From the IMG/VR virus record IMGVR_UViG_3300017963_000189: a stretch of 64,000 nucleotides of DNA. The stretch is one strand, 5' to 3'. This document shows, one piece after another, positions 1 to 64,000 of the stretch. This DNA comes from a virus. Taxonomy: Duplodnaviria; Caudoviricetes. The stretch's first letter is position 1; each line of letters starts with the position of its first letter. Position numbers and translations under genes: made by a program. Under the pieces are notes generated by a model. That model was not told the DNA's origin and did no database searches. It saw nothing but the letters and a program-made list of their open reading frames with translations.

Positions 1-192
1 ATCATCAAATCGCTGGAACGCTTTTCGGTACTCGTGTACTCGATTCCCAAAACTAAACTCGCCCATGTTTTGACCTAAAATATGTAAATCTAATCCAAAC
101 TTCTCACAACTTTCTAATAATGATCCACCAGCTAATTTTCCGACATATGTATGAATAGGCTCAGTTTCTACTGAACATACGTGTAACTTCAT
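1..192 (-). CDS. N-terminal fragment (runs off the window) of a putative PLOD/procollagen-type glycosyltransferase domain protein
   Basis: Translated by hand, not in the ORF track. The ATG at 192 overlaps the TGA of the upstream gene (ATGA). It reads MKLHVCSVETEPIHTYVGKLAGGSLLESCEKFGLDLHILGQNMGEFSFGNRVHEYRKAFQRFDD with no stop, resembling the N-terminus of PLOD-type GT-A domains. The DxD motif would lie outside the window. Confidence 0.45.
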   Translation of the reverse strand, partial: MKLHVCSVETEPIHTYVGKLAGGSLLESCEKFGLDLHILGQNMGEFSFGNRVHEYRKAFQRFDD

Positions 193-533
193 ATAATTTC
201 CTTTGGAATTAATATAGATTTTTCCTTAGTCTTTACATAGATTTGTGAAACCACATTTAAAACTGATCTCATACCCATTTTGTTTGTCTCGTAAATCAAA
301 ACATTTTCTTTCAGGGACGCTTCCTGAATGTCTTGTGGATAATCCTTCATACATGGTATAATGATAACAAGAGTTTTGTTGTATATTTTTAATAGATTAG
401 CAATATTCGTAAAGAAAGTGTCGCCCTTGTTTCCAAAGGCGACAAACCTCTCACAATCCTTGTTCTCTACAATAAACTTGTCTAACTCTCGATTCACATA
501 ACTTATTTCTTCATAATCAAAAAACTTTTTCAT
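189..533 (-). CDS. hypothetical protein
   Basis: 114-aa ORF in series with its neighbours; GAGAG RBS; TATTTGTA variant of the promoter-like motif upstream. Confidence 0.7.
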   Translation of the reverse strand: MKKFFDYEEISYVNRELDKFIVENKDCERFVAFGNKGDTFFTNIANLLKIYNKTLVIIIPCMKDYPQDIQEASLKENVLIYETNKMGMRSVLNVVSQIYVKTKEKSILIPKEII

Positions 534-566
534 ACATATTATACTCTCTCAATACAAATAAGTTCC

Positions 567-1052
567 CTAATTTCCTGTTGAACCAAATCCACCTGCACCT
601 CTGTCAGTATCGTCTAATTCGTCAACTTCCACTATTGTTGGCGTCACAACAGGACAAATAACCATTTGCGCAATCCTATCACCTTTTTTAAATTTAAAAT
701 CTATTGTTGATTCATTTCTAAGAATTACTTTTATCTCTCCACGATAATCATTGTCTACCGTTCCCGGTGTATTTACTATCGTTATTGATCGTTTAGCAGC
801 TAAACCACTTCTCGGGCGAATTTGTGCTTCCCACGTAATTTTTTGTCTAAAATCTACTCCAAGTTCATAAGGATATACATTTGTCTCTAAAGGTTTCGGT
901 AATTGAATAGCAATACCGGTTCTAACCATTGATTGATCATTTGGATATACAATTCCATCCTCAAGAGCATATAAATCCATTCCAGAATCAGTAGGATTTG
1001 ATCTTGTTGGTATAATAGCATCTTCGTGTAACTTCTTAATTTTCAGTTTCAT
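567..1052 (-). CDS. dut: trimeric dUTPase
   Basis: All five motifs present: SGMDL, RPRSG, GTVDNDYRG, RIAQMV, RGAGGFGSTG. Confidence 0.97.
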   Translation of the reverse strand: MKLKIKKLHEDAIIPTRSNPTDSGMDLYALEDGIVYPNDQSMVRTGIAIQLPKPLETNVYPYELGVDFRQKITWEAQIRPRSGLAAKRSITIVNTPGTVDNDYRGEIKVILRNESTIDFKFKKGDRIAQMVICPVVTPTIVEVDELDDTDRGAGGFGSTGN

Positions 1053-3078
1053 TTTCCACTCCTACTTTTATTTCTTCAATTTCAGTTGTCAACTCACAAA
1101 CATCATTGTTACAAAATTTATCAACTACTGCTTCGTGTTGTTCTACATTTGTAAAATCAAGTTTCTTTACTTTCTTTAGTTTCTCCTTATAATCTTCCTC
1201 ACTAATTTCTTCGTAAGGCATTTGTGGATATGAACCACCATTGATTTTAGGTAAAAATGATATACCCTTGAGTTGATATTGAAAAAAGTTCAACGCATTA
1301 GCTATATTTTTTCCCTCTTTATCAGGATCAAATGTTATCGTACAACTTACTTGATTGTCTGCCCAATGTCTCTGCATAAAGGCAGCTAACGAAAGTTGTT
1401 CCCACATTGAAACCTCATTTATAGTCCGTATTCCCTCTCCAACATCAACAGGAAAATCGACCACTAATGAACTTGGATCACCAAATGCTTCTTCTATGTT
1501 ATATTTTGCTCTTTTCAATGGTTTTACTAATTTTGAGTTTTTTGCCAATCTCATTCGACGAATATAAAATCTCGATTCCGGATAATGTACTCCAGGTGTC
1601 GCTCCAGCTAACAGGGAAACTGTACCACTCGGTTTTACACTCGTTGTTTTTACTGATTTAGGGATTGCTAACCATTCACTATAAATTGTATCATAATCTT
1701 GTATTGTATTATATCCCGTTTCTAACCATTGGCGAAGTGTCTCAATACCATTCTTTGTAATAAATTGAGCAACTCCACTCACTGAACAACCAATACGACG
1801 ATTCCTTAACATTACTCGATTTGTTTCCGGCCAATGTGTTTGTCCAAGTGTTACTGTTTTACTATAAAGGTAGGCGTATTTGAGTGTCTTGAGATAATCT
1901 TCGAGGCTTTCGTGTCTCATTGGAAATGTTTCTACTAAGTTACATAACTCATATGATTCTAATGATTGTTCTACACAAGGATTTACACCTTTGGCACGAA
2001 AATCCTTGTTGTCCATTCCATTCTTTATTCGTGAATACCCTTGTATATTCTCTAACCATACATATCCAGGTTCTCCGTTATGCCAGGTTCTATCAGCTGC
2101 TTTCGTGTAATCCATTCCTAATGTAGCATAAATACTATTGTTCGATGTCCAACCATATTCCGCACGTTCAGGATTTATATCATAATTTTTTAGATTCAAG
2201 TATTCTTCATCATCAGCTTCGCCAATCGCAATCTCAGCGGTTCGGCGTACATTTCCTGCTACTACCGCTTTTCCAATGAAGTTCATTATATCAACTATCG
2301 CTCGTACCGTTATCGGCTTACCGACGAGTGGTTCTAAAACTTCTCGTATATTGTAATGTAATTTTACTAATGGATCAGGTCCTGACGAAACTCCACCGAA
2401 GCCACGAATAGGCTCCCCAGGTCCTCTAACTAATGAAAAATCAAACAAGATGTCAGGTTGTCCAGTAAAATAAGCGTCTATCAACTTCCCAACACTCTCT
2501 ACCCAACCCTCTCTTGTATCAGGTATTACAAATGTCTCAAAATCCTTTTCTTTATTTATACCCTTTATAACAATTTCGCCAGAACCCTTAGTGTCAAATC
2601 CAACTCCCACACCAAGCATACTGGCGTCCATCAAAAATGTAAATGGTTTCGATAAATCGTGTTTCAAATCCTCAGTTGAAACAAAAGCGCAGTTATTTAA
2701 CGCAGCAAATAACCCTTTTTCTTCCGTGATAGGCGTTCCCATCGCCCATAAACCTCTACCCGGCGGTAGAAATTTCATGTTGTACATTCGATCAAACATT
2801 TCTTTTGCTGAAGCTTGTGCTTTCCACTCATTCCAATATAAACGATTTCCCATGATCCACTTTTTCTGCATATTGTATGCTCCATTGACCACTCGGGCAA
2901 CAGTCTCCCACCATTGCTCGTTTGTTCCATCGTCTTTTATCCGGGAATAAGTGCGCATATATACAAGATAACCCAAACCATTGAAACCAAATGGCGGGAT
3001 TTCATCTTTATATTTTTCAAGGAAAGCTTCAGACAGTGAGAAAGGCTTAAAATCATCCAAATATCTGTCTGTAGGCAT
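1036..3078 (-). CDS. nrdJ: class II adenosylcobalamin-dependent ribonucleoside-triphosphate reductase (monomeric RTPR type)
   Basis: Motifs FLPPGRGLW, NNCAF, NPCVE, ELCNL, TTSVKPSGTVSLLAG and C-terminal FCNNDVC; AAGGAG RBS; no NrdB nearby. Confidence 0.95.
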   Translation of the reverse strand: MPTDRYLDDFKPFSLSEAFLEKYKDEIPPFGFNGLGYLVYMRTYSRIKDDGTNEQWWETVARVVNGAYNMQKKWIMGNRLYWNEWKAQASAKEMFDRMYNMKFLPPGRGLWAMGTPITEEKGLFAALNNCAFVSTEDLKHDLSKPFTFLMDASMLGVGVGFDTKGSGEIVIKGINKEKDFETFVIPDTREGWVESVGKLIDAYFTGQPDILFDFSLVRGPGEPIRGFGGVSSGPDPLVKLHYNIREVLEPLVGKPITVRAIVDIMNFIGKAVVAGNVRRTAEIAIGEADDEEYLNLKNYDINPERAEYGWTSNNSIYATLGMDYTKAADRTWHNGEPGYVWLENIQGYSRIKNGMDNKDFRAKGVNPCVEQSLESYELCNLVETFPMRHESLEDYLKTLKYAYLYSKTVTLGQTHWPETNRVMLRNRRIGCSVSGVAQFITKNGIETLRQWLETGYNTIQDYDTIYSEWLAIPKSVKTTSVKPSGTVSLLAGATPGVHYPESRFYIRRMRLAKNSKLVKPLKRAKYNIEEAFGDPSSLVVDFPVDVGEGIRTINEVSMWEQLSLAAFMQRHWADNQVSCTITFDPDKEGKNIANALNFFQYQLKGISFLPKINGGSYPQMPYEEISEEDYKEKLKKVKKLDFTNVEQHEAVVDKFCNNDVCELTTEIEEIKVGVENETEN

Positions 3079-3174
3079 ACGTAGTTCTCCTTTAACATTA
3101 ACTTTTCCGTGTGAATTTCTGTAAACTGTTTGAGGCTTTTATGATGTGTAGTAAATTTTTCTCAACCTCGCTTA

Positions 3175-3182
3175 TATAAATA
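3175..3182 (-). promoter_or_regulatory. TATTTATA promoter-like motif upstream of nrdJ
   Basis: One of 13 intergenic copies seen, all in the same orientation relative to the downstream minus-strand gene. Confidence 0.6.
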
Positions 3183-3263
3183 TAGACGAAATTAAAAAAC
3201 ACATATAAAGAATTATACTATTTTGCTAAAGGAAAGTTCCCTAATCGGTAGGTATTTTATTAA

Positions 3264-3842
3264 TTATTTAAATAATTTTTCCCAATCTTTTTTTAACTCT
3301 AACTTATATTTATCTAATAACTTAGATGAAATACTATTAATGCAATATCCCTTTCTTTGTGGATTTTCTAATTCATCAACAGGAATTAAAGAAAAATTCC
3401 AATTATTTATATTTTTACGAACTTCTTTTTTATCTCGTCCTTTATAGTGAATTAACGTAACCAAAACCGCATCAAATTCATCAATACTATATGGAGTATA
3501 ACCATTAAGTGAATTATTTACATTTTTATCAGAATTTCTCCTTGTATTTTCAAAACAAATTTGTCTTGAGTACGGAGTTTTACCATCAACTTGTCTCAAC
3601 TTACTTTGGATTTTTTTATATTTGAGATTTGTATATATATCAAAACCTGCACCATTACCATCATCATTTATAACATCACTTACAACATTATTTCCTAAAT
3701 AATATTTTATCAAATCACATTGAATATACTCATTTGCTTCTGCAACAGTTTTTCCCCATTCTCTAAGACATTTTCTCAATACAAATCCATTTTCAATAAA
3801 ATCTCTAACATCCTTATCAGTTATAATACTATTATCTAACAA
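3264..3842 (-). CDS. putative restriction-endonuclease-like PD-(D/E)XK nuclease
   Basis: GAGFDIY...KIQSKLRQ fits a D...(Q/E)xK nuclease core. Start moved from 3878 to the in-frame TTG at 3842, which follows a GGAGAG RBS; the 3878 TTG lies inside a terminator hairpin. Confidence 0.5.
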   Translation of the reverse strand: MLDNSIITDKDVRDFIENGFVLRKCLREWGKTVAEANEYIQCDLIKYYLGNNVVSDVINDDGNGAGFDIYTNLKYKKIQSKLRQVDGKTPYSRQICFENTRRNSDKNVNNSLNGYTPYSIDEFDAVLVTLIHYKGRDKKEVRKNINNWNFSLIPVDELENPQRKGYCINSISSKLLDKYKLELKKDWEKLFK

Positions 3843-3863
3843 ATTTCTCTCCAATCTTTTAAT

Positions 3864-3895
3864 AAAAAACCCATTCAATATTGAATGGGCTTTTT
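3864..3895 (-). terminator. intrinsic terminator (probably bidirectional)
   Basis: CCCATTCAA-TA-TTGAATGGG stem with A/T runs on both sides. Confidence 0.8.
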
Positions 3896-3904
3896 AATTT
3901 TTTA

Positions 3905-4276
3905 TTAGAACCAACGCATCAACGAAATCCGGCGATTGGCAGATTCCTTGTGACCTACAAAACGAGTTGTATGACCACCATCAAAACGTCTCTTTAAAGA
4001 CATTTTTTCGAAACCACTAATCATAGCAGCAAGAGTGAATAACTTTTTTAGTGTCGCCTTACGTCTTTCAATACGACCGGGATCAAGAATGGAAACAATA
4101 TCTTCCAACATCTTGACGTTGGCTTCGGCGTTCCGGCGACCACACTCAGGACAATTATATGCTTTCGCACGTCCTACCATTACACCTATTGCGAAATGTT
4201 CGCCCTTTTCTATGCTAAAGGGAACGGTCACTTTATGACCACATTTGTATTCTACATCAACCATTGTTTTTGACAT
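3905..4276 (-). CDS. early hypothetical protein with putative Zn-binding motif
   Basis: CGH...CPEC motif; directly downstream of the sigma70-type promoter at 4309-4337. Confidence 0.7.
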   Translation of the reverse strand: MSKTMVDVEYKCGHKVTVPFSIEKGEHFAIGVMVGRAKAYNCPECGRRNAEANVKMLEDIVSILDPGRIERRKATLKKLFTLAAMISGFEKMSLKRRFDGGHTTRFVGHKESANRRISLMRWF

Positions 4277-4308
4277 CTTATAACCTCTTTCTTTATTTAC
4301 GTTACTTA

Positions 4309-4337
4309 AATATACGAAATAAAAGCATTCTTGTCAA
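4309..4337 (-). promoter_or_regulatory. sigma70-type early promoter
   Basis: TTGACA-N17-TATATT preceded by an A-rich AAAAACAG element. Confidence 0.85.
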
Positions 4338-4354
4338 CTGTTTTTTTACTTTTT

Positions 4355-4558
4355 TTATCGCTGACCAAATCTTTTATCATCTATCCACATAACTAAAGTA
4401 TCTTCCGTAGGATATAACATAACCTTTAATCCCGCATCCATCACTTTATCAATAATCGCTGTTCGTTTGCGTTTCGTGTATTCAAATTCTTCTTGATGTT
4501 TATATCCAAGAACGTGTTCCCAATTCGAATACCAATACGCTACCATAATTTTTTTCAT
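4355..4558 (-). CDS. small early hypothetical protein
   Basis: 67 aa; overlaps the stop of the upstream ORF. Confidence 0.7.
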   Translation of the reverse strand: MKKIMVAYWYSNWEHVLGYKHQEEFEYTKRKRTAIIDKVMDAGLKVMLYPTEDTLVMWIDDKRFGQR

Positions 4559-4776
4559 GATTCTCTCCTATCAATATTCCATACCAAACCGGATAAAGTG
4601 TTCGAAGAATCCCAATAATGAAATCCACCACCTTTAACCGTCCACCAGGGATAAGTCATACCGGGTTGTTTATTGATCCAATATTTCTTACCATTTAGAT
4701 TATACTCATAACGACCACCGCGGTGGCGAATAAGTTCACCTTTGTATTCATAGTCACGAATATATTTTTTCATCAA
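4555..4776 (-). CDS. small early hypothetical protein
   Basis: 73 aa, aromatic-rich; coupled overlaps on both sides. Confidence 0.7.
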   Translation of the reverse strand: MMKKYIRDYEYKGELIRHRGGRYEYNLNGKKYWINKQPGMTYPWWTVKGGGFHYWDSSNTLSGLVWNIDRRES

Positions 4777-5039
4777 CTGTACCTCGCTACTAATTTACCA
4801 TTGTAATAAACTTCGCGGGTAAAAAGAATCGGTGTCCAACCCAATTCTTTGCGACGCGCGTCAGCGTGAGCAATCTTCCACGCTTTTGTGAAAAGAGTAT
4901 TAGTAACAACTTCAAAGCCACTATTATACTTGTGACCACCTGGTGCAAAAGTATCAGCTTCTGCCCATTGAATCTTGACAGTCCAAGTACCACGAACTGA
5001 AAACTTTACATCTTTACTTTTGAAATCGTAACGAAACAT
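4773..5039 (-). CDS. small early hypothetical protein
   Basis: 88 aa; AAGGAG RBS; follows the promoter at 5078-5106. Confidence 0.75.
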   Translation of the reverse strand: MFRYDFKSKDVKFSVRGTWTVKIQWAEADTFAPGGHKYNSGFEVVTNTLFTKAWKIAHADARRKELGWTPILFTREVYYNGKLVARYS

Positions 5040-5077
5040 TTTTAACTCCTTTAGTTGTTATCTCAATTAACTACTAT

Positions 5078-5106
5078 AATATACGAAATTCAGATGTATT
5101 TGTCAA
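5078..5106 (-). promoter_or_regulatory. sigma70-type early promoter
   Basis: TTGACA-N17-TATATT with upstream AAAAACCAGAAAACAG. Confidence 0.88.
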
Positions 5107-5134
5107 CTGTTTTCTGGTTTTTCTGGTAAATTTT

Positions 5135-5527
5135 TTATAGGGAAAATCGTAAACTTACGGTGTAACCGCTTCGTTGTAACGTGTTGATGTTTAATATGAC
5201 GGGCGTCCATGATATGATGTTATATACAATTAAAGCTAATCTTCGTTGTCCTACCGATGATGTAAAATTCTTTATTACCATTATTCCGAATGCAGATATG
5301 ATCACTTTCGTGGCGAATAACTGTGTCATACTGGGATGCGAGCCGTATAAAGGATTTACCTCTTTCATCCCATATGTATTTATCGCATGATTTGTTAAGC
5401 CGTAATCTAATACCTGCGCTATTACAAAAGTGGACGCTAACGTATAATCTACGGGCGTCCACTCCAATGAATCTTGACCAAAAATACAAATTGGTATCAA
5501 TAAGAATATTATTAAACGGTGTGCCAT
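5135..5527 (-). CDS. membrane protein, DUF5658-like
   Basis: N-terminal hydrophobic stretch, LDYGLT...GMKEVNP motif and two further hydrophobic helices. Confidence 0.6.
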   Translation of the reverse strand: MAHRLIIFLLIPICIFGQDSLEWTPVDYTLASTFVIAQVLDYGLTNHAINTYGMKEVNPLYGSHPSMTQLFATKVIISAFGIMVIKNFTSSVGQRRLALIVYNIISWTPVILNINTLQRSGYTVSLRFSL

Positions 5528-6468
5528 TCTCTAATCATCCTCTTTACTAATTCTTGTACTTCATTGTATCTCGGACGTTTCGGTAACGCGGTATACTCAA
5601 CAGCATCATGAATCTTAGCTTCAAGTTCCTCAGCGTAATCCAAAACGTATTTCATTTCCCACTTTCCTAACTTCACATCCAAAATAGTTTGACGATAACG
5701 TAAAGGAAATTCGAGGCGTCCGGTGGACAATAATTCTTTTCCCTCTAACATCAATCGAACTAAATGTGATGCAAATTTAGTGTCATATCCATGAGAAGTT
5801 AACAAATCTTTCCTATTGGTAGCTTTAGACAATCTTTCATCAATCATCTTCTTTACTTTCCTCAACATGAAATGTCTTTGGAAATTTAAGTCACCAATAA
5901 GAATGTTGTCGCCTTTAACACTCATAAATGGAAGTTTCTTGTCAAGAATCTCAACTAACAATTTCTTTCCATCTTCAGGAGATTTAATAAATCCATACAA
6001 CCAATCTTGAGCATTCTCAAGGGAATGATAATTGTCAGTGCGAATCACCATCTTGTGTTTTTGACTAAAAGCATATCCAAGAAATTTTTCCTTTAATCCA
6101 CGATGCGGGAACAAATGAGCGTTCCTCAAAAGTTCCTTTCCCCAAAAGTTACTGTAAACTAAGTTTGCTTCGTTAACAAACATTTGTTCCAAAATATTCG
6201 GGTTATTATCCATCGCCAGACGAACAAACTTTCTCAACTCATAAATCACCATATCAACGGCGTTTTCGTCGTTCTTTCCATCGTCCTTTTTAGACTTGAT
6301 ACTCAAATCAACTTCGTCGGCACGTTCGAATCCAAATACCATGTCCTCACTCGGCATGAAAACTCCACTGTAATCAGTGTCACTGGTTGGAGTTGCAGTT
6401 CCATACAACCTTGACCCAACCATATATTCTAAAATCTTATTTTCTTTCGCAACTTCTCTCGCGTTCAT
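5512..6468 (-). CDS. RlaP-like nucleotidyltransferase (Pol beta superfamily)
   Basis: VGSRLYGTATPTSDTDYSGVF (GS...DxD), NPNILE and GYDTKFASHLVRL motifs. Confidence 0.85.
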   Translation of the reverse strand: MNAREVAKENKILEYMVGSRLYGTATPTSDTDYSGVFMPSEDMVFGFERADEVDLSIKSKKDDGKNDENAVDMVIYELRKFVRLAMDNNPNILEQMFVNEANLVYSNFWGKELLRNAHLFPHRGLKEKFLGYAFSQKHKMVIRTDNYHSLENAQDWLYGFIKSPEDGKKLLVEILDKKLPFMSVKGDNILIGDLNFQRHFMLRKVKKMIDERLSKATNRKDLLTSHGYDTKFASHLVRLMLEGKELLSTGRLEFPLRYRQTILDVKLGKWEMKYVLDYAEELEAKIHDAVEYTALPKRPRYNEVQELVKRMIREWHTV

Positions 6469-6653
6469 TTCTTTTCCTTATTCTTAAACTGAAAATGATA
6501 TTCATCTTCACCTTTATCAATCGTATCTATAATCCTTGATAAAAATTGAATGGGAGCAGTAGTTCCACCGGCCCAAGCAAGATTATAAACCGTTACTTCA
6601 CTACGAATATGTTGATATACATCGTCGTCAATTAATAAAGTAATTTTTTTCAA
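6465..6653 (-). CDS. small hypothetical protein (possible ribbon-helix-helix-like N-terminus)
   Basis: TTG start with GGAG RBS behind the promoter at 6678-6706; starts MKKITLLIDDDVYQHI. Confidence 0.65.
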   Translation of the reverse strand: MKKITLLIDDDVYQHIRSEVTVYNLAWAGGTTAPIQFLSRIIDTIDKGEDEYHFQFKNKEKK

Positions 6654-6677
6654 TTAAAACTCCATTTCTTTGATATA

Positions 6678-6706
6678 AAGTTACGAAATAAAAATGTATT
6701 TGTCAA
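6678..6706 (-). promoter_or_regulatory. sigma70-type early promoter
   Basis: TTGACA-N17-TAACTT; spacer and upstream AAAACAG resemble the other copies. Confidence 0.8.
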
Positions 6707-6721
6707 CTGTTTTCTGATAAA

Positions 6722-7015
6722 TTATGAAGATAATGACGTTTTTTCAAATACTCTCCAATTATCACCATCAAAGATTGTTATAACATAATGATAATGTGGC
6801 GTTTTCTTCATATTACAATAACATTCATCCTGCCACTCCCGACCACCATTAATCTTTTTATATTCTAATGATAAGATTGTGTGAACTAAACCAAACGCAC
6901 TTATTGGATTTAAATGTTCAATAATTTCTGGCTCAAGATTTGTCCTACTCCTTATTAATTCTTTCGCCTTTTCATACTTTCTTTTTTCTTTTCCTAATAC
7001 TTTTCTCACTACCAT
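6722..7015 (-). CDS. hypothetical protein
   Basis: 97 aa; GGAGGGG RBS. Confidence 0.7.
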   Translation of the reverse strand: MVVRKVLGKEKRKYEKAKELIRSRTNLEPEIIEHLNPISAFGLVHTILSLEYKKINGGREWQDECYCNMKKTPHYHYVITIFDGDNWRVFEKTSLSS

Positions 7016-7074
7016 ATCCCCTCCGAAAAGTTGGTATGATTTTTGTACAATTATATGGTATAAAAACCATTCAA

Positions 7075-7082
7075 TATAAATA
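7075..7082 (-). promoter_or_regulatory. TATTTATA promoter-like motif
   Basis: Exact copy in the divergent intergenic region, 60 nt upstream of 6722..7015. Confidence 0.5.
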
Positions 7083-7095
7083 GGAGAATAAAAAA

Positions 7096-7788
7096 ATGAG
7101 TATCAAACTATTGTTTCTTATTGTGATAAGTCTACTCTTATCCTCTTGTTACACACACTTTCGTTACGTCTATACCGAAGAACCTGTAGACGAAGTTTAC
7201 ATTTATGATGTCAACTATGTTTACACTAATCTTTGGTATGACGATTTCTACTGGCGTTACGATGTCTCTAATTACTATTGTACATTTGGTTTATATTATT
7301 ATTCGCCAGGGTACTATGGCTACCCTTACCACTATAAATATAAACCATACTATTATCATAAACGCCCGTATTATAAACGCCATTGGAAAAAACGCCGTCA
7401 TAATGTTGATAAAAACCCACGTTATAGACCAAAACGACACTTATTGATGGGAAAAACCAACATTAAAAAATCTCAAAAAAATGTCCTGCTAAACCGTAAA
7501 AAATTCAAAAAAAGAAAGGTAATAGGACAAAAATCGAGACAGAATGTCCAGATAAAAAATCGTATCACGACAAAATCTCGTCAAAATGTCGAAATACGTA
7601 AAAAACGACAAAATAAACGTAATTATCACGACACACAAAAACGTGTCCACCGAACACCCTCGTTCAAAAAACAAGTCCAAAAAACGAGAAAAAATACCCA
7701 CGTTCAAAAACGTAATAATTCGGCTTTCAAATCAAAAATTAATAAAAAATCTCAAAGAGCAAATGTTAAAAGAAAAGGGCGAAAATAA
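7096..7788 (+). CDS. predicted lipoprotein with Tyr-rich core and Lys/Arg-rich repetitive tail
   Basis: AGGAGA RBS; signal peptide ending in lipobox LSS-C; the only convincing plus-strand gene; its stop lies in a bidirectional terminator. Confidence 0.8.
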   Translation: MSIKLLFLIVISLLLSSCYTHFRYVYTEEPVDEVYIYDVNYVYTNLWYDDFYWRYDVSNYYCTFGLYYYSPGYYGYPYHYKYKPYYYHKRPYYKRHWKKRRHNVDKNPRYRPKRHLLMGKTNIKKSQKNVLLNRKKFKKRKVIGQKSRQNVQIKNRITTKSRQNVEIRKKRQNKRNYHDTQKRVHRTPSFKKQVQKTRKNTHVQKRNNSAFKSKINKKSQRANVKRKGRK

Positions 7789-7800
7789 TCGCCCTTTTTT
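7773..7800. terminator. bidirectional intrinsic terminator between convergent genes
   Basis: AAAAGGGCGA-AAATAA-TCGCCCTTTT(TT). Confidence 0.85.
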
Positions 7801-7802
7801 AC

Positions 7803-8702
7803 TTATTTTTCTTTATTTTTCGCTAAATATTTCGGCGAATATCTAAGATAACATTGTGTCGCAGGCAAATCTACACTATAACCCTCACTATCTACTTTTA
7901 TAAGTGCTGGTGTTTCTCTCGATGGATTTTTTGTCAATAAATCATTTATACGAGTAGAAATATGTGTCCATGGCTCAGCATCTGGTTCATATTCCATATG
8001 TTTTCTGTTGACTTCACTCAATAAATCTTTGTAGTGAATTTGTCCATATTCTTCAATGGTTTCTTTGATAAGAGAAACTTGAGAATACTCAGATTTATAT
8101 GTACTCGATCTTAATTCAGTTAAATCATTACTCTCAAACCAATTAAAAATACTAGCATTATTATCTAAATGTTTCATGAAAATTTCATGTAATTCTGGAA
8201 ATGTAAAATAAAATGTAGAATATTCTTTTGCAACCACTAAGGCTTTTTCTTTTATAAAAAGTGTTCCGAGTTCTCCAAAATCCAAACGCTCTTTATAAAC
8301 TTCTTTATCAAGAATACTTTTATATATAACAAGTTGTTCTTTATATAGATCACTACCTATTTTTACTTCTATATAAAAAATTCCATTACCATATTTTTTT
8401 GACTTTATACGTAAAACAATATCAAGACGCCTATCATGTATTTCCTCTCCATCAGACGCATAAATAACTTCTTTTTTAGGTTCTTCTCTACTTACACTAT
8501 ATTCTATTTCATCATCCGAAAAATCATATTTTTTAGTCTTTTCACCTATTAGTGTAATTATTTCATCAGCAACCTTTGGATTATTATTAATATACAAACA
8601 AACTCCACCAGTCACTTTAACCTCTTGACCACCACCAACTATATCTATCCAATATTTTTCTTGATCTTCCATCAGTGGATTTCTATTACAACGAATTTTC
8701 AT
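7803..8702 (-). CDS. PD-(D/E)XK superfamily nuclease with possible C-terminal winged-helix domain
   Basis: RRLDIVL...FYIEVKIGS...EQLVIY; directly behind an early promoter. Confidence 0.7.
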   Translation of the reverse strand: MKIRCNRNPLMEDQEKYWIDIVGGGQEVKVTGGVCLYINNNPKVADEIITLIGEKTKKYDFSDDEIEYSVSREEPKKEVIYASDGEEIHDRRLDIVLRIKSKKYGNGIFYIEVKIGSDLYKEQLVIYKSILDKEVYKERLDFGELGTLFIKEKALVVAKEYSTFYFTFPELHEIFMKHLDNNASIFNWFESNDLTELRSSTYKSEYSQVSLIKETIEEYGQIHYKDLLSEVNRKHMEYEPDAEPWTHISTRINDLLTKNPSRETPALIKVDSEGYSVDLPATQCYLRYSPKYLAKNKEK

Positions 8703-8732
8703 TATATAACCTTTCTTTATTTGTCTATTACT

Positions 8733-8761
8733 AATATACGAAATTTCAGAGTAAATGTCAA
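8733..8761 (-). promoter_or_regulatory. sigma70-type early promoter
   Basis: TTGACA-N17-TATATT with upstream AAAAAAACAG. Confidence 0.88.
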
Positions 8762-8773
8762 CTGTTTTTTTAA

Positions 8774-9469
8774 TTATTTTGACTTTAGAATAACTATAAC
8801 TCGTCCAGTAGAACTTTCAATTATAACTACTTCATGAGTTTTCTCAAATTTTTTCTTCCAATCAATTAATACTTCAGTATGTCCAGGATCTGCTGCAAAT
8901 GTTTCGTGTTTTGGAGTTGGATATGTGAACACACAATTTTTACATACTCTCATAATTTCATTAGCTGCTTGATCTTTTAGAGCCGGTGGAATGTGTTCGA
9001 TTGTTTCAGTACACCAGCCCCAATCCCATTGATGATCTTCAAAATCTTTCATATCAGTTACATCCATAACATAATCAATTTTTGGACCTGGACGTAAATC
9101 TAATGATTTATATATTTTTGTTCGTTTTCGTAAATTTCCTTTATACGGTACACTTAATCCAGCTCCAATATCAAGTATAGATTTAGCTTTTGTTTCTTCC
9201 GTCAAATGTATAGTTCTTATATAATCACGATTAAATTTATAATTACCATCTTCGCCAAAATATACAGGTGGAACATACCACAAATAATGACGTATCACTT
9301 CCTCGCCATTACGGTGATGATCAACTGCAGTTTCAGGAAAAATATATTCAAATGTTTCTTCCTCTTTTTTCGGCACGTACTTTAAACGTTGTCTTTTTGG
9401 TTCATCAGCTACGTCTTCCGCAGCTTGACTATCAAAAAAATCATTCTTTTTCATTTTCAATCTGCCCAT
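8774..9469 (-). CDS. class I SAM-dependent methyltransferase (Methyltransf_11/23-like) with N-terminal extension
   Basis: ILDIGAG motif I and WCTETIEHI; no DPPY/NPPY or PC motif, so not a classical DNA methyltransferase. Confidence 0.8.
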   Translation of the reverse strand: MGRLKMKKNDFFDSQAAEDVADEPKRQRLKYVPKKEEETFEYIFPETAVDHHRNGEEVIRHYLWYVPPVYFGEDGNYKFNRDYIRTIHLTEETKAKSILDIGAGLSVPYKGNLRKRTKIYKSLDLRPGPKIDYVMDVTDMKDFEDHQWDWGWCTETIEHIPPALKDQAANEIMRVCKNCVFTYPTPKHETFAADPGHTEVLIDWKKKFEKTHEVVIIESSTGRVIVILKSK

Positions 9470-9503
9470 GTAACAACTCCTTTATTTATCTTTTTAAATT
9501 ATT

Positions 9504-9827
9504 TCAACATCCACCCTCAGGATACCTCTTTCCCTCTTTTATTACTCGTATCTCAGAAAGTTCAGGTTTTGGCGGTGGACCTGGACGCGAAGTAGGTACA
9601 TTCGCTTTCCTTCGTCGTTCCCACTCCATAAAACCTTGTATTCCGGTTAACTTACTATCTCCACCACATTCTCTACATAAATAAAAATGACGATTGTATA
9701 TAAGCGCCCAGTGGCCGCGTTCTCGGCGAAATTCTTCACCACATAAACAACACTTGTGCCATATAAATAATGGGAATATACGACCAATACAAGTTATTAT
9801 TTGTGGTTTTTCTACTTGTCTTTTCAT
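9504..9827 (-). CDS. hypothetical protein with CxxC...CxxC
   Basis: CCLCGEE...LCRECGG. Confidence 0.65.
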   Translation of the reverse strand: MKRQVEKPQIITCIGRIFPLFIWHKCCLCGEEFRRERGHWALIYNRHFYLCRECGGDSKLTGIQGFMEWERRRKANVPTSRPGPPPKPELSEIRVIKEGKRYPEGGC

Positions 9828-9830
9828 AAC

Positions 9831-11225
9831 TTACCCCAATCCATCTACTTTCATTTCGTTTATCTTCTCGGCGAGTAACATCTTTTGAACCTTTTCGCCA
9901 CTCTCCATTGATTTCTTTGTTTTCTTTCCCTCATCGGTCTTTTCATCAAAAATTTGTACCTTTCCATTCGACGCATCCATCTTTGACGGAAATACAAATC
10001 CATCCGGACCAAACCTATTCTTTATTACGTGAATACGACCTGTGTGAGCAATCTTGTCTTTCGTCTTTCTTTGAAGTGATATAACAAAGTCGGCGATCAT
10101 TATCTTTCCAAAACTCTCACTTATTCGTCCCGCTTCAATGTGATCATCTTCAAGAGCAGACCTGTTAGCCTGTGACGCTGTCCATAATGGACATTCCATT
10201 TCACCTGCTAAACCTCTTAGATTTTCAAATATACTATCCAACTCAAATCGTTTTTCTGTTGTCTTATATCCACTACTTGTATCTTTTAGTAAGTCGCCGT
10301 AATCAACCACAATCATGTCAGGCTTAAATCCAAATCCCTCACATCGATTTAAATGTGATCTTAATGTTTCTATTCCTGCCGTCTTTGTTGGAAAATACTT
10401 TACAATCAAGTTACCACGTAACTTTTCTATTTGTTTGTATACATCGTCTTGATGAAATTTTATGTCTTGTGACCCAAATCCCGTAATATTAGCATCATAT
10501 CTCAAACCAACATAATCTTCATTTAACTCTAATGTATAATGTACTACATTCTTTCCTTTCGATACTGCGTACGCACCAATGGCGACCAATAACCACGATT
10601 TACCTAATCCTGCTGGAGCAACCACGATTCCCATTTCTCCATTTCCAATACCACCATCAGTTATCTCGTTTAATATATCCCACGGTAATGGAATAACACT
10701 TCTCAATGTGTCAGTTACTCGTCGTTGAAAATATTCTTCCTCTTTGTATATTACACCTATATCTCTCGTTGTTCCTGCTTTCAAGGCTTGATCTATTACA
10801 TTTCTCGCCTCTTCATATTTTTTAATGTTAACCAAATCAACGGCGTCAAATAATGCCAGTTTCATTGTTTGATCTTTAGCAAAATTTAAAAAATTCTCTT
10901 GTACATAATCTAAGTCGGGTGATTCGAAATTCAAATATACATTCTTTAAATTCTCTATTATGGTTTTTTTCATCACCTCTGATGTTACTCTTTTTTCTAA
11001 CTCAGTCTTAAAAACTTCCATTGTTGGCGGTTTTTTGTATTCACCAAAATACTCTTTTATGACCTTTACTAACCATTTATTAGCGTCTGAATCATAATAT
11101 TTTTCTTCCACAATATCATTTATTTGTTCTAAAAATTTGGGATTTTTAACTAATGTAGTTATGGTTTTTGTTTGAAATGAAGTTCCAAATTGAGTTAGAG
11201 TATCAAAATCTTTGTCCATAGGCAA
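9831..11225 (-). CDS. replicative DNA helicase, DnaB / T4 gp41-like
   Basis: Walker A APAGLGKS, HYTLE, IVVDYGD, WTASQANR, KNRFG. Confidence 0.95.
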   Translation of the reverse strand: MPMDKDFDTLTQFGTSFQTKTITTLVKNPKFLEQINDIVEEKYYDSDANKWLVKVIKEYFGEYKKPPTMEVFKTELEKRVTSEVMKKTIIENLKNVYLNFESPDLDYVQENFLNFAKDQTMKLALFDAVDLVNIKKYEEARNVIDQALKAGTTRDIGVIYKEEEYFQRRVTDTLRSVIPLPWDILNEITDGGIGNGEMGIVVAPAGLGKSWLLVAIGAYAVSKGKNVVHYTLELNEDYVGLRYDANITGFGSQDIKFHQDDVYKQIEKLRGNLIVKYFPTKTAGIETLRSHLNRCEGFGFKPDMIVVDYGDLLKDTSSGYKTTEKRFELDSIFENLRGLAGEMECPLWTASQANRSALEDDHIEAGRISESFGKIMIADFVISLQRKTKDKIAHTGRIHVIKNRFGPDGFVFPSKMDASNGKVQIFDEKTDEGKKTKKSMESGEKVQKMLLAEKINEMKVDGLG

Positions 11226-11228
11226 TCA

Positions 11229-12272
11229 CTACTCCTTTGAAGTTTTAGCAAATGTATTTAGTTTATTAAAATTCAGGTTCAACCATGAATCAATGTTTGG
11301 GATGGCACTATAAAGTTTATCTTCCAAGAACAATCTTTTAAGTTGATACCTATTGATTGTACTAACAGGTTCGTCTAAAAGTTCCCTGATTTTAACTTTT
11401 GTTGTACCACTAATTTCTACTTCGCCTAACTTCATTAACTTAAAATTCATCTTTAGTTGTTCTTCGTTTTCCATGATTAATCGGGCGGCTGTGTTCTTTC
11501 CGGGTTGACGATTCGCATACTCCAAAATACTCTCCAATGAAACCTTTTCTTCGTCTAATAATATAGGTAAATGTTTTTGTGCTGTCTTTAATCCTATTCC
11601 CTTTATTCCTGGTATATTATCACTTGAGTCGCCATCTAAAATACGAAAATATATGAGATTCTTTGGCGAAAAATGATAATCTTCCTTGACTGCCTTTTCG
11701 TCGTATAACTTCTTTTTTGTTGGATTCCATACCTTTATCCTATCATCGACAAGTTGTAAAAAATCCTTGTCCGTTGACATTATTACTACTTCCTCTTTCA
11801 ATAACTCCTTTGATACATACGAAATAACATCGTCAGCTTCTATGTTATCATAAATAAACATTTGTAAAGGTAAGTTGTCTAAATAATCTGCTGACCTACT
11901 TATTTGTCTACTCGCTTCGTCAACTTCCTCATCGGGTGTGTGAAAATCGTATGTACGATTTAACCTTACTCGTAAACCTGTTCTATGTGCTTTGTAGTCG
12001 GGATAAATTTTTCGACGGCGAGCTGATCCGCCTTTTCCATCAAATACCACGATACAACGTGTAGGATTTATCGTGCGGATACCAACTGCTATTGTGTTCA
12101 GGAAGCCGACAATACCACCTATATGTGTACCATCGTCATTCATTGCGGGATTTACCGAAAACGCTCTAATGAAATTATTTAAACCATCGATTAATAAAAC
12201 TTTTGAGTTGAGTGATTTGGCGTTTTCGTTTTCTTGTTTAATTTCTTCTAATAGATTATCGATATTAACCAT
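11229..12272 (-). CDS. 5'-3' exonuclease / flap endonuclease (T4 RNase H-like)
   Basis: LIDGLN, VFDG, RRKIYPDYKAHR, EADD, STDKDFLQL, GDSSDNIPGIKGIG. Confidence 0.95.
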   Translation of the reverse strand: MVNIDNLLEEIKQENENAKSLNSKVLLIDGLNNFIRAFSVNPAMNDDGTHIGGIVGFLNTIAVGIRTINPTRCIVVFDGKGGSARRRKIYPDYKAHRTGLRVRLNRTYDFHTPDEEVDEASRQISRSADYLDNLPLQMFIYDNIEADDVISYVSKELLKEEVVIMSTDKDFLQLVDDRIKVWNPTKKKLYDEKAVKEDYHFSPKNLIYFRILDGDSSDNIPGIKGIGLKTAQKHLPILLDEEKVSLESILEYANRQPGKNTAARLIMENEEQLKMNFKLMKLGEVEISGTTKVKIRELLDEPVSTINRYQLKRLFLEDKLYSAIPNIDSWLNLNFNKLNTFAKTSKE

Positions 12273-12288
12273 TTTATTATGTCCTTTA

Positions 12289-12888
12289 TTAGAGTAAAAG
12301 TTTTTTCAAATTTTTATTAAAATGATTGATCAACTTTAAAGAATTTGTCGTATCTCTCCACATAAAATAATGTTCTTCACATCCAGCATACCATTGTGTT
12401 ATTTCTTTTACTCTACATGGATCACGGGTAATATTACCAATAAAAACTGTCCAAAATGGTAAAACATCATTTCCAAGATTACCCTCACTTTTTAATATTT
12501 TTAATAATCCAGGTGTAAAATATTTACATGATCTTTCGTGAGCATTTCCACGACCATCTTGGCGTTTTCCGCCCTCAACCCAACCATCTTGTCGTTTTAC
12601 TTCCACATAAATTGTTTTTTGAGTTTGAGTATTATCAATAGCGTAATCTGGCACGATTCCATGTGTCTCAATCTTTTCTTCTGGAATATAAATTTCTTCT
12701 AATACCTTTTTATCAAGTTCTACATCAACATAAATATTCGTGAATTCTTGCGGACTTTCTCGTATCACAAATTTTGTGTTTTTAAATTCTTGTAAAAAAA
12801 CATTATAAAAATCGTGTTCAGCTATTTTTGCTTTTTTTCCACTATTTTTTTGCCAAGTAGATCTGTTTTTTAATTCTTTTGAGCCCAC
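12289..12888 (-). CDS. munIR: MunI-like type II restriction endonuclease
   Basis: 199 aa, collinear with MunI as recalled: catalytic PD...EVK, EVKRQDGWVEG, recognition motif GRGNAHERSCK, FTPGLL, LPFW, ITRDP, YFMWR. GTG start with AAAGG RBS. Confidence 0.9.
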   Translation of the reverse strand: MGSKELKNRSTWQKNSGKKAKIAEHDFYNVFLQEFKNTKFVIRESPQEFTNIYVDVELDKKVLEEIYIPEEKIETHGIVPDYAIDNTQTQKTIYVEVKRQDGWVEGGKRQDGRGNAHERSCKYFTPGLLKILKSEGNLGNDVLPFWTVFIGNITRDPCRVKEITQWYAGCEEHYFMWRDTTNSLKLINHFNKNLKKLLL

Positions 12889-12898
12889 AAAAACCTTT

Positions 12899-13303
12899 CT
12901 AAGTTGTTTTGTATTTACTCACTATCTTTTGTAAGAAACGAGTTCTGTCGGATAATCTTTTCCAATCATATTCCCAAATAACTTCAATATTGTAACCATT
13001 TTCTTCAGCAGATTTGATTTTCTCTTTATCCTTTTCCCATTTTTCCCAAGCATACCTTTTCTTTACCTTGTCATAAAAATCAGGTGGATAAATGTTTTTG
13101 TTGTAGTGCCACCGATCTCCATTATACTCAATGATTAAATTTAATTCCTTTATGAATATATCATATGGAACGCCATCAAGCATAAATTCATTACGAACCT
13201 TACAGCCGAGTTTTCGAAGTGTCTTAAACACTTCACTGTGACCCTGACTCATTGTCGTTGACCGTCGAACTTTTCTCTTTTTACCACGTTTCTTCTTTTT
13301 CAA
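12899..13303 (-). CDS. DUF559/Vsr-like (very-short-patch family) endonuclease, possibly a free-standing homing endonuclease
   Basis: YDIFIKELNLIIEYNGDRWH...KDKEKIKSAEENGYNIEVIWE; basic N-terminus; TTG start (alternative ATG at Met18). Confidence 0.85.
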   Translation of the reverse strand: MKKKKRGKKRKVRRSTTMSQGHSEVFKTLRKLGCKVRNEFMLDGVPYDIFIKELNLIIEYNGDRWHYNKNIYPPDFYDKVKKRYAWEKWEKDKEKIKSAEENGYNIEVIWEYDWKRLSDRTRFLQKIVSKYKTT

Positions 13304-13305
13304 TA

Positions 13306-13364
13306 TGAATAATCCCGATATGAGTTCTACTATATATAAATAGTGTTCAAATCGGGATTATTCA
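13306..13364 (-). promoter_or_regulatory. 14-bp perfect hairpin sequestering the endonuclease RBS, with a TATTTATA motif (13335-13342) in the loop
   Basis: Arms TGAATAATCCCGAT (13306-13319) and ATCGGGATTATTCA (13351-13364) around a 31-nt loop; no U-tract follows. Confidence 0.7.
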
Positions 13365-13376
13365 CGTTTCTGTTAA

Positions 13377-14519
13377 TTAATCGTCACCAATTATTTCATC
13401 AGTGACTATCATTTCATCCGTACTTAACCCTATGTCCGACTTATCTTTATACTTCATTATTTGAAAATCACAAATCTTGTTGTATAAAAATTCTTTGAAT
13501 TCGGGCTCACTTTCAAGTAATTCGCCCCAATTCTTCGTCTCAAATCGTCTTTCCTCTCCCTTGTGATCAACTATTTTAAATCCAGGGTTGGAACGGGAAA
13601 CTAAATCATTGTCTTTTAAAATCTCTAACCAATTTTCATAGTCATATATACCCCTGTCAAAATAAATGTCAAAGTCGGCGATCCGGTAGGACGGCCCCAT
13701 TCGATTCTTGATTACTTGAGCTCTCGCTTTGATGCCAATTACTTGTTCTTGTGTTCCTATCTTTTGTTTGATTTGACCCATCGCTTTTAACCGGACACGG
13801 ATAGAAGCATGAAACGGCAAACCCTTTCCACCTGAAGTAGTCCAGGGATCACCAAACATTACGCCCATCTTCTGGCGTAACTGATTCGTAAAAATACACA
13901 CAACTCTCTCTTTACCTATCAATCGTGTAATCTTACGAAATGCTGCGGAAACAATTATCGCTTTAGTAGTATTCCAACCCTGCTTCTCATAATCGTTCTC
14001 CATTTCTAATGAAGTTGAAGCAGCTGCTAATGAATCAACTACAATCACTACAAGTTTGTCCTTGTCGGATTCCCTAATAGTTGTAATTATTTGTTCAATA
14101 GTTTGAAATATTTGTTCCACAGTATCAAGTTGGACATATAACATCTTTTCAACATCTACACCAATCGCTTCTAAAAAATCTTTACTTAAAGCATTTTCAG
14201 TGTCAATATAAACACCTACTCCACCTTTCGCCTGAGCACTCGCTATTGAGTGAGCAGCAAGTAATGACTTTCCACTCGATTCTAAACCATTAAATTCTAT
14301 TATACGTCCTGTGGGAAGTCCACCATGCGGGCGGTTAGATATTGCTAAATCTAACATCGAACTTCCGGTTGAAATCCAATCAATCACATCAGTTGGTGTA
14401 TCATCACCAATAAAATGGGCTACCTTTCCATCACTTTTGAATTGTTTGTTCAACACATCCGCTAATGAGTGTACAAGATCGCCCTTTAATTCTTCCTTTT
14501 CAGCTTTCTTTTTCGCCAT
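13377..14519 (-). CDS. uvsX: RecA/UvsX recombinase
   Basis: ISTGS...GGLPTGRIIEFNGLESSGKS, YIDTE, VVDSLAA, FTNQLR, SGGKGLPFHASIR. Confidence 0.96.
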   Translation of the reverse strand: MAKKKAEKEELKGDLVHSLADVLNKQFKSDGKVAHFIGDDTPTDVIDWISTGSSMLDLAISNRPHGGLPTGRIIEFNGLESSGKSLLAAHSIASAQAKGGVGVYIDTENALSKDFLEAIGVDVEKMLYVQLDTVEQIFQTIEQIITTIRESDKDKLVVIVVDSLAAASTSLEMENDYEKQGWNTTKAIIVSAAFRKITRLIGKERVVCIFTNQLRQKMGVMFGDPWTTSGGKGLPFHASIRVRLKAMGQIKQKIGTQEQVIGIKARAQVIKNRMGPSYRIADFDIYFDRGIYDYENWLEILKDNDLVSRSNPGFKIVDHKGEERRFETKNWGELLESEPEFKEFLYNKICDFQIMKYKDKSDIGLSTDEMIVTDEIIGDD

Positions 14520-14534
14520 TTATCCTCTCCAAAA

Positions 14535-14561
14535 TAAAAAATCGGGGAATAAATCCCCGAT
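14535..14561 (-). terminator. intrinsic terminator after ssb
   Basis: ATCGGGGA-N5-TCCCCGAT followed by a U-run on the minus strand. Confidence 0.8.
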
Positions 14562-14567
14562 CATATA

Positions 14568-15368
14568 TTAATTTTCGAACATCTTTTTGAATGCGTCTGC
14601 AGGATTTGCAGCAGGTTTTTCAGCAGTTACTTCCTCTTTTGTTTCCGCAACAGGAGCATCTTGAGTTGTCGTTTCAGTTGTCGTTTCAGTTGTAGTTTCC
14701 TTTTGTTCTTCCGCTGCTTCTTCAGGATTCAAATGTAGTTTCAACGCTTCTTCAAGTTCTTCATATGATTTAAGTTCATACAATTCCTTGATGTCAGGTT
14801 GTTCTTCCGTGATTTTCTTCAATACATCAGGATCTTCCGTGACAGTACTTGGATTTGGTTTAATCCGAACTTTCGGCGTGGCGAATTGTTTACCTTCCTC
14901 TTTCACCGTCCATACAACAATATCACGTCCATTTACAGGATCAGTAATATCACCGTAATCAGGATCAGAGATATGGGAAAGTAAATCTTCATACACAGTT
15001 TTACCGAATCCCCAAAACTTTACACCTTCATGTTCCTTATCACGAACAATAACAGGAGCAAATGTACGAAGTTTAGGCTCTAAAGAACGTCCAAGTTTCC
15101 AACTTTCTTTACTACCCTCTTGTTTAAGTTTTTGGGCGATTTCCATAATCGGATCGCGTTCACCAAATGAAGCTGGAGATAAATAAGTTTTATTATTTAA
15201 CTCGTAATGAAAATACAATTCGATGAAAGGATTTTCAGGATTGAATTTGTAAGGTACGATACGAACCGTTGTTTCTTTCTCAGAAGGTTTCCAAGTAAGA
15301 TTTGATTTTTTGTTGGTTTTCTTTAAGGATTCCAACCGTCCTTTGATTTGTGCTAAGTCTAATGCCAT
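14568..15368 (-). CDS. single-stranded DNA-binding protein, T4 gp32-like
   Basis: VRIVP...PFIELYFHY, SPASFGERDPI, VKFWGFGK, YGDITDPVNGRDI; acidic C-terminal tail. Confidence 0.9.
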   Translation of the reverse strand: MALDLAQIKGRLESLKKTNKKSNLTWKPSEKETTVRIVPYKFNPENPFIELYFHYELNNKTYLSPASFGERDPIMEIAQKLKQEGSKESWKLGRSLEPKLRTFAPVIVRDKEHEGVKFWGFGKTVYEDLLSHISDPDYGDITDPVNGRDIVVWTVKEEGKQFATPKVRIKPNPSTVTEDPDVLKKITEEQPDIKELYELKSYEELEEALKLHLNPEEAAEEQKETTTETTTETTTQDAPVAETKEEVTAEKPAANPADAFKKMFEN

Positions 15369-15414
15369 GATTCATTCTCCTTCTTTAATCATTGATGTTT
15401 AAAAGTTTAAATTA

Positions 15415-15434
15415 CTCAAGCTACACCGCTTGAG
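15415..15434 (-). promoter_or_regulatory. hairpin in the ssb 5' leader
   Basis: CTCAAGC-GGTGTA-GCTTGAG followed by an A/U-rich stretch to the RBS. Confidence 0.5.
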
Positions 15435-15453
15435 ATAACCATTTGTTAAGTTG

Positions 15454-15478
15454 TATAAATATTATACTCTTATAAATA
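15454..15478 (-). promoter_or_regulatory. tandem TATTTATA motifs upstream of ssb
   Basis: Copies at 15454-15461 and 15471-15478. Confidence 0.6.
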
Positions 15479-15536
15479 TGTAAAGTTCCATTATTTTTGA
15501 ACTTTTTTCTTGACTTTTTCACTTTTTTTTCGTAAA

Positions 15537-15833
15537 TTACGGCCAATCAATCCTCATTTCGTTGACCTTTGTATTTACTTCGCCAATAGGTTTTTCCTTT
15601 GGTACTAAATCATAATGTTTTAACATGATCCTCAATACCATCATAGCTATCTCTCTGTCCTTGTCCTTTTCTTCCTCGTCTAACTCACCATAAGGCTTAA
15701 ACATATCCTCTTTCCATCGTTTTAACCTCTCAGGATTTATTGTCTCAGTTTTCGCTATGTCTTTCGCCCATGACATCCATTGCGCATGTTCTAAATCAGA
15801 TAATTCCTCTAATACTTTTTTCTTAATCTTCAT
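15537..15833 (-). CDS. hypothetical protein
   Basis: 98 aa; stop/start overlap with the upstream gene. Confidence 0.7.
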   Translation of the reverse strand: MKIKKKVLEELSDLEHAQWMSWAKDIAKTETINPERLKRWKEDMFKPYGELDEEEKDKDREIAMMVLRIMLKHYDLVPKEKPIGEVNTKVNEMRIDWP

Positions 15834-16225
15834 TATACGTCTCTTATATCAAAAATTTTAGTTTGTATTTTCTTTAATCCATTTTCATCAGTTACTAATA
15901 ATGTGTTTCTAAACTTTGACCAATCTACCTCAAATCTCGGATCAACCTTTCCATCATTTAATAAACTTACTACATGATTTAACGCATTTATAGTGTATAA
16001 TGTGTTTGTTTGTTTCTTACGATGTATTGAAATTGTACTTCTTAGGGCTTCGCCAGATGGATCAAACTCTACATTATATGTACATATCAACTCTCGTTTG
16101 TTATCCAAGTTTTCTAATACATATATCCTACCAAAGGCGATTGTATATGTGTCCAAAATTTCTTCAATCGTTTCTTCTAATTTGTTCTTCCGTGTAAACG
16201 TACACAACAGTTGTGTTTTACTCAT
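15833..16225 (-). CDS. conserved-type phage hypothetical protein
   Basis: TQLLCTF...CTYN...HRKKQTNTLYTINALN, a pattern I recall from large myovirus replication regions. Confidence 0.75.
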   Translation of the reverse strand: MSKTQLLCTFTRKNKLEETIEEILDTYTIAFGRIYVLENLDNKRELICTYNVEFDPSGEALRSTISIHRKKQTNTLYTINALNHVVSLLNDGKVDPRFEVDWSKFRNTLLVTDENGLKKIQTKIFDIRDV

Positions 16226-16227
16226 AA

Positions 16228-18066
16228 CTATTTCTCCTTGTTTTTCCGTACTCGATGTCTAAATAATAATTTAGGTGTACTTTTCGTCTCCGTTTTTAAA
16301 TCTATTTGTATATATTGATTCTTTTGACCATCGATTTCAATAATTAACTTTGTACCATCAACATTTACTTTTAATGGTTGTTGTGGTTCACAATAATGTT
16401 CAGGTGGATATAAATCTACTTGAGCTGTCTTTTTATTTATTACACTTGTATGTACATCGTTACCACAACCGTGTACTTCTTTCCAAATGTTTTCAAGTTG
16501 ATCTTGACCCTCAGGTGTCTTGGCGAGTTGTTCTAATGATTCTCCCATTTTTTTGGTATACCAAGTTTTTAACTTAGCTTTCCTTTTCATAATCTCTTGA
16601 GCATCCATCGTGTCTACATCCCACTTGTTTTCTTTCCATACTTTCGCCCAATCTTCGTCAAGTTTCTTTCCTGCTTCACCACCAATATAATGTGACCCTG
16701 CATTTCCCGTTCCCGAATTTTTCATTGTTATATTCGATGGATCGGTATAAATCTTAGCAGATATTTTCATCATTTTATCTTTTCCATCTTTATCTTTATA
16801 CATAACAACTAAATCCGTCGGATCAACTTTTTCATCAATACCGTATAAATCCATAAGTTTTTTTGCACCAATACCACCAGTATTTCTAGCATCAGTTATT
16901 GTAGCTCCTTCAGGAAGTGATCCACGAATTTTATCGGCTAACTCTTTGTTTGTCTCATTTGACGCTTTAAGATTTCCACCAAGTTTTTTATATTCTTCAG
17001 TATTATGATCATGTAATTCTTTAGCTTCTTTATAGTTTTGTGAATCTTCAGGTATCAAATCCAACACTACTCCAGATTCATTATATTTTCCGGACATATC
17101 AGCTAATGCTCTATCTGCAGACGAACCACGAATCGGCACCGATATTCCCTCTTTTTTTATCATTTCGTTCATTAATCTTGTTACTACAGTTCCACTATCT
17201 CCGGTCATAGCTTTATAATGAACACCATATTCAGGACCCGCTTGTGGAGTTAAATAAATCTTTTTACCACCAGCATGACCTTCAATAATAATGTAATCGG
17301 CTAATCTATTAAGATTTTCTACTCTTTCTTCGTATGTCTTAGCATTTATAAATCCATCCCATGAGTTAGAAAGAATGTCTATCCTTTTCTTTGTTTCCGG
17401 GTCAGCATCTTTTGTTTTGTCTCTTATCTTATCGAGTTTCGCCTTTTCTTTTTCATAAGCCTTACCCTTGATCACGGGCTCAACTGGAGTTCCCTTTGGT
17501 TCTTCCTCTTTTTCTACGGGCTCGCCCTTTTCGGCTTTGGCGATGTCCTCCGGTGACGCGTCCTTTTTGACTAAAACCTGACCGCGTTTTGGATCGTGTG
17601 ACTTAACCGTGTAAATGTTTCCTGTCTCTTTCTTCTTTACTATGTCATCCTCGTTTATCTCGTCCTCGTCCTCGGTGTCCACATCTAAATAATCTAACTC
17701 TAACATTATTTCTTCGGTGTAAGGTGTGTCTCGTTCTTCCTCGTCTCTATCATCCATTGGTAACTTGTCTTGATCCGCATGATCTTGTGGTTGTATTGGA
17801 TTGATATAAGGTTGCGGTTCTGCTTGATCGGAATGAACGCCATCAAAATCTGTATAAATACCAACTTGATCTATTTTATTTGGATTCTTTTTCACAGGGA
17901 TTCTGAGATTGTTCATTGTCTTTTCTATTAATTCATATGACATCCCTTTTTCTTCAAAAATCTCTCGTAATATTATTAAATGATCGTTGTTTTTCAAATC
18001 AGGCAAACCATTTGATACTCGATATGATAATTCTTTAATAACTTCCTCTATAAACTCTTTGTTCAT
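16228..18066 (-). CDS. large protein, probably virion-associated, with possible nuclease-like C-terminal domain
   Basis: N-terminal ELSYRVSNGLPDLKN segment, acidic linker, C-terminal PTDLVV...ISAK; preceded by a TATTTATA motif and GGAG RBS. Confidence 0.6.
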   Translation of the reverse strand: MNKEFIEEVIKELSYRVSNGLPDLKNNDHLIILREIFEEKGMSYELIEKTMNNLRIPVKKNPNKIDQVGIYTDFDGVHSDQAEPQPYINPIQPQDHADQDKLPMDDRDEEERDTPYTEEIMLELDYLDVDTEDEDEINEDDIVKKKETGNIYTVKSHDPKRGQVLVKKDASPEDIAKAEKGEPVEKEEEPKGTPVEPVIKGKAYEKEKAKLDKIRDKTKDADPETKKRIDILSNSWDGFINAKTYEERVENLNRLADYIIIEGHAGGKKIYLTPQAGPEYGVHYKAMTGDSGTVVTRLMNEMIKKEGISVPIRGSSADRALADMSGKYNESGVVLDLIPEDSQNYKEAKELHDHNTEEYKKLGGNLKASNETNKELADKIRGSLPEGATITDARNTGGIGAKKLMDLYGIDEKVDPTDLVVMYKDKDGKDKMMKISAKIYTDPSNITMKNSGTGNAGSHYIGGEAGKKLDEDWAKVWKENKWDVDTMDAQEIMKRKAKLKTWYTKKMGESLEQLAKTPEGQDQLENIWKEVHGCGNDVHTSVINKKTAQVDLYPPEHYCEPQQPLKVNVDGTKLIIEIDGQKNQYIQIDLKTETKSTPKLLFRHRVRKNKEK

Positions 18067-18095
18067 ATGTTTTCTCCATTACATTATTATCCATA

Positions 18096-18103
18096 TATAA
18101 ATA
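18096..18103 (-). promoter_or_regulatory. TATTTATA promoter-like motif
   Basis: Intergenic, 30 nt upstream of 16228..18066. Confidence 0.6.
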
Positions 18104-18121
18104 TAAGTATGTCTAATATTT

Positions 18122-19471
18122 CTATTCCGAATTGAATGTTTTTGTTATATCTTGTAAGTCTTGATAATCATATCCAAAATAAGCTTTTGTTGGAAATACT
18201 TTTAATATATCTCGTAATCCATTTATCATTTCTTTTCCATCTTCTTGACTTATGTCAAATAAAAAAGAATCATATACATACATCACTAACTTTGATTTAT
18301 AGTTTTTCAAATACTCATTTATCTTTTGAATTAAAATCATATTGGCTTCCGTTTCCATACATTGAATAAAATAGTTGAATATTTTTGTGGGGCTCGGATC
18401 AACAATATGTTTCAAATATATTCTTCTTTGAGATAATGGAGTTTCATAATATCCATCTTTTTTTATTTGTCGCCAAATACCAAAATAAAAATCCTGTACC
18501 TTGGCGAAAAATGGAACAGCTTCCCTGACTTCCTTTGGTACTCCACCATATAAAAGTTGAAAATTCATCGTCTTAGAATCATTGTATTCTTCCTCAGTTA
18601 ATTCCTCTTTTCCAAAATAATATCGACCTAAATATGTGTGTATATTCTTTTCGCCAAACTCGTAGCCGATTAACCTGGCGATAAGATTCAAATGATATGA
18701 ATCAAAATCAAATAATAAAAAGGCGTCATTGGTTGGAATGAATGACTTTCTATGTCCTTTATCCTTGTCTATGGCAGCAAAATTCAACCCACCATACTTA
18801 TTCGATGGGCGACCGGTAGATGTGTAAAAGTTGTACTCACTATATATCTTGTTGTCACTCGATATGTACTTTTTTATTTTTTCGCCGTAATACTTCTCTA
18901 ATGTGTCCACATTTACACCTATTCCATTCCTCTCTACATCATACATCGTTTCTAAATTCTTCGTGTAAAAATCATATCCACTTGGAATTAAATGATTCAT
19001 TCTTATAGAAATAATTTTTCCGGCATTATCTTGATGTAATTCAACGTGTTTTGGTAATGGAATGTAACTATTTATATTTTGTTCGTGACTATATTTTCTG
19101 TTGTAATAAAGGTGTGTCTGAGTGTCCAGATTCCACACGGGCGTATTGTTATGATACAGATAGTAAAACATATCCATATCTTTTATGTCCTTGTTTTTTA
19201 TAAAACTTAGAAGTCGTTTTTGGTTGATAGTCCATATTATGCTTGGTTGAATCTCGTCTAATATCGATATATCCATATTAACGGTGTCGGTGTGATTAAA
19301 TCCAATAACATATTCGTCGCCAGAATCAACTACCCTAACATAAATCAATGATAATTCATTGTCACAATAATGTTTTGTTGGATTTACTAAAGTAGGTAAA
19401 ATAACTATTTCTTTGTTCTCGATTACCGATAAAAATACCTTGTAATCGTCCATTGTTTCTATAATATTCAT
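18122..19471 (-). CDS. polA: divergent, short family A DNA polymerase
   Basis: TSTGRPS, motif A LFDFDSYHL, motif B SKTMNFQLLYGG, NYFIQ, motif C VYDSFLFD; only 449 aa. Confidence 0.85.
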   Translation of the reverse strand: MNIIETMDDYKVFLSVIENKEIVILPTLVNPTKHYCDNELSLIYVRVVDSGDEYVIGFNHTDTVNMDISILDEIQPSIIWTINQKRLLSFIKNKDIKDMDMFYYLYHNNTPVWNLDTQTHLYYNRKYSHEQNINSYIPLPKHVELHQDNAGKIISIRMNHLIPSGYDFYTKNLETMYDVERNGIGVNVDTLEKYYGEKIKKYISSDNKIYSEYNFYTSTGRPSNKYGGLNFAAIDKDKGHRKSFIPTNDAFLLFDFDSYHLNLIARLIGYEFGEKNIHTYLGRYYFGKEELTEEEYNDSKTMNFQLLYGGVPKEVREAVPFFAKVQDFYFGIWRQIKKDGYYETPLSQRRIYLKHIVDPSPTKIFNYFIQCMETEANMILIQKINEYLKNYKSKLVMYVYDSFLFDISQEDGKEMINGLRDILKVFPTKAYFGYDYQDLQDITKTFNSE

Positions 19472-19491
19472 TCATAACCTTTGGTAAGATG

Positions 19492-19866
19492 TTAACCTTG
19501 CCAGAATTGTAATAAATTTCCCAAATACAACGAAATTCCTGGCATATTTTTTTCTTGAAAAATAAGTGTATTACTATTTTTACGCTGTATTTCGTCAAAA
19601 GTTCCATTAATTACCCAGCGTAACCGAATCGCTGAGTAATAACTTGACGCGGATGTAGGAAATATACCTGTTAACTTCAAATACTCGTCCTTGTCTATCT
19701 CTATAATTTGAGCTTTTTCATTTACTCGTGGCTTGGCGAAATATCGTTCAATATATCCAATACGATAATCTTCAGCATCAGGTTGTGGAAGATGTTGTTT
19801 TGGATATTTGCGTATTGTCGCTGATTCGCCGGACGCTCTACTATATTCTTTACGTAATTGGTTCAT
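19492..19866 (-). CDS. hypothetical protein (baseplate region)
   Basis: ORF track gives 19953; the ATG at 19866 (MNQLRKEY) minimises overlap with the hub gene. Confidence 0.65.
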   Translation of the reverse strand: MNQLRKEYSRASGESATIRKYPKQHLPQPDAEDYRIGYIERYFAKPRVNEKAQIIEIDKDEYLKLTGIFPTSASSYYSAIRLRWVINGTFDEIQRKNSNTLIFQEKNMPGISLYLGNLLQFWQG

Positions 19867-22078
19867 TTTCAGTAAATCCCTCGTCACTTGTTGAATCTTC
19901 GTTTTCTTGTGCAGGTGTAATAGGTGTAGATGATTTTTCTCCACTATTATCATAAGTATTAACAGGTCTAAAGAACGCTCTTAATGTCGTTGTCCAATCA
20001 TCAGAAGTAATTTCATGAGCAATTTCCACTACTTGAAATACACCAGAATCTTTATACATTTTTGGTAAATTATCTAATGTAAATACATTTCCAGGTAATA
20101 TACCACTTATACCATCTATTGTTACACTTATTTCTAATGGATAAATGGGAATAAGTTTTTGTTCATTTTTCTTTGTTCTTTGTCGTAAATATTCATCGAC
20201 CAACTTTATATCATTTTCATTTCTATAAAAATATCTTTCATCTTTATTTGGTTTTTTACCATCACGCCAAAATACGCCACCAGCATCATCAGATTCCAAA
20301 TCTCTACCCCTAACATTTGATTCTTCCTCAGCCGCTTCATCCGTCTTTTCCTCTAAAGCAACATCAGGTTCAAATCTCAAGTTTCTCAACACTCTATCTA
20401 CAGTATTACCATATACTGATGTAACACCACTATCCGAATCGGCACTATATACCATATTTTGTGATTTTTCTTTATCTTTATTTTTTCCAAAAAAGTAAGT
20501 TAATGCTACTTGATTTGTCATTTTTGATGTAAATCCCACATTTCGTAAAATACTCTCACCACTATAACCACCAAAATTAAAAATCTCATTATTCTTGGCT
20601 TCGTCGTCTTTATTACTCATTAACATTCCTACGTCGGCTAATGATTTTCTACTTACATACTTTTGATCTATAATATGAGACTTACTTTCGCCAAGGGCGT
20701 TCGTTTGTATCTTTAAATCCCATAAATCAAATAATGAATTCCTAACCTTGTTCATCATTTTCATTACTGCTTCTTCAAGAGTCTCACTCGTGTTAAATGA
20801 ATCAACTACTAAACTTCTTTTCAAATATACATTCTTTAAAAATCCATCTTTTAACGGATCAATTTCACCAAACAAATCTTTATTATAATCGTCAGGTGGA
20901 GTAGGAAATGGTATCATAGTAGCATTATTATTGTTATTAATAAGTACATCCGAACTACGAGAATATAAAAAATCTCCATCATTCGACACTTTTGTTTGTG
21001 AACTATCCATTTCAAAAGCGAAAAACTTTGGATCACCATTAACTATCGGACAACCATGTTTATTTATTATTTTCTTTTCTATAAATTCCCACGACATAAA
21101 AACATCGCCTTCAGTATCAGGTATATGTGTTATTGTAGGTGAAAGTAAACTACCAAAAAAACTTACACTTGTAGTTCCTTCAACATCTTCTACTTTTACA
21201 AGATGTCTTTTATCGTCAAGACTATCTATTTGTTTTCCTAAATTTTCTTGACTAAATGCTTTTTCAGTAAATTCTCGTATACCATATACTTTCTTATCAT
21301 CTTTTTTCGTCGTTCCTTGATTTTTTACATCCTTGTTTAAATTCAAGGCTAACATAGTCTCACCAAATGTAGTTAACTCGGTCGTACAAGTAAAACTACC
21401 ATCTTCATTCATATTCCATGTCCAATTCGTGATAATACCAATAAAGAAATCTTGATTTCCGGCGTAGGCTCTATTGTCACCTTTCAAAACAACTTTTTTC
21501 ATAACTTCAGCAGGATAACGATATAATTCAGCCATTGCTACATCGTCCTCAAAATTTACACCAACCGGAATTTGACCTATATTCGACCAACCCCATTCTA
21601 CCATTACACTTATTCCTGGCGTCAACCAATAAGGCATCAAAATGTCCAAATCCTCTACACTTGGACAAACCCAATTTATTGTGATCTTCCTCAATGATCC
21701 ATATTCACCTTTACTGGCTACTGAAATCGATTCTATACCTGGCATCGGTCTATCTAACAACTCTCGTCCTTTCGCCACTCGTTGATAAACGGGCTCAAAA
21801 CCACCACGCGTGGCGCCTGACGGACGAAGTAAACCACCTACCATTATGTTGATGTCCTTTCGTATTTCCTCAGGAAAATGACCTGTCTCGGTCACTCCAC
21901 TGTTGCCAACTTTTCTCGTTTGGGATGTTACTCGTACAGCATTTGACACTGCTCGTACCCAAACGGCACGCGGTTTGTTGTCCTCGCCGAATGTTTGGTT
22001 TTTTCGTCTCAATAACTCTTTCTTGATGTTTGGATGAAAATCACCTAATACCGGCCATGTCCTAAATTCATTCGCCAT
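19850..22078 (-). CDS. baseplate hub protein (gp27 / P2 gpD-like)
   Basis: PMPGIESISV, PGISVMVEWGWS, C-terminal ISVTIDGISGILPGNVF...FQVVEIAHEITSDDWTTTL; follows the LysM gene. Confidence 0.75.
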   Translation of the reverse strand: MANEFRTWPVLGDFHPNIKKELLRRKNQTFGEDNKPRAVWVRAVSNAVRVTSQTRKVGNSGVTETGHFPEEIRKDINIMVGGLLRPSGATRGGFEPVYQRVAKGRELLDRPMPGIESISVASKGEYGSLRKITINWVCPSVEDLDILMPYWLTPGISVMVEWGWSNIGQIPVGVNFEDDVAMAELYRYPAEVMKKVVLKGDNRAYAGNQDFFIGIITNWTWNMNEDGSFTCTTELTTFGETMLALNLNKDVKNQGTTKKDDKKVYGIREFTEKAFSQENLGKQIDSLDDKRHLVKVEDVEGTTSVSFFGSLLSPTITHIPDTEGDVFMSWEFIEKKIINKHGCPIVNGDPKFFAFEMDSSQTKVSNDGDFLYSRSSDVLINNNNNATMIPFPTPPDDYNKDLFGEIDPLKDGFLKNVYLKRSLVVDSFNTSETLEEAVMKMMNKVRNSLFDLWDLKIQTNALGESKSHIIDQKYVSRKSLADVGMLMSNKDDEAKNNEIFNFGGYSGESILRNVGFTSKMTNQVALTYFFGKNKDKEKSQNMVYSADSDSGVTSVYGNTVDRVLRNLRFEPDVALEEKTDEAAEEESNVRGRDLESDDAGGVFWRDGKKPNKDERYFYRNENDIKLVDEYLRQRTKKNEQKLIPIYPLEISVTIDGISGILPGNVFTLDNLPKMYKDSGVFQVVEIAHEITSDDWTTTLRAFFRPVNTYDNSGEKSSTPITPAQENEDSTSDEGFTENEPIT

Positions 22079-22081
22079 TTA

Positions 22082-22390
22082 TTACCTCGTTTGATTTATT
22101 ATTTCTAAATCAGAAAATATTTTTGATAGATTTTGTGGAATTCTAAGCTGTGTGCCAGGAATAACATTTAATGTTCCTTTTCCAACATGATTTGCTTGAG
22201 CAATAATCCACCATAAATTTACATCATTGTAATATCGGCTCGCCAGTAAATCGAGACGATCTCCAATGTTTGTAATAATATAAATATCACTATCATCAAT
22301 TTCAATTTGTGGATATAACGTTGAATCAAATTTCCTAAAGTTTTTATCCTTGTCTCGTGTTACATTTGTCGATTCATATCTATATGGCAT
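22082..22390 (-). CDS. LysM-fold baseplate protein (P2 gpX-like)
   Basis: GDRLDLLASRYYNDVNLWWIIAQAN...GTQLRIP. Confidence 0.88.
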   Translation of the reverse strand: MPYRYESTNVTRDKDKNFRKFDSTLYPQIEIDDSDIYIITNIGDRLDLLASRYYNDVNLWWIIAQANHVGKGTLNVIPGTQLRIPQNLSKIFSDLEIINQTR

Positions 22391-24621
22391 TATAATGCTC
22401 CTGTATCATTTTGTGGATTTGAATTTGGATTTGTACCTTCCTCTTGCCATTTCTTCACTGCACTATAAAATGGTGAAGTTGAACTCAATGGTTTCTTTTC
22501 AAGTCCAAATGGTGTAAATCCATTTACACTAACTCGTATCAATCTTGGAAGTTTCGCCACTTGTATCTTGTCTATATCAGTTACTGCTTGTGGTTGTTCT
22601 TGTCTCAACTCCCAAGTCGCTTCGTCGTCAATCGTTACGGTCATACCGCCCATCATTATTCCAGGTACATCAGTAAATAAATCACCGATTGTAAGTTTTA
22701 TGAATGGTGCTTCCATATAATTACCTGATCGTCTTGATAAACCTCTATACTTTGGATAGTTCAATCCAATAAGATAATTCAATTTTTCATATAAAGGTTT
22801 CAACTCTTTTGGCGAAAATGGAACAATAGAGAAACTAAAATTAATTGACCTTTCAGCACCACTATATGTATAAACATTATCAGCTCTACCAATATACTTT
22901 TTACCATTCCATGTAGGTGTAATGTTATCAGTTATCCCTGTTAAATTAGCACGAAATACTATCCATTTTTGTTCATTTATATGAAAGAACTTGAAAGGTA
23001 TCATATCACTAAATTCTCTCTCAATACCTTTATCATCTGTTTCAAGATTTTCGCCATATGGAAGTTGATTGACTAAATCACCCTTTCGATCCTCGGCTCT
23101 TGGGGCACCCGATCGAGCCATTCCATATCCCTTCGGACTGTGTATGATCCTCAATCCCTTTTGAACGGGTTTATTCCTATCATCGTCGATGATCGATTGT
23201 ACATACTTCGTGTAAGGTTTTCTATCATCTAATGACGGTGTAAGATTTTCGATGTCCGCCGTTCCCTCTTTGTCGCCAGTCCTCTTTTTCATTACATCGC
23301 CGTAGGCCTGCATGTACTGGTTCACTGTAGGTATATCATCTTGCGGATTGAATAATATACGTTGATCGTCAAAACCATCTTGATAACCCGCAGCAGTTTC
23401 TAACTTGTCACGGGACGCAAATGTAAATCCCTTTGGTGGCGATTCCGTACCACTTCCTACCTTCGTTACTTTTTCTATCGCCTCAAGTACGGCATTTAGT
23501 GGAGATTCACTCAAATCTACAGCATATGTGTCAAGTAATTCTCCATCTTCATTCAATACTCGTATCTCATTTCCATTATACGCAGCATATGGAAATGTCG
23601 CATTATATTTATTGTATATTTTTATTTTTTCTGCTTTTGACAAAATACCATATCCAAATAATCTCAAAATCGTATTAGCATAAGGTATCTTCCTCAACAA
23701 ATCTTGTAAAAAACTTGTACCACTATTATTTTGATTTATCGTTATTTGAGCATCTAATATAGGATTGAAACCGGACGCTTTTGTAAATCTAAATGCTTGA
23801 GCAGCAAGTCCTATATTCCTATACATTTCTTCGCCAGGTGTAAGACGATTACTCGTTGGCATTCCTGCTCCATCTGGCCCAATAGGATATAAATAACGAT
23901 TTGGATTTATACTCTCCCACGTCGAAGCATTCATCATGTAATCACGACCACTAAACGCATAATTTACACCAGGTAAATCATCGTTCGCTATCTTTGAAGA
24001 AGCAAGCGGTGATTGATTTACATTCCTACTTTTCATGTCGGTCGTCCAAATCGCTTCGGTGTAGTTAGCTGGAACTGAACCCATGATAAAGTTTGTTGGT
24101 AATCCAAATAAAGAATCAACATTCATGTGTCGTCGTTCATGATAATCGACAAGTGGAATAGTATTGCTGAACACAGACAATGGATTATATAACTTCGATT
24201 CTAATGTCGGATTTACTAACTGCATAGCTACTTGAGTCGCAGCAAAATTCATTCCCTTTGGAGAAACTAAAAAATTCGCCGTGGCTTCTCGTCTCGTGTT
24301 CGTGTAATCCAATTTCGTAGAATACTGATCTCTTGATTCATTTGGTTTTATGAATACTAATGGTTCAGCATGTTGTCCAAGATAATTCGCTTTTAATAAA
24401 GGAGCATTCGTGTAATGTTCCTCAGCCATTTGACGAATAGTTGATTCAGGTAATGGATCAGATGATACCGGAGTCTTTGTAATTTGATTAAGTTTGAAAT
24501 CCGTTTCCGATCCTGCAGTTTTATTCAATGTAAATCCTGTCGCATCCCTATTATCCATAAAGTCAACGGTTTTTCCAACTCCACGAAATATACTTCTATT
24601 ATATAAATCTATTAAACTCAC
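22390..24621 (-). CDS. baseplate/tube-initiator protein with C-terminal tube-like domain
   Basis: C-terminal IPFKF...FRANLTGITDNITPTW...YIGRADNVYTYSGAERSINFSF...PFIKLTIGD; GTG start with GGAG RBS. Confidence 0.7.
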   Translation of the reverse strand: MSLIDLYNRSIFRGVGKTVDFMDNRDATGFTLNKTAGSETDFKLNQITKTPVSSDPLPESTIRQMAEEHYTNAPLLKANYLGQHAEPLVFIKPNESRDQYSTKLDYTNTRREATANFLVSPKGMNFAATQVAMQLVNPTLESKLYNPLSVFSNTIPLVDYHERRHMNVDSLFGLPTNFIMGSVPANYTEAIWTTDMKSRNVNQSPLASSKIANDDLPGVNYAFSGRDYMMNASTWESINPNRYLYPIGPDGAGMPTSNRLTPGEEMYRNIGLAAQAFRFTKASGFNPILDAQITINQNNSGTSFLQDLLRKIPYANTILRLFGYGILSKAEKIKIYNKYNATFPYAAYNGNEIRVLNEDGELLDTYAVDLSESPLNAVLEAIEKVTKVGSGTESPPKGFTFASRDKLETAAGYQDGFDDQRILFNPQDDIPTVNQYMQAYGDVMKKRTGDKEGTADIENLTPSLDDRKPYTKYVQSIIDDDRNKPVQKGLRIIHSPKGYGMARSGAPRAEDRKGDLVNQLPYGENLETDDKGIEREFSDMIPFKFFHINEQKWIVFRANLTGITDNITPTWNGKKYIGRADNVYTYSGAERSINFSFSIVPFSPKELKPLYEKLNYLIGLNYPKYRGLSRRSGNYMEAPFIKLTIGDLFTDVPGIMMGGMTVTIDDEATWELRQEQPQAVTDIDKIQVAKLPRLIRVSVNGFTPFGLEKKPLSSTSPFYSAVKKWQEEGTNPNSNPQNDTGAL

Positions 24622-24635
24622 TTAATTTCTCCATT

Positions 24636-26828
24636 TTACGCTTTACGAGCTTCTTTGGATAACCATTCACCTATTTTTGCACCATTAAGTTTCAAATCTA
24701 TTCCATCTACAAATAATTCCTCTATATCATCAAGTTTCTTTACTACATCGTCTAATGAAACATTTACTTGTGTTCCCTCTACATATGTTCCAAGTGCTCC
24801 TGCAGCTGCAGCAGCGAAAGGAATACCACCACCTACGGTCGCAACATTCAAGGCTTGTACCGCTTCAGCAGCATCACCGATTACTCCAAACTTCGTTGAT
24901 AACTCAATAATTTGTCCTAATCCACTTGCAATAGATTCAAGTCCATTTCCTATACTATTTATTCCTTCGCCCAATACCCAAAAGGCTCCACCTAACGCGG
25001 TGATCACTCCAACCGCTACTCCCATAAGAATAAGTTGTGGACCTGTGAGTAATGACCCAAGAGCAAACATGGCCGCGGTTAAACCAATAAGAGCTGTACC
25101 TGCAATCGCTAAATCTTCCCATGTCACGTCAGCAAATTGCTGTAACGCTTTTCCAAGTAAGAAAATACTACCTGCTAAAACGACCATCAATACTGCTCCC
25201 TTAGCTATAGCACTCCAAGATAAACCACCAAATACATTTCCCATAATTCCACCTTGACCAAACCCAGGAAGTTTTAACTTACCTAATCCACTCATAGCTG
25301 CTCGTAATCCCCAAATCGCTGCTGCAGCAAGTCCTGCGGTAGCAATAAATTTTACTAACGTCATTGTCCAATGTTCAGTTTGACCTGCAGCATCACCGGC
25401 TTGAGGCAACCAACCACCTAATACATCAAATATAGCATTCATTCCATCCGCTATACCACCTAATACATTTGCTAATACAGTAAATGTAGGAGCAAGGAAT
25501 GTGGCTACAAAATTACCAAGTTTCACTAAAGCATTTGTTAATTGTGTTAATCCGGACATTACTTGTTTATTCGTTCCTAATACCTCTTGTAATGACATCC
25601 CTTTCGCCATTGCTTCGGCAGCGGTGATTTGTCCGTTCGTTAACTTCGTTAATAATTCTTGTCGAGAAATCATTTTACCTAACTCACCCGCACTCATTCC
25701 AAAGGCTTCTGCTAACGCTCGACGTTGAATGACGTTCATTTCTTCAAATTCTGCTTGTGATCCAACTTGTTTCAAAATCTCTTGTTGCATTCCAGCTAAA
25801 TCACCTTGAAGTGCTAACGCTCTAGCACGTTCAGTGTTGATTTGTCTACCGGTTAACAACATAGCATTCATTTGATTTTCAATAGAACTTTCAAACTCAA
25901 GTAACTTGTCAGCAGCTCCTACTACCGTTCCTATACTTACACCTAATTGTCTCGCTTGTACAGCAGCAATAACAATGTTGTTACCACTATCTTTCATATA
26001 ACCTGCTAATGCTTCTGCATTATCAGCTATATCCTTCATTACCATGTTTCTCGCCACTCCGGCACTCTCAGATAATGTGGATGTAAACTTTATCATATTT
26101 GTCGCCATTTCCTCAGATCCAGCAGTAATAGTCATTAATGACGACATAAGATTTGTCGCTTCGTCGGCAGAAATTCCCATCGTTACACTTAATATAGCCG
26201 TGTTCTTTACTAAATCCCTTGAAATAAACTCAATCGAACCAAACTCTTGTGTTAATGCTTGTGTGTATTCTAATGTCTCTTGTTGACTTATTCCTAAATG
26301 ACCCAACTCAGCAGCCACTCCCATAGCTTGATTATTTAATCTTTGAAACTGATCACCAACTATACCGGTCGTCTTACGAAATTCTTCCCCTCTCTTGTTC
26401 CAATCAACAAACATTTTCGCTATGAGCGCTACACCAGCAATCATCAATACCAATGGATTTGTCACAATTCCCCACAAACGTCCGGCGAAAGCAGCAACAC
26501 TCATTTGCATTTCCTGCCATCGATTAGCAGATTGTTCTGACGCATCGTTGAATGACTTTTGTAAATCTAATCTATTTTCTGCGGTCTTTAAAATCTCTTT
26601 TTGTGTTTGTTGAAATTTCTTCGCTTCAGATACAGTAAGTTTCTTATCCCTACTTAATTGTGCTTCAATCAACCACATTTGTTTCGCCTTGGAAACGGTA
26701 CTACCCAATATATCATTATTCTCTTTGGAAAGTTTCTTTATCTCAGAATAAATTTTACCGGTGTCGGACATCAACCCGCGTAATTCTTTCGCTGATTTTA
26801 CTTGATCGTTTAAGCCTTCATTCGCCAT
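24636..26828 (-). CDS. tape measure protein
   Basis: Ala/Gly/Leu-rich helical protein with hydrophobic repeats, between chaperone and baseplate genes. Confidence 0.85.
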   Translation of the reverse strand: MANEGLNDQVKSAKELRGLMSDTGKIYSEIKKLSKENNDILGSTVSKAKQMWLIEAQLSRDKKLTVSEAKKFQQTQKEILKTAENRLDLQKSFNDASEQSANRWQEMQMSVAAFAGRLWGIVTNPLVLMIAGVALIAKMFVDWNKRGEEFRKTTGIVGDQFQRLNNQAMGVAAELGHLGISQQETLEYTQALTQEFGSIEFISRDLVKNTAILSVTMGISADEATNLMSSLMTITAGSEEMATNMIKFTSTLSESAGVARNMVMKDIADNAEALAGYMKDSGNNIVIAAVQARQLGVSIGTVVGAADKLLEFESSIENQMNAMLLTGRQINTERARALALQGDLAGMQQEILKQVGSQAEFEEMNVIQRRALAEAFGMSAGELGKMISRQELLTKLTNGQITAAEAMAKGMSLQEVLGTNKQVMSGLTQLTNALVKLGNFVATFLAPTFTVLANVLGGIADGMNAIFDVLGGWLPQAGDAAGQTEHWTMTLVKFIATAGLAAAAIWGLRAAMSGLGKLKLPGFGQGGIMGNVFGGLSWSAIAKGAVLMVVLAGSIFLLGKALQQFADVTWEDLAIAGTALIGLTAAMFALGSLLTGPQLILMGVAVGVITALGGAFWVLGEGINSIGNGLESIASGLGQIIELSTKFGVIGDAAEAVQALNVATVGGGIPFAAAAAGALGTYVEGTQVNVSLDDVVKKLDDIEELFVDGIDLKLNGAKIGEWLSKEARKA

Positions 26829-26841
26829 CTATTATCTCCAA

Positions 26842-27099
26842 TTATACATTAAAACCTTGTTGTCTTAATGATTTGTCGGCTTTCTCTTTTGCAGCTCTAA
26901 CCATTTCTTTACCATATTTCTTTTCTAAATACTTGATCATATTTTGATATGATTTGTCGGCGTCTTTTATCTTCTTAACTAATTCTTTGTCAGTAGATAC
27001 CTTAGAAGTAACCTTTTCCGGTTTTCCACTAAATATAGCTCCAAGAATGAATGAAATTAACTTACTAATTTTTTCTTCCTTTATTACATCTTTCGCCAT
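26842..27099 (-). CDS. small structural-region hypothetical protein
   Basis: 85 aa; GGAGAG RBS behind a TATTTATA motif. Confidence 0.75.
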   Translation of the reverse strand: MAKDVIKEEKISKLISFILGAIFSGKPEKVTSKVSTDKELVKKIKDADKSYQNMIKYLEKKYGKEMVRAAKEKADKSLRQQGFNV

Positions 27100-27128
27100 G
27101 AATGCTCTCCAAGTTGGTTTTATCTACC

Positions 27129-27136
27129 TATAAATA
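27129..27136 (-). promoter_or_regulatory. TATTTATA promoter-like motif
   Basis: Intergenic, after a terminator and before the tape-measure operon. Confidence 0.6.
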
Positions 27137-27162
27137 TAATGAAACACTATTTTTACCTAAAT

Positions 27163-27197
27163 AAAAAATCCCCACAAAATTACTTTGTAGGGATTTT
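27163..27197 (-). terminator. intrinsic terminator
   Basis: Imperfect AAAATCCC-ACAAA / TTTGT-GGGATTTT stem with a U-run. Confidence 0.65.
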
Positions 27198-27425
27198 ATC
27201 AAATCTTACACCATTATATCTCTTTGGAGTCGGAAATGGTGATTCTCCCTTAACCGTCCCCGGGTTTTGTTGTGCAGTTTCAGCAGCTTCCTTTTCATTC
27301 TGTTTTGCTGAGTCCAATAACCTCAAGAAATACTTACGCTTCTCGACCGGAAGATCATATACATCTTTGAAAGGAAATCCACCACTTGAGTAATAACACA
27401 AGTTGAAAATTTCCTCATGAAACAT
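27180..27425 (-). CDS. tail assembly chaperone C-terminal extension (gpT-like), probably reached by frameshift
   Basis: Frame is open upstream through the T7 tract at 27450-27456 (FFGHPEGYRSMFHEEIF...). Confidence 0.65.
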   Translation of the reverse strand: MFHEEIFNLCYYSSGGFPFKDVYDLPVEKRKYFLRLLDSAKQNEKEAAETAQQNPGTVKGESPFPTPKRYNGVRFDKIPTK

Positions 27426-27429
27426 CGAT

Positions 27430-28245
27430 CTATAGCCTTCCGGATGGCCAAAAAAAGCTGATCCCTAAAGGAATGTCCATGTTATCACTAAACTCGCATC
27501 CAGCACACTCAAACTCAAAACTTGCGTCTACGTCTGGCGTACATCGGCTAATTTCCCTTCTTAGCGCGAGAGAATCCCGTGATAACATACCCTCAACAAA
27601 TGATGTAACTAATGCTCTACTTGTTTCACCATCAACGGAAACAACAGCATATTTCAAACGAGTTGTAATCTCAGAATCTTCCTTTACAACTTGTTTCTTC
27701 TTTTTTACCTTTAATTCTTCCTCAATCTTCCTTTCATCGTCGTGTGTCAATAACTTGAATACAACTTTCTTTTTACTCGCAGGTAGATCAAATTCAAACT
27801 CTTGTTGACCCTCTACAAAAGCATCAAAATCAAAATCACGAGTTTGTACTTCGTTTAAATCAACTGTAATACTTTTATTTATTTCGCCACATTGTGGACA
27901 AGTCACTTGTACCTCGTAATCTGGCCCATACGCCAGGATACGGGACGCGTACATAATACCATTCTTGTCACCTAACAATAATGTCTTGTAATCAATGTCA
28001 CTCAATATAATCGATTCCATGAAACGATCTAAGGCAAGTCCTTTTGATAAAAGGTTTTTTGATGTCAAAATATCTTCCTCTTTCGCCGTGGGATATTTTA
28101 ATTCAATAACTCCACTTGATAAAGGATTTTCACTTGGATAAAAGAAACCTTTTGAAGGCAATGTGATTTGTTCACTTGGAAAATCACCTTTCTTTTTCTC
28201 CATATGCTCACTTTTTAGCTTCTCAACTAATTGTTTTTCATCCAT
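27430..28245 (-). CDS. tail assembly chaperone / baseplate hub assembly protein (T4 gp26-like)
   Basis: LPSKGFFYP, PTAKEEDILTS, LLLGDKNGIMYASRILAYG, CPQC and CAGC pairs; ends ISFFWP. Confidence 0.8.
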   Translation of the reverse strand: MDEKQLVEKLKSEHMEKKKGDFPSEQITLPSKGFFYPSENPLSSGVIELKYPTAKEEDILTSKNLLSKGLALDRFMESIILSDIDYKTLLLGDKNGIMYASRILAYGPDYEVQVTCPQCGEINKSITVDLNEVQTRDFDFDAFVEGQQEFEFDLPASKKKVVFKLLTHDDERKIEEELKVKKKKQVVKEDSEITTRLKYAVVSVDGETSRALVTSFVEGMLSRDSLALRREISRCTPDVDASFEFECAGCEFSDNMDIPLGISFFWPSGRL

Positions 28246-28427
28246 TATTTACTCCTATCTACTCTTTTACTATAATCTATTATTGTTATACCATTTAGTT
28301 CATCTGATAATGTATATCTAACAACTATTCCCGGTTGATCTTCAAACGCGGTACATTGTTGTGGTTCACCAAATGTAATATACATAACATCGGCATCTTC
28401 ATCGTAATCAAAAGATGGTTCTTTCAT
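28245..28427 (-). CDS. DUF2283-family protein
   Basis: FDYDEDADVMYITF...GIVVRY...LNGITIID. Confidence 0.8.
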   Translation of the reverse strand: MKEPSFDYDEDADVMYITFGEPQQCTAFEDQPGIVVRYTLSDELNGITIIDYSKRVDRSK

Positions 28428-28504
28428 ATTATACTTTCTTGAGATAAGTTAATAACTTTTTACTTATATAAGATTAAACTAATGAAACACTTCTTTTGTT
28501 CCAT

Positions 28505-28531
28505 AAAAATAGGCGGGAGAATCTCCCGCCC
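28505..28531 (-). terminator. intrinsic terminator after tail tube gene
   Basis: GGCGGGAG-N3-CTCCCGCC followed by TATTTTT. Confidence 0.85.
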
Positions 28532-28552
28532 TTTCCCATTCCGAACACAAAA

Positions 28553-29047
28553 TTAAAATTCTAATACAGCCCAATCATACGCTAATGTCAAACTAATTGA
28601 AAGAGGATCATCAGCAGCAAAATCGTAAGAATCGAAATTGGCACTGACGATTTGTGTGCCGTATAATCTCCACTTTTCAACCAAGTCACCAACAGGACCA
28701 ATACCATAAAGATCAATCTCTTTCTTGTAGAAATCTACATACCCATCACGACCAGTTAAACTTTCGTGATGAAGTCTTACCCATTCCATTACAGACTGAG
28801 CAGCGGAAGGTACAACAGGATCATACAAGGTAATTTCAATCTCTTGCCATTCAGATTTACCTGCGACATATCGTTTGATATTCATGTAATCCAACGTTAC
28901 TTTGTTGATTGTGATTGAAGGTTTTGCAGCAGTTTTGATCAACCATGCAGGAATACCATCAATATACATGATAAAACGATTCTTTTGTTTTGGTTGAAAT
29001 CGTTCGACCATTAACTCATTGGCTTCTAAAAGTCGTTCAGTTGCCAT
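28553..29047 (-). CDS. tail tube protein (gp19-like)
   Basis: FQPKQKNRFIMYIDGIP, YVAGKSEWQEIEITLYDPVVPS, WVRLHHES, LTLAYDWAVLEF. Confidence 0.93.
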   Translation of the reverse strand: MATERLLEANELMVERFQPKQKNRFIMYIDGIPAWLIKTAAKPSITINKVTLDYMNIKRYVAGKSEWQEIEITLYDPVVPSAAQSVMEWVRLHHESLTGRDGYVDFYKKEIDLYGIGPVGDLVEKWRLYGTQIVSANFDSYDFAADDPLSISLTLAYDWAVLEF

Positions 29048-29073
29048 TTATTTTCTCCTAAAAATTATGTTGT

Positions 29074-29307
29074 TTATTCTTTATCTTCTTTCTTTTCGTC
29101 CACTACTTCTACGTCAGTTACAGATCCACCCTCTACTACAGTTGGTTCAACTACTTTTTCTTCTTTTTTCGCCTTTTTGGTTTTCTTCTCTTTCTTTGGT
29201 TTTTCCTCTACCACTTCCTCAACTACTTCCACTTCAGGTTCTACAAATTTCGGATTACCATTTTTGATTTGACGGGCGATCCAACGTTTCTTTACATGAT
29301 TTGGCAT
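29074..29307 (-). CDS. small Glu/Lys/Val-rich low-complexity protein
   Basis: GGAGAAAG RBS behind a TATTTATA motif. Confidence 0.7.
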   Translation of the reverse strand: MPNHVKKRWIARQIKNGNPKFVEPEVEVVEEVVEEKPKKEKKTKKAKKEEKVVEPTVVEGGSVTDVEVVDEKKEDKE

Positions 29308-29345
29308 TATCTTTCTCCATATAATTACATTACTTTTCTTCTATC

Positions 29346-29353
29346 TATAAATA
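29346..29353 (-). promoter_or_regulatory. TATTTATA promoter-like motif upstream of the tube operon
   Basis: Intergenic exact copy. Confidence 0.6.
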
Positions 29354-29369
29354 TATAGAATCAAAAAAT

Positions 29370-30212
29370 TTACTCTAAAGTTTCGTATCCTGTCATTTTT
29401 TCTAACTTTTGACGAAAATATTTTAACTTAGCATCCCAGGATTTAGGATAATCATTTACACCATCGGTTTTCATATAGGGCGCATATCCTCTTGGCAATC
29501 CCTCTCTTTTACTTGTAACATTGTTGTTTGATTCTTTTATGATTGATTCCTTTAGTTTATTCTTTAGTTTAGACTTTATTTGACTGTATGTTTTGTCTGC
29601 TTTCATCGGGCCAGCGATCATAACTCCACGTCTACCCAATACCCTTATTATTCCATCGTCCTCTAATAACTTCTTGAATTGTTCACTTGGGCTTCCATAT
29701 TTACCCTTTTTATATGTTCCTATTATTTTATCGATAGCATCTATAACATTCTTGATTTTTACTGCACTCGCTACATCAAATTTTAAATCTAAGGCATATG
29801 TTTTATCATTATATCTTTCAAACTTATATGTCCAATCAGGATCTTTTTCCTCTAATGTTTTTCCACTCATTTCAGCAAAAGCAGTCTTTTGTATCTTATT
29901 TAATTTGTTTTCGCCACCAATGTCCTTGATGAATGACTTCACTTCGTCGGGTGAAGAATATTGACTTATACCTCGTGAATGAACGTGATCTTTTTCGTCC
30001 TTGTATAAAAATAATATTGGCGAAAAGGTTGACTTCTTTGGTTTATTCCATTTTTGTGTTTTAGGATTTAATGTTTGACGCCATACCCGGTCGCCTTTCT
30101 TTGGAACACTCTCAACCCATACCCTCATTTGTGTCCTCAATCGACCATAAGGATAATCTTCTATTACATACGCATTTTTCATGCTATCGTGTCCATGTAA
30201 ATACTTTTTCAT
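29370..30212 (-). CDS. hypothetical protein, possibly virion-internal
   Basis: N-terminal AYVIEDYPYGRLRT...QTLNPKTQKWNKPKKST domain; LKES/IKES motifs near the C-terminus. Confidence 0.7.
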   Translation of the reverse strand: MKKYLHGHDSMKNAYVIEDYPYGRLRTQMRVWVESVPKKGDRVWRQTLNPKTQKWNKPKKSTFSPILFLYKDEKDHVHSRGISQYSSPDEVKSFIKDIGGENKLNKIQKTAFAEMSGKTLEEKDPDWTYKFERYNDKTYALDLKFDVASAVKIKNVIDAIDKIIGTYKKGKYGSPSEQFKKLLEDDGIIRVLGRRGVMIAGPMKADKTYSQIKSKLKNKLKESIIKESNNNVTSKREGLPRGYAPYMKTDGVNDYPKSWDAKLKYFRQKLEKMTGYETLE

Positions 30213-30227
30213 ATTATTTCACCCAAA

Positions 30228-30485
30228 TTATTTTATTTTCTTTATGAATGTACTTATTGTTTTCTCTAATAAAGCGTTAAGTTCTTTTTCAAGTTGTTTG
30301 GTTTCTCTTTGTGTATATTGTTTTTTAACTTTAACTTCTATATCGCTACGTGTATGTGGCTTAATAGTTATTTTATCATTGCCCTCGTCAAAATCATCTT
30401 CATAAAATTCAATTTGAGATACAATATTCACGTTTTCATTAAGTTTATTTTCTCTTAACAATTTATACCACAATTCTTTTTTCAT
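30228..30485 (-). CDS. small hypothetical protein, possibly virion-internal
   Basis: N-terminal LLRENKLNEN. Confidence 0.65.
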   Translation of the reverse strand: MKKELWYKLLRENKLNENVNIVSQIEFYEDDFDEGNDKITIKPHTRSDIEVKVKKQYTQRETKQLEKELNALLEKTISTFIKKIK

Positions 30486-30486
30486 A

Positions 30487-30711
30487 TTATTTCACCTTGT
30501 TTTTCATTAAAAACTTGTGTAATTGTACTGCTTGGGTCGGATGTAAAAATATCATCTTCCCCTCTTTATCCTTTAATACCAAATATCCATCTTCATCAAT
30601 ATGAACTGTCACAGGAACACCCTCACCAAGTTCTTTAGGTTTTAATAATACTTTGTTTGTCGCCTCAGGTATCATGGCTTCTATTACTTCCTTTAATTCT
30701 TCTCTTTTCAT
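30487..30711 (-). CDS. small hypothetical protein, possibly virion-internal
   Basis: N-terminal KREELKEVIE. Confidence 0.65.
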   Translation of the reverse strand: MKREELKEVIEAMIPEATNKVLLKPKELGEGVPVTVHIDEDGYLVLKDKEGKMIFLHPTQAVQLHKFLMKNKVK

Positions 30712-31196
30712 GGTTTATATGTTCCTTTTTTAATTTGTTGGTTTACAAACTTCTCAATGTCTTTAGAATCGGCACCAGTTCTATGTGACGCAATCATCAT
30801 TGTTCCTTTCGCCTTTTCAACGTTCCCCGGTTGATCCCAATCTACATCGCCAGAATATTCCAATGGAATATACTCAATAAGAACAGGATAAGAAGCATAT
30901 GAATTACCACTGATCATATCAAATTTGGGTTTACCGGAAATCTTGAATTTTTTCATAAGAATACCATAACCTTTTCCAGGATTGTTGATTCGTCTCCACC
31001 AACCATCTGTCTCCAAACGATACCAAGCGGTCATTCCATCTATCTTTCTATCTAATGTAAGTTGTACTTTATTTTGATTCGGTGGATCACTCTCTTTATT
31101 AAGAAAATCAACTGCTTCAACTACTAAAGTTCCCTCAGTTAAAAATTTACGCCATTGTTTGTTGTCCATCATTCTCTCCCACAAATAGTTTTCCAT
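30708..31196 (-). CDS. hypothetical protein, possibly virion-internal
   Basis: QWRKFLTEG; start may be Met9/10, which follows GGGAGAG. Confidence 0.65.
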   Translation of the reverse strand: MENYLWERMMDNKQWRKFLTEGTLVVEAVDFLNKESDPPNQNKVQLTLDRKIDGMTAWYRLETDGWWRRINNPGKGYGILMKKFKISGKPKFDMISGNSYASYPVLIEYIPLEYSGDVDWDQPGNVEKAKGTMMIASHRTGADSKDIEKFVNQQIKKGTYKP

Positions 31197-31197
31197 A

Positions 31198-31205
31198 TAT
31201 AAATA
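31198..31205 (-). promoter_or_regulatory. TATTTATA promoter-like motif
   Basis: Directly after the terminator at 31223-31255. Confidence 0.6.
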
Positions 31206-31222
31206 TAAAGATTCCAGAAAAT

Positions 31223-31255
31223 AAAAAAACCCGACTCAAATTAATGAGTCGGGTT
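31223..31255 (-). terminator. intrinsic terminator closing the early island
   Basis: AACCCGACTCA-N6-TGAGTCGGGTT followed by a U-run. Confidence 0.88.
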
Positions 31256-31335
31256 AAAACAATACTTTCACCTGCTCTTCAGTGAAGTCCTATTTAGGTG
31301 CCCCCTTACTAAGCCTCCAGCTACTATTCTCGTTT

Positions 31336-31551
31336 TTATACTAACATATATGATGTCGGGTTTTCATCCACGTTACCGTGATCAGACACAAAGTATAACT
31401 CAGGATACCAATCGTTTGCTTCAGCCCAATCTCTCACAGCTACTAAAACATCGTCATATTCAACAAATGTTCCTAAGTGACCATGATCTTCCGAACTTAC
31501 ATCGTAATGAAAACCATTCGACACGGCATAAAAATTATCAGGATTCAACAT
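31336..31551 (-). CDS. small acidic early hypothetical protein
   Basis: 71 aa; TAATG overlap with the upstream small ORF. Confidence 0.7.
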   Translation of the reverse strand: MLNPDNFYAVSNGFHYDVSSEDHGHLGTFVEYDDVLVAVRDWAEANDWYPELYFVSDHGNVDENPTSYMLV

Positions 31552-31634
31552 TACTTATTACCTTTCATTTTTGCAAGCAACATTTCAAGTGTGTTGTCTT
31601 TTCTCAAAGTTGTTTCTTTTTTTGACTTACTCAT
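31551..31634 (-). CDS. 27-aa small protein not in the ORF track
   Basis: AAGGAG RBS; MSKSKKETTLRKDNTLEMLLAKMKGNK*; TAATG coupling to the next gene. Confidence 0.65.
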   Translation of the reverse strand: MSKSKKETTLRKDNTLEMLLAKMKGNK

Positions 31635-31649
31635 TTTATTTCTCCTTTA

Positions 31650-31982
31650 TTAGTTAACTTCACTAAAACCAAAATTATCAATTTTAAAACGGCGACCATA
31701 TAAACGAACTATGTCACCTACCATTAATGAACGTTGTCTTGTACTCGGTTGGAAATCGTTTTGACCATAATGCCAGACCGAATTCAACATTATATACATC
31801 GTGTCGTCATTAAATCTTTGTTCAGGAACTACATCTTTGTCAGGAATGTCAACATAACGTAAACCCTCATTAACATAACCTAAACCCTTTTCATCGGCTC
31901 TCGGGTGATCATCCCATGCACGCATTTCAACTTCTACTAACATTTTTATTTCCTCTTTTTTATAGTTTATTTTTATAACCAA
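31650..31982 (-). CDS. early hypothetical protein
   Basis: RSLMVGDIV motif; likely start at MLVEVE, which follows an AGAGG RBS. Confidence 0.65.
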   Translation of the reverse strand: MVIKINYKKEEIKMLVEVEMRAWDDHPRADEKGLGYVNEGLRYVDIPDKDVVPEQRFNDDTMYIMLNSVWHYGQNDFQPSTRQRSLMVGDIVRLYGRRFKIDNFGFSEVN

Positions 31983-32293
31983 TCATATTTTTCAGCGAAC
32001 AACTCTTTTGCAACTTCTTTACCTTTGTCGGTCAAGTAAGCAACGTTATCGTCAGGGTTTCCATTTCCCTCATTATCCATTACCACAACCAACTCTTTCT
32101 TTACCAAACTACCCAAAACACCTTTATATTCTTCCATTCCAAATTCATTACCGGTTTCCAATCCCTCTTGTAAAGCAAAAACCCACGGCACTGCATCCAA
32201 ACCAGACTCATACTCGTTGTTTATTAAGTTTTCAATCATTTTCTTTTCGTTGTTGGTTAATGACATTTTATTCTCCTTTGGTTTCTCTCTCAA
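31973..32293 (-). CDS. early hypothetical protein, winged-helix-like
   Basis: MSLTNNEKKMI...GVLGSLVKKELV...AYLTDKGKE; likely start at MSLT after AAGGAG. Confidence 0.65.
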   Translation of the reverse strand: MREKPKENKMSLTNNEKKMIENLINNEYESGLDAVPWVFALQEGLETGNEFGMEEYKGVLGSLVKKELVVVMDNEGNGNPDDNVAYLTDKGKEVAKELFAEKYDWL

Positions 32294-32303
32294 TTACAAT
32301 ACA

Positions 32304-32332
32304 AATATACAACATTTCAGAGTAAAAGTCAA
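32304..32332 (-). promoter_or_regulatory. sigma70-type early promoter
   Basis: TTGACT-N17-TATATT with upstream AAAAACCAGAAAACAG, like the copy at 5078-5106. Confidence 0.85.
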
Positions 32333-32352
32333 CTGTTTTCTGGTTTTTTTTC

Positions 32353-32388
32353 AAAAAAAAACCCACTCCAAAAAATGAAGTGGGTTTT
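32353..32388 (-). terminator. intrinsic terminator after sheath gene
   Basis: AAAACCCACT...AGTGGGTTTT with a long U-run. Confidence 0.8.
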
Positions 32389-32409
32389 AGTAAAAATATC
32401 AACTAAATA

Positions 32410-34734
32410 TTATTCAGGAAAAGTCGCCCCTGTTGGAAGTACGTTAAAATCAAGAATGATAAATTCAGCAGTTTTAGCAGGTTGTAAATAAATTTGACCA
32501 TAAAGTTGATTACGATCAATTACATCCGCAGTATTGTTTGTATCGTCCATCACAACTTTAAAAGCGTACAATCCAGCTCTATTTTGTACAGATTCCAAAT
32601 ATGGATTAGCAATATTTAAGAATCTATTTCGTGTCGCCGTGACGTTTTGTTCGAATACCAAATAACGTGAAGAACTCGCAATAAATTTCTTCAACGCAAT
32701 AAGTAATCTACGTACATTTACACGATCAAGAGCAGAAGCTTTCGCTTGTAATGTCTTTTGACCCCACGCAACCACACCTTGTCCTGGGAATGTAGCAATA
32801 GGATTAACACGCGCGTTGTATAATGTGTCTCGTTCAGTATGTGTCAATCTTGTGTACGCTGCGGTAGCAGATGTTATTCCACCACGATTCAAACCAGCAG
32901 GAGCAAACCATTCTTCACTTATTTTGTCATTAAAAGCGTAAACACCAGTCATAACAACAGAAGGTGGCGCCCATTCAGGTTTGTTCGTATTTGGATCAAC
33001 TATTTTGACCCACGGATAATAAGTAGCAGCATAGTTGGTATCAAGAGCGGTTACTTCACTAACTTGTTCAGAAATACCATCAGTTAAACCAACCGTATCC
33101 ATAATATAGAAACAGTCTCCACGTTCTTCACAAGTATTGATTACATAGTTAGAAACATAAGAATGATACTTTTTAAGAATACCAGGTACAACAATCATAT
33201 TAATATCAACTTCATCAGGATTAGCTATAGCATCAATAGCTTTTTTGTAAGATAAACTACCCCCAGTACCACTATTAGTACAATCAAATCTTTGAGTGTT
33301 ATCAGAAGTTATTGATTCACCTTTAGCTACAGCAATTCTTAAATCAAGACCATCACTACCACCTTGAAAACCAAGAGCAAATTTACGTGTAGCGGTATTT
33401 GAACTCCAAGTTGAACCGGTAGCACTATAAGTAATAACATCAGAATAATTACTAAGATTAAATCTTCCGTTACTACCAGTAGAAGTTGTATATCCCTGAG
33501 CAGCTCCTTGTTGACCACCAATTTCAGCATGATATGTAAGATTATCACCAACACTAAAATCAACACCACGATATGCTCTTGTATTCGTTTCGCCATTAAT
33601 TGTTTGTGTAGTAGCAAAACTCATTGATGGGAAATTAGTAGCACCAGCATTAATAGGTACTTTATATCCTTGAAATCCCATTGGAACGACACCTTTTGGA
33701 AATGACGTTGTTGAAAGTTCAACACGAATATATGCAGATTTATTTGGCCAGTCACCTTCGTACACAAGTTTAGATTCCCCACCTATTGTACGATAATACG
33801 CTTTCGTATCACCGATCAATCTTGGAAGATAGTTTACACTATCAGGATCTAATGTAGCATTATTAAAGGTTTCTAATACTACTGGACGAGCATCAGTATC
33901 ACCCCACTCACGTACAACTACACTAAATTGACCATAATCAGAATTAGCAACTTCATCTGCTGGTTTAACATCAAAAATACCAACCTTAATTTCTTTGTTA
34001 GATATAATACCATCACCCAATGTATGAAACTTAAACAATGAATAATATTGAGCATCGCTCGCTGTTGGATGTGTACCTACATTTTGGGATTCAATCCAAG
34101 GCGTAGATGCATTAACATATCCATCCGCGCTCATAGAAACCGCCCCATTAGCTGGCCAGCTTGTTCCTATAACTATTGACATTGTGTTGGTATTGGCAAT
34201 ACTCGCACTTTGAAATGTTGGAAAGTTATACACAACTTCAGCAGGAACGTCACCAGTTAAAACATTAGTAAGATACTTTTCTTTTCTTGAATCAAGTGAT
34301 GCTGAGTATGTAACACTATTGAGATAAAGTGCAAAATCACCAATAGTTCCCGATACAGAAGCCGTTGATAACGCACTCTCGTCAGTACTACCGGATGCTC
34401 CAATAACAGCAATGATTTTATCACTATATATACCCGTTCCATCAATAGAAAGAGTAAAAAACCTTCTTGCATAACTTTGAGTACCAAGCACTCTAACAAT
34501 CGTTACAATACCCGCACTCTTTAAATATTCTTGGACAGTATAAGGTGTATAATAAGTTCCACTTCCAAATTTAGTAGAAAACTCATTTTGGGATGTCACT
34601 TGAACAGGTATAAATGCTGGGCCTTTTTCAGTTGGCCCAATTACAGCCGCACCAATCGCGGAAACACCTTCCGCAAGAAATGACAAATCCTTTTCTTGAG
34701 TAAATACACCAGGAGATACGATTTTTTCAGCCAT
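32410..34734 (-). CDS. tail sheath protein (gp18-like)
   Basis: SPGVFTQEKDLS, YAATYYPWV, WFAPAGLNRGG, WGQKTL, LDRVNVRRLL, PAKTAEFIILDFNV. Confidence 0.97.
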   Translation of the reverse strand: MAEKIVSPGVFTQEKDLSFLAEGVSAIGAAVIGPTEKGPAFIPVQVTSQNEFSTKFGSGTYYTPYTVQEYLKSAGIVTIVRVLGTQSYARRFFTLSIDGTGIYSDKIIAVIGASGSTDESALSTASVSGTIGDFALYLNSVTYSASLDSRKEKYLTNVLTGDVPAEVVYNFPTFQSASIANTNTMSIVIGTSWPANGAVSMSADGYVNASTPWIESQNVGTHPTASDAQYYSLFKFHTLGDGIISNKEIKVGIFDVKPADEVANSDYGQFSVVVREWGDTDARPVVLETFNNATLDPDSVNYLPRLIGDTKAYYRTIGGESKLVYEGDWPNKSAYIRVELSTTSFPKGVVPMGFQGYKVPINAGATNFPSMSFATTQTINGETNTRAYRGVDFSVGDNLTYHAEIGGQQGAAQGYTTSTGSNGRFNLSNYSDVITYSATGSTWSSNTATRKFALGFQGGSDGLDLRIAVAKGESITSDNTQRFDCTNSGTGGSLSYKKAIDAIANPDEVDINMIVVPGILKKYHSYVSNYVINTCEERGDCFYIMDTVGLTDGISEQVSEVTALDTNYAATYYPWVKIVDPNTNKPEWAPPSVVMTGVYAFNDKISEEWFAPAGLNRGGITSATAAYTRLTHTERDTLYNARVNPIATFPGQGVVAWGQKTLQAKASALDRVNVRRLLIALKKFIASSSRYLVFEQNVTATRNRFLNIANPYLESVQNRAGLYAFKVVMDDTNNTADVIDRNQLYGQIYLQPAKTAEFIILDFNVLPTGATFPE

Positions 34735-34790
34735 TTAATTTCTCCTATTTGAATTAAAAATGTATTAGTTTCAGATTAAAATTTTACATA

Positions 34791-34816
34791 TATAAATATA
34801 ATGAAATTTCCGAAAC
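34791..34816 (-). promoter_or_regulatory. TATTTATA motif with upstream ACGTTTCGGAAATTTC, before the sheath gene
   Basis: The 16-nt upstream block is identical to that at 35191-35206. Confidence 0.65.
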
Positions 34817-34843
34817 GTTCAGGTCACCTTGTTTATTATAGGT

Positions 34844-35137
34844 TTAACCTTGATTTTGTTCAGAAGGAGTAAATAAACCTGTATCCACATTTAATGAACC
34901 TATACCATATTTTTTATTTAATTCGTCTAAATGTGTTCTTTCAGTTTGTTTGATCTCGTCATAACGTTCTAATAATTTGTCTTTCGCCTCAATTAAATTG
35001 TCAAGGGCGTCACGGACATCATTTATTTGAAGTTCAACTTGTCCTACCTGAACTACGATTTCTTGATAATTGTTACGTAAATCTTTGACCTTTGTAACTT
35101 CCTCTTCTGAAACCTTGATAGCTTGTTTTTCTGCCAT
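34844..35137 (-). CDS. small coiled-coil protein (possible fibre assembly chaperone)
   Basis: Heptad-rich; ends LNKKYGIGSLNVDTGLF. Confidence 0.7.
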   Translation of the reverse strand: MAEKQAIKVSEEEVTKVKDLRNNYQEIVVQVGQVELQINDVRDALDNLIEAKDKLLERYDEIKQTERTHLDELNKKYGIGSLNVDTGLFTPSEQNQG

Positions 35138-35177
35138 TTTTCTTTCTCCTTGTTTTTGTTAAATGTTAAAATGTATA

Positions 35178-35206
35178 TATAAATATATAGAAATTTCCGA
35201 AACGTG
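35178..35206 (-). promoter_or_regulatory. TATTTATA motif with upstream ACGTTTCGGAAATTTC
   Basis: Near-duplicate of the sheath upstream element. Confidence 0.65.
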
Positions 35207-35210
35207 CTAA

Positions 35211-36986
35211 TTAACCACCTATCATAGGCATTATTTTCGGCCCTACAAATTTCACACGATCATCTTTGTAATATAATGAATATGTACTAACTCCGTCATG
35301 TTCTAAATTAAAATTATGAAATTCACTTATAGATTCATCATTATTATTTGATACATAATTATGTGTTTGGTTAGAATTGTTACCACTTTCAGCATCAAGA
35401 TAATCAGTATATGATGAAGAATGAAAAAAATGTCCAGCCGAATAATATGTTCCCTTTCCAGCAGCTGAAGCACCAGGAGTAACAAACTTGTGAAATGTAC
35501 CATCACGGCTTGTTTGTATACTTCCATAAAGTTGACTTCCCGCACCATCACCAACCGTTATCAGGGATGCTGTAGCAGTTGATAAAGCCGAACCACTTAT
35601 CCACTTGTGTTCATATAATCTATATAATGAATCTGATGAATGTCTAACTCTGATGTGATATATAACATTCCCTCTATTATCACACGCTAATCCGCCCATA
35701 ATCGCTCTATCATGTGATGGATAGTTAGTTGTCGGTGATGCTTGTTGTACAAAATCAAATGTACTACTTGCTATATCCCATTGAGTAAACCATACAACCG
35801 TACCAGTTGCTTGATCACAACCATAATATAGTATTTTATTATCTTTTCTATTGAAACAAATAGCTCCATACCATTTACGAGTTTTATTCGTTGTACCAGA
35901 TAAAAATGACCACGAATCACCGTTGTCTTGTGATCTCCAAAATCCTATTTCATATGTAGATGTTCCAGATTCTGCTTGTACAAACAATTCTCCATTATCT
36001 GCTTTGACTAAACCTACTCCATTTCCGCCCCATGTACCTATACCACTTGATAAGTTTATTTCAGCTCCCCACGTATAACCATGATCCGTAGATTTGTGAC
36101 ATATTATTTTATTACTAACATTTCTTGTTCTACTTACCATAACTAAATCACCATTGTCCGCAGTAACTATATTTTGATAATCGAGATATGTTGTTCCGGT
36201 CACAATAGTTGCGAATGAAGATGTAGCAAAACTATCTCCTTGTCCTATTATTACTCTCAATCTCCATGTAGTTCTTTCGCCATGGATGGCGACCAAATTA
36301 CCATTCGCTGCTCTCGTTATCATTGGTTGAAGCGGATAATACATAGCCACAACATTTGTAGTCGTGTATAATAATATTGACGGGTCAATTACAACAGGAT
36401 ATACTGCATTATCTAACCAAGTCGGATCAACAGAATACCTGAATATGTCTTTATCTTTTCCTTGTATCTTCTTTGTTGTTATTTCTAAATTAGCATCAGT
36501 TCTACTTCCACTAGCATCAACTAAAAACGGTACTTGGATTTTACAATATTCCTCTTGTATTATTCCATTTTTATCATCGTCGCCCAAAACTATTATATCA
36601 CCATTGCTTTGGGTGGCGAACGCTATACTGCCAGATACATCGTATGAAGATGATACAATGTAATCTATCTCGTTCCACGGTGGGCGAAATGGTAAAATGT
36701 ATGATTCTTTGAACTTACTTCCACTCGTTTCATATTCCAACGGCCCATAATTCAACCTATAATCATCTAACTTATTGATTACATTATGTGGTAAATCAGG
36801 TAACAATGTAAGTGAACAACTATTTGGAAATTCAATCGTATGTTCAGGTGTCTCGTCTACTTTATCATGTATCTTTATTTTCGCCCGACCATAGTTTATC
36901 TTGTGTTGATACTTACTTGTTACTTCATCGTCCTCAATCATGGATTGAAATGTATTTTCTGGTGTGTATATCCCTTTTCTACTCAT
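35211..36986 (-). CDS. tail-associated adhesin with Asp-box (BNR/sialidase-like) beta-propeller
   Basis: HKSTDHGYTWG and WRSQDNGDSWS Asp-boxes; DPTWLDNAVYPVVIDPS N-domain. Confidence 0.7.
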   Translation of the reverse strand: MSRKGIYTPENTFQSMIEDDEVTSKYQHKINYGRAKIKIHDKVDETPEHTIEFPNSCSLTLLPDLPHNVINKLDDYRLNYGPLEYETSGSKFKESYILPFRPPWNEIDYIVSSSYDVSGSIAFATQSNGDIIVLGDDDKNGIIQEEYCKIQVPFLVDASGSRTDANLEITTKKIQGKDKDIFRYSVDPTWLDNAVYPVVIDPSILLYTTTNVVAMYYPLQPMITRAANGNLVAIHGERTTWRLRVIIGQGDSFATSSFATIVTGTTYLDYQNIVTADNGDLVMVSRTRNVSNKIICHKSTDHGYTWGAEINLSSGIGTWGGNGVGLVKADNGELFVQAESGTSTYEIGFWRSQDNGDSWSFLSGTTNKTRKWYGAICFNRKDNKILYYGCDQATGTVVWFTQWDIASSTFDFVQQASPTTNYPSHDRAIMGGLACDNRGNVIYHIRVRHSSDSLYRLYEHKWISGSALSTATASLITVGDGAGSQLYGSIQTSRDGTFHKFVTPGASAAGKGTYYSAGHFFHSSSYTDYLDAESGNNSNQTHNYVSNNNDESISEFHNFNLEHDGVSTYSLYYKDDRVKFVGPKIMPMIGG

Positions 36987-36996
36987 TTACTACCTC

Positions 36997-38511
36997 TTAA
37001 AATGTCATTTTTAAATTAACTGATAATCCCATACATTGTTTCGATTCCGATATATGTACTCTAATATAATCATCTTCAATAAAAGTTATCGTTCCACCCG
37101 GAGTACCTGTTGTCCATCCTGCATTACTAGCACTTATAATACTTTCATTAAGCTCTGTTGTATCATTCTTTTCTGCTCGTATCATACAACTTCCGGATAC
37201 AGTCGTAACTCTAATTTCATCAAATGTAAATCCATCAGGAACTACTATTGGTGGCGTAATACCATCGTAAGCACTTCCTTGATATACAACAGGAATATTT
37301 ACTCGTCTACTATATGTTGACGCACTAAAAGCACCATGTACTCTCAATAAACTTCCACTACTATCAGTTAAATTCGGCCCCATGACTATTCCACCATCAT
37401 GTTCTATCGTCATTCGTGTTTGTCGTGAATTGTCTTCAGTATAAAAAACCATAGCTTGTTCATTAGAACCAACTCGTTTTCCATAAATACCACAATTAGC
37501 AGAAGTGGAAATAAAATGTATTCCAGCAGAAGAACCTACAACTGAATTATTATTAATAACTCGTATTCCATGTATATTTCCTACATCAGTATGATAACCA
37601 GGATTATTAAAAACAAGATCGAGCATAGATGAACCACTATTACGTATATACACAGCATTTGTAGTAATCGCTGATCTAAACGCTGCTAAAATAGTGTTAT
37701 CTGCGGAACCAGAATAAACATGAAGTGAATAAGTTGGATTTGTAATTCCTATTCCTACGTGTTGTTTTTTATTAATCGTCATAGCGTGTGATAAACTACC
37801 CGCATTGGCGGTAAAAAATTCTAATTTAGCATCACCATGAGCTTCTCCCAATGTTTTTGCGTTAATTTTTGCGTAAACTCCTTGAGTAGCACCTTCATTA
37901 TCAGCATTCCAAAATCGTATGTCACCATATACAGATTCTCCTGCTTGATTGTCTTGAGCTCCCATTAAAAATAGTGACGCGGATTCTCCAACAGTCGCAC
38001 CAGTTTGAACTCTAATACCGGTATCAGTTATACCATTATATAGATGTAATTTATCTTTAGGGCTGGTTATTCCTATACCCACATTATAAGTAGTATCATC
38101 TAACCAAACCATTGATGATTCATCAGTTTTCCAAATAGATGCTGATGTTTGTAAATTACCGGTTATATTATCTCCATTTCCATAAAAATTAGAAGCAGAT
38201 ATATCTCCCCAAACATGAAAAAGTTTAGCCGGCTCAGTTGTTCCTATACCAACAAATCCGGTTGGTTCATCCCATGTTTGTAAAACACCATTATCAACCA
38301 ATATATTTATTGTTCTATTAGTCAAATCCCACTTGATACCATCATTAAGACCGGTTTCGATAGTATATTCGCCTCCCGCTGCAGCATCATCTCCTATTTG
38401 AATACTTCCACTTATTGTTAATTCATCTGATGGATCTGTTGTTCCTATTCCTACTTTTCCAGGTACTCTAAAATCTTGTTTTCTTAATGAGGCACTTCCA
38501 CTTACTGCCAT
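36997..38511 (-). CDS. tail fibre protein with VGIG repeats
   Basis: GKVGIGTTDP, GFVGIGTTEP, YNVGIGITSP, QHVGIGITNP. Confidence 0.75.
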   Translation of the reverse strand: MAVSGSASLRKQDFRVPGKVGIGTTDPSDELTISGSIQIGDDAAAGGEYTIETGLNDGIKWDLTNRTINILVDNGVLQTWDEPTGFVGIGTTEPAKLFHVWGDISASNFYGNGDNITGNLQTSASIWKTDESSMVWLDDTTYNVGIGITSPKDKLHLYNGITDTGIRVQTGATVGESASLFLMGAQDNQAGESVYGDIRFWNADNEGATQGVYAKINAKTLGEAHGDAKLEFFTANAGSLSHAMTINKKQHVGIGITNPTYSLHVYSGSADNTILAAFRSAITTNAVYIRNSGSSMLDLVFNNPGYHTDVGNIHGIRVINNNSVVGSSAGIHFISTSANCGIYGKRVGSNEQAMVFYTEDNSRQTRMTIEHDGGIVMGPNLTDSSGSLLRVHGAFSASTYSRRVNIPVVYQGSAYDGITPPIVVPDGFTFDEIRVTTVSGSCMIRAEKNDTTELNESIISASNAGWTTGTPGGTITFIEDDYIRVHISESKQCMGLSVNLKMTF

Positions 38512-38513
38512 TG

Positions 38514-40268
38514 TTATACTCCTGTTATATTAAATCGTGAATATCCTACTATACTTTCTCTATTTGTTGTATCTTGTTCCATTAGTGATACATATAAATA
38601 ACTTCCACCCGTATAATGAGCTGATTGACTTATTGATCCCGTAAACTCTAATTTTATTCTCGCCGTTGATCCTACACTTGAAAATGTGTGATCTACATCG
38701 GCTAAATAATCATAATTCTCATATGTAGTTCCACCATCATTACTTACTTTTATATATAAATCGGCTCCGGATGCAGTATATAAATCTGCCGTTGCATTCC
38801 CTACATAAATAGAGCCAATATTTACATTTTGTGGTAATGTGAAATCTCCAAATGTTATACTCCCTGTCTCACATAAACCCATTCCATCTGGCCATTTGTC
38901 TCTTGAATATGACCTAAAACCATCATCATTATATGTAGAAAACAACCAATATTCTTCTCCATCTTCATCAGTAGTCAAAGTGAGATTCGCACCATATGAA
39001 GCAAAAAATTCATTGCCATCCGATTCATATGACACAACTTGACCACCACCACCAGTACGTATGTCGCCAGTTCCATACCCATTTGTATAATATATTGGAT
39101 CACCAACCATTACCATATTTATTTGATCTATCCAACCCATGTACGCTAAATGATTTCTATCAGGCATTACAAAAATGAATTTGTCTTTCAATGTTGGATG
39201 TTCTTGATAACTACCATAATATACTTCTTTTGCTTGTGGAACATATCTTACTTCGGCTTTATTTAATGAATTAATATGTGATCGTATTACTTTACCCTCT
39301 TGACCCCAAACAAACGGCCCTCCAGGTACAGCTCCTGTCACAAAACTATTATCAACATATAAAAATCTTCCTATAAACCCCGGACACAACATTTCAAATG
39401 AATTTCCGGTTCTACTATTATCACTTCCAGTTTTCATAAGAATTGTACCCATATTATAATGATCATTTGATATTCCTAAATCCGTTGTCCTAAAACAAAT
39501 CGTTTGAGCACCAACTACAGATGAAGATGGTTGTGAAGCACTTTGAACTAAAATTGTATCTCCATCACGCAACCATGAACCTATTACCCAATCCTCTTTT
39601 GGATAATATCTCATATGACCATATCTCATGTCTGTTACTCTGTTTGTCGCCAATAAATCGTCGCTCGATGAATCTTGTGTGTTCCACTTCGTTGTATAAT
39701 TATAATCACCTGTGTCATAATGACCCAAATACAACCAATCTCCGGCGACGGCGAGCCCGTTGTAATACGGGTAACCGGGTGAATCATGACTTATCCCATG
39801 TCCTGTTGTCGTTATCGTATCTACTTTCGTTATACTACTCGTATCACTAAAATCATATTTGGCTATACCTGCAGACCCATATCGTCCTACATACGCTTGA
39901 TACCTCTCCCTATCAACCGCAATAGAGTTTTGTGTGTTAGCTCCTATTGGAACAGAATCCCAATATAAAATACTCATACTTCCTGCAGTTTTCATTTTAC
40001 GAACACAAAATCCATCGCCCCAACCCGCACTTACTACTAAATCGCCAGTCGAATTTGGAGTTGGATCAGGAATAGTATGAACTAAATCAGGATTTATCGT
40101 TCTCGTACCTTTTAATGTAGACGCACCTTCATAAAAATCAAAATTATCAGTTCTAAAATTAAATCCAACTTGTATATGATTTCCACGATGAAAATTCCAT
40201 ATAGTATTTTCACCTGCTATTGCTTGTGCTTTCTCGTTTATATAATATGTCGTTGATTTTAATCCCAT
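38514..40268 (-). CDS. tail-associated beta-propeller protein
   Basis: Propeller-like blades (SAGWGDGF, AVDRER, LAVAGDWLY); C-terminal KVSNDGG domain. Confidence 0.6.
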   Translation of the reverse strand: MGLKSTTYYINEKAQAIAGENTIWNFHRGNHIQVGFNFRTDNFDFYEGASTLKGTRTINPDLVHTIPDPTPNSTGDLVVSAGWGDGFCVRKMKTAGSMSILYWDSVPIGANTQNSIAVDRERYQAYVGRYGSAGIAKYDFSDTSSITKVDTITTTGHGISHDSPGYPYYNGLAVAGDWLYLGHYDTGDYNYTTKWNTQDSSSDDLLATNRVTDMRYGHMRYYPKEDWVIGSWLRDGDTILVQSASQPSSSVVGAQTICFRTTDLGISNDHYNMGTILMKTGSDNSRTGNSFEMLCPGFIGRFLYVDNSFVTGAVPGGPFVWGQEGKVIRSHINSLNKAEVRYVPQAKEVYYGSYQEHPTLKDKFIFVMPDRNHLAYMGWIDQINMVMVGDPIYYTNGYGTGDIRTGGGGQVVSYESDGNEFFASYGANLTLTTDEDGEEYWLFSTYNDDGFRSYSRDKWPDGMGLCETGSITFGDFTLPQNVNIGSIYVGNATADLYTASGADLYIKVSNDGGTTYENYDYLADVDHTFSSVGSTARIKLEFTGSISQSAHYTGGSYLYVSLMEQDTTNRESIVGYSRFNITGV

Positions 40269-41960
40269 TTATACACCTACTATCTTTTTCACCACTACAT
40301 TCTTTTGTGTTTCTTTTTCTTCCTTGTCAAATCCACGTATAACTACAACTATTCTCTTGAGTGATAATAAATACGGCCCACGTTTGCCCGACCCTTGTAA
40401 TACAAACTTTACACGAACCGTGTTTCCCCTCGTGTTGAATCTTCTTATTCCCTCTTTACGCCAATCATATGCTTGATAATGATTTCCACCATCATTACTT
40501 ACAAATACCTTGAAATATGTGTCGTCACCGGGTTCAAATACCATATTTGCTATTTTATTTATTTGTATTGATGAAATATTCGTTTCATCTTCAAGTTGAA
40601 AATCACCAAAAACAATATTTCCTTGTGATACAAGTTCCAAAAAATTAGGAAAATTATTTATATCATACGATATAAACGCACTACCATCACCATCATAACC
40701 ACCTAATACCCAATATTCAGTTCCCTCAGATGCTTGAACTTTATGATATGGATGTGGACACCAAGTATATGTAAAATTAAGAGCATTTGGCCCCGTTGTC
40801 GGTTGTGTCGTCGTTGTTCCTTTTTTTCTATATCCATACGCATTTATAGGCCCAACTCCTACCCAATTTTGATTCTCTACATCTATCCAACCAAAATTTC
40901 TACCTGTCCAAGTTGCGTAATTTCTAACTATAGGCATATCACTTCCATATACCGGATGTTTTTTAGCATGTATACCCTCAATAAACAATAATACTGTTCT
41001 CCATCTAGCATCAGTATTGTACCTTGTACCAGCTTCTAACAAAGTTGGAACATTCGTTGTTCCTTCAATACAAGCACTTATATCTACTTTACAAAATCTT
41101 CCATAATTGGTTGATATTATCATAATATTTGGATCGTCGTTATCAGGCACCCATAAATGTGTATATGTATCATTTCCGCCCATTATACTATCAGTTCTTA
41201 CTTGAAATGCGGACGCGGTTACTTCAGATGGATCGGCTTCCGCATAAGAAGCTGTAGCACTTGGATTTACTACCACTCTCAACATAGCATCCGCCCTTGA
41301 CACATAATAAAGTCGATCATGTTCTGCATCATACCAACAATGACCATATCTATGACTATTTATTTGATTTTTTACCGTTAAATTTTCAGCAGTTTCACTT
41401 GGAATGTGCCAACGAAATACCGTTGTAGTTCCTTTATCATCAGGACATATATAAAGATAGTCGCCAACTACCTCTAATCCACTATGATATGTATATCCAA
41501 CTTCATCACTCGGCAAACCATTTCCTGCTTCCGTTAAAACCTCAACCGATAAACTCGATGTATCACTATAATCTATTCGTCCTATATTATCATATACCCA
41601 ATTTCCAAAATAAAAATGTTTCCTTACAGGATCTACAGCACAACTTGGATAATACGCATAACCGTTCATCGGTGTACTATTATTGTAAACAACAGTAAAA
41701 GTACCATCGTCATTCAATCGTCTTATCCCTACTCCATCAGAATATCCAGCACAAAATATAAGATTTCCATCAACTTTTACACTATCTTGTGACAATCCAC
41801 GATCACCACTCCCTGCTCCACCGCGGCTTGTCCAATTATTATCCTTTATATTCCACTCTAAACCTATATGTGTTCGCCAAACAAACTCAAAATATACATC
41901 TTGTTTACTTACAACTTGTTCATTTTGTCCTAACTCAAAACTTTTTATCTTTACTGCCAT
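40269..41960 (-). CDS. tail-associated beta-propeller protein, paralog of 38514..40268
   Basis: CAGYSDGV, AVDPVR, LEVVGDYLY, FVSNDGG. Confidence 0.6.
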   Translation of the reverse strand: MAVKIKSFELGQNEQVVSKQDVYFEFVWRTHIGLEWNIKDNNWTSRGGAGSGDRGLSQDSVKVDGNLIFCAGYSDGVGIRRLNDDGTFTVVYNNSTPMNGYAYYPSCAVDPVRKHFYFGNWVYDNIGRIDYSDTSSLSVEVLTEAGNGLPSDEVGYTYHSGLEVVGDYLYICPDDKGTTTVFRWHIPSETAENLTVKNQINSHRYGHCWYDAEHDRLYYVSRADAMLRVVVNPSATASYAEADPSEVTASAFQVRTDSIMGGNDTYTHLWVPDNDDPNIMIISTNYGRFCKVDISACIEGTTNVPTLLEAGTRYNTDARWRTVLLFIEGIHAKKHPVYGSDMPIVRNYATWTGRNFGWIDVENQNWVGVGPINAYGYRKKGTTTTQPTTGPNALNFTYTWCPHPYHKVQASEGTEYWVLGGYDGDGSAFISYDINNFPNFLELVSQGNIVFGDFQLEDETNISSIQINKIANMVFEPGDDTYFKVFVSNDGGNHYQAYDWRKEGIRRFNTRGNTVRVKFVLQGSGKRGPYLLSLKRIVVVIRGFDKEEKETQKNVVVKKIVGV

Positions 41961-41963
41961 AAC

Positions 41964-42254
41964 TTACTCTCCAAGAACCGGTCTACTTCCAGATATTCCT
42001 TCTATCGCATCTTCTAACGCATTTATTGTATTTTGATGTACAAATTCAAATTCATTGAAATTATTTTCAATCGCGTCAGCTATATCAATTTCATATCCCT
42101 TTCCATCCATCCAATCTTGTAAATTTTGAATCCTTACCTGAAGAGCAACATCAAGTCCTCTGTCGCCACGAAAACGTTCCCTCTCACTTCGTTGAATCTT
42201 CACTTCATCATTTATTCTATTCCATTCTTCCATAAGTAAATCTAAATCACTCAT
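41964..42254 (-). CDS. small helical hypothetical protein
   Basis: 96 aa; AGGAG RBS. Confidence 0.7.
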   Translation of the reverse strand: MSDLDLLMEEWNRINDEVKIQRSERERFRGDRGLDVALQVRIQNLQDWMDGKGYEIDIADAIENNFNEFEFVHQNTINALEDAIEGISGSRPVLGE

Positions 42255-42266
42255 ATAAAACTCCTA

Positions 42267-45131
42267 TTATGTATTTGTTACAACATATACCCAAAATTGA
42301 TGATATTTCTCTAAATCGGCCTCCGGGATCGCATACATATATGAATTTGCACGACCACTATAAATTTCTGTAGCAGCAGCTTCATCTAAATCTCCCTCAA
42401 CAAGTTCAGCATCTTTCTTTATCGTTACACTCGCAAATCGTCTATCATTTGGTACATCGTATTGTATATAATAATGTTCAGTCATATTCACAACCTCAAG
42501 ATTTGTTACATCGGCTACTTGACCGGATGAAGATGCTGCGGCAGTAGCAGCGGTTGATCTTTTACCTGCTTTCAACGCATATACTCTATAATCTAAACTT
42601 CCACTTATTGTAAATGAGTTGTCTATTATAGTCATTGGATCAGTTATACTATCTTCTTTTACTAAACCAACTAAACTATACGCATTATGAGCTCCACCTT
42701 CCGCTCTCCAAACTTCGTATTCATTTATTCCAAGTGTCGCTGAAGCAGAAAAGGACACACTAAATGTATCAGTATTATCAGTTAATGTTACACTTGTTGG
42801 AGCATTTGGAACACTTTGAGATATGTCGCCATAAATAGCTGATCCAGAAAGAAATCCATTTGTGATAAGATTACCTGTACTTGCATTCAATGACATACAA
42901 GGTACAGTACCATACGACCAAATAAAACCTCTATCAGTTCCACTGGACATTATATTAGCTATATAATAACTTGATACTTCACCATGCATATATGTAGCAC
43001 CAGTTTGCATATGAATTCCATATACGGTCGGTGGATTACTCCACAAACCTAAACCATATGTTGTATTAGCACCAATTTGAATTATTCCGGCAACCGAAAG
43101 TGCACGATTAGGAACAGTATTTATACCTACATTTCCACCAAATGTCGCACCATTACTTGCTGAGAAAACGGACGCACTTACCATATTCCATACGTGTAAT
43201 GAATGACTATTTGCTAATTGTAAGTTTGGATCACTCGTTCCTATTCCTACATAACTTCCGGTAACTCTAAGTGTGTAGTCGCCAAATGTTCCCATTGTTA
43301 CGGTGTCCTCGGCTTCAACGGATAAAATAGGAATACCACTTATATCATTTACCTCAAATAATGTACCAACAAATGAATCTCTTACTTGGAATAATGAACC
43401 TTGACTACCCTCTATATTCAATACGGTCGAACCACTTGAATAAACATGAAGTGGATATGAAGGCACAGTTCCTATTCCAACTCCATAACTATGTGACGCA
43501 TATAACATACTTGATGAAATAAATCCGGTTGCTCCATCAATACGTAATGTTTCGCCTTGTGTCGTATATACTCTCGTGTCAACGTCACCACTCGTAGAAT
43601 CACCAAGAATAACTGAGTCGCCATTGTTTATCTGCATTAGATTTGATCCTGCAGAATAAAAATGATGTTGTGTAGATGTCATTCTATGATATGTGTTTGT
43701 CGGCCCATCCCAAGCACGAAGATATTCATTTACAAGTATGTCGCCATTTACACTTAAATGATATGTTCCTCGTGTAGTATTGATCCCAACTTTACCTTCA
43801 ACCTCTAACGATGAAGCTGATACAACAGAACCAGACAACCATATTTGTGATTTTCTAAATCGAGCTATTTCAGTATTATCGGAATAAATATTAACTTCAT
43901 GACCATTTCCAGTATCACCGGCTCTTATTTGTAACTCACCATTTTGTGCTATTGATTGAATAGAATGAAATACAGAATTATTTGATTCAAAATAAATAGC
44001 ATTTGTATCGGTGGTATCTTGACTTTCTATTCTTAGTGCAGTTGAACCCGTCGAATACACATGAAGTTGTGAAACGGGCGTTGCTGTTCCTATTCCTAAT
44101 CTTCCTGCTCTATCTAATATCATTCGATACGCAGCACCTGCAACGGCCCATGAAATTTTATTCCATGTTCCACTACCCATTTGTAATTCATCTGTAGCAA
44201 GACCGGTCGCTACCCACAATGTTGTTCCACTTGCATTCCTTATCCTATATCCTTGTGTATTGTCAACAACTATATATCCATCACGCACTTCTAATTTATC
44301 AATAGGATTGTCCGTTCCAATACCTACATTACCATTCGCATCTATTCTCATTCGTTCATTTGTATGTCCTGCAGTATAAAATCGTATCACTCCACTGGCA
44401 TGGCGGGCTAATATAGATAATCCACCAGAAAGATTTTCCTCAGTCGCTAAAATTCCACCATCTTGTACATACGCACCAGCCGTAGTATATCCAGTTCCAA
44501 GAGTTATTATTCTACATGATGAATCAATAGAACCAGCATTTGATGTAATAAGTTGTGAACTTACAGTTGTTCCAGCATTAGGATTGTTCACCATCAGTTG
44601 TGTATTACCATCTTGACTTTTTTCTACGTGAACAAACATAGACGGATTCGTTGTACCAATACCTACATTACCATTTCCACTAACAAACATATATTCGTCA
44701 CCAATTTGTAATAAATCGTCAGCTCCACTTCCACTTATATTGAGTTTTACCGTTCCTGGCGAAGAATTTCCTATTCCTACATAACTACCGGTTACAAATA
44801 ATGTATATTTATTATATGTTCCTGCTATAACAGTGTCTGTGGCTTGAACTTCTAATATTGGAAGTCCAGATTGATCGTTGACCTCAAATAAAGTTCCTAC
44901 AAATGAATCTTGTACAGAAAATAATGTTCCTTGACTTCCCTCTACATTGAATATAGTTGATCCGCTTGAATATATGTGTAAAGGATATGACGGATTTGTA
45001 CCAATACCAACGTCACCACTTCCACTTATTATCAGGTCGCCACTACTCGCGGAAATGATTGAATCTATTTCACCATCAGTCCTAAACCTTATCGATCCCG
45101 ATCTCGGGACTATAAATACGTCTGTCGCCAC
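42267..45131 (-). CDS. tail fibre protein with GNVGIGT repeats and C-terminal Fn3/Ig-like domains
   Basis: Multiple GNVGIGT repeats; duplicated YPLHxYSSGST...EGSQG...DSFVGTLFEVND.SG.PIL module; PNAPTSVTL Fn3-like start; GTG start. Confidence 0.8.
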   Translation of the reverse strand: MATDVFIVPRSGSIRFRTDGEIDSIISASSGDLIISGSGDVGIGTNPSYPLHIYSSGSTIFNVEGSQGTLFSVQDSFVGTLFEVNDQSGLPILEVQATDTVIAGTYNKYTLFVTGSYVGIGNSSPGTVKLNISGSGADDLLQIGDEYMFVSGNGNVGIGTTNPSMFVHVEKSQDGNTQLMVNNPNAGTTVSSQLITSNAGSIDSSCRIITLGTGYTTAGAYVQDGGILATEENLSGGLSILARHASGVIRFYTAGHTNERMRIDANGNVGIGTDNPIDKLEVRDGYIVVDNTQGYRIRNASGTTLWVATGLATDELQMGSGTWNKISWAVAGAAYRMILDRAGRLGIGTATPVSQLHVYSTGSTALRIESQDTTDTNAIYFESNNSVFHSIQSIAQNGELQIRAGDTGNGHEVNIYSDNTEIARFRKSQIWLSGSVVSASSLEVEGKVGINTTRGTYHLSVNGDILVNEYLRAWDGPTNTYHRMTSTQHHFYSAGSNLMQINNGDSVILGDSTSGDVDTRVYTTQGETLRIDGATGFISSSMLYASHSYGVGIGTVPSYPLHVYSSGSTVLNIEGSQGSLFQVRDSFVGTLFEVNDISGIPILSVEAEDTVTMGTFGDYTLRVTGSYVGIGTSDPNLQLANSHSLHVWNMVSASVFSASNGATFGGNVGINTVPNRALSVAGIIQIGANTTYGLGLWSNPPTVYGIHMQTGATYMHGEVSSYYIANIMSSGTDRGFIWSYGTVPCMSLNASTGNLITNGFLSGSAIYGDISQSVPNAPTSVTLTDNTDTFSVSFSASATLGINEYEVWRAEGGAHNAYSLVGLVKEDSITDPMTIIDNSFTISGSLDYRVYALKAGKRSTAATAAASSSGQVADVTNLEVVNMTEHYYIQYDVPNDRRFASVTIKKDAELVEGDLDEAAATEIYSGRANSYMYAIPEADLEKYHQFWVYVVTNT

Positions 45132-45158
45132 TTAATTTCTCCAATTATACCTTGTAAG

Positions 45159-45166
45159 TATAAATA
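45159..45166 (-). promoter_or_regulatory. TATTTATA promoter-like motif
   Basis: Intergenic, 28 nt upstream of 42267..45131. Confidence 0.6.
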
Positions 45167-45169
45167 TTA

Positions 45170-45901
45170 TTATTTACCAAATCTACCCCTTGTTGATAAA
45201 TAATTCTCATATATTTCTTCATCACTCAATACTCTATCATAAAATAAAACTTGTCCAATAGCACCATTTGGAACATATGCATTATCCCTACCAAAATATG
45301 TTACTCCAGAACCATTATCCACTTGTTTTACGTGCGCACAAGTGTCAGGATTTTCAACTCTTATATTTCCATCTACATACATCTTTATACCTTCAGTAGA
45401 TGAAAGTGTAATCGTATGATGTCTCCAAGTACCATTAGGATGTGATACCGGAAATGGATCAAGAGCTGTTGGATAATAACTTCCGGTTCCGGTTACATCC
45501 ATACGCATCGTTATTCTATTTATTGAACCTCCACTATTTACAACACTAACCCAAAAAAGATTTCCATTTACTCCAGTTATCATTTGATGATACGCATCAG
45601 TTGGAATTGTACCACCACCTGCCGACCCATCGCGGCGCCACCAATATTGTAAAGTAAAATCAGTTGTAGCTTGAGTAATAGGCCCATTAGTAGAATTTCT
45701 AATTTGAGTTGGATGTGTACCATCAAATATAATACGATCTTCCGTATCAAATTGACTATGACTTACTTGTGCATCAAACTTAGCATTATTGACTTTATCA
45801 TACCAATAATCACTTCCACTTACCCAACTTTGGCGATCTTCCCAATCCATACACCAAACTAAACCACTTTGTATTATTCTTCCGCCACCAAATCCGCTCA
45901 T
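45170..45901 (-). CDS. LamG / concanavalin A-like lectin domain protein
   Basis: FTLQYW, WRHHTIT, KMYVDG, GAIGQVLFYDRVLSDEEIYENY. Confidence 0.85.
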   Translation of the reverse strand: MSGFGGGRIIQSGLVWCMDWEDRQSWVSGSDYWYDKVNNAKFDAQVSHSQFDTEDRIIFDGTHPTQIRNSTNGPITQATTDFTLQYWWRRDGSAGGGTIPTDAYHQMITGVNGNLFWVSVVNSGGSINRITMRMDVTGTGSYYPTALDPFPVSHPNGTWRHHTITLSSTEGIKMYVDGNIRVENPDTCAHVKQVDNGSGVTYFGRDNAYVPNGAIGQVLFYDRVLSDEEIYENYLSTRGRFGK

Positions 45902-47388
45902 TTTCCAAACCTCGATCTTTCACTACTAAAATTATTCCTTATTTCATCAGAATTTAAAGCTCGTTGATATATCCTTACTATAGCAATACTTCCGCTAAAT
46001 ACAGCCGCTGCTGCAGCATCAGGTACAGTAGCACTATATCTAAAAGCACCTATATACAATGGATTTGTTGTATCGGCACTTCCACTCAATGCTGGATCTG
46101 ATATTTCCGGTCCAGCTTCTTGACCATCAACATAAAATGACATTGTTGTATCACTCCTAACACCAACCGTATGATACCAAGTATCTAATGACGCGGACGC
46201 AATAGAATATACTTGTTGTGTCGTGTTTTCCGCATCAGCAATAGCGAATCGTAATGCTTCAGAACTATGATGTCCTATAAACCATTCATTTGTTCCGGCT
46301 AACGCACCAGTATTCCACAAACCTAATATAACAAAATGATAGTTTGACAAATCTTTACCTATTGACCATACTTCGGCAGTAAAATCCCCTTCATCAAAAT
46401 GTAAATCAGGTATATCATCCCTCAAAACTACCGCATAACTATTAGCACCATCTATTTGAAACGCATTGTTATTCCAAATCGCAGCTCCATCCCTAAATGA
46501 TGCTGATATTGTTGTGTCTACTAAATTATATACATCATTACCACTTTCAGGATAACTTTCAGAATTAGCAGCATCAATATGGAATACTAAACTTTCTGTA
46601 ACATAAACAACTTCACTCACATCATTTATACTCATATATCTTCCTTTTGTCGCCAGATAGTTTGTCGTCCTTTCTTCCTCACTCAAAATCCTATTGTATA
46701 CCTTCAATCCACTCGTCTTTCCCTCAAACCATTTATTTGGGGCAGCAAGACCGGTATTCGTTCCTTTCTCCTTTCCAAGTTGTATATCATTTGTCGCCCG
46801 TCCTACGCCAGACCACGAGGCAAACGTGGCGACATCAAACGCTATTGTTCCTTGTAACTCATTGTCAATGTATAATGACATCGTTCCATTTACCATGTCA
46901 CGAGATAATACGCCTTGATGCCATTCACCTTTAGAAACAATCGTCTCAATAGAACGATATGTCGCTCCATATAAACCACCTGCATCCTGAATTAATGACG
47001 CAACTACCCCCGCATTATCAGTTAAAGGAACTGGAAGCGTCCCAGTTACATAACATGCCCCAACCGTTGGACGTGACCACGTTCCTGCAGTTCCTAAATA
47101 TCCAAACATACCTGCTGATTCAGATTGAAATGTGTCAATGTTGAACCAACACTCTATCGTCGAATCTGAGCGATGCCAGAGCGCGTTATCCCACTCTATT
47201 TTGTCGTCCACACCATCAAATTGAAAATAACTTCCGGTTAATTGTGGATTTCCACTTATATCACCATTGTAATTTCCTGCTAAGTCAACCATCGTTGAAC
47301 TACCACTTACATAACTCTTACGATTATAAGTGTCGGCATATAATACTAATCCATTTGTCACGGTTCTTGGATTATGATAAAAACTCAT
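45898..47388 (-). CDS. tandem two-LamG-domain lectin protein
   Basis: Two copies of GLV..D..N..SY...W..YNR.LS..E...NY/F. Confidence 0.88.
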   Translation of the reverse strand: MSFYHNPRTVTNGLVLYADTYNRKSYVSGSSTMVDLAGNYNGDISGNPQLTGSYFQFDGVDDKIEWDNALWHRSDSTIECWFNIDTFQSESAGMFGYLGTAGTWSRPTVGACYVTGTLPVPLTDNAGVVASLIQDAGGLYGATYRSIETIVSKGEWHQGVLSRDMVNGTMSLYIDNELQGTIAFDVATFASWSGVGRATNDIQLGKEKGTNTGLAAPNKWFEGKTSGLKVYNRILSEEERTTNYLATKGRYMSINDVSEVVYVTESLVFHIDAANSESYPESGNDVYNLVDTTISASFRDGAAIWNNNAFQIDGANSYAVVLRDDIPDLHFDEGDFTAEVWSIGKDLSNYHFVILGLWNTGALAGTNEWFIGHHSSEALRFAIADAENTTQQVYSIASASLDTWYHTVGVRSDTTMSFYVDGQEAGPEISDPALSGSADTTNPLYIGAFRYSATVPDAAAAAVFSGSIAIVRIYQRALNSDEIRNNFSSERSRFGK

Positions 47389-49883
47389 TAGTCAGTAAAC
47401 TCCCATTTTAACGCATCGTAATTTTTTCTTATTTCGCCATCATCCAATGTCTTACCATATACTAATACGGCTCCAACTCTCGTTTTCACAAATTGTTCGG
47501 CATATGAATACCATTGCCATCTACCAAATCTCATTGGTTCAGTATTTTGTATGTCTGGCGATGGTATTGTGTTCCAAGCAAAATTCACCGTACTTTGTGA
47601 TGTTTGATACTCTCCATCTAAATATAATTTCATATCGTCACCATCCCATGTATATGTCATACTGTGCCAGGAACCTGTATCTATAGCTTTACTTCTCATT
47701 GTTATCTTGTATGCATCTATCTCGTTTTCCCAACACAATTCTTCTTTATCAAGTATAATAGCATTTTTCCACAAATCACAATTATAAATAAATTTATCAT
47801 CTATATACACACCATAAGGAAAATTACTTATCATTTGTTTAGGCTCTTGACCAGCGGCATATGTATAAGTAGCTAATTGATTCCATTCGTGATCAAATCG
47901 TCTTATGTGTCGCCCATCATCAAATATATAAAATGTATTTGTATCTTTATCAAACTTTATATGATATGGATCATTGTTTGTCGTTTCATCCACATATTCT
48001 AAATCCTTTGTGAATCGTTGTATTCTATGTGTTGTGTAATCACACGTATAAACATAACTTTCGCTTATAGCAACACCCGCAATATTCGTAAATTCATGTA
48101 ATCCCGTTCCGGCAGCAGGCGCTTCAGATTGTGAAATACCTTTGTAAACACCAGATCCAGTTAATCCTAATGTAACCATACTATCTACGTGTACTTTTTT
48201 GATCCTATAATTGTTTTGATCGGCGACAAACGCCCATCGATTCTCCCAATCGATGTCGAAGTCCCGGGGATCGTGCCAACCATTCGTCGTTTTACTAGCA
48301 GCTCCATCCCAACTCTCAGTTACACCTACTGTTGCCCAACCATTCCAACGACCCTTCAAAAATCCATCGCCATCTTTGTTACTCCACCAAATAAATCCAG
48401 TTGGTTCAGTCGCTCCCTCAGGCATAAAAAATCTCGGCTCTTGATAACATCCATTCCACGGATCATCTAATGCTGGTGTACCAGTATGTGTTCCATTTCC
48501 AACCTCATGAAAATTACCATGTTCCGTTTGACGAAACACTCTCCATTGATCACTACGATTGCTTATCATAACATGACTTCCACTCGCATAAATAGATTTC
48601 GGAGCATACGAATACCAACCATTACCCTTTGTAGGCATTAATTGTATCGTCCCAGATATTTGTAATGTCGTTTTATCAAGTTTTACTACTTTATATACAC
48701 CATCGGCCGTTGTATAAAAAATATGTTTATCAGTTACAGATATACCTATCGGCCTACTTGATACTGCTGTTGCATTTAATGATTGTGTATGATTTACATA
48801 TCTTAGTTGTTTATCATATATTGAAATCCTCTCATTATTATAATCAGCTACATAAATATATTCTTGATCACAAGCTATTCCCCACGGGTCACTAAATTGA
48901 TGTTGTCCACTTCCAAGAGAACCCGTTGACATAAGTAAAGAACAAGAATCTTGTGATAACTTGTGAATAGAATCCCATCCTGCACTTGTAGCATAAACAA
49001 ATGATCCAGTCGATAAAGGTAATTTATCTATACAAACACCAGTTGTCGTGTTGATATGAGAAGCTGATACTCCAGCTGCTCCATAATTTCCGCCCCATTT
49101 TCTGTCTTGACATATCCAACCAGTCAATCCATTATACGCATTTGATCTATTTGCACGATATACAAATTCATCGTTAAAATCAACATCATATCCATACACA
49201 TTATTCGCCAATGGATCGCCACTTGGATAGTTCCACCGATACATTCTTGATCCAACACTTGATTTATATTGATCAGCATCATACCAACCCATCCAAGCAT
49301 CATATAATCCAATAACAAGAAATGAAGCACTATCCATCGCCATTCCACGTGCATAAGTACATGGATCAGTATGTTGAATTGAATATGACCATTTTGTATA
49401 TGTTGGTTGCATTGTGTCAGCATCAAAAAATATAATCCCATTGTGATTATTACTTACATTACAATGAGCTATTCCATAACTTCCAGATACGGCTATACCG
49501 TATGGAGCATGGATTGCTTGCGGCATTACATACAATACTAAATGATTTGTACCCGTTAAAAAAAGATTGAATTGATTTCCTTTTTCAAATATATATCCAT
49601 CATTACTATCGGCTTTAAACCATACCGTCATTGAATATGAACCAGTTCTTGGATTTAAGGCATATGAATCTATTGATCCTATTTCAGCAGTTCCTAATGT
49701 ATCAAATGTTCGTCGGCGACCCTTTACCTCAACTTGTGAACTACTTACTACATATGTTATTTGTCCACTTCCAAGAGAATCTTCCCATGTGTCGCCACCA
49801 TTATACCCTTGTATGTTAAACCCATGTACAAAATATTTTAATTGATCGCCAACTATTGGCTTTAATCCATAATATGTACTCAT
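47388..49883 (-). CDS. LamG domain protein with inserted NHL-repeat beta-propeller(s)
   Basis: LamG halves at both termini; DPWGIACDQEYIYVADYNNERISIYD and DPRDFDIDW...FVADQNNYRI NHL repeats in between. Confidence 0.8.
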   Translation of the reverse strand: MSTYYGLKPIVGDQLKYFVHGFNIQGYNGGDTWEDSLGSGQITYVVSSSQVEVKGRRRTFDTLGTAEIGSIDSYALNPRTGSYSMTVWFKADSNDGYIFEKGNQFNLFLTGTNHLVLYVMPQAIHAPYGIAVSGSYGIAHCNVSNNHNGIIFFDADTMQPTYTKWSYSIQHTDPCTYARGMAMDSASFLVIGLYDAWMGWYDADQYKSSVGSRMYRWNYPSGDPLANNVYGYDVDFNDEFVYRANRSNAYNGLTGWICQDRKWGGNYGAAGVSASHINTTTGVCIDKLPLSTGSFVYATSAGWDSIHKLSQDSCSLLMSTGSLGSGQHQFSDPWGIACDQEYIYVADYNNERISIYDKQLRYVNHTQSLNATAVSSRPIGISVTDKHIFYTTADGVYKVVKLDKTTLQISGTIQLMPTKGNGWYSYAPKSIYASGSHVMISNRSDQWRVFRQTEHGNFHEVGNGTHTGTPALDDPWNGCYQEPRFFMPEGATEPTGFIWWSNKDGDGFLKGRWNGWATVGVTESWDGAASKTTNGWHDPRDFDIDWENRWAFVADQNNYRIKKVHVDSMVTLGLTGSGVYKGISQSEAPAAGTGLHEFTNIAGVAISESYVYTCDYTTHRIQRFTKDLEYVDETTNNDPYHIKFDKDTNTFYIFDDGRHIRRFDHEWNQLATYTYAAGQEPKQMISNFPYGVYIDDKFIYNCDLWKNAIILDKEELCWENEIDAYKITMRSKAIDTGSWHSMTYTWDGDDMKLYLDGEYQTSQSTVNFAWNTIPSPDIQNTEPMRFGRWQWYSYAEQFVKTRVGAVLVYGKTLDDGEIRKNYDALKWEFTD

Positions 49884-52800
49884 TTATCTCTTGTACTCCA
49901 CATTTAATTTCTTTATATCCTTTCTTTCGCCATATACTACATAATAATACTCTGGCTTTCTCCTATCAAACCAACTCTTGTTCTTTATCTCTATTCTCCT
50001 ACTTGTCGCCGAAACTACATAAAGATTTTGTGGACGACCAATCGGTGTTAGAGTCACTGTTATAGAATCTTCGTCAACTAAGTTATACCAATAGTTAGGT
50101 AACTCAATAATGTTCCCTCTCGTCTTGCCTCGATAATATATACCATACTCAGGACCTTCAAGTGATCCATAACGTAATCTATGTCCAGGTTTTGTTGGAT
50201 GTCCAATGTCAAATGATTTAGCTTCAGCAAAAAATGTTCCACTAACATGAACATCACCGAATCGAGAAATATATCCATCACTGGCAGTCCAATACGCATT
50301 ATCAGCCGTTACATTTGTAAGATTTGAACCATTACCATAATACGTTGAGGCAGAAACATCACCGGTGACGTTCAAACTTCCACTTATATTTACACTCGAT
50401 GTAAATTGAGAACTCAAACCGGCATTCTCAATAAATAAACCATGTCTATCAGCTTGAGCGTCTTGAAATCCTAACCATATACTATTATCATTGTTATTAG
50501 TTAGTCTGTTTGCCGTTGAAGTTCCAGCACCAATTACAAATGTGTTTTCACTTGAACCTATTTCAATAAATTTACCAGCAATCAAAAATGTATCAGGATA
50601 AGCATTAGTTACAAGATTATCTTGTCCACCAAGAACAACACCATCAATACCACCTTGTATTGTATTACGTATACCACCAATTATCGTGACGGCATACGGA
50701 TCGCCTATCATATTAGCACCATACGCACCAAGAACAGCACAATTAAATGCTCCATCACCAAATCTATTTTGTTCTCCACCAAGAATGATAGAATAGTCAG
50801 ATGAACCAGATAATTCTTGTGCGTCTCCACCAATAATCACAGAATAATTAGAATCATTTAAAATACCACTTTCAACACCTAACATTACAGCAAGATAAGA
50901 ACCAGAAATTGTAGCACCAAGTGCGTTAGCAAAAGTATAAGCTGAATTATTTATAAGTAACGTATCACCAAATGCGAATACTTCAGAATTATTACTCGTT
51001 ATATTATTATCAAATCCTGCAATCAAACCATTCGAAAAATCACTAACATAATGATTTGAACCAACAATCAAACTTCCAAAAACATCGTCCACTATTCCGG
51101 TTGTATTGTCAGCAAAATCACATACAATAGAGCCCCATATCCTACTTGCTGTTTTAGCAGCTGTAAATGGATTTAATACCACAATAGAACCGGTAATGTC
51201 TTGAACAGTTAATGGAATGTCAGTTGATGGATTGCGTCTTCCAATAATAACAAGAGATTCTTCAAGTCCGGTTACATTACTTTGATATTTACCGGCGATA
51301 AGTACAGAATTATTAACATCGAGACTTCCTGTTATTGTAACATCACTCACACGTTCAATGTGACCATCAGCAAATGAACCGGTCCACAATCCACCTTCAC
51401 CCGGTGATATGTTTGTAAGTCCAGATCCATCACCAATAAAAGATGAAGCACTAACTTGTCCAGTAAACCAAGAATTATCATAACTTATTAACGCAGCAAC
51501 TACATCATTTTCAGCAAATCTATGTTCACCACCATTAGGCACATTATACCAAAAATCATTTGTTGTAAATCCATTTCCAATGTATCTTAGTGACGCACCC
51601 GGTGATCCAGCAGCAACATTCGTCATAATAAATCGTGATGCTCTAACACTTCCACTAACCTCTAACTTTTGTGTTGGATTAGTCATTCCAATACCAACGT
51701 TACCGGTTAAACCAGATCCCCAGCGACCAGGTTGTAAGATTAGATCAGCACTTTGAGTTGCTTCCATATAACCATATGTACCATTGTAACCAATAGCCAT
51801 AAATTCAGTATCAGTTGGATCACCTATTCTAAAATACGCATCAGATGTAACACCATATGAACGAAGTTTCATATATTGTGTTCCAGCTTTTGTCGCATCA
51901 AAAATAAATCCACGAGTAGTTGTGTCGCCAGAACCACTAAACATCCAATAATCATCGTCAGCATTTTCAACGAATTTTATAGTCATTTGTTGTGGCGATG
52001 CATTAAGAGTCAAATCACCACTACTATTTAATAATAATCTCGCCGTTCCAGATCCAGCTCCAGTTGTCGCACCACTCCTAATACCAAATATACCATTATC
52101 ATTCATTATGTTATATGTATGAACACTCGATTCTAAGAAAAATCGAGCACTATCAGTATTATCATTTGTGTCGGGACTAAGAACTAATCCGTTTGCTCCG
52201 GCAGCAGTTATATCTAATGTAGTTGATGGAGTAGCTGTATTTATTCCTACATTACTAAATCTATGTATGTCGCCACCCGAAGCAGTCCAATATCCTTGTG
52301 ATAAACCACTAAGTTGTGAACCATCACCATAAAAACGGGACGCAGATACGTCACTCCAAACATGAAGTGAAGCGGTTCCGACAGCAGGTTGAGCCGTTCC
52401 TATTCCAACATTACTACCGGTAACCACAAGAGCATTAGTGTTGAATTTTCCGGCGACAACTCGATCATCGTCAAATACCTCTAATATAGGTAATCCACTT
52501 ATATCACTTACAGCAAATAAACTTCCACTCAATTCATCTAATACTTGGAATAGAGCACCATTTTGACCCTCAACTAAAAAGGCTCTACTTCCGGTATCTT
52601 GTGAATAAACATGAAGTTTAGCATCAACACTACTTCCACTTACACCAATACCAACAGAATTTGATCCACTATTCAACCATACTACTGACGCACTCTCTTG
52701 CCAGATTGACGCAGATAAGGCGACATTTGGATCGGTTGAAGTTCCTGCATTCTCAGCATATGACGCTGTTACAGCAAATAAAGATGTGCTCGATGAAATA

Positions 52801-55800
52801 GCAACACTCGCACTATCAGCGTTATCCGCATAAAGAGCATGACTTGATGAAACAACACCAGTCACATTAGCTCCATCGCCATAGAAAGCTGATGCTGAAA
52901 CATTTTCCCAAACGTGTAGTGATTCTTGTGGCGAAGTTGTATTTATACCAACACTTCCGGAAAATGTCGAAATACCACTTTCTTGTACACGAAATCTATC
53001 AATTAAATCACTATCCTCAACAACCAATAAGGCTGCGGTAGTAGCACCAGCTCTAATCAAAACCGCCGTTGTTTCAGACGTATTTTGAGTGAAATATGCT
53101 CCATACGAATCTTGACCACCAAAATAACTTTGATCAGCAAATATAGTTTGTGTCGCACGAATATCACCGGTTACGTCTAATTCATACGAAGGTGTAGTAT
53201 CTCCTATACCAACTTTATTTTTGAAATAATTTACTGTTTCACCAAATTCAACCCAACGATTAGCAGCAGTTGAAAATGGAAATAAACCAAGTTGAATTGA
53301 ATATGAAGCGTTGGCAGCCCAGTGTTCTGCGTCTCGACCTTCCCAACGAATTACTCCGGTTTCACCCTCAGAAGCAGAAAATTCGAAATCAACTAAATTC
53401 AAATCAGGATTTTCAATCATCATTCCAGTAATACCGGTTCTACTTTGTAATCTTATTCGTGTCGTACCAAGTGTGTCGCCAGTTTGTTCAATCACAAATT
53501 CATTATCAGCAGTTGTAAGATGGGTAGAATCTTGTATCTTCAATGTTCCAGAAATATGGACATCACTGACTCGTTTGATGTATCCGTCAGAACCAGTCCA
53601 ATATGAACCACTACCAATAGGTGTATCTATTCCAGTAAGATTACTTCCATCACCAAAATAAGTTGAAGCAGAAACAATAGATGCGGAAACCGGACCATCA
53701 ACAATAAGACTTCCACTTATATTTACACTCGATGTAAATTGAGAAATTAATCCGGCACTCTCAATGAATAGTCCATGTCTATCAGCTTGAGCGTCTTGAA
53801 ATCCTAACCATATACTATTATTGTTATTATTTGTTAATCTGTTGCTCGTTGATGTACCGGAACCTATTACAAATGTATTTCCACCTGATCCAATTTCAAC
53901 AAACTTACCTGCAATCAAAAATGTATCAGGATACGCATCAGTTACAAAGTTGTCTTGACCACCAAGTATAACCCCATCTATACCACCTGCCATAGCATTA
54001 CGTATACCACCAATTATTACATTACTATACGCACCACCATCCATTTGTCCTGCATATGCACCAATTATGGCATTATTTTGAGTACCGTCGCCAATTTGAT
54101 TTTGTTCTCCACCAAGAATAACAGAATAATCAGACGAACCACTTATTGTATTCGCATCCCCAGCATAAATACCAGCATAATTTGTATCATTTATTGTATG
54201 ATTTATTCCTATCGCTACAGAATCCGCCGATCCAGACATAATAATTGTATCACCAAGTGCGAAAACAACATCCGATTGATAAATTTCATTATATTGTCCA
54301 GCAACAAATAATCCACCATTATCACTTGCGGGACTTACGGCTTTATTATATAATCCAACAATAAAACTATCAGTAGTGCTATCTATTGTATGAGCTAAAC
54401 CTGCAATAAACGAGTTTCCAATATTTTTGACTTCGGACGCACCATATAATTGAATAATACTTGAATTAATATTACTTGCTGATATATCACCAGCTGCAGG
54501 AGCGGAATTTTTATAATCTCCACCCGCATCAAACATTACTAAACTTGATGTTATTTGTGTCGCGTAAAATGGACTGAATTGTGGAATATAATTTCTATCT
54601 CGGCCAAACAATAACATATTTTTGTTTAAGTTAGAATCTATTGAACCTGTTATTCCATTATTCCCAAGAATAAAATTAGTTTGAGTGTAGGAATTGTTAC
54701 TCGCATCAAAACTACCAGTTACTTGTACTCTACTACTTCTTTCAATATATCCGGCTTGACTTCCCGTCCAATATGAACCACTACCAACAGGAATAGGTAA
54801 GTTTGTAAGATTCGCACCATCACCATAAAATGCTGAAGCCGTTACATTACCCCAAACATGAAGTTTATCAACAGGAGCTGTTGTTCCAATTCCTATATTA
54901 TGTGAATTATTTATATATAAATCTTCACCATCATTTGCTCCCAAAACAAGTGGATTATTTGTTCGGCCATACAATTTAATTGCTCTATTTCCTAACCCAT
55001 CATCTAGCGCTACTATTTGTGATATTGTTCCGGTATTATCTCCTAAACTTACTAAAACGATTCCACCACCGGCATTTCTTTTTACAATAAGTGGAAGGCC
55101 AGTATCAGATATTGAAAGAGAACCTGTTATTTCATGAGTATTAGCTACCGCATTTCCAAGTTTTGTTGAACCGGCTACATCAAGTATTGCTTGTGGATCG
55201 GTAGTTCCTATACCTACATTTCCACCACGTTTGAACGCTACACGACCGGTCGTTCCATCATGAAATAATAGTTGTGTTCCATCACTCGTTTCTGCTGGAT
55301 TTAATATAGCCCATGTCAATGAACCAGTTCTATAAAAACGTAGTTGATCTTGTCCACCTGCATCACAATCTACTCCAATCATTGCACTCGTATTTATATT
55401 CGCATGAACATATAAATCGTTTTGTGGATTTGTCGTTCCTATACCCACATAACCCAATCTATGTATTTCATTCGCAGCACTCATTGTCCAATAAGCATTC
55501 TCAGCCCATGAAGCTGATGTAGCAAATGAAGCATAACTTGATGAAATTACTCCAGTTACATTTGCTCCATCACCGTAAAAGCGGGACGCTGATACATCAC
55601 TCCAAACGTGTAATGATGAAGTTCCTACCGCATGACTATCCGTTCCAATACCTACATTTGAAGTTGAACTTGAAACACTAAGTATAGCGTCACCAACCTT
55701 CAACAATGAATCAAACGGAGCAATACCTTGAATCTCAAGTTGTGATTTTGGAACAGTCGTACCAATACCAACATATCTACTAAAAGGTATTCTCATTACT

Positions 55801-58800
55801 TCAGTACCAGATACAGTAAATGAAAAATATGATCCACCACCACCAGAACTCAACGCCATATAATCATTTGATTGTATGTTAGCACCATTTCCACCGTCGC
55901 CAAGATCGGCAAATGTAAGTGTTGGTGTAGCAGACGCATCAAGTTTTATGAATCCATTTCCACTATTATCTTTAGCAATAATTGTTCCACTCACGTGAGC
56001 ATTTCCAAGAACATGAAGTGCTTCAGTTGGATTTTGAACTCCTATTCCAACAAGATCAGATGTATCATTCAAAAATACATCATTTCCATTCTTTTGCCAG
56101 ATTGAAGCTGATGTAGCAAGATTACCAGTTATGTTATCTCCATTTCCATAAAAAGCAGAAGCAGTTACATCGTTCCAAACATGAAGTCCACCCGCACCAC
56201 CGACAGGTGATGTCGTTCCAATACCTACTTCATTCAAGAAATATGAACGGCTACCACTTTGTTGTATTGATCCAGTAAATGAATGTATATCACTTGCATC
56301 GTCGCCAAACTTAGTCGATCCACTTGAATATAAAATCGACGATGAAAAATATGTCGTTTGTATCTCGTTGGCGAAAAGAACGCCGTATATAGTTGCGTCA
56401 CCGTTTACCACAAGTCCACCATCTATCGACATCGACTGATCAACCTGTATGTTGGACGCTGTTATTCTTGGAGTTATTATGTTGGACGCTGTTATGAATC
56501 CCTTTACCGTAATAGCATCCTCAAATTGAGCATCACTCGATGAAATACTTGTCCACACATGAAACTTAGCTACAGGTTCTGCAGTTCCTATACCTATATT
56601 GCTTCCGGTCGTGAATACAAGAAACGGTTGATTGTCGTCCAGGGACGCTTCACCTACTTGTTCCATATCTCCACCAGTTAAAAAGGCGAACTTGAACTTT
56701 CCACCATCCGAATCATCTACTCCATGCGCCCAAGATATGTCATTGTTGTTGTAATAACTTATCAACATATTTCCACGAGAATCACCGGATTCAAAATATG
56801 AGTTGTGAATCGATAATCTTGTGTCACCTGCAGAAGCACTATCTATTATCATGTGAGCGTTTCCACCGGAAATATGAAGTCTCGCTTTTGGTGAAGTATT
56901 TCCAACTCCAACATAACGAGCAGTATCTACAAGAAATACCGTATTTAATCCATCACTACCTGTCCAAGTGTTTGAAGCACCATCAATACCACTCGTTCCG
57001 GAAGTTCCTGCGGAACCAGTAGGCCCAGCAGAACCAGTAGGCCCAGTAATTCCACTTGTACCTGAAGTTCCATTTATACCTGAAGTTCCACTTGTACCTG
57101 ACGCACCACTCGTTCTACGTTTAAATTGACCACTACCACTATCCCAAACTACAAAGTCGCCAAGACCTTCATTCGATTGTATATTCCTCAAACCTAATGA
57201 ACCACTAACATCTACGCTCGACGTTATAACCATATCTTGACCACTATTATTCAAAAAGAGTCCATATACATTAGCAGCAGATGTTGGACGAAAAGCTAAC
57301 CAAATACTATTATTATTATCATTTACTAATCTATTTGCTGCTGAATTTCCGGATCCAATTACAAATGTATTTCCACCTGATCCAATTTCAACAAACTTAC
57401 CTGCAATCAAAAATGTATCAGGATAATCGTCAGTTACAAGATTGTCTTGACCACCAAGTATAACTCCATCTATACCACCAGCTATAACATTACGTATACC
57501 ACCAATAATAACTGATCCATATGCGCCACCATCAATTTGACCTTGAAATGCAGAAATAATAGAATTATTTCCCGATCCACCACCAATTTGACCTTGTTCA
57601 CCACCGATAATTGTTGAATAATCACAACCACCACTTATTTGACTTGAATCTCCAACAAAAAGACCTGATCCCCACTCACTGTCCATAAAATGATTATATC
57701 CACCAATAATAGCTGCATCACCAGATCCAGAAGATATGGATGAATCAGATAACATAAATACTGCATATGCTCCATGAAGTTTATTTCCGTATCCCCCAAC
57801 CCAAACAGTTTGATTATAATTGCTAGATAAACTATAAAGTTCATTTGATTGACCAAAAATAAAACTACCATCACCTAAACGATATACATTATTTGTATCT
57901 CCACCTACAAATGAAGCTCCAATAGAATCAATACTTCCTCTACCGTATTGTTGAACAATACTGGCAACAATATTACTTGCTGAAAGAGCTCCTGCAGCTG
58001 GAGCTGAACCTTTATAATCTCCACCAGCATCAAACATTATTAAACTTGATGTATTTTTTGTAGAATAAAATGGACTGTATTGTGGAACATAATTTACATC
58101 TCGACCAAACAATAAAATATTTTTTCCAAGATATGTACTTATTGATTCATTTAATAAAGCAGCATTCCCAAGAATAAAATTATTTTGAGCATAAGAATTA
58201 TCACTTACATCAAAACTACCGGTAACTTTTACATTACCTACTCTTTCAATATAACCAGTAAATGAACCCGTCCACAACGAACCACTACCAACAGGAATAG
58301 AAAGATTTGTAAGTCCAGATCCATCACCAGTGAAAGATGAAGCTGATACATCACCGTCAACATTCAAACTTCCACTAATATTTACACTTGATGTAAATTG
58401 AGAACTCAAACCTGCATTTTCAATAAACAATCCATGTCTATCAATCGCAGTTGATCGGCGAAAACCTAACCATATACTATCAGTATGAGTGTTTATTAAT
58501 TTATTTGACGAGTTAAAACCGCGACCTAATACAATAGCATTATTAACACCATCTATTGTAATATATCTACCCATAATCATACTGGAATTTGCTCCACCGA
58601 TTATCCTATTGTAATCTCCACCAATAATTACATTATACGCTCCAGCATCCAAATGATTATCAAATCCAGCTATTATAGCATTTCCATAAGTACCATTATT
58701 TATTGATGAAAAATTAGAAGAATATATACCACTACTATATGCGTTGTCGCCAATCGTACTTGAATCACTACCAACAACTGCTACTAAATTTGAACCTGAA

Positions 58801-59402
58801 ATACTAACATTTTCTCCACCAACAATAGCAGAACTATCTACACTATCTATTATTGAATGTGCTCTACCAGTAACAATATTAAAGTCAGCATCATTTCTTA
58901 AAAGATGATCATCCCCTACTACTACATTATAATCAGAACTACTAATAGTTGAATTATATGTCATTAATAAAAGATTAGATATATTATTAATTTTATTTGC
59001 GTCGCCACCAACAATACTAAAACTCAAATATCCTGTTACCGTATTATCAACACCTACTACAATAGAACCTTGTTTAACTCCATTTACATTGTGATCTTGA
59101 CCAATTATTGCAGCATTTTGAATACCATCTCCGGTTATAGTATGACCTGTACCTACTATTAACTCTTTTGATACATCAAAACTTCCGGTAATTGATAAAC
59201 TTCCGGATATGTTCACTGATCCACTTGTAAGTGAATTTGTTGTAAGTACCGTAACAATTTCATCCACACTACCACTTTTATGTATGTATACCTTTCCATC
59301 ATACGTATTTATGGCTAATTCACCTAACTCTAATGATGAAGTTGTTGGAAGTTTGCCAGGAATGGCGCTGCGGATGTGCCTGATAAGATGTTGTCTTGGC
59401 AT
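49884..59402 (-). CDS. giant modular tail fibre (3172 aa) with Mtd_N-like N-terminus and C-terminal intramolecular chaperone-like domain
   Basis: PGKLPTTSSLELGELAINTYDGK N-terminus; four beta-helix-like S/A-IIGG-N repeat blocks; GNVGIGT repeats; G-X-S collagen-like tract; C-terminal AKSFDIGHPTKPGHRLRYGSLEGPE. Confidence 0.88.
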   Translation of the reverse strand: MPRQHLIRHIRSAIPGKLPTTSSLELGELAINTYDGKVYIHKSGSVDEIVTVLTTNSLTSGSVNISGSLSITGSFDVSKELIVGTGHTITGDGIQNAAIIGQDHNVNGVKQGSIVVGVDNTVTGYLSFSIVGGDANKINNISNLLLMTYNSTISSSDYNVVVGDDHLLRNDADFNIVTGRAHSIIDSVDSSAIVGGENVSISGSNLVAVVGSDSSTIGDNAYSSGIYSSNFSSINNGTYGNAIIAGFDNHLDAGAYNVIIGGDYNRIIGGANSSMIMGRYITIDGVNNAIVLGRGFNSSNKLINTHTDSIWLGFRRSTAIDRHGLFIENAGLSSQFTSSVNISGSLNVDGDVSASSFTGDGSGLTNLSIPVGSGSLWTGSFTGYIERVGNVKVTGSFDVSDNSYAQNNFILGNAALLNESISTYLGKNILLFGRDVNYVPQYSPFYSTKNTSSLIMFDAGGDYKGSAPAAGALSASNIVASIVQQYGRGSIDSIGASFVGGDTNNVYRLGDGSFIFGQSNELYSLSSNYNQTVWVGGYGNKLHGAYAVFMLSDSSISSGSGDAAIIGGYNHFMDSEWGSGLFVGDSSQISGGCDYSTIIGGEQGQIGGGSGNNSIISAFQGQIDGGAYGSVIIGGIRNVIAGGIDGVILGGQDNLVTDDYPDTFLIAGKFVEIGSGGNTFVIGSGNSAANRLVNDNNNSIWLAFRPTSAANVYGLFLNNSGQDMVITSSVDVSGSLGLRNIQSNEGLGDFVVWDSGSGQFKRRTSGASGTSGTSGINGTSGTSGITGPTGSAGPTGSAGTSGTSGIDGASNTWTGSDGLNTVFLVDTARYVGVGNTSPKARLHISGGNAHMIIDSASAGDTRLSIHNSYFESGDSRGNMLISYYNNNDISWAHGVDDSDGGKFKFAFLTGGDMEQVGEASLDDNQPFLVFTTGSNIGIGTAEPVAKFHVWTSISSSDAQFEDAITVKGFITASNIITPRITASNIQVDQSMSIDGGLVVNGDATIYGVLFANEIQTTYFSSSILYSSGSTKFGDDASDIHSFTGSIQQSGSRSYFLNEVGIGTTSPVGGAGGLHVWNDVTASAFYGNGDNITGNLATSASIWQKNGNDVFLNDTSDLVGIGVQNPTEALHVLGNAHVSGTIIAKDNSGNGFIKLDASATPTLTFADLGDGGNGANIQSNDYMALSSGGGGSYFSFTVSGTEVMRIPFSRYVGIGTTVPKSQLEIQGIAPFDSLLKVGDAILSVSSSTSNVGIGTDSHAVGTSSLHVWSDVSASRFYGDGANVTGVISSSYASFATSASWAENAYWTMSAANEIHRLGYVGIGTTNPQNDLYVHANINTSAMIGVDCDAGGQDQLRFYRTGSLTWAILNPAETSDGTQLLFHDGTTGRVAFKRGGNVGIGTTDPQAILDVAGSTKLGNAVANTHEITGSLSISDTGLPLIVKRNAGGGIVLVSLGDNTGTISQIVALDDGLGNRAIKLYGRTNNPLVLGANDGEDLYINNSHNIGIGTTAPVDKLHVWGNVTASAFYGDGANLTNLPIPVGSGSYWTGSQAGYIERSSRVQVTGSFDASNNSYTQTNFILGNNGITGSIDSNLNKNMLLFGRDRNYIPQFSPFYATQITSSLVMFDAGGDYKNSAPAAGDISASNINSSIIQLYGASEVKNIGNSFIAGLAHTIDSTTDSFIVGLYNKAVSPASDNGGLFVAGQYNEIYQSDVVFALGDTIIMSGSADSVAIGINHTINDTNYAGIYAGDANTISGSSDYSVILGGEQNQIGDGTQNNAIIGAYAGQMDGGAYSNVIIGGIRNAMAGGIDGVILGGQDNFVTDAYPDTFLIAGKFVEIGSGGNTFVIGSGTSTSNRLTNNNNNSIWLGFQDAQADRHGLFIESAGLISQFTSSVNISGSLIVDGPVSASIVSASTYFGDGSNLTGIDTPIGSGSYWTGSDGYIKRVSDVHISGTLKIQDSTHLTTADNEFVIEQTGDTLGTTRIRLQSRTGITGMMIENPDLNLVDFEFSASEGETGVIRWEGRDAEHWAANASYSIQLGLFPFSTAANRWVEFGETVNYFKNKVGIGDTTPSYELDVTGDIRATQTIFADQSYFGGQDSYGAYFTQNTSETTAVLIRAGATTAALLVVEDSDLIDRFRVQESGISTFSGSVGINTTSPQESLHVWENVSASAFYGDGANVTGVVSSSHALYADNADSASVAISSSTSLFAVTASYAENAGTSTDPNVALSASIWQESASVVWLNSGSNSVGIGVSGSSVDAKLHVYSQDTGSRAFLVEGQNGALFQVLDELSGSLFAVSDISGLPILEVFDDDRVVAGKFNTNALVVTGSNVGIGTAQPAVGTASLHVWSDVSASRFYGDGSQLSGLSQGYWTASGGDIHRFSNVGINTATPSTTLDITAAGANGLVLSPDTNDNTDSARFFLESSVHTYNIMNDNGIFGIRSGATTGAGSGTARLLLNSSGDLTLNASPQQMTIKFVENADDDYWMFSGSGDTTTRGFIFDATKAGTQYMKLRSYGVTSDAYFRIGDPTDTEFMAIGYNGTYGYMEATQSADLILQPGRWGSGLTGNVGIGMTNPTQKLEVSGSVRASRFIMTNVAAGSPGASLRYIGNGFTTNDFWYNVPNGGEHRFAENDVVAALISYDNSWFTGQVSASSFIGDGSGLTNISPGEGGLWTGSFADGHIERVSDVTITGSLDVNNSVLIAGKYQSNVTGLEESLVIIGRRNPSTDIPLTVQDITGSIVVLNPFTAAKTASRIWGSIVCDFADNTTGIVDDVFGSLIVGSNHYVSDFSNGLIAGFDNNITSNNSEVFAFGDTLLINNSAYTFANALGATISGSYLAVMLGVESGILNDSNYSVIIGGDAQELSGSSDYSIILGGEQNRFGDGAFNCAVLGAYGANMIGDPYAVTIIGGIRNTIQGGIDGVVLGGQDNLVTNAYPDTFLIAGKFIEIGSSENTFVIGAGTSTANRLTNNNDNSIWLGFQDAQADRHGLFIENAGLSSQFTSSVNISGSLNVTGDVSASTYYGNGSNLTNVTADNAYWTASDGYISRFGDVHVSGTFFAEAKSFDIGHPTKPGHRLRYGSLEGPEYGIYYRGKTRGNIIELPNYWYNLVDEDSITVTLTPIGRPQNLYVVSATSRRIEIKNKSWFDRRKPEYYYVVYGERKDIKKLNVEYKR
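50380..50680. repeat. internal DNA repeat of the giant fibre, copy A (other copies about 53712-54017 and 57355-57509; partial copy 58365-58490)
   Basis: Shared GGIRN...GGIDG..LGGQDN.VT..YPDTFLIAGKF.EIGS module with long identical nucleotide runs. Confidence 0.85.
56995..57110 (-). repeat. collagen-like (Gly-X-Ser/Thr)n tract
   Basis: GASGTSGTSGINGTSGTSGITGPTGSAGPTGSAGTSGTSGIDG; a similar tract lies at about 61075-61165. Confidence 0.85.
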
Positions 59403-59462
59403 CTGCCTTTCTCCTAAATGCTATATAGCTGTTTTCGTTGTTGTGGTATATACCACGTCGAA

Positions 59463-59470
59463 TATAAATA
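59463..59470 (-). promoter_or_regulatory. TATTTATA promoter-like motif upstream of the giant fibre
   Basis: Intergenic exact copy in TTTC-TTATATATTTATA context. Confidence 0.6.
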
Positions 59471-59487
59471 TATAAGAAATGAAAAAG

Positions 59488-62400
59488 TTAGAACGTTCCA
59501 CCATCTACGGAGAGATACCCAAATGAACCCGTTACAGTAACATCGAAACTACCGGTCACCTTTACATTACTATTACGAGAAATACTTCCATCACCTTCAA
59601 TAGTCCAAACAGCAGAACCAGTCTCAATGTTTGTAAGTTTTTGAGCAACAGAAGCACTAAAATCACTAACATCTATATTTTCAACTAAACCTTCATAATT
59701 ACTTGCGGATATTTCATTCCAAACGTGTAAGTCGGCTCCAGGTGTAGTTGTACCAATACCTACTCGATCATAATTTATTGTAGTAAAAGTTTTTTGAGAA
59801 CTAAATGCGGCATATTCAAAATCATTACCATCGTTACCATATGTAAAAAGAAATCCACTACCAGAATTAAATTCCTCAACTAAAACTTGACCAATGTTAT
59901 CGCCACTATCTATGGCTCTAAAATATGATTCACTTGTTACAACATTGAGATTAGTATCAACTATGTTGTATGCTACATCAGTTACTCCAGTCCCATCATT
60001 CCAATAACTAAAACCGGTAAGGATGTCGCCATTTTCTAATTGTACTACGTCACCATAATCCCAATACCATTCATCATCATCCGTTACTTTTCCAGTTCTT
60101 TTTTGAATTAATATACTTCCAGTTGGATCAATGATAGCGGCGTACCATTCGTCCCGTGTATCATATTCTAATGCGTATGATAATACTACATTTCCATTTG
60201 TTAAGCTTGTCGCCGTTAAGTTGTATAAATACCAACCCTCAGGATCCACACGAGAATCAACGGCTGTTCTTTCTTTTACTACACTTCCTGTTGGATCAAT
60301 TATTTTATAATAATACTCAGGACTATTGTAATAAATAAGTATAACATTACCATTATTAAATGTAACAGGATAATGTTTAGTGGTTGAATTATATGTATCT
60401 ATTATGGATTTTGTTACATAGCATTCACTTGGAGTTGAACCACTTGTATTGATAATAGCATACTCAGTTCGGGCACCCAATCCACCTTCAGTGTTTTGAT
60501 ATAAAAGTAAAATATTACCATCATTTAATAATGTGCTTCCGAGCGCGTTTGAACGGGAAGGCGACCATTGAACTGTCTTTAAAATCGTTCCATTTGAATC
60601 TATTTGTACATATTTTGAATCTCGTAATGCTCCACCACCAGAATATTGATTCCAATAAAATATATGCGCTTTACTTCCGGATACAATTATATCTTGATAA
60701 TCTGCTTGAGCACTTGCAGTAAAAGTTAATATCGAAGATGATAAACTTCCAGTAGCATCAAATATACAATATTGTCCACTCGCATTATTATGTTCCCATG
60801 AATGTATTATTTTCCCATCAGAAAATTTTCCAATAGCATGATGTGAATAAAATGTCGATGTTTGTACAAGTGATTGTGTCGTTATATTATTAACATAACT
60901 CGTATCAAATGGAGTGAATAACATTCTATCAGTATCACCGTAAAACTCACTTACATCTACTCCATCTACGGTGTCACCGTCTCTAAACTTGAGATTACCA
61001 CTTATTTGTACTTCACTATAACGAGAAATGGACATACTGTCATATGAACCAGTCCAAAATGAATCTCCAAGACTTGCACTTGCACTCGTTCCACTTGTAC
61101 CACTCGTACCATCATTTCCAGGTAATCCATCCGTACCACTCGTACCAGATGTTCCATCAGACCCACCACTTCTACGTTTGAACTCACCACTACCAGAATC
61201 CCAAACTAAGAAATCACTTAATCCTTGATCTATACTCGCAGAAGCAAAAAACGCGGACGCTGTTACGTCTCCAACCGCATGAATTCCAAAACTCGCTGAA
61301 ATTGAACCAGTTATATTTAATCCATAAAGTTGACCAATTCCATCTGAATTATTTATCCACCATTTTTTACCAGTTCCTAAATTTCTACCACCAATTTGAC
61401 GACCTGTTAAATATGTTGCTTCAGTTTCGCTTGTAAGAATATCTAAATAAGTTATCGCGATTCCACTTGCAGATTTTAAATGAGTACCTGCAACCGCTTG
61501 ATTAAAATTAATAATTATATCTTCTCTTTGTGTCGGAATGGTAAATCCCAATGGATCAGATTGAGATATTGCAAGTATATCAATTAAAGCTCCACTCACA
61601 ATTAAACTTCCTGATATATTTACTTGACCAAAACGTTCAATATGACCATCACCAAATGAACCAGTCCAAAGTCCACCAATACCTGGCGCAACAGTTTGAG
61701 CAAATGATGCTGTTATAGAAGTCAATGCATGACTTGATGTAATAGATGTGTCCGCAAACGATGAACTTATTGTCCATTCAGCAAATGAAGATGATAATGT
61801 ATTGTCAGCAAATGATGAACTTATTGACCACTCAGCATGTGATGCTGTCGGTGTACTTTCCGCAAACGATGAACTAATTGACCAATTAGCATGTGATGCG
61901 GTTGGTGTACTTTCGGCGAACGATGAACTTATTGACCATAATGTTGAACTCGCAGATACAGCTTGACTTGAACTTTCAACCCAACTTGCAGTTCCATATA
62001 ATCTATTATCAGATCCACTGAGATATAAACTACCACTTATCTTTACATTACTATCTCTACTTATCGTTCCATCGTCATTGAGTGTCCATAATGTAGATCC
62101 TGTTTGTAAATTATTTATTTGTGTCGCCACACTTGACGAAAATTCAGAAATATCCACTCCATCAACTGTATCTAAATCTCGTAAAACAATATTTCCCGAT
62201 ACAATTAATCCTTGAAATGTACCTATTCCTGTATAATTAGAAATATTAAATTTTGTTGTTGTTACTGACAAACCATAATCATAAAGTGTTCCAACAATAC
62301 CTGAATCATCTATCACAATTTGATATTCGGTATCAATAAATTCATCTCTGTAATCTTTATAAATTGTTCCACGCGGATAAATCGTAGTTGAATATGTGTT

Positions 62401-63651
62401 AACTCCACTTGATGATTGAGCCAAAATATAATCGTTAAATATTATTGGAACATTTATCTGCGAGAATCCATTACCTTCAGCAACATAAAATGATCCAGAA
62501 ACAATTACATCACCTACTCTTTCAATATGACCATCAGCAAATGAACCAGTCCACAATCCACCTTCACCGGCATTTAAAGCATAAGATGCTGTTATGGCCG
62601 TTGACGCTTGACTTGATGATATAGCGGTATCAGCAAATGATGAACTAATTGACCAATCACTATATGAAGATGATAAAGAATTTTCAGCAAATGAAGCACT
62701 TATAGAACGATCACTATATGATGAACTTTCAGCCCAACTTGCAGTTCCATACATCCTATTATCAGATCCACTTATATAAAAACTACCACTAACTTTTACG
62801 TCACCAAATCTCTCAATATGACCGTCAATACTTGATGTCCAATATGTATTAAGAGCATAAGATGCGGTAGTAGCATATGATGAACTTATAGCCCAATCAG
62901 CATGACTTGCAGAACTTATCGTTCCAAGAACAACACTTGCTGTTTGAGAATAACTTGAACTTTCAGCCCAACTCGCAGTACCATATACTCTATTATCCGA
63001 TCCACTAATATATAAACTTCCACTAATTTTTACGTCACCATAATGAGATATTGAACCATCCGCACTCGATGTCCATTGTGAAATTGTTCCACTAATAGAA
63101 CTACTTGGAATGGCTCCAGGATCAGCAAGAGTTAATCCCGTATATTTATATACCGTTACACTATATGGAGTTGGATAAGAACCACTCGCAGCATCAGCAA
63201 CGTGAAGAACACCCGTCTTGTAATCAAATATCCAACTTATCGCATCAGTTTTGAAAATTTGACTTCCTGAAGCATCATAAAGTTTTACTTCATACGATGA
63301 ACCATATTTATCACTTATAAAGTCGCCAATGAAATAACTCTGGGATGCTTCGTTGACCAACCAACCACTATTTATTGAGTCAGTTCCTGGTGTAAATCCA
63401 CTACCAGAAATAAAATAAAAGGCTTGATCGTTGAATGTTGGATCGGCAGTTAACGTGAATTGTTCGTAATATTCAGCATATCCGGATGTGATAGCAGACG
63501 CGGAATCCGTAGGAATAGTATTCATCCACACTTCGCGCATATGTGTGTTGATCGTATCTTTCCCTATCTCTTGAAAGAAATTCCTGTCAGGAGTCGTAAA
63601 TCTTTTATTAATTAAAGTCTTAAATGACTTGTCAGTTTTATTTAAAGCCAC
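59488..63651 (-). CDS. large tail fibre / structural protein (1387 aa) with Ser-rich repeats and a propeller-like domain
   Basis: TASWAESSSYS and SSSFA repeats, WTGS..GHIER linkers, GTSG tract; GTG start with GGAG RBS. Confidence 0.75.
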   Translation of the reverse strand: MALNKTDKSFKTLINKRFTTPDRNFFQEIGKDTINTHMREVWMNTIPTDSASAITSGYAEYYEQFTLTADPTFNDQAFYFISGSGFTPGTDSINSGWLVNEASQSYFIGDFISDKYGSSYEVKLYDASGSQIFKTDAISWIFDYKTGVLHVADAASGSYPTPYSVTVYKYTGLTLADPGAIPSSSISGTISQWTSSADGSISHYGDVKISGSLYISGSDNRVYGTASWAESSSYSQTASVVLGTISSASHADWAISSSYATTASYALNTYWTSSIDGHIERFGDVKVSGSFYISGSDNRMYGTASWAESSSYSDRSISASFAENSLSSSYSDWSISSSFADTAISSSQASTAITASYALNAGEGGLWTGSFADGHIERVGDVIVSGSFYVAEGNGFSQINVPIIFNDYILAQSSSGVNTYSTTIYPRGTIYKDYRDEFIDTEYQIVIDDSGIVGTLYDYGLSVTTTKFNISNYTGIGTFQGLIVSGNIVLRDLDTVDGVDISEFSSSVATQINNLQTGSTLWTLNDDGTISRDSNVKISGSLYLSGSDNRLYGTASWVESSSQAVSASSTLWSISSSFAESTPTASHANWSISSSFAESTPTASHAEWSISSSFADNTLSSSFAEWTISSSFADTSITSSHALTSITASFAQTVAPGIGGLWTGSFGDGHIERFGQVNISGSLIVSGALIDILAISQSDPLGFTIPTQREDIIINFNQAVAGTHLKSASGIAITYLDILTSETEATYLTGRQIGGRNLGTGKKWWINNSDGIGQLYGLNITGSISASFGIHAVGDVTASAFFASASIDQGLSDFLVWDSGSGEFKRRSGGSDGTSGTSGTDGLPGNDGTSGTSGTSASASLGDSFWTGSYDSMSISRYSEVQISGNLKFRDGDTVDGVDVSEFYGDTDRMLFTPFDTSYVNNITTQSLVQTSTFYSHHAIGKFSDGKIIHSWEHNNASGQYCIFDATGSLSSSILTFTASAQADYQDIIVSGSKAHIFYWNQYSGGGALRDSKYVQIDSNGTILKTVQWSPSRSNALGSTLLNDGNILLLYQNTEGGLGARTEYAIINTSGSTPSECYVTKSIIDTYNSTTKHYPVTFNNGNVILIYYNSPEYYYKIIDPTGSVVKERTAVDSRVDPEGWYLYNLTATSLTNGNVVLSYALEYDTRDEWYAAIIDPTGSILIQKRTGKVTDDDEWYWDYGDVVQLENGDILTGFSYWNDGTGVTDVAYNIVDTNLNVVTSESYFRAIDSGDNIGQVLVEEFNSGSGFLFTYGNDGNDFEYAAFSSQKTFTTINYDRVGIGTTTPGADLHVWNEISASNYEGLVENIDVSDFSASVAQKLTNIETGSAVWTIEGDGSISRNSNVKVTGSFDVTVTGSFGYLSVDGGTF
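61745..61940 (-). repeat. tandem 54-nt (18-aa) and related Ser-rich repeats
   Basis: SSSFAESTPTASHANWSI / SSSFAESTPTASHAEWSI / SSSFADNTL. Confidence 0.85.
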
Positions 63652-63664
63652 TTACTTATCTCCA

Positions 63665-64000
63665 TTATCCATTATCAAATGTCACGGTTAATTGTGTCAA
63701 ATAATCCGTATTCGATGTATCATTAAATCTTACCATTAAAACTAATGGATTACTATTCGTTGTTTGTTTACCACTTGGCAATCCCCACGTTATAGTATCT
63801 CCACTTACCGCACCATTCCTTATTCCATATATACTACCACTGTCGTCGCCAACCTCGCGTCCTAAATCATAAATACTCGACCCACTTTCGTTGGCGAGAA
63901 CGAAAGCCATTTGTAAATCATCACTGCCAGACCAAACACCTACTATGTCACTCAATCCACTAAAACCATTCCTCGCAATTACTATCGTTCCATTCTCGTT
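63665..64000 (-). CDS. C-terminal fragment of a structural protein (5' end outside the window)
   Basis: Frame stays open from the track's TTG at 63955 to the window edge (NENGTIVIARNGFSG...). Confidence 0.7.
   Translation of the reverse strand, partial: NENGTIVIARNGFSGLSDIVGVWSGSDDLQMAFVLANESGSSIYDLGREVGDDSGSIYGIRNGAVSGDTITWGLPSGKQTTNSNPLVLMVRFNDTSNTDYLTQLTVTFDNG

What the first reader, a model, noticed from the sequence alone, without database searches (positions are those of the whole stretch)
1..64000. Selective absence of further 6-bp palindromes (GATATC, CTTAAG, ACATGT)
Seen by eye: dozens of GATAT followed by A/G/T but none by C; no CTTAAG or ACATGT; GAATTC looks scarce. CATATG, GTTAAC, TGTACA, TGATCA, ATCGAT and GATC are readily found, so avoidance is selective. 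Inference: these mark specificities of the phage's other orphan nucleases (3264, 7803, 12899, possibly 16228) or of host restriction systems. The genome may reveal its own nuclease targets.
Basis: partly seen in the sequence, partly recalled or inferred. Interest (0 to 1): 0.6.

Follow-up and report, generated by a model that had tools for sequence, protein, structure and literature searches.

The report
Restriction-site avoidance in a jumbo phage
This large uncultured marine phage has eliminated a specific set of short palindromic DNA words (GATATC, ACATGT, CTTAAG and others) from its genome, which is the long-known way phages escape bacterial restriction enzymes; I found no evidence that these three words are targets of the phage's own nucleases.

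Summary
The window has no GATATC, CTTAAG or ACATGT. The 168-kb record that holds it has 0, 1 and 0, against 40, 27 and 27 expected from synonymous-codon shuffles, and the words are missing in every codon phase. One-letter neighbours such as GATATG and CATATG are at or above expectation. The GAATTC scarcity is weak (34 vs 45).

These three words are the extreme end of a wider pattern. CAATTG, GGTACC and GTCGAC are also at zero, CTAG is 9 vs 197, and 19 of 51 testable palindromic hexamers have O/E below 0.25. Related marine phages each lack a different set (GATC, TTTAAA, CGCG, TTATAA). That is the pattern expected from host Type II restriction.

An intact MunI-like gene sits in a 646-bp insertion and has no methylase, whereas 24 of 24 other homologues have one.

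For the three words here it finds no support:
- There is no EcoRV-family gene.
- ORF 3264 folds like the homing endonuclease I-Ssp6803I.
- ORF 12899 is shared with a relative that keeps the sites.
- ORF 16228 has no sequence-level nuclease signal.
- ORF 7803 is an untestable singleton.

Verdict: a strong new example of a known phenomenon.

The parts
1..64000 (.). Whole window (= G000:C1:41798-105797) with no GATATC, CTTAAG, ACATGT or CAATTG; CTAG 9 vs 92 expected
12289..12888 (-). Solitary MunI-family Type IIP restriction endonuclease gene (predicted target CAATTG). It is the only avoided word with a matching phage gene.
   Evidence: PF11407 E 2e-71. 55% identical over the full length to MunI, PDB 1d02, with PD..EVK and RGNAHER kept. 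No MT-A70 or other DNA methyltransferase in the 168-kb record.
12267..12911 (.). About 646-bp insertion carrying the MunI-like gene, relative to the nearest relative L002, where the Vsr-like gene abuts the 5'-3' exonuclease gene
3264..3878 (-). PD-(D/E)XK nuclease (invariant D, QxK) with an I-Ssp6803I-like fold, next to nrdJ. Most likely a free-standing homing-type endonuclease, not a 6-bp restriction enzyme.
   Evidence: 91 remote homologues. Model pLDDT 89.6. I-Ssp6803I Z 10.3, EcoRV Z 5.5. NhoI and I-Ssp6803I are the top Foldseek matches. Weak PF11645 hits in 9 of 60 homologues.
7803..8702 (-). Orphan 299-aa ORF with an LD..EVK motif (PD-(D/E)XK-like). It is a singleton with 28.9% GC and carries one of the 9 CTAG (8152) and one of the 4 CCATGG (7968) in the record. 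Specificity unknown.
   Evidence: The AF2 model is unusable.
12899..13303 (-). Small Vsr/DUF559-like nuclease gene, conserved (72% identity) in relative L002, which keeps GATATC, CAATTG and ACATGT sites
16228..18066 (-). 612-aa ORF. The C-terminal 380 aa are shared with relatives L036, L038, L046 and L062. A restriction-enzyme-like fold is suggested only by Atlas leads.
12859..12864 (.). One of only three AGATCT sites of the record, inside the MunI-like gene; suggests the insertion has not yet been purged of avoided words

Best explanation
[quoted passage not shown] Every site lost lowers the chance that unmethylated incoming phage DNA is cut.

Shown: the depletion acts on the DNA itself, in all codon phases; it is confined to exact uninterrupted palindromes; it covers about 20 words; and it is lineage-specific among relatives. 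No DNA methyltransferase of five families was detected in the 168 kb held.

Inferred: the selecting enzymes are host enzymes of EcoRV, PciI and AflII type. The host is unknown.

The same site-free state allows the phage to carry a MunI-like restriction enzyme without a methylase, because its target CAATTG is also absent. That link is specific to CAATTG and does not extend to the three words of this finding.
For: 1. Zero or near-zero counts against every null used: Markov orders 0 to 4 and synonymous-codon shuffles. The words are absent in all three codon phases.
2. Only the exact palindrome is missing. In the record, GATATA is 77/67, GATATG 52/27, CATATC 119/117, CCATGT 80/55 and CAATTA 82/62 (observed/expected).
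3. Depletion across palindromes is broad. The 51 testable palindromic hexamers have median O/E 0.55, against 0.95 for 3,490 non-palindromes (Mann-Whitney P = 4e-11); 37% vs 5% have O/E < 0.25. No interrupted palindrome is eliminated.
4. Relatives have other avoided sets. G001 and G002: TTTAAA 0/199 and 0/133, CGCG 0, GATC 79/383 and 18/226. G003: TTATAA 15/100. Of 54 related loci of 12 kb or more, 47 have at least one strongly depleted palindrome, GATC in 33. None carries a homologue of ORF 3264 or 7803.
5. The nearest relative L002 (76-84% nucleotide identity) keeps 3 GATATC, 4 CAATTG and 1 ACATGT in 11 kb. At the orthologous positions that align, this phage has point changes.
6. No DNA methyltransferase of PF01555, PF02086, PF02384, PF00145 or PF05063 is present, so avoidance rather than self-methylation is the visible counter-measure.
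7. This matches the published pattern: avoidance mostly concerns orthodox Type II sites in non-temperate dsDNA phages (PMC6286503).
Against: The host is unknown, so no cognate host enzyme for GATATC, ACATGT or CTTAAG has been shown. The same genome does hold one proven case of a phage-borne nuclease whose site is absent (MunI-like, CAATTG). GATATC avoidance is uncommon among relatives (2 of 35 testable loci). The three words are at or near absolute zero, as CAATTG is. ORF 7803 remains an uncharacterised PD-(D/E)XK-like singleton. Only 168 kb of a genome of at least 309 kb could be read.
Confidence: 0.8

Rival explanations
1. At least one of GATATC, ACATGT or CTTAAG is the target of a phage-encoded solitary nuclease (ORF 7803 or 16228). 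The nuclease would be used against host or competitor DNA, and the phage would be immune because it has no sites, as with MunI and CAATTG.
For: Precedent in the same genome. The MunI-like gene is intact, lacks the MT-A70 partner found beside 24 of 24 other homologues, and CAATTG is 0 vs 63 here but depleted in 0 of 51 relatives. ORF 7803 has a D..EVK motif and PD-(D/E)XK leads, low GC, and residual avoided words typical of a recent arrival. The counts of the three words are zero or nearly zero.
Against: There is no EcoRV-family gene. ORF 3264 is homing-endonuclease-like. ORF 12899 is shared with L002, which keeps the sites. Homologues of the ORF 16228 C-terminal part occur in L062, which has GATATC sites. 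About 20 words are depleted, far more than the candidate genes. Relatives without these genes also show zero-count words.
Confidence: 0.12
2. The absences are a by-product of base composition, codon usage, codon-pair bias or mutation bias, with no selection on the words themselves.
For: The genome is AT-rich with strong strand skew. TTAA and CATG are generally depleted, which lowers the expectation for CTTAAG and ACATGT. Some palindromes are shifted by codon-pair preference, for example ACCGGT and CTGCAG, which are over-represented in a single codon phase.
Against: Zero counts persist under Markov order 4 and under synonymous-codon shuffles (0 of 300 shuffles as low). The words are absent in all codon phases, and their one-letter neighbours are at or above expectation. 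A relative of similar composition keeps the words.
Confidence: 0.02

Closest known systems
Restriction-site (palindrome) avoidance in phage genomes, as surveyed by Rusinov et al. 2018 (PMC6286503)
   Same: Complete or near-complete loss of short uninterrupted palindromes of the orthodox Type II kind in a large dsDNA phage. The loss is selective and lineage-specific, and no own methylase is seen.
   Different: The host and its enzymes are unknown here. The number of depleted words (about 20, five of them at zero in 168 kb) is large. One avoided word matches a restriction enzyme carried by the phage itself.
Solitary restriction endonuclease tolerated because the genome has no sites (PacI in Pseudomonas alcaligenes, as discussed in Ershova et al. 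2012, PMC3488263); solitary REases in phages counted by Oliveira et al. 2014 (PMC4176335)
   Same: The MunI-like gene has no methylase and the record has no CAATTG.
   Different: This applies to CAATTG only. For GATATC, ACATGT and CTTAAG no matching phage gene was found. PacI has an 8-bp AT-only site in a bacterium, whereas here a 6-bp site expected about 63 times was removed from a phage.
I-Ssp6803I, a PD-(D/E)XK homing endonuclease (PDB 2ost)
   Same: The ORF 3264 model matches it best (Z 10.3, 130 residues aligned). D and QxK are conserved. The gene stands free beside a ribonucleotide reductase gene.
   Different: 18% sequence identity. The phage's own sequence gives no Pfam hit. No intron or target site was identified.

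Membership tests
Phage restriction-site avoidance | Word count significantly below a composition- and codon-aware expectation | tested here: met
   Record: GATATC 0 vs 39.8, ACATGT 0 vs 27.2, CTTAAG 1 vs 27.0. Window: 0 of 300 shuffles reach zero.
Phage restriction-site avoidance | Avoided words are short palindromes of the orthodox Type II kind, and avoidance is selective | tested here: met
   Palindromes have median O/E 0.55 vs 0.95 for non-palindromes. GTTAAC, ATCGAT, TGTACA and GATC are at expectation. One-letter neighbours are not depleted.
Phage restriction-site avoidance | Avoided set differs between related phages, tracking the host's R-M repertoire | tested here: met
   Whole records G001-G003 and 54 related loci show different avoided sets.
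Phage restriction-site avoidance | Host encodes R-M systems that recognise the avoided words | not testable with these tools
   Host unknown. The only hints are that 11 of 23 bacterial carriers of close MunI homologues are Bacteroidota, plus earlier unchecked notes.
Solitary nuclease with a site-free genome (own-nuclease reading) for GATATC, ACATGT, CTTAAG | Phage gene homologous to an enzyme of that specificity | tested here: not met
   No match to PF09233 (EcoRV family) in six frames of the record. ORFs 3264, 7803 and 16228 have no Pfam, NCBIfam or PDB sequence match to any restriction enzyme. There are no models for PciI or AflII families to test against.
Solitary nuclease with a site-free genome (own-nuclease reading) for GATATC, ACATGT, CTTAAG | Presence of the gene and absence of the word go together across relatives | tested here: inconclusive
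   ORFs 3264 and 7803 have no homologues in about 190 loci. ORF 12899 is present in L002, which keeps the words.
MunI family Type IIP restriction endonuclease (PF11407), ORF 12289-12888 | Family profile match, catalytic PD..ExK and RGNAHER recognition motif | tested here: met
   240 bits against a cut-off of 25. Alignment to PDB 1d02.
MunI R-M system (enzyme plus MT-A70 methylase) | Adjacent cognate methyltransferase | tested here: not met
   Present beside 23 of 23 bacterial homologues and the one viral homologue, absent from the 168-kb record. The rest of the genome was not readable.
I-Ssp6803I-like PD-(D/E)XK endonucleases (PF11645), ORF 3264-3878 | Fold and catalytic residues | tested here: met
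   Z 10.3, rmsd 3.4, 130 residues aligned. D68, Q79 and K81 are invariant or nearly so.
I-Ssp6803I-like PD-(D/E)XK endonucleases (PF11645), ORF 3264-3878 | Pfam profile match | tested here: inconclusive
   The phage's own protein gives no hit. 9 of 60 homologues give weak hits, best E 2e-4.

The most novel reading that the evidence does not exclude
The phage carries several methylase-less, sequence-specific nucleases: MunI-like plus ORF 7803 and/or ORF 16228. It is immune to all of them only because their sites (CAATTG plus GATATC, ACATGT or another zero-count word) have been removed from its genome. In that case its list of zero-count words would read out the specificities of a self-compatible nuclease set used to destroy host or rival-phage DNA.
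Probability: 0.12. Interest if true: 0.75.

Novelty: new member of a known kind. Interest (0 to 1): 0.35.

Why it matters
The list of avoided words acts as a fingerprint of the restriction enzymes this uncultured phage has faced: types such as EcoRV, PciI, AflII, KpnI, SalI, BglII and ScaI, plus a CTAG cutter. It could help assign a host once methylomes or R-M annotations of candidate marine bacteria are available. It also narrows the possible targets of any solitary nuclease the phage carries to a handful of zero-count words, which makes the specificity of ORF 7803 easy to test. The phenomenon itself is well known, so the value lies in the example rather than in a new principle.

Tried and rejected
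- **ORFs 3264, 7803 and 16228.** Pfam, NCBIfam, PHROGs and PDB sequence searches named no restriction enzyme. A PDB profile search and Pfam scan of the ORF 16228 C-terminal part gave nothing.
- **ORF 7803.** The word-based search of 5.8 billion proteins returned only the protein itself. The single-sequence AlphaFold model had pLDDT 33 and was discarded.
- **Relatives of the candidate ORFs.** IMG/VR scans for ORFs 7803 and 3264 found nothing.
- **Closer relatives of the phage.** A megablast of 4 kb against GenBank phages gave no match. The tail-sheath search found only relatives at 50% identity or less.
- An exact-match search to extend the record in metagenome contigs found nothing. 'Relatives' cannot be drawn for a virus record.
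- **Literature.** Searches for a phage MunI or a methylase-less phage restriction enzyme combined with site avoidance found no direct precedent.
- **Rejected idea.** Degenerate sites RCATGY or ACRYGT cannot explain ACATGT, because GCATGT (18/21) and ACGTGT (30/19) are present.
Full report
**What the window is.** The window is bases 41,798-105,797 of a 168,383-bp IMG/VR phage record. The record is 34.6% G+C, and 162 of 169 called genes lie on the minus strand. It encodes the class II ribonucleotide reductase NrdJ, dUTPase, a DnaB-like helicase, a 5'-3' exonuclease, RecA, a gp32-like protein, a family A polymerase, tail sheath and baseplate proteins. The same proteins occur on a contig of 309,378 bp, so the record is only part of a jumbo phage. 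The closest isolates are Microcystis phage Mel-JY01 (about 48% identity in sheath and RecA) and Flavobacterium phage immuto.

**Observation.** The by-eye counts are exact. There is no GATATC, CTTAAG or ACATGT in 64 kb. GATAT occurs 82 times and is never followed by C. The 'control' palindromes are present.

Synonymous-codon shuffles keep every protein sequence and each gene's codon usage. Against them the window should hold 16.1, 8.4 and 13.6 copies of the three words, and 0 of 300 shuffles reached zero. In the whole record the counts are 0, 1 and 0 against 39.8, 27.0 and 27.2. Markov models up to order 4 agree, with CTTAAG the weakest case.

The words are missing in every codon phase in which they are expected. 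GATATC, for example, is expected 19.2, 9.9 and 11.7 times in the three phases. Codon-pair bias therefore cannot be the cause. Only the exact palindrome is missing, while its one-letter neighbours are at or above expectation. GAATTC is only mildly low: 7 vs 14 in the window and 34 vs 45 in the record.

**The wider pattern.** The three words are the extreme end of a continuum.
- CAATTG (0 vs 63), GGTACC (0 vs 19.5) and GTCGAC (0 vs 10) are also at zero.
- CTAG is 9 vs 197, AGATCT 3 vs 31, AGTACT 6 vs 34, GGATCC 4 vs 20 and CCATGG 4 vs 19.
- Among 51 palindromic hexamers with expectation of at least 8, the median O/E is 0.55, against 0.95 for 3,490 non-palindromes (P = 4e-11). Nineteen have O/E below 0.25.
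- No interrupted palindrome is eliminated.

This profile, uninterrupted palindromes in a large dsDNA phage, is the one reported for avoidance of orthodox Type II sites (PMC6286503).

**Relatives.** RecA and tail-sheath searches brought in about 160 related marine phage loci. Three large relatives were read whole. Each has its own avoided set:
- G001 and G002 have no TTTAAA (0/199 and 0/133) and no CGCG, with strongly reduced GATC, AGATCT and CCATGG.
- G003 is depleted in TTATAA and CCATGG.
- None of the three avoids CAATTG, ACATGT or CTTAAG, although G001 and G002 are partly depleted in GATATC (10/45 and 8/26).

Of 54 loci of 12 kb or more, 47 have at least one strongly depleted palindrome (mean 4.3). 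GATC is the commonest (33 of 54). CAATTG is depleted in 0 of 51 and GATATC in 2 of 35.

The nearest relative, L002, is 76-84% identical at the nucleotide level. It keeps 3 GATATC, 4 CAATTG and 1 ACATGT in 11 kb. At the orthologous positions that align, this phage has one to three base changes that destroy the site. The avoided set therefore evolves quickly and by lineage, as expected if it tracks host restriction repertoires.

**The phage's own nucleases.**
- **ORF 12289-12888** is an intact MunI-family enzyme: PF11407 at E = 2e-71, and 55% identical to MunI (PDB 1d02) with PD..EVK and RGNAHER kept. It lies in a 646-bp insertion that L002 lacks. All 23 bacterial homologues and the one other viral homologue have an adjacent MT-A70 methyltransferase. 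This record has none, nor any match to four other DNA methyltransferase families. For CAATTG, then, the phage does carry a methylase-less enzyme whose site it lacks. A bacterial precedent is PacI (PMC3488263). Which came first, the loss of sites or the gene, is not settled. The gene still holds one of only three AGATCT sites in the record, which hints at a recent arrival.
- **GATATC.** No EcoRV-family gene exists in the record.
- **ORF 3264** has 91 remote homologues and gives a confident model (pLDDT 89.6). Its best structural match is the homing endonuclease I-Ssp6803I (Z 10.3), while EcoRV scores only Z 5.5. It sits next to nrdJ. It is best read as a homing-type nuclease.
- **ORF 12899** is a Vsr/DUF559-like nuclease shared with L002, which keeps the sites.
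- **ORF 16228** has no sequence-level nuclease signal. Only Atlas leads point to a HaeIII/MspI-like fold in its C-terminal part. Homologues of that part occur in relatives that have GATATC sites.
- **ORF 7803** has an LD..EVK motif and weak PD-(D/E)XK leads but no homologue anywhere. Its model was unusable, so its specificity cannot be inferred.

**Conclusion.** The best-supported explanation (about 0.8) is ordinary restriction-site avoidance driven by host Type II systems. The number of depleted words and the behaviour of relatives that lack the candidate genes argue against phage nucleases as the general cause. About 0.12 remains for one of the three words being the target of ORF 7803 or 16228. 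This is cheap to test in vitro, because a methylase-less enzyme must have a target among the few zero-count words.

**Limits.** The host is unknown.

Noticed in passing
window 8152, 16886, 25822, 36511, 37127, 41005, 48295, 55004, 57823: All nine CTAG sites left in the 168-kb record lie inside this 50-kb stretch, and all are in the context GCTAGW on one strand or the other. About 39% would be expected in a GCTAG context. The rest of the record has none.
   Followed up: partly
whole record (window included): Five non-palindromic words are depleted in both orientations against the codon-aware null. On the coding strand: GAAGAG 8/76, GATGAG 3/61, GAGATG 9/78, GATGAC 7/48, GAAGAC 9/54. In the other orientation the sum is 15 vs about 59. 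GAAGAG and GAAGAC are the EarI and BbsI sites (my own knowledge), so Type IIS-like pressure is possible. Codon-context effects are not excluded.
   Followed up: partly
whole record: GGAGG on the coding strand (CCTCC on the + strand) is 15 vs 177 expected, and related Shine-Dalgarno-like hexamers are similarly low. This suggests avoidance of internal ribosome-binding-like sites and a host that uses Shine-Dalgarno pairing.
   Followed up: no
G001 (IMGVR_UViG_3300030060_007423) and G002 (IMGVR_UViG_3300030330_006019), loci L088-L102: These two large relatives have no TTTAAA at all (0 vs 199 and 0 vs 133 expected) and no CGCG. That is as striking as the absences in the window and involves different words.
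   Followed up: partly
window 12267-12911; L188-L210; L001:10001-11292: The MunI-like gene is a clean 646-bp insertion between the Vsr-like and exonuclease genes. All 24 other homologues examined sit next to a 60-83% conserved MT-A70 methyltransferase, which this phage lacks.
   Followed up: yes
window 3264-3878 and 1036-3078: An I-Ssp6803I-like PD-(D/E)XK nuclease gene of very low G+C (25%) lies directly upstream of nrdJ. The arrangement recalls free-standing homing endonucleases beside phage ribonucleotide reductase genes (my own knowledge).
   Followed up: partly
window 16228-18066 vs L002:1938-4134: Only the first 79 residues or so of the 612-aa ORF are conserved in the nearest relative. 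The remaining 1.7 kb is replaced by unrelated sequence there, yet it is shared at 35-40% identity with more distant relatives. This looks like a mosaic, swapped domain.
   Followed up: no
whole record: ACCGGT (56 vs 24), CTGCAG (33 vs 16) and TGATCA (88 vs 59) are over-represented, each almost entirely in one codon phase (43 of 56, 32 of 33 and 65 of 88). These are codon-pair preferences, not repeats.
   Followed up: yes
L001:8136-9086: The viral contig that carries the complete MunI-type R-M pair also encodes an Mrr_cat restriction-endonuclease-domain protein 1 kb upstream.
   Followed up: no

Follow-up and report, generated by a model that had tools for sequence, protein, structure and literature searches.

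A lone MunI-family restriction endonuclease gene in a jumbo phage with no CAATTG in the DNA examined

Restriction enzymes are bacterial defences that need a partner methylase, and a virus in which the cutting half is found without the protecting half raises the question of how its own DNA is spared. Such a case is presented by the 64,000-nt stretch of phage DNA analysed here (the window), in which a preliminary description had seen a MunI-like gene but neither a DNA methyltransferase nor a single CAATTG, and had proposed that self and non-self are told apart by avoidance of the site rather than by methylation. The window belongs to a 168,383-bp record, which represents a fragment (about half) of a jumbo phage genome of roughly 330 kb, and the completeness estimate of 78% for this record is too high. 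An ENA contig of 309,378 bp holds the same MunI gene and extends past the high end of the record; pieces of contig were stitched without conflict into 244,994 bp (hereafter the 245 kb), which is about 74% of the estimated genome. The sequence of the MunI region recurs without change in runs of two studies; one is a sediment and the other a seawater metagenome, and the DNA may come from either. Beyond the record the DNA encodes first baseplate proteins, then a TonB-dependent receptor, PnuC, a NadR-like protein, Ro60/TROVE and Thg1, and also a T4-type RNA ligase, a PAS protein and an HSP20.

The protein matches the PF11407 RestrictionMunI profile with residues 7-192 on profile positions 6-191 of 193 (E 2.1e-71, 240.1 bits with a cut-off of 25), and the gene was matched again when the genome was searched with this profile (239.6 bits). 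The MunI chain 1d02_A aligns with it end to end (E 7.3e-62, query 1-198 on chain 1-201). The catalytic PD..ExK is retained, P80-D81, E96 and K98 of the phage protein aligning with D83, E98 and K100 of MunI, the E-V-K and GRGNAHERS segments are kept, and the RGNAHER recognition element at residues 113-119 is identical in the two proteins. The crystallized chain is a D83A mutant, and the phage protein has the aspartate at that position. When 23 family members are aligned, no invariant column is broken in the phage protein; among these columns are R113, N115, A116, H117 and the catalytic D81, E96 and K98, which are invariant across all 23, while G114, E118 and R119 are nearly invariant. The earlier reading of a 199-aa MunI-like protein with both motifs intact is thereby confirmed by the profile match and by the alignments with the MunI chain and with the family. 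Membership in the MunI family with CAATTG specificity is as well supported as sequence alone allows, and the gene shows no sign of decay; the homologue is presumably expressed and enzymatically active. Its GC3 of 0.17, compared with 0.28-0.33 in the core neighbours, points to a recent import from a more AT-rich source. Two adjacent genes on the minus strand at 7803-9469, also absent from near relatives, have a similar GC3 of 0.14-0.17. A protein search of a phage collection with the homologue gave a single partial match, on an unannotated gut contig, and a DNA search of the same collection with the 5.6-kb region around the gene gave no match.

Table 1. Positions in the 64,000-nt window of the genes and segments discussed in the text.
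Feature	Position	Strand	Remarks
204-aa open reading frame	3264-3878	-	Just upstream of the class II ribonucleotide reductase gene; no Pfam match
299-aa weak PD-(D/E)XK (PDDEXK_4) nuclease candidate	7803-8702	-	Lineage-specific
231-aa class-I SAM methyltransferase, Methyltransf_11 type	8774-9469	-	2.8 kb from the MunI gene
DnaB-type helicase gene	9831..11225	-	PF03796; same strand and same gene run as the MunI gene
5'-3' exonuclease gene	11229..12272	-	PF02739 and PF01367; immediately downstream of the MunI gene
Segment of ~0.6 kb absent from the nearest relatives	12273..12898		MunI reading frame with short flanks; alignment with L011 and tblastn synteny
Orphan MunI-family type IIP restriction endonuclease gene	12289..12888	-	199 aa; GTG start; predicted specificity CAATTG
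Shine-Dalgarno-like AAAGG	12894..12898	-	5 nt upstream of the MunI GTG start; read from the sequence
Vsr/DUF559-like (MTES_1575) PD-(D/E)XK nuclease gene	12899..13303	-	Immediately upstream of the MunI gene
RecA-type recombinase gene	13377..14519	-	PF00154; first of the gene run
CAATTG-free DNA, proposed self-protection	1..64000		Extends over all of the 245 kb examined

The location of the gene (Table 1) was described before as the core replication operon, between uvsX and the 5'-3' exonuclease gene. The operon and the adjoining exonuclease gene stand, but the Vsr/DUF559-like gene lies between the MunI gene and the recombinase gene, and the recombinase is of the RecA type. A T4-like UvsX label was rejected for it, as the protein belongs to the RecA_N type and has its closest named phage counterpart, at 49%, in Microcystis phage Mel-JY01. 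The Vsr/DUF559-like assignment comes from PF18741 (E 4.8e-6, below the cut-off) and TIGR00632 vsr (E 7e-4). Its orthologues, at 72-75%, were found in the near relatives L011, L091, L092 and L093, and none was found in more distant relatives. The gap between this gene and the MunI start codon is 10 nt. A terminator scan detected a terminator-like hairpin at 14540-14562, upstream of the recombinase gene, and none between the recombinase and exonuclease genes. A class II ribonucleotide reductase gene lies 9 kb from the MunI gene. Between recA and the DUF559-like gene, at 13301-13364, there is a perfect inverted repeat of about 14 bp with an AT-rich loop, which might control how the two nuclease genes are transcribed or translated.

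In L011, L092 and L093 the start of the exonuclease gene overlaps the stop of the DUF559-like gene, and the MunI reading frame is therefore a clean insertion of about 0.6 kb. The same slot is occupied differently in L091 (3974-5266), by an N6_N4 DNA methyltransferase with an SPPY motif (PF01555, E 1.7e-37) followed by an Endonuclease VII/HNH protein. The junction of DUF559-like and exonuclease genes is therefore a variable site at which nuclease and methylase cassettes are swapped. A viral scan with the 612-aa neighbour protein found nothing.

Other genes in the phage resemble nucleases. A second DUF559-like gene (269 aa, a faint PF04480 match) is located outside the window at G000:C1:166903-167712 among tail and baseplate genes, so small Vsr-like nucleases occur more than once in this genome. 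The 204-aa open reading frame has weak Atlas leads to T4 endonuclease IV-like, DpnI-like and intron-associated PD-(D/E)XK nucleases, and may be a second DNA-degrading enzyme. Viral scans with this protein and with the 299-aa candidate, made to link them with a depleted word, found no relatives.

Cellular homologues of MunI usually sit in a three-gene unit consisting of an HTH controller, the endonuclease and a convergent MT-A70 methylase. Among 80 loci from species genomes an MT-A70 gene was present within 4 kb in 78 and a controller (C protein) gene in 59. No complete operon was found in the phage, as neither the cognate MT-A70 methylase nor the HTH controller was detected within the 245 kb. 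The methylase families searched for were MT-A70, EcoRI-type, D12, N6_N4, N6_Mtase, C5 and Dam, and the profiles PF13651, PF02086, PF01555, PF02384, PF00145, PF05869 and PF05063 had no match in the 168-kb record; for MT-A70 (PF05063) this was so even at E <= 10. Furthermore, tblastn with two cognate MT-A70 proteins, the controller protein and an N6_N4 methylase as queries found nothing in the 245 kb, no [DNS]PP[YFW] motif occurs there in stop-to-stop open frames of at least 120 aa, and the precomputed Pfam labels of genes on the walked contig include no DNA methylase. The earlier statement that the window contains no DNA methyltransferase is accordingly upheld, and within the reach of these searches none was found in the 245 kb either. 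The 231-aa class-I methyltransferase was weighed as a candidate for a hidden cognate methylase. It belongs to the Methyltransf_11 type, as do the viral class-I methyltransferases that make up its nearest Atlas clusters, and it lacks a DPPY-like motif. From its sequence it is unlikely to be a DNA amino-methylase.

The absence of CAATTG from the window, noted earlier from a reading of the letters, is exact. No copy was counted, compared with 30.6 +/- 5.3 in dinucleotide shuffles, and the genome-wide count that had been proposed extends this result: there are none in the 168,383-bp record (52.9 expected by a zero-order model and 30.2 by Markov-4) and none in the 244,994 bp (77.1 expected from composition and 47.5 by Markov-4). 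Since the count is zero even against the Markov-4 expectation, what has been lost is the hexamer as such, and the scarcity of shorter words within it is not the reason. In the 168-kb record only four hexamers, CAATTG being one, show the strongest depletion relative to Markov-4 (zero copies with an expectation of 15 or more). The caveat raised at the outset, that other palindromes are missing too, was also correct. Seven palindromic hexamers are absent over the 245 kb, namely three that contain CTAG, the rare GCGCGC, and ACATGT, CAATTG and GATATC. CTAG is itself almost absent, with 9 copies in the 168-kb record against 193-500 expected. GATATC has no copy over the 245 kb where 60-77 are expected, a lineage-specific loss, as relatives carry this word about as densely as expected and it persists in the near ones; ACATGT likewise has none of 35-77 expected and is already low in relatives. 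No EcoRV-family gene that could account for the loss of GATATC was found at E <= 10, and no phage enzyme matching GATATC or ACATGT was recognised. In the opposite direction, ACCGGT and CTGCAG are 2-4 fold over-represented in the phage (245 kb, window included), and CTGCAG is about 3-fold over-represented in relatives (L012-L170, G003-G005).

Relatives were gathered by scans with the RecA-type recombinase, from which 80 viral and 80 metagenomic loci with 54-86% identity were obtained; most are of marine origin, and contigs of 359 and 374 kb occur among them. The order SSB-like, RecA, exonuclease, DnaB is conserved in all 160 loci, and the MunI gene is present in none. The preliminary description had named equal depletion in relatives without the gene as a result that would speak against it, and the relatives show the reverse, as CAATTG is over-represented about 1.6-fold (317 sites with 191 expected, and 439 with 278 expected). 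The whole records of three relatives contain 133, 78 and 42 sites in 171, 105 and 81 kb, respectively, and no PF11407 match. Overall, the density of CAATTG in relatives is 0.5-0.8 sites per kb. The nearest relatives form two lineages (RecA about 86%, nucleotide identity about 76-78%), in which CAATTG is found at roughly the expected density (L092, 4 sites with 5.1 expected; L091, 1 with 1.8; L095, 2 with 1.0). At the positions orthologous to these sites the phage has one or two site-breaking substitutions. The sites are scattered across the whole relative genome, and the one nearest to the insertion point in L092 lies inside recA, at a distance of about 1.3 kb. Many palindromes are already under-represented when one looks at more distant relatives.

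Six MunI homologues were recovered when viral contigs were scanned by alignment. Four of these adjoin an MT-A70 gene, and there CAATTG is normal in number (observed/expected 4/6.9, 4/3.9, 8/4.9 and 3/4.8); one of the six is truncated at a contig end. The homologue at L173 has no methylase nearby and no CAATTG in its 20-kb locus. This locus is part of G001, a record of 202,882 bp (91% complete, 49% GC) that has almost no genes in common with the present phage. In all of G001 there is no CAATTG where about 50 are expected, and none of the four methylase families MT-A70, N6_N4, D12 and C5 was found in it. Its endonuclease retains all MunI motifs and is 63% identical to bacterial homologues and 53% to the present one; being closer to the bacterial proteins, the gene was acquired independently. 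It sits among the genes for thymidylate synthase, DHFR, RtcB and dUTPase, so that both orphan MunI genes are located in modules of DNA or nucleotide metabolism. Of the 64 palindromic hexamers, each with an expectation of about 50, G001 is also without 45, and the purge there is clearly general and not due to the MunI enzyme alone; it has 0 GATC and 1 GTAC.

Taken together, the absence of CAATTG, the failure to find a methylase in the 245 kb and the undepleted relatives make site avoidance the best reading, and self-protection by this means in place of methylation is well supported. The most plausible account of the whole, which we favour with some reserve, is that the phage encodes an intact lone enzyme specific for CAATTG, has a genome without sites, and cuts other, unmethylated DNA. 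On this account a MunI-type gene would have been acquired alone, without controller protein or MT-A70 methylase, as a single-gene insertion into the variable nuclease/methylase slot of the replication-recombination operon of a marine jumbo phage of about 330 kb. A genome without CAATTG allows the enzyme to be made during infection without the phage DNA being cut, and any unmethylated DNA that carries the site in the same cell would be attacked. The target could be the host chromosome, feeding the neighbouring exonuclease and the genes of nucleotide metabolism, or it could be co-infecting relatives with their 0.5-0.8 sites per kb; either identification is inferential. The position beside exonuclease and RecA and 9 kb from the class II ribonucleotide reductase gene, like that of the G001 gene in a nucleotide-metabolism block, is an association compatible with nucleotide salvage from cut DNA.

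The earlier interpretation is supported in part. The zero count, the failure to find a methylase in the 245 kb, the undepleted relatives and G001 all speak for avoidance as the means of discrimination; that the phage's own enzyme caused the purge is a separate and less probable proposition. Acquisition of an active enzyme by a genome with about 100 sites of its own would be lethal, and for this reason the clearing of the sites most likely preceded the arrival of the lone gene, which was tolerated afterwards. The clearing agent may have been host restriction-modification systems or a complete cassette carried transiently. The absence of GATATC and ACATGT is just as complete although no enzyme that matches them was recognised, which makes host restriction a sufficient cause of site loss, and clearing by host restriction probably came first. 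A host with a CAATTG system would have methylated DNA and could not be the target; what the enzyme could usefully attack would in that case be rival phages rich in sites, or strains of the host in which the system is missing. One may speculate further that some large phages use one or several orphan nucleases in an "inverse restriction", knowing self by words erased from their genomes, with CAATTG paired to the MunI homologue, with the 299-aa and 204-aa proteins as candidate nucleases for GATATC and ACATGT and with G001 as an extreme case, but this generalisation we regard as rather doubtful.

The favoured account has to be weighed against three others. The gene could be a passenger, in that host systems specific for CAATTG, GATATC and ACATGT purged the phage and a restriction enzyme gene, taken up from a host of this kind or from some other element, does no harm in a site-free genome and is of no use to the phage, being silent, inactive or neutral. 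Several palindromes are indeed purged with no matching phage enzyme recognised, G001 shows how far such a purge can go (45 of 64 palindromic hexamers), many palindromes are already under-represented in more distant relatives, and the low GC3 suggests a recent arrival. We consider a passenger unlikely nonetheless, as all catalytic, recognition and family-invariant residues are intact, the gene has its own ribosome-binding site in an essential operon with no terminator, and its sequence is the same in the sediment and the seawater runs, though either may be the source. Moreover, only 3 of about 60 palindromic hexamers without CTAG are fully absent over the 245 kb, and the chance that an inert gene would match one of them is about 5%. 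Protection might instead be hidden, by a methylase or another DNA modification encoded in the remaining ~85 kb or by an unrecognised enzyme such as that at 8774-9469, with the absence of CAATTG being unrelated. In favour of this, the DNA examined is about 74% of the genome, and the uncharacterised class-I methyltransferase is confined to this lineage, with a GC3 as low as that of the MunI gene. A protected genome, however, would have no need to be free of CAATTG where 47-77 sites are expected, the 231-aa protein belongs to the Methyltransf_11 type and has no DPPY-like motif, and no methylase of the seven families was found in the 168-kb record; hidden protection is very improbable.

The remaining account is that of a selfish nuclease cassette, which would cut CAATTG-bearing relatives in mixed infections, be copied together with flanking markers by recombinational repair, and persist like a free-standing homing endonuclease. 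The clean insertion of a single gene between conserved genes and beside another small nuclease gene, the different cassette in the same slot of L091 (N6_N4 methylase with Endonuclease VII/HNH), the RecA and exonuclease encoded right beside the gene, and the richness of relatives in CAATTG all speak for it. Against this, the gene is missing from all 160 related loci, so that no spread is visible; in L092 the insertion point is separated from the nearest CAATTG by 1.3 kb; and an enzyme with a six-base site would break the recipient genome into pieces instead of nicking it at a single homing site. Spread of this kind is accordingly improbable in our judgement.

If the lone enzyme is active, as the favoured account requires, the phage would discriminate self from non-self without methylation, which suggests a phage route to the destruction of host DNA or of rival phages. 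It would be a reverse use of restriction, in which the virus keeps only the cutting half and is protected because its genome offers nothing to cut. Words that phage genomes lack could then not always be taken as traces left by restriction in the host. Since the commercial enzymes MunI and MfeI have the specificity predicted here, the case is directly testable.

Among the systems similar to the one described here is the type IIP restriction-modification system MunI/MfeI itself, which consists of a C protein, R.MunI and the MT-A70-type M.MunI and to whose endonuclease the phage enzyme is a full-length relative with identical PD..ExK and RGNAHER elements. The phage differs in that neither the methylase nor the controller that accompany 78/80 and 59/80 of the cellular homologues was found in the 245 kb, in that the gene is located in the replication operon of a lytic phage, and in that self would be spared by a missing site and not by m6A. 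A gene-sized insertion between conserved genes that is absent from close relatives is also what homing endonucleases display; their patchy spread is not seen, the MunI gene being found in 0 of 160 loci and 0 of three whole relative records.

Endonucleases II and IV of T4 (denA, denB) degrade host DNA and spare the phage DNA, which is marked as self by hydroxymethylcytosine. The proposal made here resembles this in that a phage nuclease would destroy non-phage DNA early and feed nucleotide salvage, and in that self and non-self are read from a property of the phage DNA. The mark in T4 is chemical, whereas here it would be the absence of a 6-bp word, combined with a classical restriction enzyme. 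Chloroviruses also degrade host DNA with restriction-modification enzymes, but they encode the cognate methylase and have their own genome methylated. The direction of a site-specific type II endonuclease at host DNA, proposed for the present phage, would be common to both, and the difference is that no cognate methylase was found in the 245 kb.

The literature searches turned up no paper in which an orphan type II enzyme of a phage is connected with the loss of that enzyme's site from the phage genome. Solitary restriction enzymes were counted in phages by Oliveira et al. 2014 (12 in 831 genomes; PMC4176335) and surveyed in prokaryotes by Ershova et al. 2012 (PMC3488263), and those in phages are similar to the present one in being type II genes on a phage genome without an adjacent methylase. 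In the passages searched, PMC4176335 and PMC3488263 count such genes, and no link to the site content of the carrier or comparison with gene-free relatives was found there. Avoidance of restriction sites by phages is a known defence against host enzymes (Rusinov et al. 2018, PMC6286503), and a term search of its text gave nothing on enzymes encoded by viruses. The complete loss of palindromic sites from a phage genome is shared with the avoidance described in that paper, and what sets the present phage apart from it is that the avoided site is also the predicted target of an enzyme which the phage itself encodes.

Follow-up and report, generated by a model that had tools for sequence, protein, structure and literature searches.

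Introduction

Expression switches that combine a hairpin with a promoter have been shown for the endonuclease genes I-TevI of phage T4 and mobE of Aeromonas phage Aeh1 (Edgell, Gibb and Belfort, 2010, PMC2988022). Among the works cited there on these switches are those of Gibb and Edgell (PMC1913452, PMC2655525). The same kind of switch has been shown for the T4 genes e (lysozyme), soc and 49: in the long early or middle RNA a helix covers the Shine-Dalgarno (SD) sequence or the start codon, and the late RNA starts inside this structure and is translated (Uzan and Miller, 2010, PMC3014915). For I-TevII, I-TevIII and segB the logic has been inferred or shown (PMC2988022, PMC3014915). A different point of reference is I-Bth0305I, the prototype of the EDxHD nucleases, which is encoded in a group I intron in the recA gene of Bacillus phage 0305phi8-36 (Taylor et al., 2011, PMC3239194; PDB 3R3P).

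Here we analyse a hairpin of about 60 nt in an uncultured marine jumbo phage. It lies in a stretch of 64,000 nt (hereafter the window) from the IMG/VR record IMGVR_UViG_3300017963_000189, between a recA-like gene and the gene for a small endonuclease. We propose, with a probability of roughly 0.65, that this element is a cis-regulatory switch of the inserted endonuclease gene, in which the ribosome-binding site would be masked on RNA that reads through from recA and freed by a promoter within the hairpin loop.

A hairpin between recA and an endonuclease gene

All the genes of the region are on the minus strand. The gene for the RecA/UvsX-like recombinase (13377–14519; Pfam RecA, 1e-60) is followed by a gene for a 134-residue endonuclease with a Vsr-like fold (12899–13303) and, 10 nt further downstream, by a MunI-like restriction endonuclease gene (12289–12888; Pfam PF11407, 2e-71). 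Next comes the gene for a FEN/RNase H-like 5'-3' exonuclease (11229–12272), which is the ancestral downstream neighbour of recA.

The hairpin fills most of the 73-nt gap between recA and the endonuclease gene. Read along the minus strand, the recA stop codon TAA (13379–13377) is followed by the spacer ttaacagaaacg and then by the 5' arm TGAATAATCCCGAT (13364–13351). Inside the hairpin there follow an unpaired U, the triplet TGA (13349–13347), the loop acacTATTTATAtatagtagaac, the triplet TCA (13323–13321), a second unpaired U and the 3' arm ATCGGGATTATTCA (13319–13306). Only the dinucleotide ta separates the 3' arm from the TTG start codon of the endonuclease gene (13303–13301), the stem ending 2 nt before TTG. 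Together the arms make up an inverted repeat of 14 bp without a mismatch. The two triplets add 3 bp on the inner side of a single U-U mismatch, which makes 17 pairs out of 18. The loop has 23 nt, or 13 nt once its inner pairing is counted; in three of the related loci described below (L001, L083 and L084) the mismatch is replaced by a pair.

The SD-like run GGGA (13316–13313) is within the 3' arm, 9 nt 5' of TTG, and is the sole run of this kind in the gap. The loop carries the octamer TATTTATA (13342–13335) in its 5' half; together with a downstream N-N-T-R signature (13331–13342) it resembles a promoter. After the stem the sequence continues with UAUUGAAAAAG, which is no U-tract. The initial annotation of this DNA had described these features, and every detail was right: the 14-bp inverted repeat between the uvsX/RecA-like gene and the endonuclease gene was exact on checking the sequence, as were GGGA in the 3' arm 9 nt before TTG, TATTTATA in the loop and the lack of a U-tract.

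As RNA, the hairpin has a predicted minimum free energy of -27 kcal/mol, against -10.4 ± 2.5 kcal/mol for 200 shuffled sequences (z = -6.7). None of the shuffles (0/200) folded as well. The element is far above chance, and its architecture recurs in all close and in most distant homologous loci. Comparison with Rfam returned no family at the gathering score, and below that only generic hairpins (for example mir-3156, with 25.8 bits against a cutoff of 76 bits). A dispersed repeat family was also considered and rejected, as the arm sequence is found nowhere else in the window.

The endonuclease gene and its start codon

The 134-residue protein scores under the cutoff of PF18741, but its fold match, and with it the Vsr/DUF559-like identity, is clear. 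The AlphaFold model (pLDDT 81.6) has as its top fold matches in the PDB 3r3p (I-Bth0305I) and 1vsr/1cw0 (Vsr). I-Bth0305I is the best structural match, with a TM score of 0.75–0.78 depending on the target. Searching the PDB by sequence, with a profile of the endonuclease, produced only noise, and families of homing endonucleases in PHROG match the protein.

Twelve homologs of the endonuclease (56–82% identical) were found and aligned. In IMG/VR, homologs were recovered by an alignment-based search; a pattern search with the single sequence gave no match there. Residues D48, H66 and D92 are invariant among the homologs, N/Y61 is at the variable position of the motif, and the first E of E-D-x-H-D is E26 in the window protein and Q in most homologs. 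D48, H66 and D92 follow the pattern of the composite motif EDxHD, in a mapping to Vsr that was made from the pattern PYD...EYNGxRWH and from PMC3239194 rather than by residue-level superposition. The gene probably encodes a minimal free-standing homing endonuclease of the Vsr/EDxHD type, placed at the recA-FEN junction.

The position of the start codon matters, since the initial annotation had named a start at Met18 as a finding that would tell against the switch. Such a start is not supported. Met18 is present in the window protein only, its homologs having Y, I, Q, T, K or V at this position, and in the closest relative (L001) the codon is CAA, with the frame open back to the homologous TTG. 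The K/R-rich N-terminal tail (MKKKKRGKKRKVRR...) is conserved, with changes in length that stay in frame. A TTG start is found in every homologous locus with readable DNA (14/14, including L097, which has no hairpin). A start at Met18 was thus rejected, because this residue is not conserved, whereas the basic tail, the in-frame indel and TTG are, and the TTG start stands. The weak start codon appears to be a feature under selection.

Insertion site and neighbouring genes

A blastn search of GenBank phages found no related locus, and the closest RecA from a GenBank phage is that of Microcystis phage Mel-JY01 (49%). Eighty RecA-neighbourhood loci were obtained from IMG/VR. The gene order gp32-recA-FEN-dnaB is common to these 80 related loci. 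The endonuclease gene lies between recA and FEN in just one of them (L001), and MunI occurs in none (0/80). Wherever an endonuclease homolog has enough flanking DNA, it is located directly after recA. With its sporadic presence, its fixed site and the otherwise conserved synteny, the endonuclease gene has the marks of a mobile gene.

The genes behind the endonuclease vary from locus to locus. There is MunI in the window, nothing in L001, a NUMOD3 protein in L086, a 209-residue protein with an N6/N4 methyltransferase in L083, and a methyltransferase with Endo VII in L084/L085. The cargo types at recA-FEN insertions thus comprise MunI, N6/N4 methyltransferases, Endo VII and NUMOD3 nucleases. The recA-FEN junction thus stands out as an insertion hotspot, occupied by a minimal Vsr-type endonuclease and then by varying restriction, methylase and nuclease genes.

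In relatives that have no endonuclease, the gap between recA and FEN is either 0–3 nt or 214–370 nt. None of these gaps contains TATTTAT, the conserved part of the loop motif, in the sense direction, and the element therefore arrived together with the endonuclease. recA and FEN probably once formed one operon. In the window, a terminator scan made no call between recA and FEN, and neither FEN nor dnaB has an evident promoter of its own.

These relatives also bear on another view of the hairpin. It is a stable stem-loop directly past the recA stop codon, and phage messages often end in protective hairpins. It could thus be a stability or processing element of the 3' end of the recA message, blocking an exonuclease or serving as an RNase III site, and its overlap with the motif and the SD would then be of no regulatory consequence. 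We regard this as very unlikely. The hairpin is missing from all the endonuclease-free relatives examined, although recA is present, and is therefore not a feature of recA; moreover, a 3'-end hairpin would have no need of the conserved loop motif, the spacing to TTG or the placement of the SD that are described below.

The MunI-like gene is probably co-transcribed with the endonuclease gene. It has an SD of its own (AAAGG, 5 nt before its GTG start), and no structure is predicted for the RNA at this start (z = -0.08). The cargo gene that follows the endonuclease in L083 is preceded by an early-type promoter of its own. Judged by these features, the hairpin cannot gate the translation of MunI. 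The initial annotation had suggested that it might do so and had treated the hairpin as part of a nuclease cassette. Given the SD of MunI, its unstructured start and the lineage-specific nature of the cargo, gating of MunI is not supported, and since the cargo differs among loci the hairpin is better assigned to the endonuclease alone.

Conservation of the hairpin

Hairpins of -19.5 to -27.4 kcal/mol are found at the same place in 13 distinct loci, whose endonucleases are 55–82% identical to that of the window. The stems are unrelated in sequence, as in TGAATAATCCCGAT, TCTCCCGGTGAGTTA, CTCACGGTAGG, TTTTTCGATGAGTTG and TTCCCAGTAAGTTGA, among others. Two subgroups can be distinguished. The window subgroup (the window, L001, L081, L083 and L084) has a common CCCGAU/AUCGGG core, while the other eight loci have quite different arms.

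Covariation was counted separately for each subgroup, as MAFFT had set the two groups of stems one column out of register. In the divergent subgroup, 98.6% of the cells of a 12-bp helix are paired, and 7 of the 12 pairs have changed on both sides. This degree of covariation was reached by none of 500 shuffles (0/500), and controls in which the arms were slid pair at 28–49%. In the window subgroup, 96.7% of the cells are paired over 18 pairs, and three pairs have double changes; between the window and L001, for example, G-C has become A-U. The initial annotation had proposed covariation of the arms as a check, and the outcome is clear: compensatory changes keep the pairing in 13 loci with differing stems, which shows selection for the pairing itself. 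A covariance model derived from the divergent loci found the window hairpin only weakly (21.6 bits, E ~0.09), and the same model found no convincing hairpin in the endonuclease-free relatives.

The loci together contain 25 G-U pairs, and in 11 of the 13 the sense strand folds more stably than the antisense strand (p = 0.003, a value that is indicative only, since the loci lack phylogenetic independence). Sense RNA, and not DNA, is thus indicated as the molecule that folds. This bears directly on the proposal that the inverted repeat acts as DNA, whether as an autorepression operator, as a cruciform, or as a border or recombination site of the cassette. There is a precedent, in that I-TevI represses its own late promoter by way of an overlapping operator (PMC2988022), and in the loops of L081 and L083 a perfect palindrome of 16 nt, ACTATTTATAAATAGT, extends across the motif. 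However, the arm sequences differ between subgroups and it is the pairing alone that is conserved. The many G-U pairs would turn into A-C mismatches in a cruciform or in the other strand, and in 11 of the 13 loci it is the sense strand that folds more stably. The arms are also 23–31 nt apart, unlike those of a dimer operator. A role as DNA is therefore highly improbable.

Against this variability of the stems, a few features are constant in all 13 loci. These are the block TATTTAT(A) on the loop's 5' side, a spacing of 29–32 nt between motif and start codon, and TTG itself. In the 11 aligned loci, TATTTAT is invariant (11/11) and the remainder of the loop varies. All 13 loci also have a purine-rich SD-like run (GGGA, GGA or GAG) in the 3' arm, 8–10 nt before the start. 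The constant set is exactly what would be expected if transcription starts just past the motif and the 5' arm serves to cover the ribosome site on longer RNA.

One homolog of the endonuclease, that of L097/L109 (55% identical), begins 18 nt after recA and has neither hairpin nor motif. The switch is thus dispensable for carrying the endonuclease gene.

A promoter candidate in the loop

The octamer TATTTATA occurs 64 times in the 168-kb record, and 25 of these copies are in the 3.6% of the DNA that is intergenic. All 25 intergenic copies are in the sense direction relative to the next gene, including the copy before a plus-strand gene. Copies inside genes show no such bias (20 sense, 19 antisense). 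In the loci of relatives, 81 intergenic copies of the motif are sense and 16 are not. Intergenic copies share a flanking signature, in which the motif is preceded by A and the third and fourth bases downstream of it are T-R. The T-R part is present in 13/13 loop copies, which have a mean flank score of -1.8, compared to -8.1 ± 4.2 for coding copies. The initial annotation had read TATTTATA in the sense orientation, and the direction of the intergenic copies in this genome and its relatives, together with the shared flanks, bears this out.

It should be added that the 5' flank of the loop copies is constrained by the stem. The loop copy of the window has C directly before the motif and not the usual A; counting this copy, just 3 of the 25 intergenic ones have C there. 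The 8-mer alone is insufficient for function, as 39 copies are located inside genes.

The complementary reading, an antisense promoter of the form TATAAATA, was considered and rejected, since the intergenic copies are all sense (25/25) and the copy before the plus-strand gene is turned round accordingly. A search with T4 gp55 (NC_000866) gave no match in the 168-kb record, which is itself approximately 78% complete.

The time at which such a promoter would act is less certain. TATTTATA is found before the sheath gene and a number of fibre genes, but it also precedes the gp32-like gene and the gene for class II ribonucleotide reductase. For this reason we consider it a candidate for a phage-specific promoter that is not securely 'late'. 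A different type of promoter, resembling those of sigma-70 (aaaacagTTGACA-N17-TATATT), is found before small early-type genes.

If the motif functions as a promoter in the loop, transcription is predicted to start at 13325–13330 on the minus strand, 5–10 nt past the motif. This zone is suggested by the likeness to phage promoters of the -10 type and by the conserved spacing of 29–32 nt. The hairpin thus provides independent, structure-based evidence for the sense reading of TATTTATA, and it leads to a defined prediction for the transcription start site.

When the 64 copies of the motif are ranked by the pairing of their flanks, the hairpin next to recA is the strongest, at -25.8 kcal/mol (median -9.6). 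A second enclosed copy is located before a gene for a 269-residue protein (L102:404–1213, minus strand). Here the stem CCGCUUUUUUAUAU/AUAUAGAAAGGCGG is followed by U6 and then by ATG, and there is again an SD-like run in the 3' arm. The product consists of DUF559 and NUMOD3 domains, and its nuclease domain is 36% identical to the 134-residue endonuclease. From their sequences, two endonuclease genes of one phage share this design, much as several endonucleases of T4 do. A third strong enclosed copy (G000 159137, before a structural gene of >1000 residues) was discarded, as it is not kept in a 55%-identical homolog.

Masking and termination

On the basis of these observations, we suggest the following mechanism. 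Transcripts of the recA gene would read into the hairpin. On this putative read-through RNA, indirectly suggested by the common orientation of the genes, the gap of 0–3 nt between recA and FEN in endonuclease-free relatives and the lack of a terminator call, the 5' arm would pair with the 3' arm, burying the weak SD GGGA together with the spacer up to 2 nt before TTG, and the endonuclease would remain untranslated. The loop, however, would offer a recurrent phage promoter motif, TATTTATA-N-N-T-R, in the sense orientation. Should this motif fire, RNA starting approximately 5–10 nt past it would be without the 5' arm, which is missing from any RNA that starts in the loop, and the ribosome site would be open. 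Low-level translation, from a weak SD and TTG, would then take place in the time class of that promoter. The low expression may partly stem from the poor initiation region, GGGA being a weak SD.

The cost of opening the RNA was computed for positions -17 to +5 around the start. For the window it is 21.5 kcal/mol for an RNA coming from recA and 5.5 kcal/mol for an RNA that starts 6 nt past the motif. The loci for which this was computed give 14–23 kcal/mol for the long RNA and 2–5.5 kcal/mol for the short one, the latter range leaving out L081. The initial annotation had claimed that the hairpin delays the endonuclease. Its first element, masking of the ribosome-binding site, is upheld by the covariation in 13 loci, the SD in the 3' arm and the opening cost. 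Its second, a specifically late timing, is uncertain in view of the motif before the gp32-like and ribonucleotide reductase genes.

A hairpin with a promoter in its loop may also be pictured as a transcription insulator, that is, an intrinsic terminator of recA with a restart promoter in the loop, the occlusion of the SD being a by-product of the G-rich base of the stem. This overlaps with masking, and both could act together. There are good indications of termination in sister lineages. A run of 4–6 U (for example GGGAUUUUUUAUUG) comes directly after the stem in L086, L092, L093, L096, L098 and L111, where it doubles as the spacer between SD and start. The second endonuclease gene of the genome has a textbook stem and U6 around the motif, and at the gene at 30708–31196 the motif is found right after a terminator. 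The five loci of the window subgroup, on the other hand, have no free U-tract, as their U-rich 3' tail pairs with an A-rich 5' extension. The window loop is 23 nt long, and the terminator scan did not call the window hairpin. Strong termination would also starve the essential genes FEN and dnaB; it would be costly because these genes have no evident promoter and FEN is 0–3 nt from recA in relatives. Finally, an SD-like run is part of the stem in 13/13 loci, whereas an ordinary terminator upstream of recA has the SD outside its stem. As an account of the main function, insulation is therefore unlikely.

The hairpins of the sister lineages probably do terminate upstream transcription as well, because a U-run follows the stem; in the window, termination would be weak at most. 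The initial annotation had dismissed a terminator role. This fits the window, which has no U-tract, but not the sister lineages, in which the U-run may terminate. We conclude that the window hairpin serves mainly for masking and that some lineages have termination in addition.

A more ambitious possibility, which we put forward only tentatively and hold to be rather doubtful, is that the element is a portable insulator with three functions. A terminator, a mask for the ribosome-binding site and an internal promoter would be united in one hairpin of about 60 nt, which would travel with a new family of minimal free-standing homing endonucleases of EDxHD type. These would home to the junction of recA and FEN in marine jumbo phages, together with a variable cargo of nucleases and methylases. 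If this were true, such a cassette could reside in an essential replication operon while costing almost nothing, and would double as a ready-made reporter that defines the orientation of the TATTTATA transcription system of an uncultured clade.

Comparison with known systems

If the proposed switch is correct, the way in which T4 tames selfish nucleases also operates, or arose again, in a distant uncultured clade of marine jumbo phages, where the same logic is built on another promoter motif and another family of nucleases. The comparative support, from 13 lineages with unrelated stems, is unusually strong for an element of 60 nt. The promoter class of the clade also becomes testable through one small reporter.

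The nuclease itself is closest to I-Bth0305I. Both are phage nucleases with a catalytic domain of the Vsr type, and both are associated with recA. In contrast to I-Bth0305I, the present protein is free-standing behind recA and not intronic; it has 134 residues, with a K/R-rich tail and no NUMOD modules, and most homologs have Q in place of the first E of the motif. Homing and cleavage are putative here.

The hairpin shares with intrinsic terminators a stem-loop directly past a stop codon and, in sister loci, a G+C-rich stem base followed by 5–6 U. The full form of an intrinsic terminator is seen in the sister loci L086, L093 and L098, and not in the window. Unlike an intrinsic terminator, the window hairpin holds a promoter-like motif in its loop and the SD of the next gene in its stem.

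With T4 e, soc and 49, the element would have in common an inhibitory helix over the SD that is relieved in RNA starting inside the structure. Those are ordinary phage genes that use TATAAATA, whereas here the gene is that of a mobile nuclease and the evidence is comparative only.

The nearest counterparts are the switches of T4 I-TevI, I-TevII, I-TevIII and segB and of Aeh1 mobE. In these, as is predicted here, the endonuclease gene is located inside an earlier transcription unit and has its ribosome-binding site paired within a stable hairpin. A phage-specific promoter, here a candidate, lies within the hairpin and would give transcripts without the 5' strand, and the gene is that of a selfish nuclease of sporadic distribution. 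The parts differ. The motif is TATTTATA and not the gp55 motif TATAAATA, and its place is wholly in the loop and not in the 5' strand. By fold the nuclease is Vsr/EDxHD-like and not GIY-YIG or HNH, and its start codon is invariably TTG. Some sister-lineage hairpins have a terminator-like U-run, and the host of the element is an uncultured marine jumbo phage with a RecA that is only distantly related to that of T4-type phages. With strong comparative support, drawn from the sequences of these loci, we therefore propose that the element belongs to the I-TevI/mobE/segB type of switch, built from different parts.

Gene content at the recA-FEN junction

The junction between recA and FEN (11229-13376 in the window, with counterparts in the related loci L001, L083, L084 and L086) is an insertion hotspot. 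The cargo behind the small endonuclease varies between phages: MunI in the window, a 209-aa protein with an N6/N4 methyltransferase in L083, a methyltransferase with Endo VII in L084, a NUMOD3 protein in L086, and no cargo at all in L001. In L083, the cargo gene behind the endonuclease carries an early-type promoter of its own, aaaacagTTGACA-N17-TATTTT (L083:1775-1848), which matches the window promoters of small early genes found upstream of positions 4276, 5039, 6653, 8702 and 32293.

A 292-kb relative encodes an endonuclease homolog that is 55% identical and retains the TTG start, with GAGA as its SD (L097:2440-2520, on one contig with L109). The gap to recA is only 18 nt here, and contains neither a hairpin nor TATTTATA. 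A second copy of TATTTATA is present in the related locus L081, where it lies within the 3' arm and spacer (GGGATTATTTATATTG) and directly abuts the TTG start (L081:2985-3000). In the same relative, the insertion of a further NUMOD3-type endonuclease-like gene separates recA from the gp32-like gene (L081:973-1617); the inserted gene lies directly 3' of the gp32 terminator, and its GGAG SD is free.

Hairpins and promoter motifs elsewhere in the genome

A strong hairpin (-28 kcal/mol) is predicted around a copy of TATTTATA at L101:4100-4230, which is G000:C1:159100-159230 in the 168-kb record of the same genome. It pairs the GGAG SD of a structural gene of >1000 aa, which is preceded by a Rad50/gp46-like gene and whose ATG is 30 nt from the motif. 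The homolog of this structural gene in L103 (55% identical) has a free SD and a different arrangement.

The motif is also present upstream of the class II ribonucleotide reductase gene (window 3175-3182), and in two copies upstream of the gp32-like gene (window 15454-15478). It is therefore not limited to structural (late) genes.

Between the gp32-like gene and recA lies an intrinsic terminator (window 14520-14567), consisting of a GATCGGGGATTTATTCCCCGATC-like stem and a U-run, and the recA SD is located just 3' of this U-run. No promoter lies between the terminator and recA, so that expression of recA would have to depend on read-through of the terminator.

Comparison with longer endonucleases

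The same genome contains a second endonuclease gene about 61 kb past the end of the window (L102:404-1300, equivalent to G000:C1:166903-167800). It encodes a 269-aa protein with DUF559 and NUMOD3 domains, which shares 36% identity with the endonuclease studied here in the nuclease domain. Upstream of this gene, too, is a hairpin, here a terminator-like one enclosing TATTTATA, with AAAGG within the 3' arm, followed by U6 and then the ATG.

The N-terminal tail of the studied endonuclease (window 13253-13303) comprises about 17 residues, and is K/R-rich, extremely basic and conserved. It is disordered in the structure model (pLDDT below 60). Whereas longer relatives carry NUMOD-type DNA-binding modules, the studied endonuclease has this basic tail in their place.
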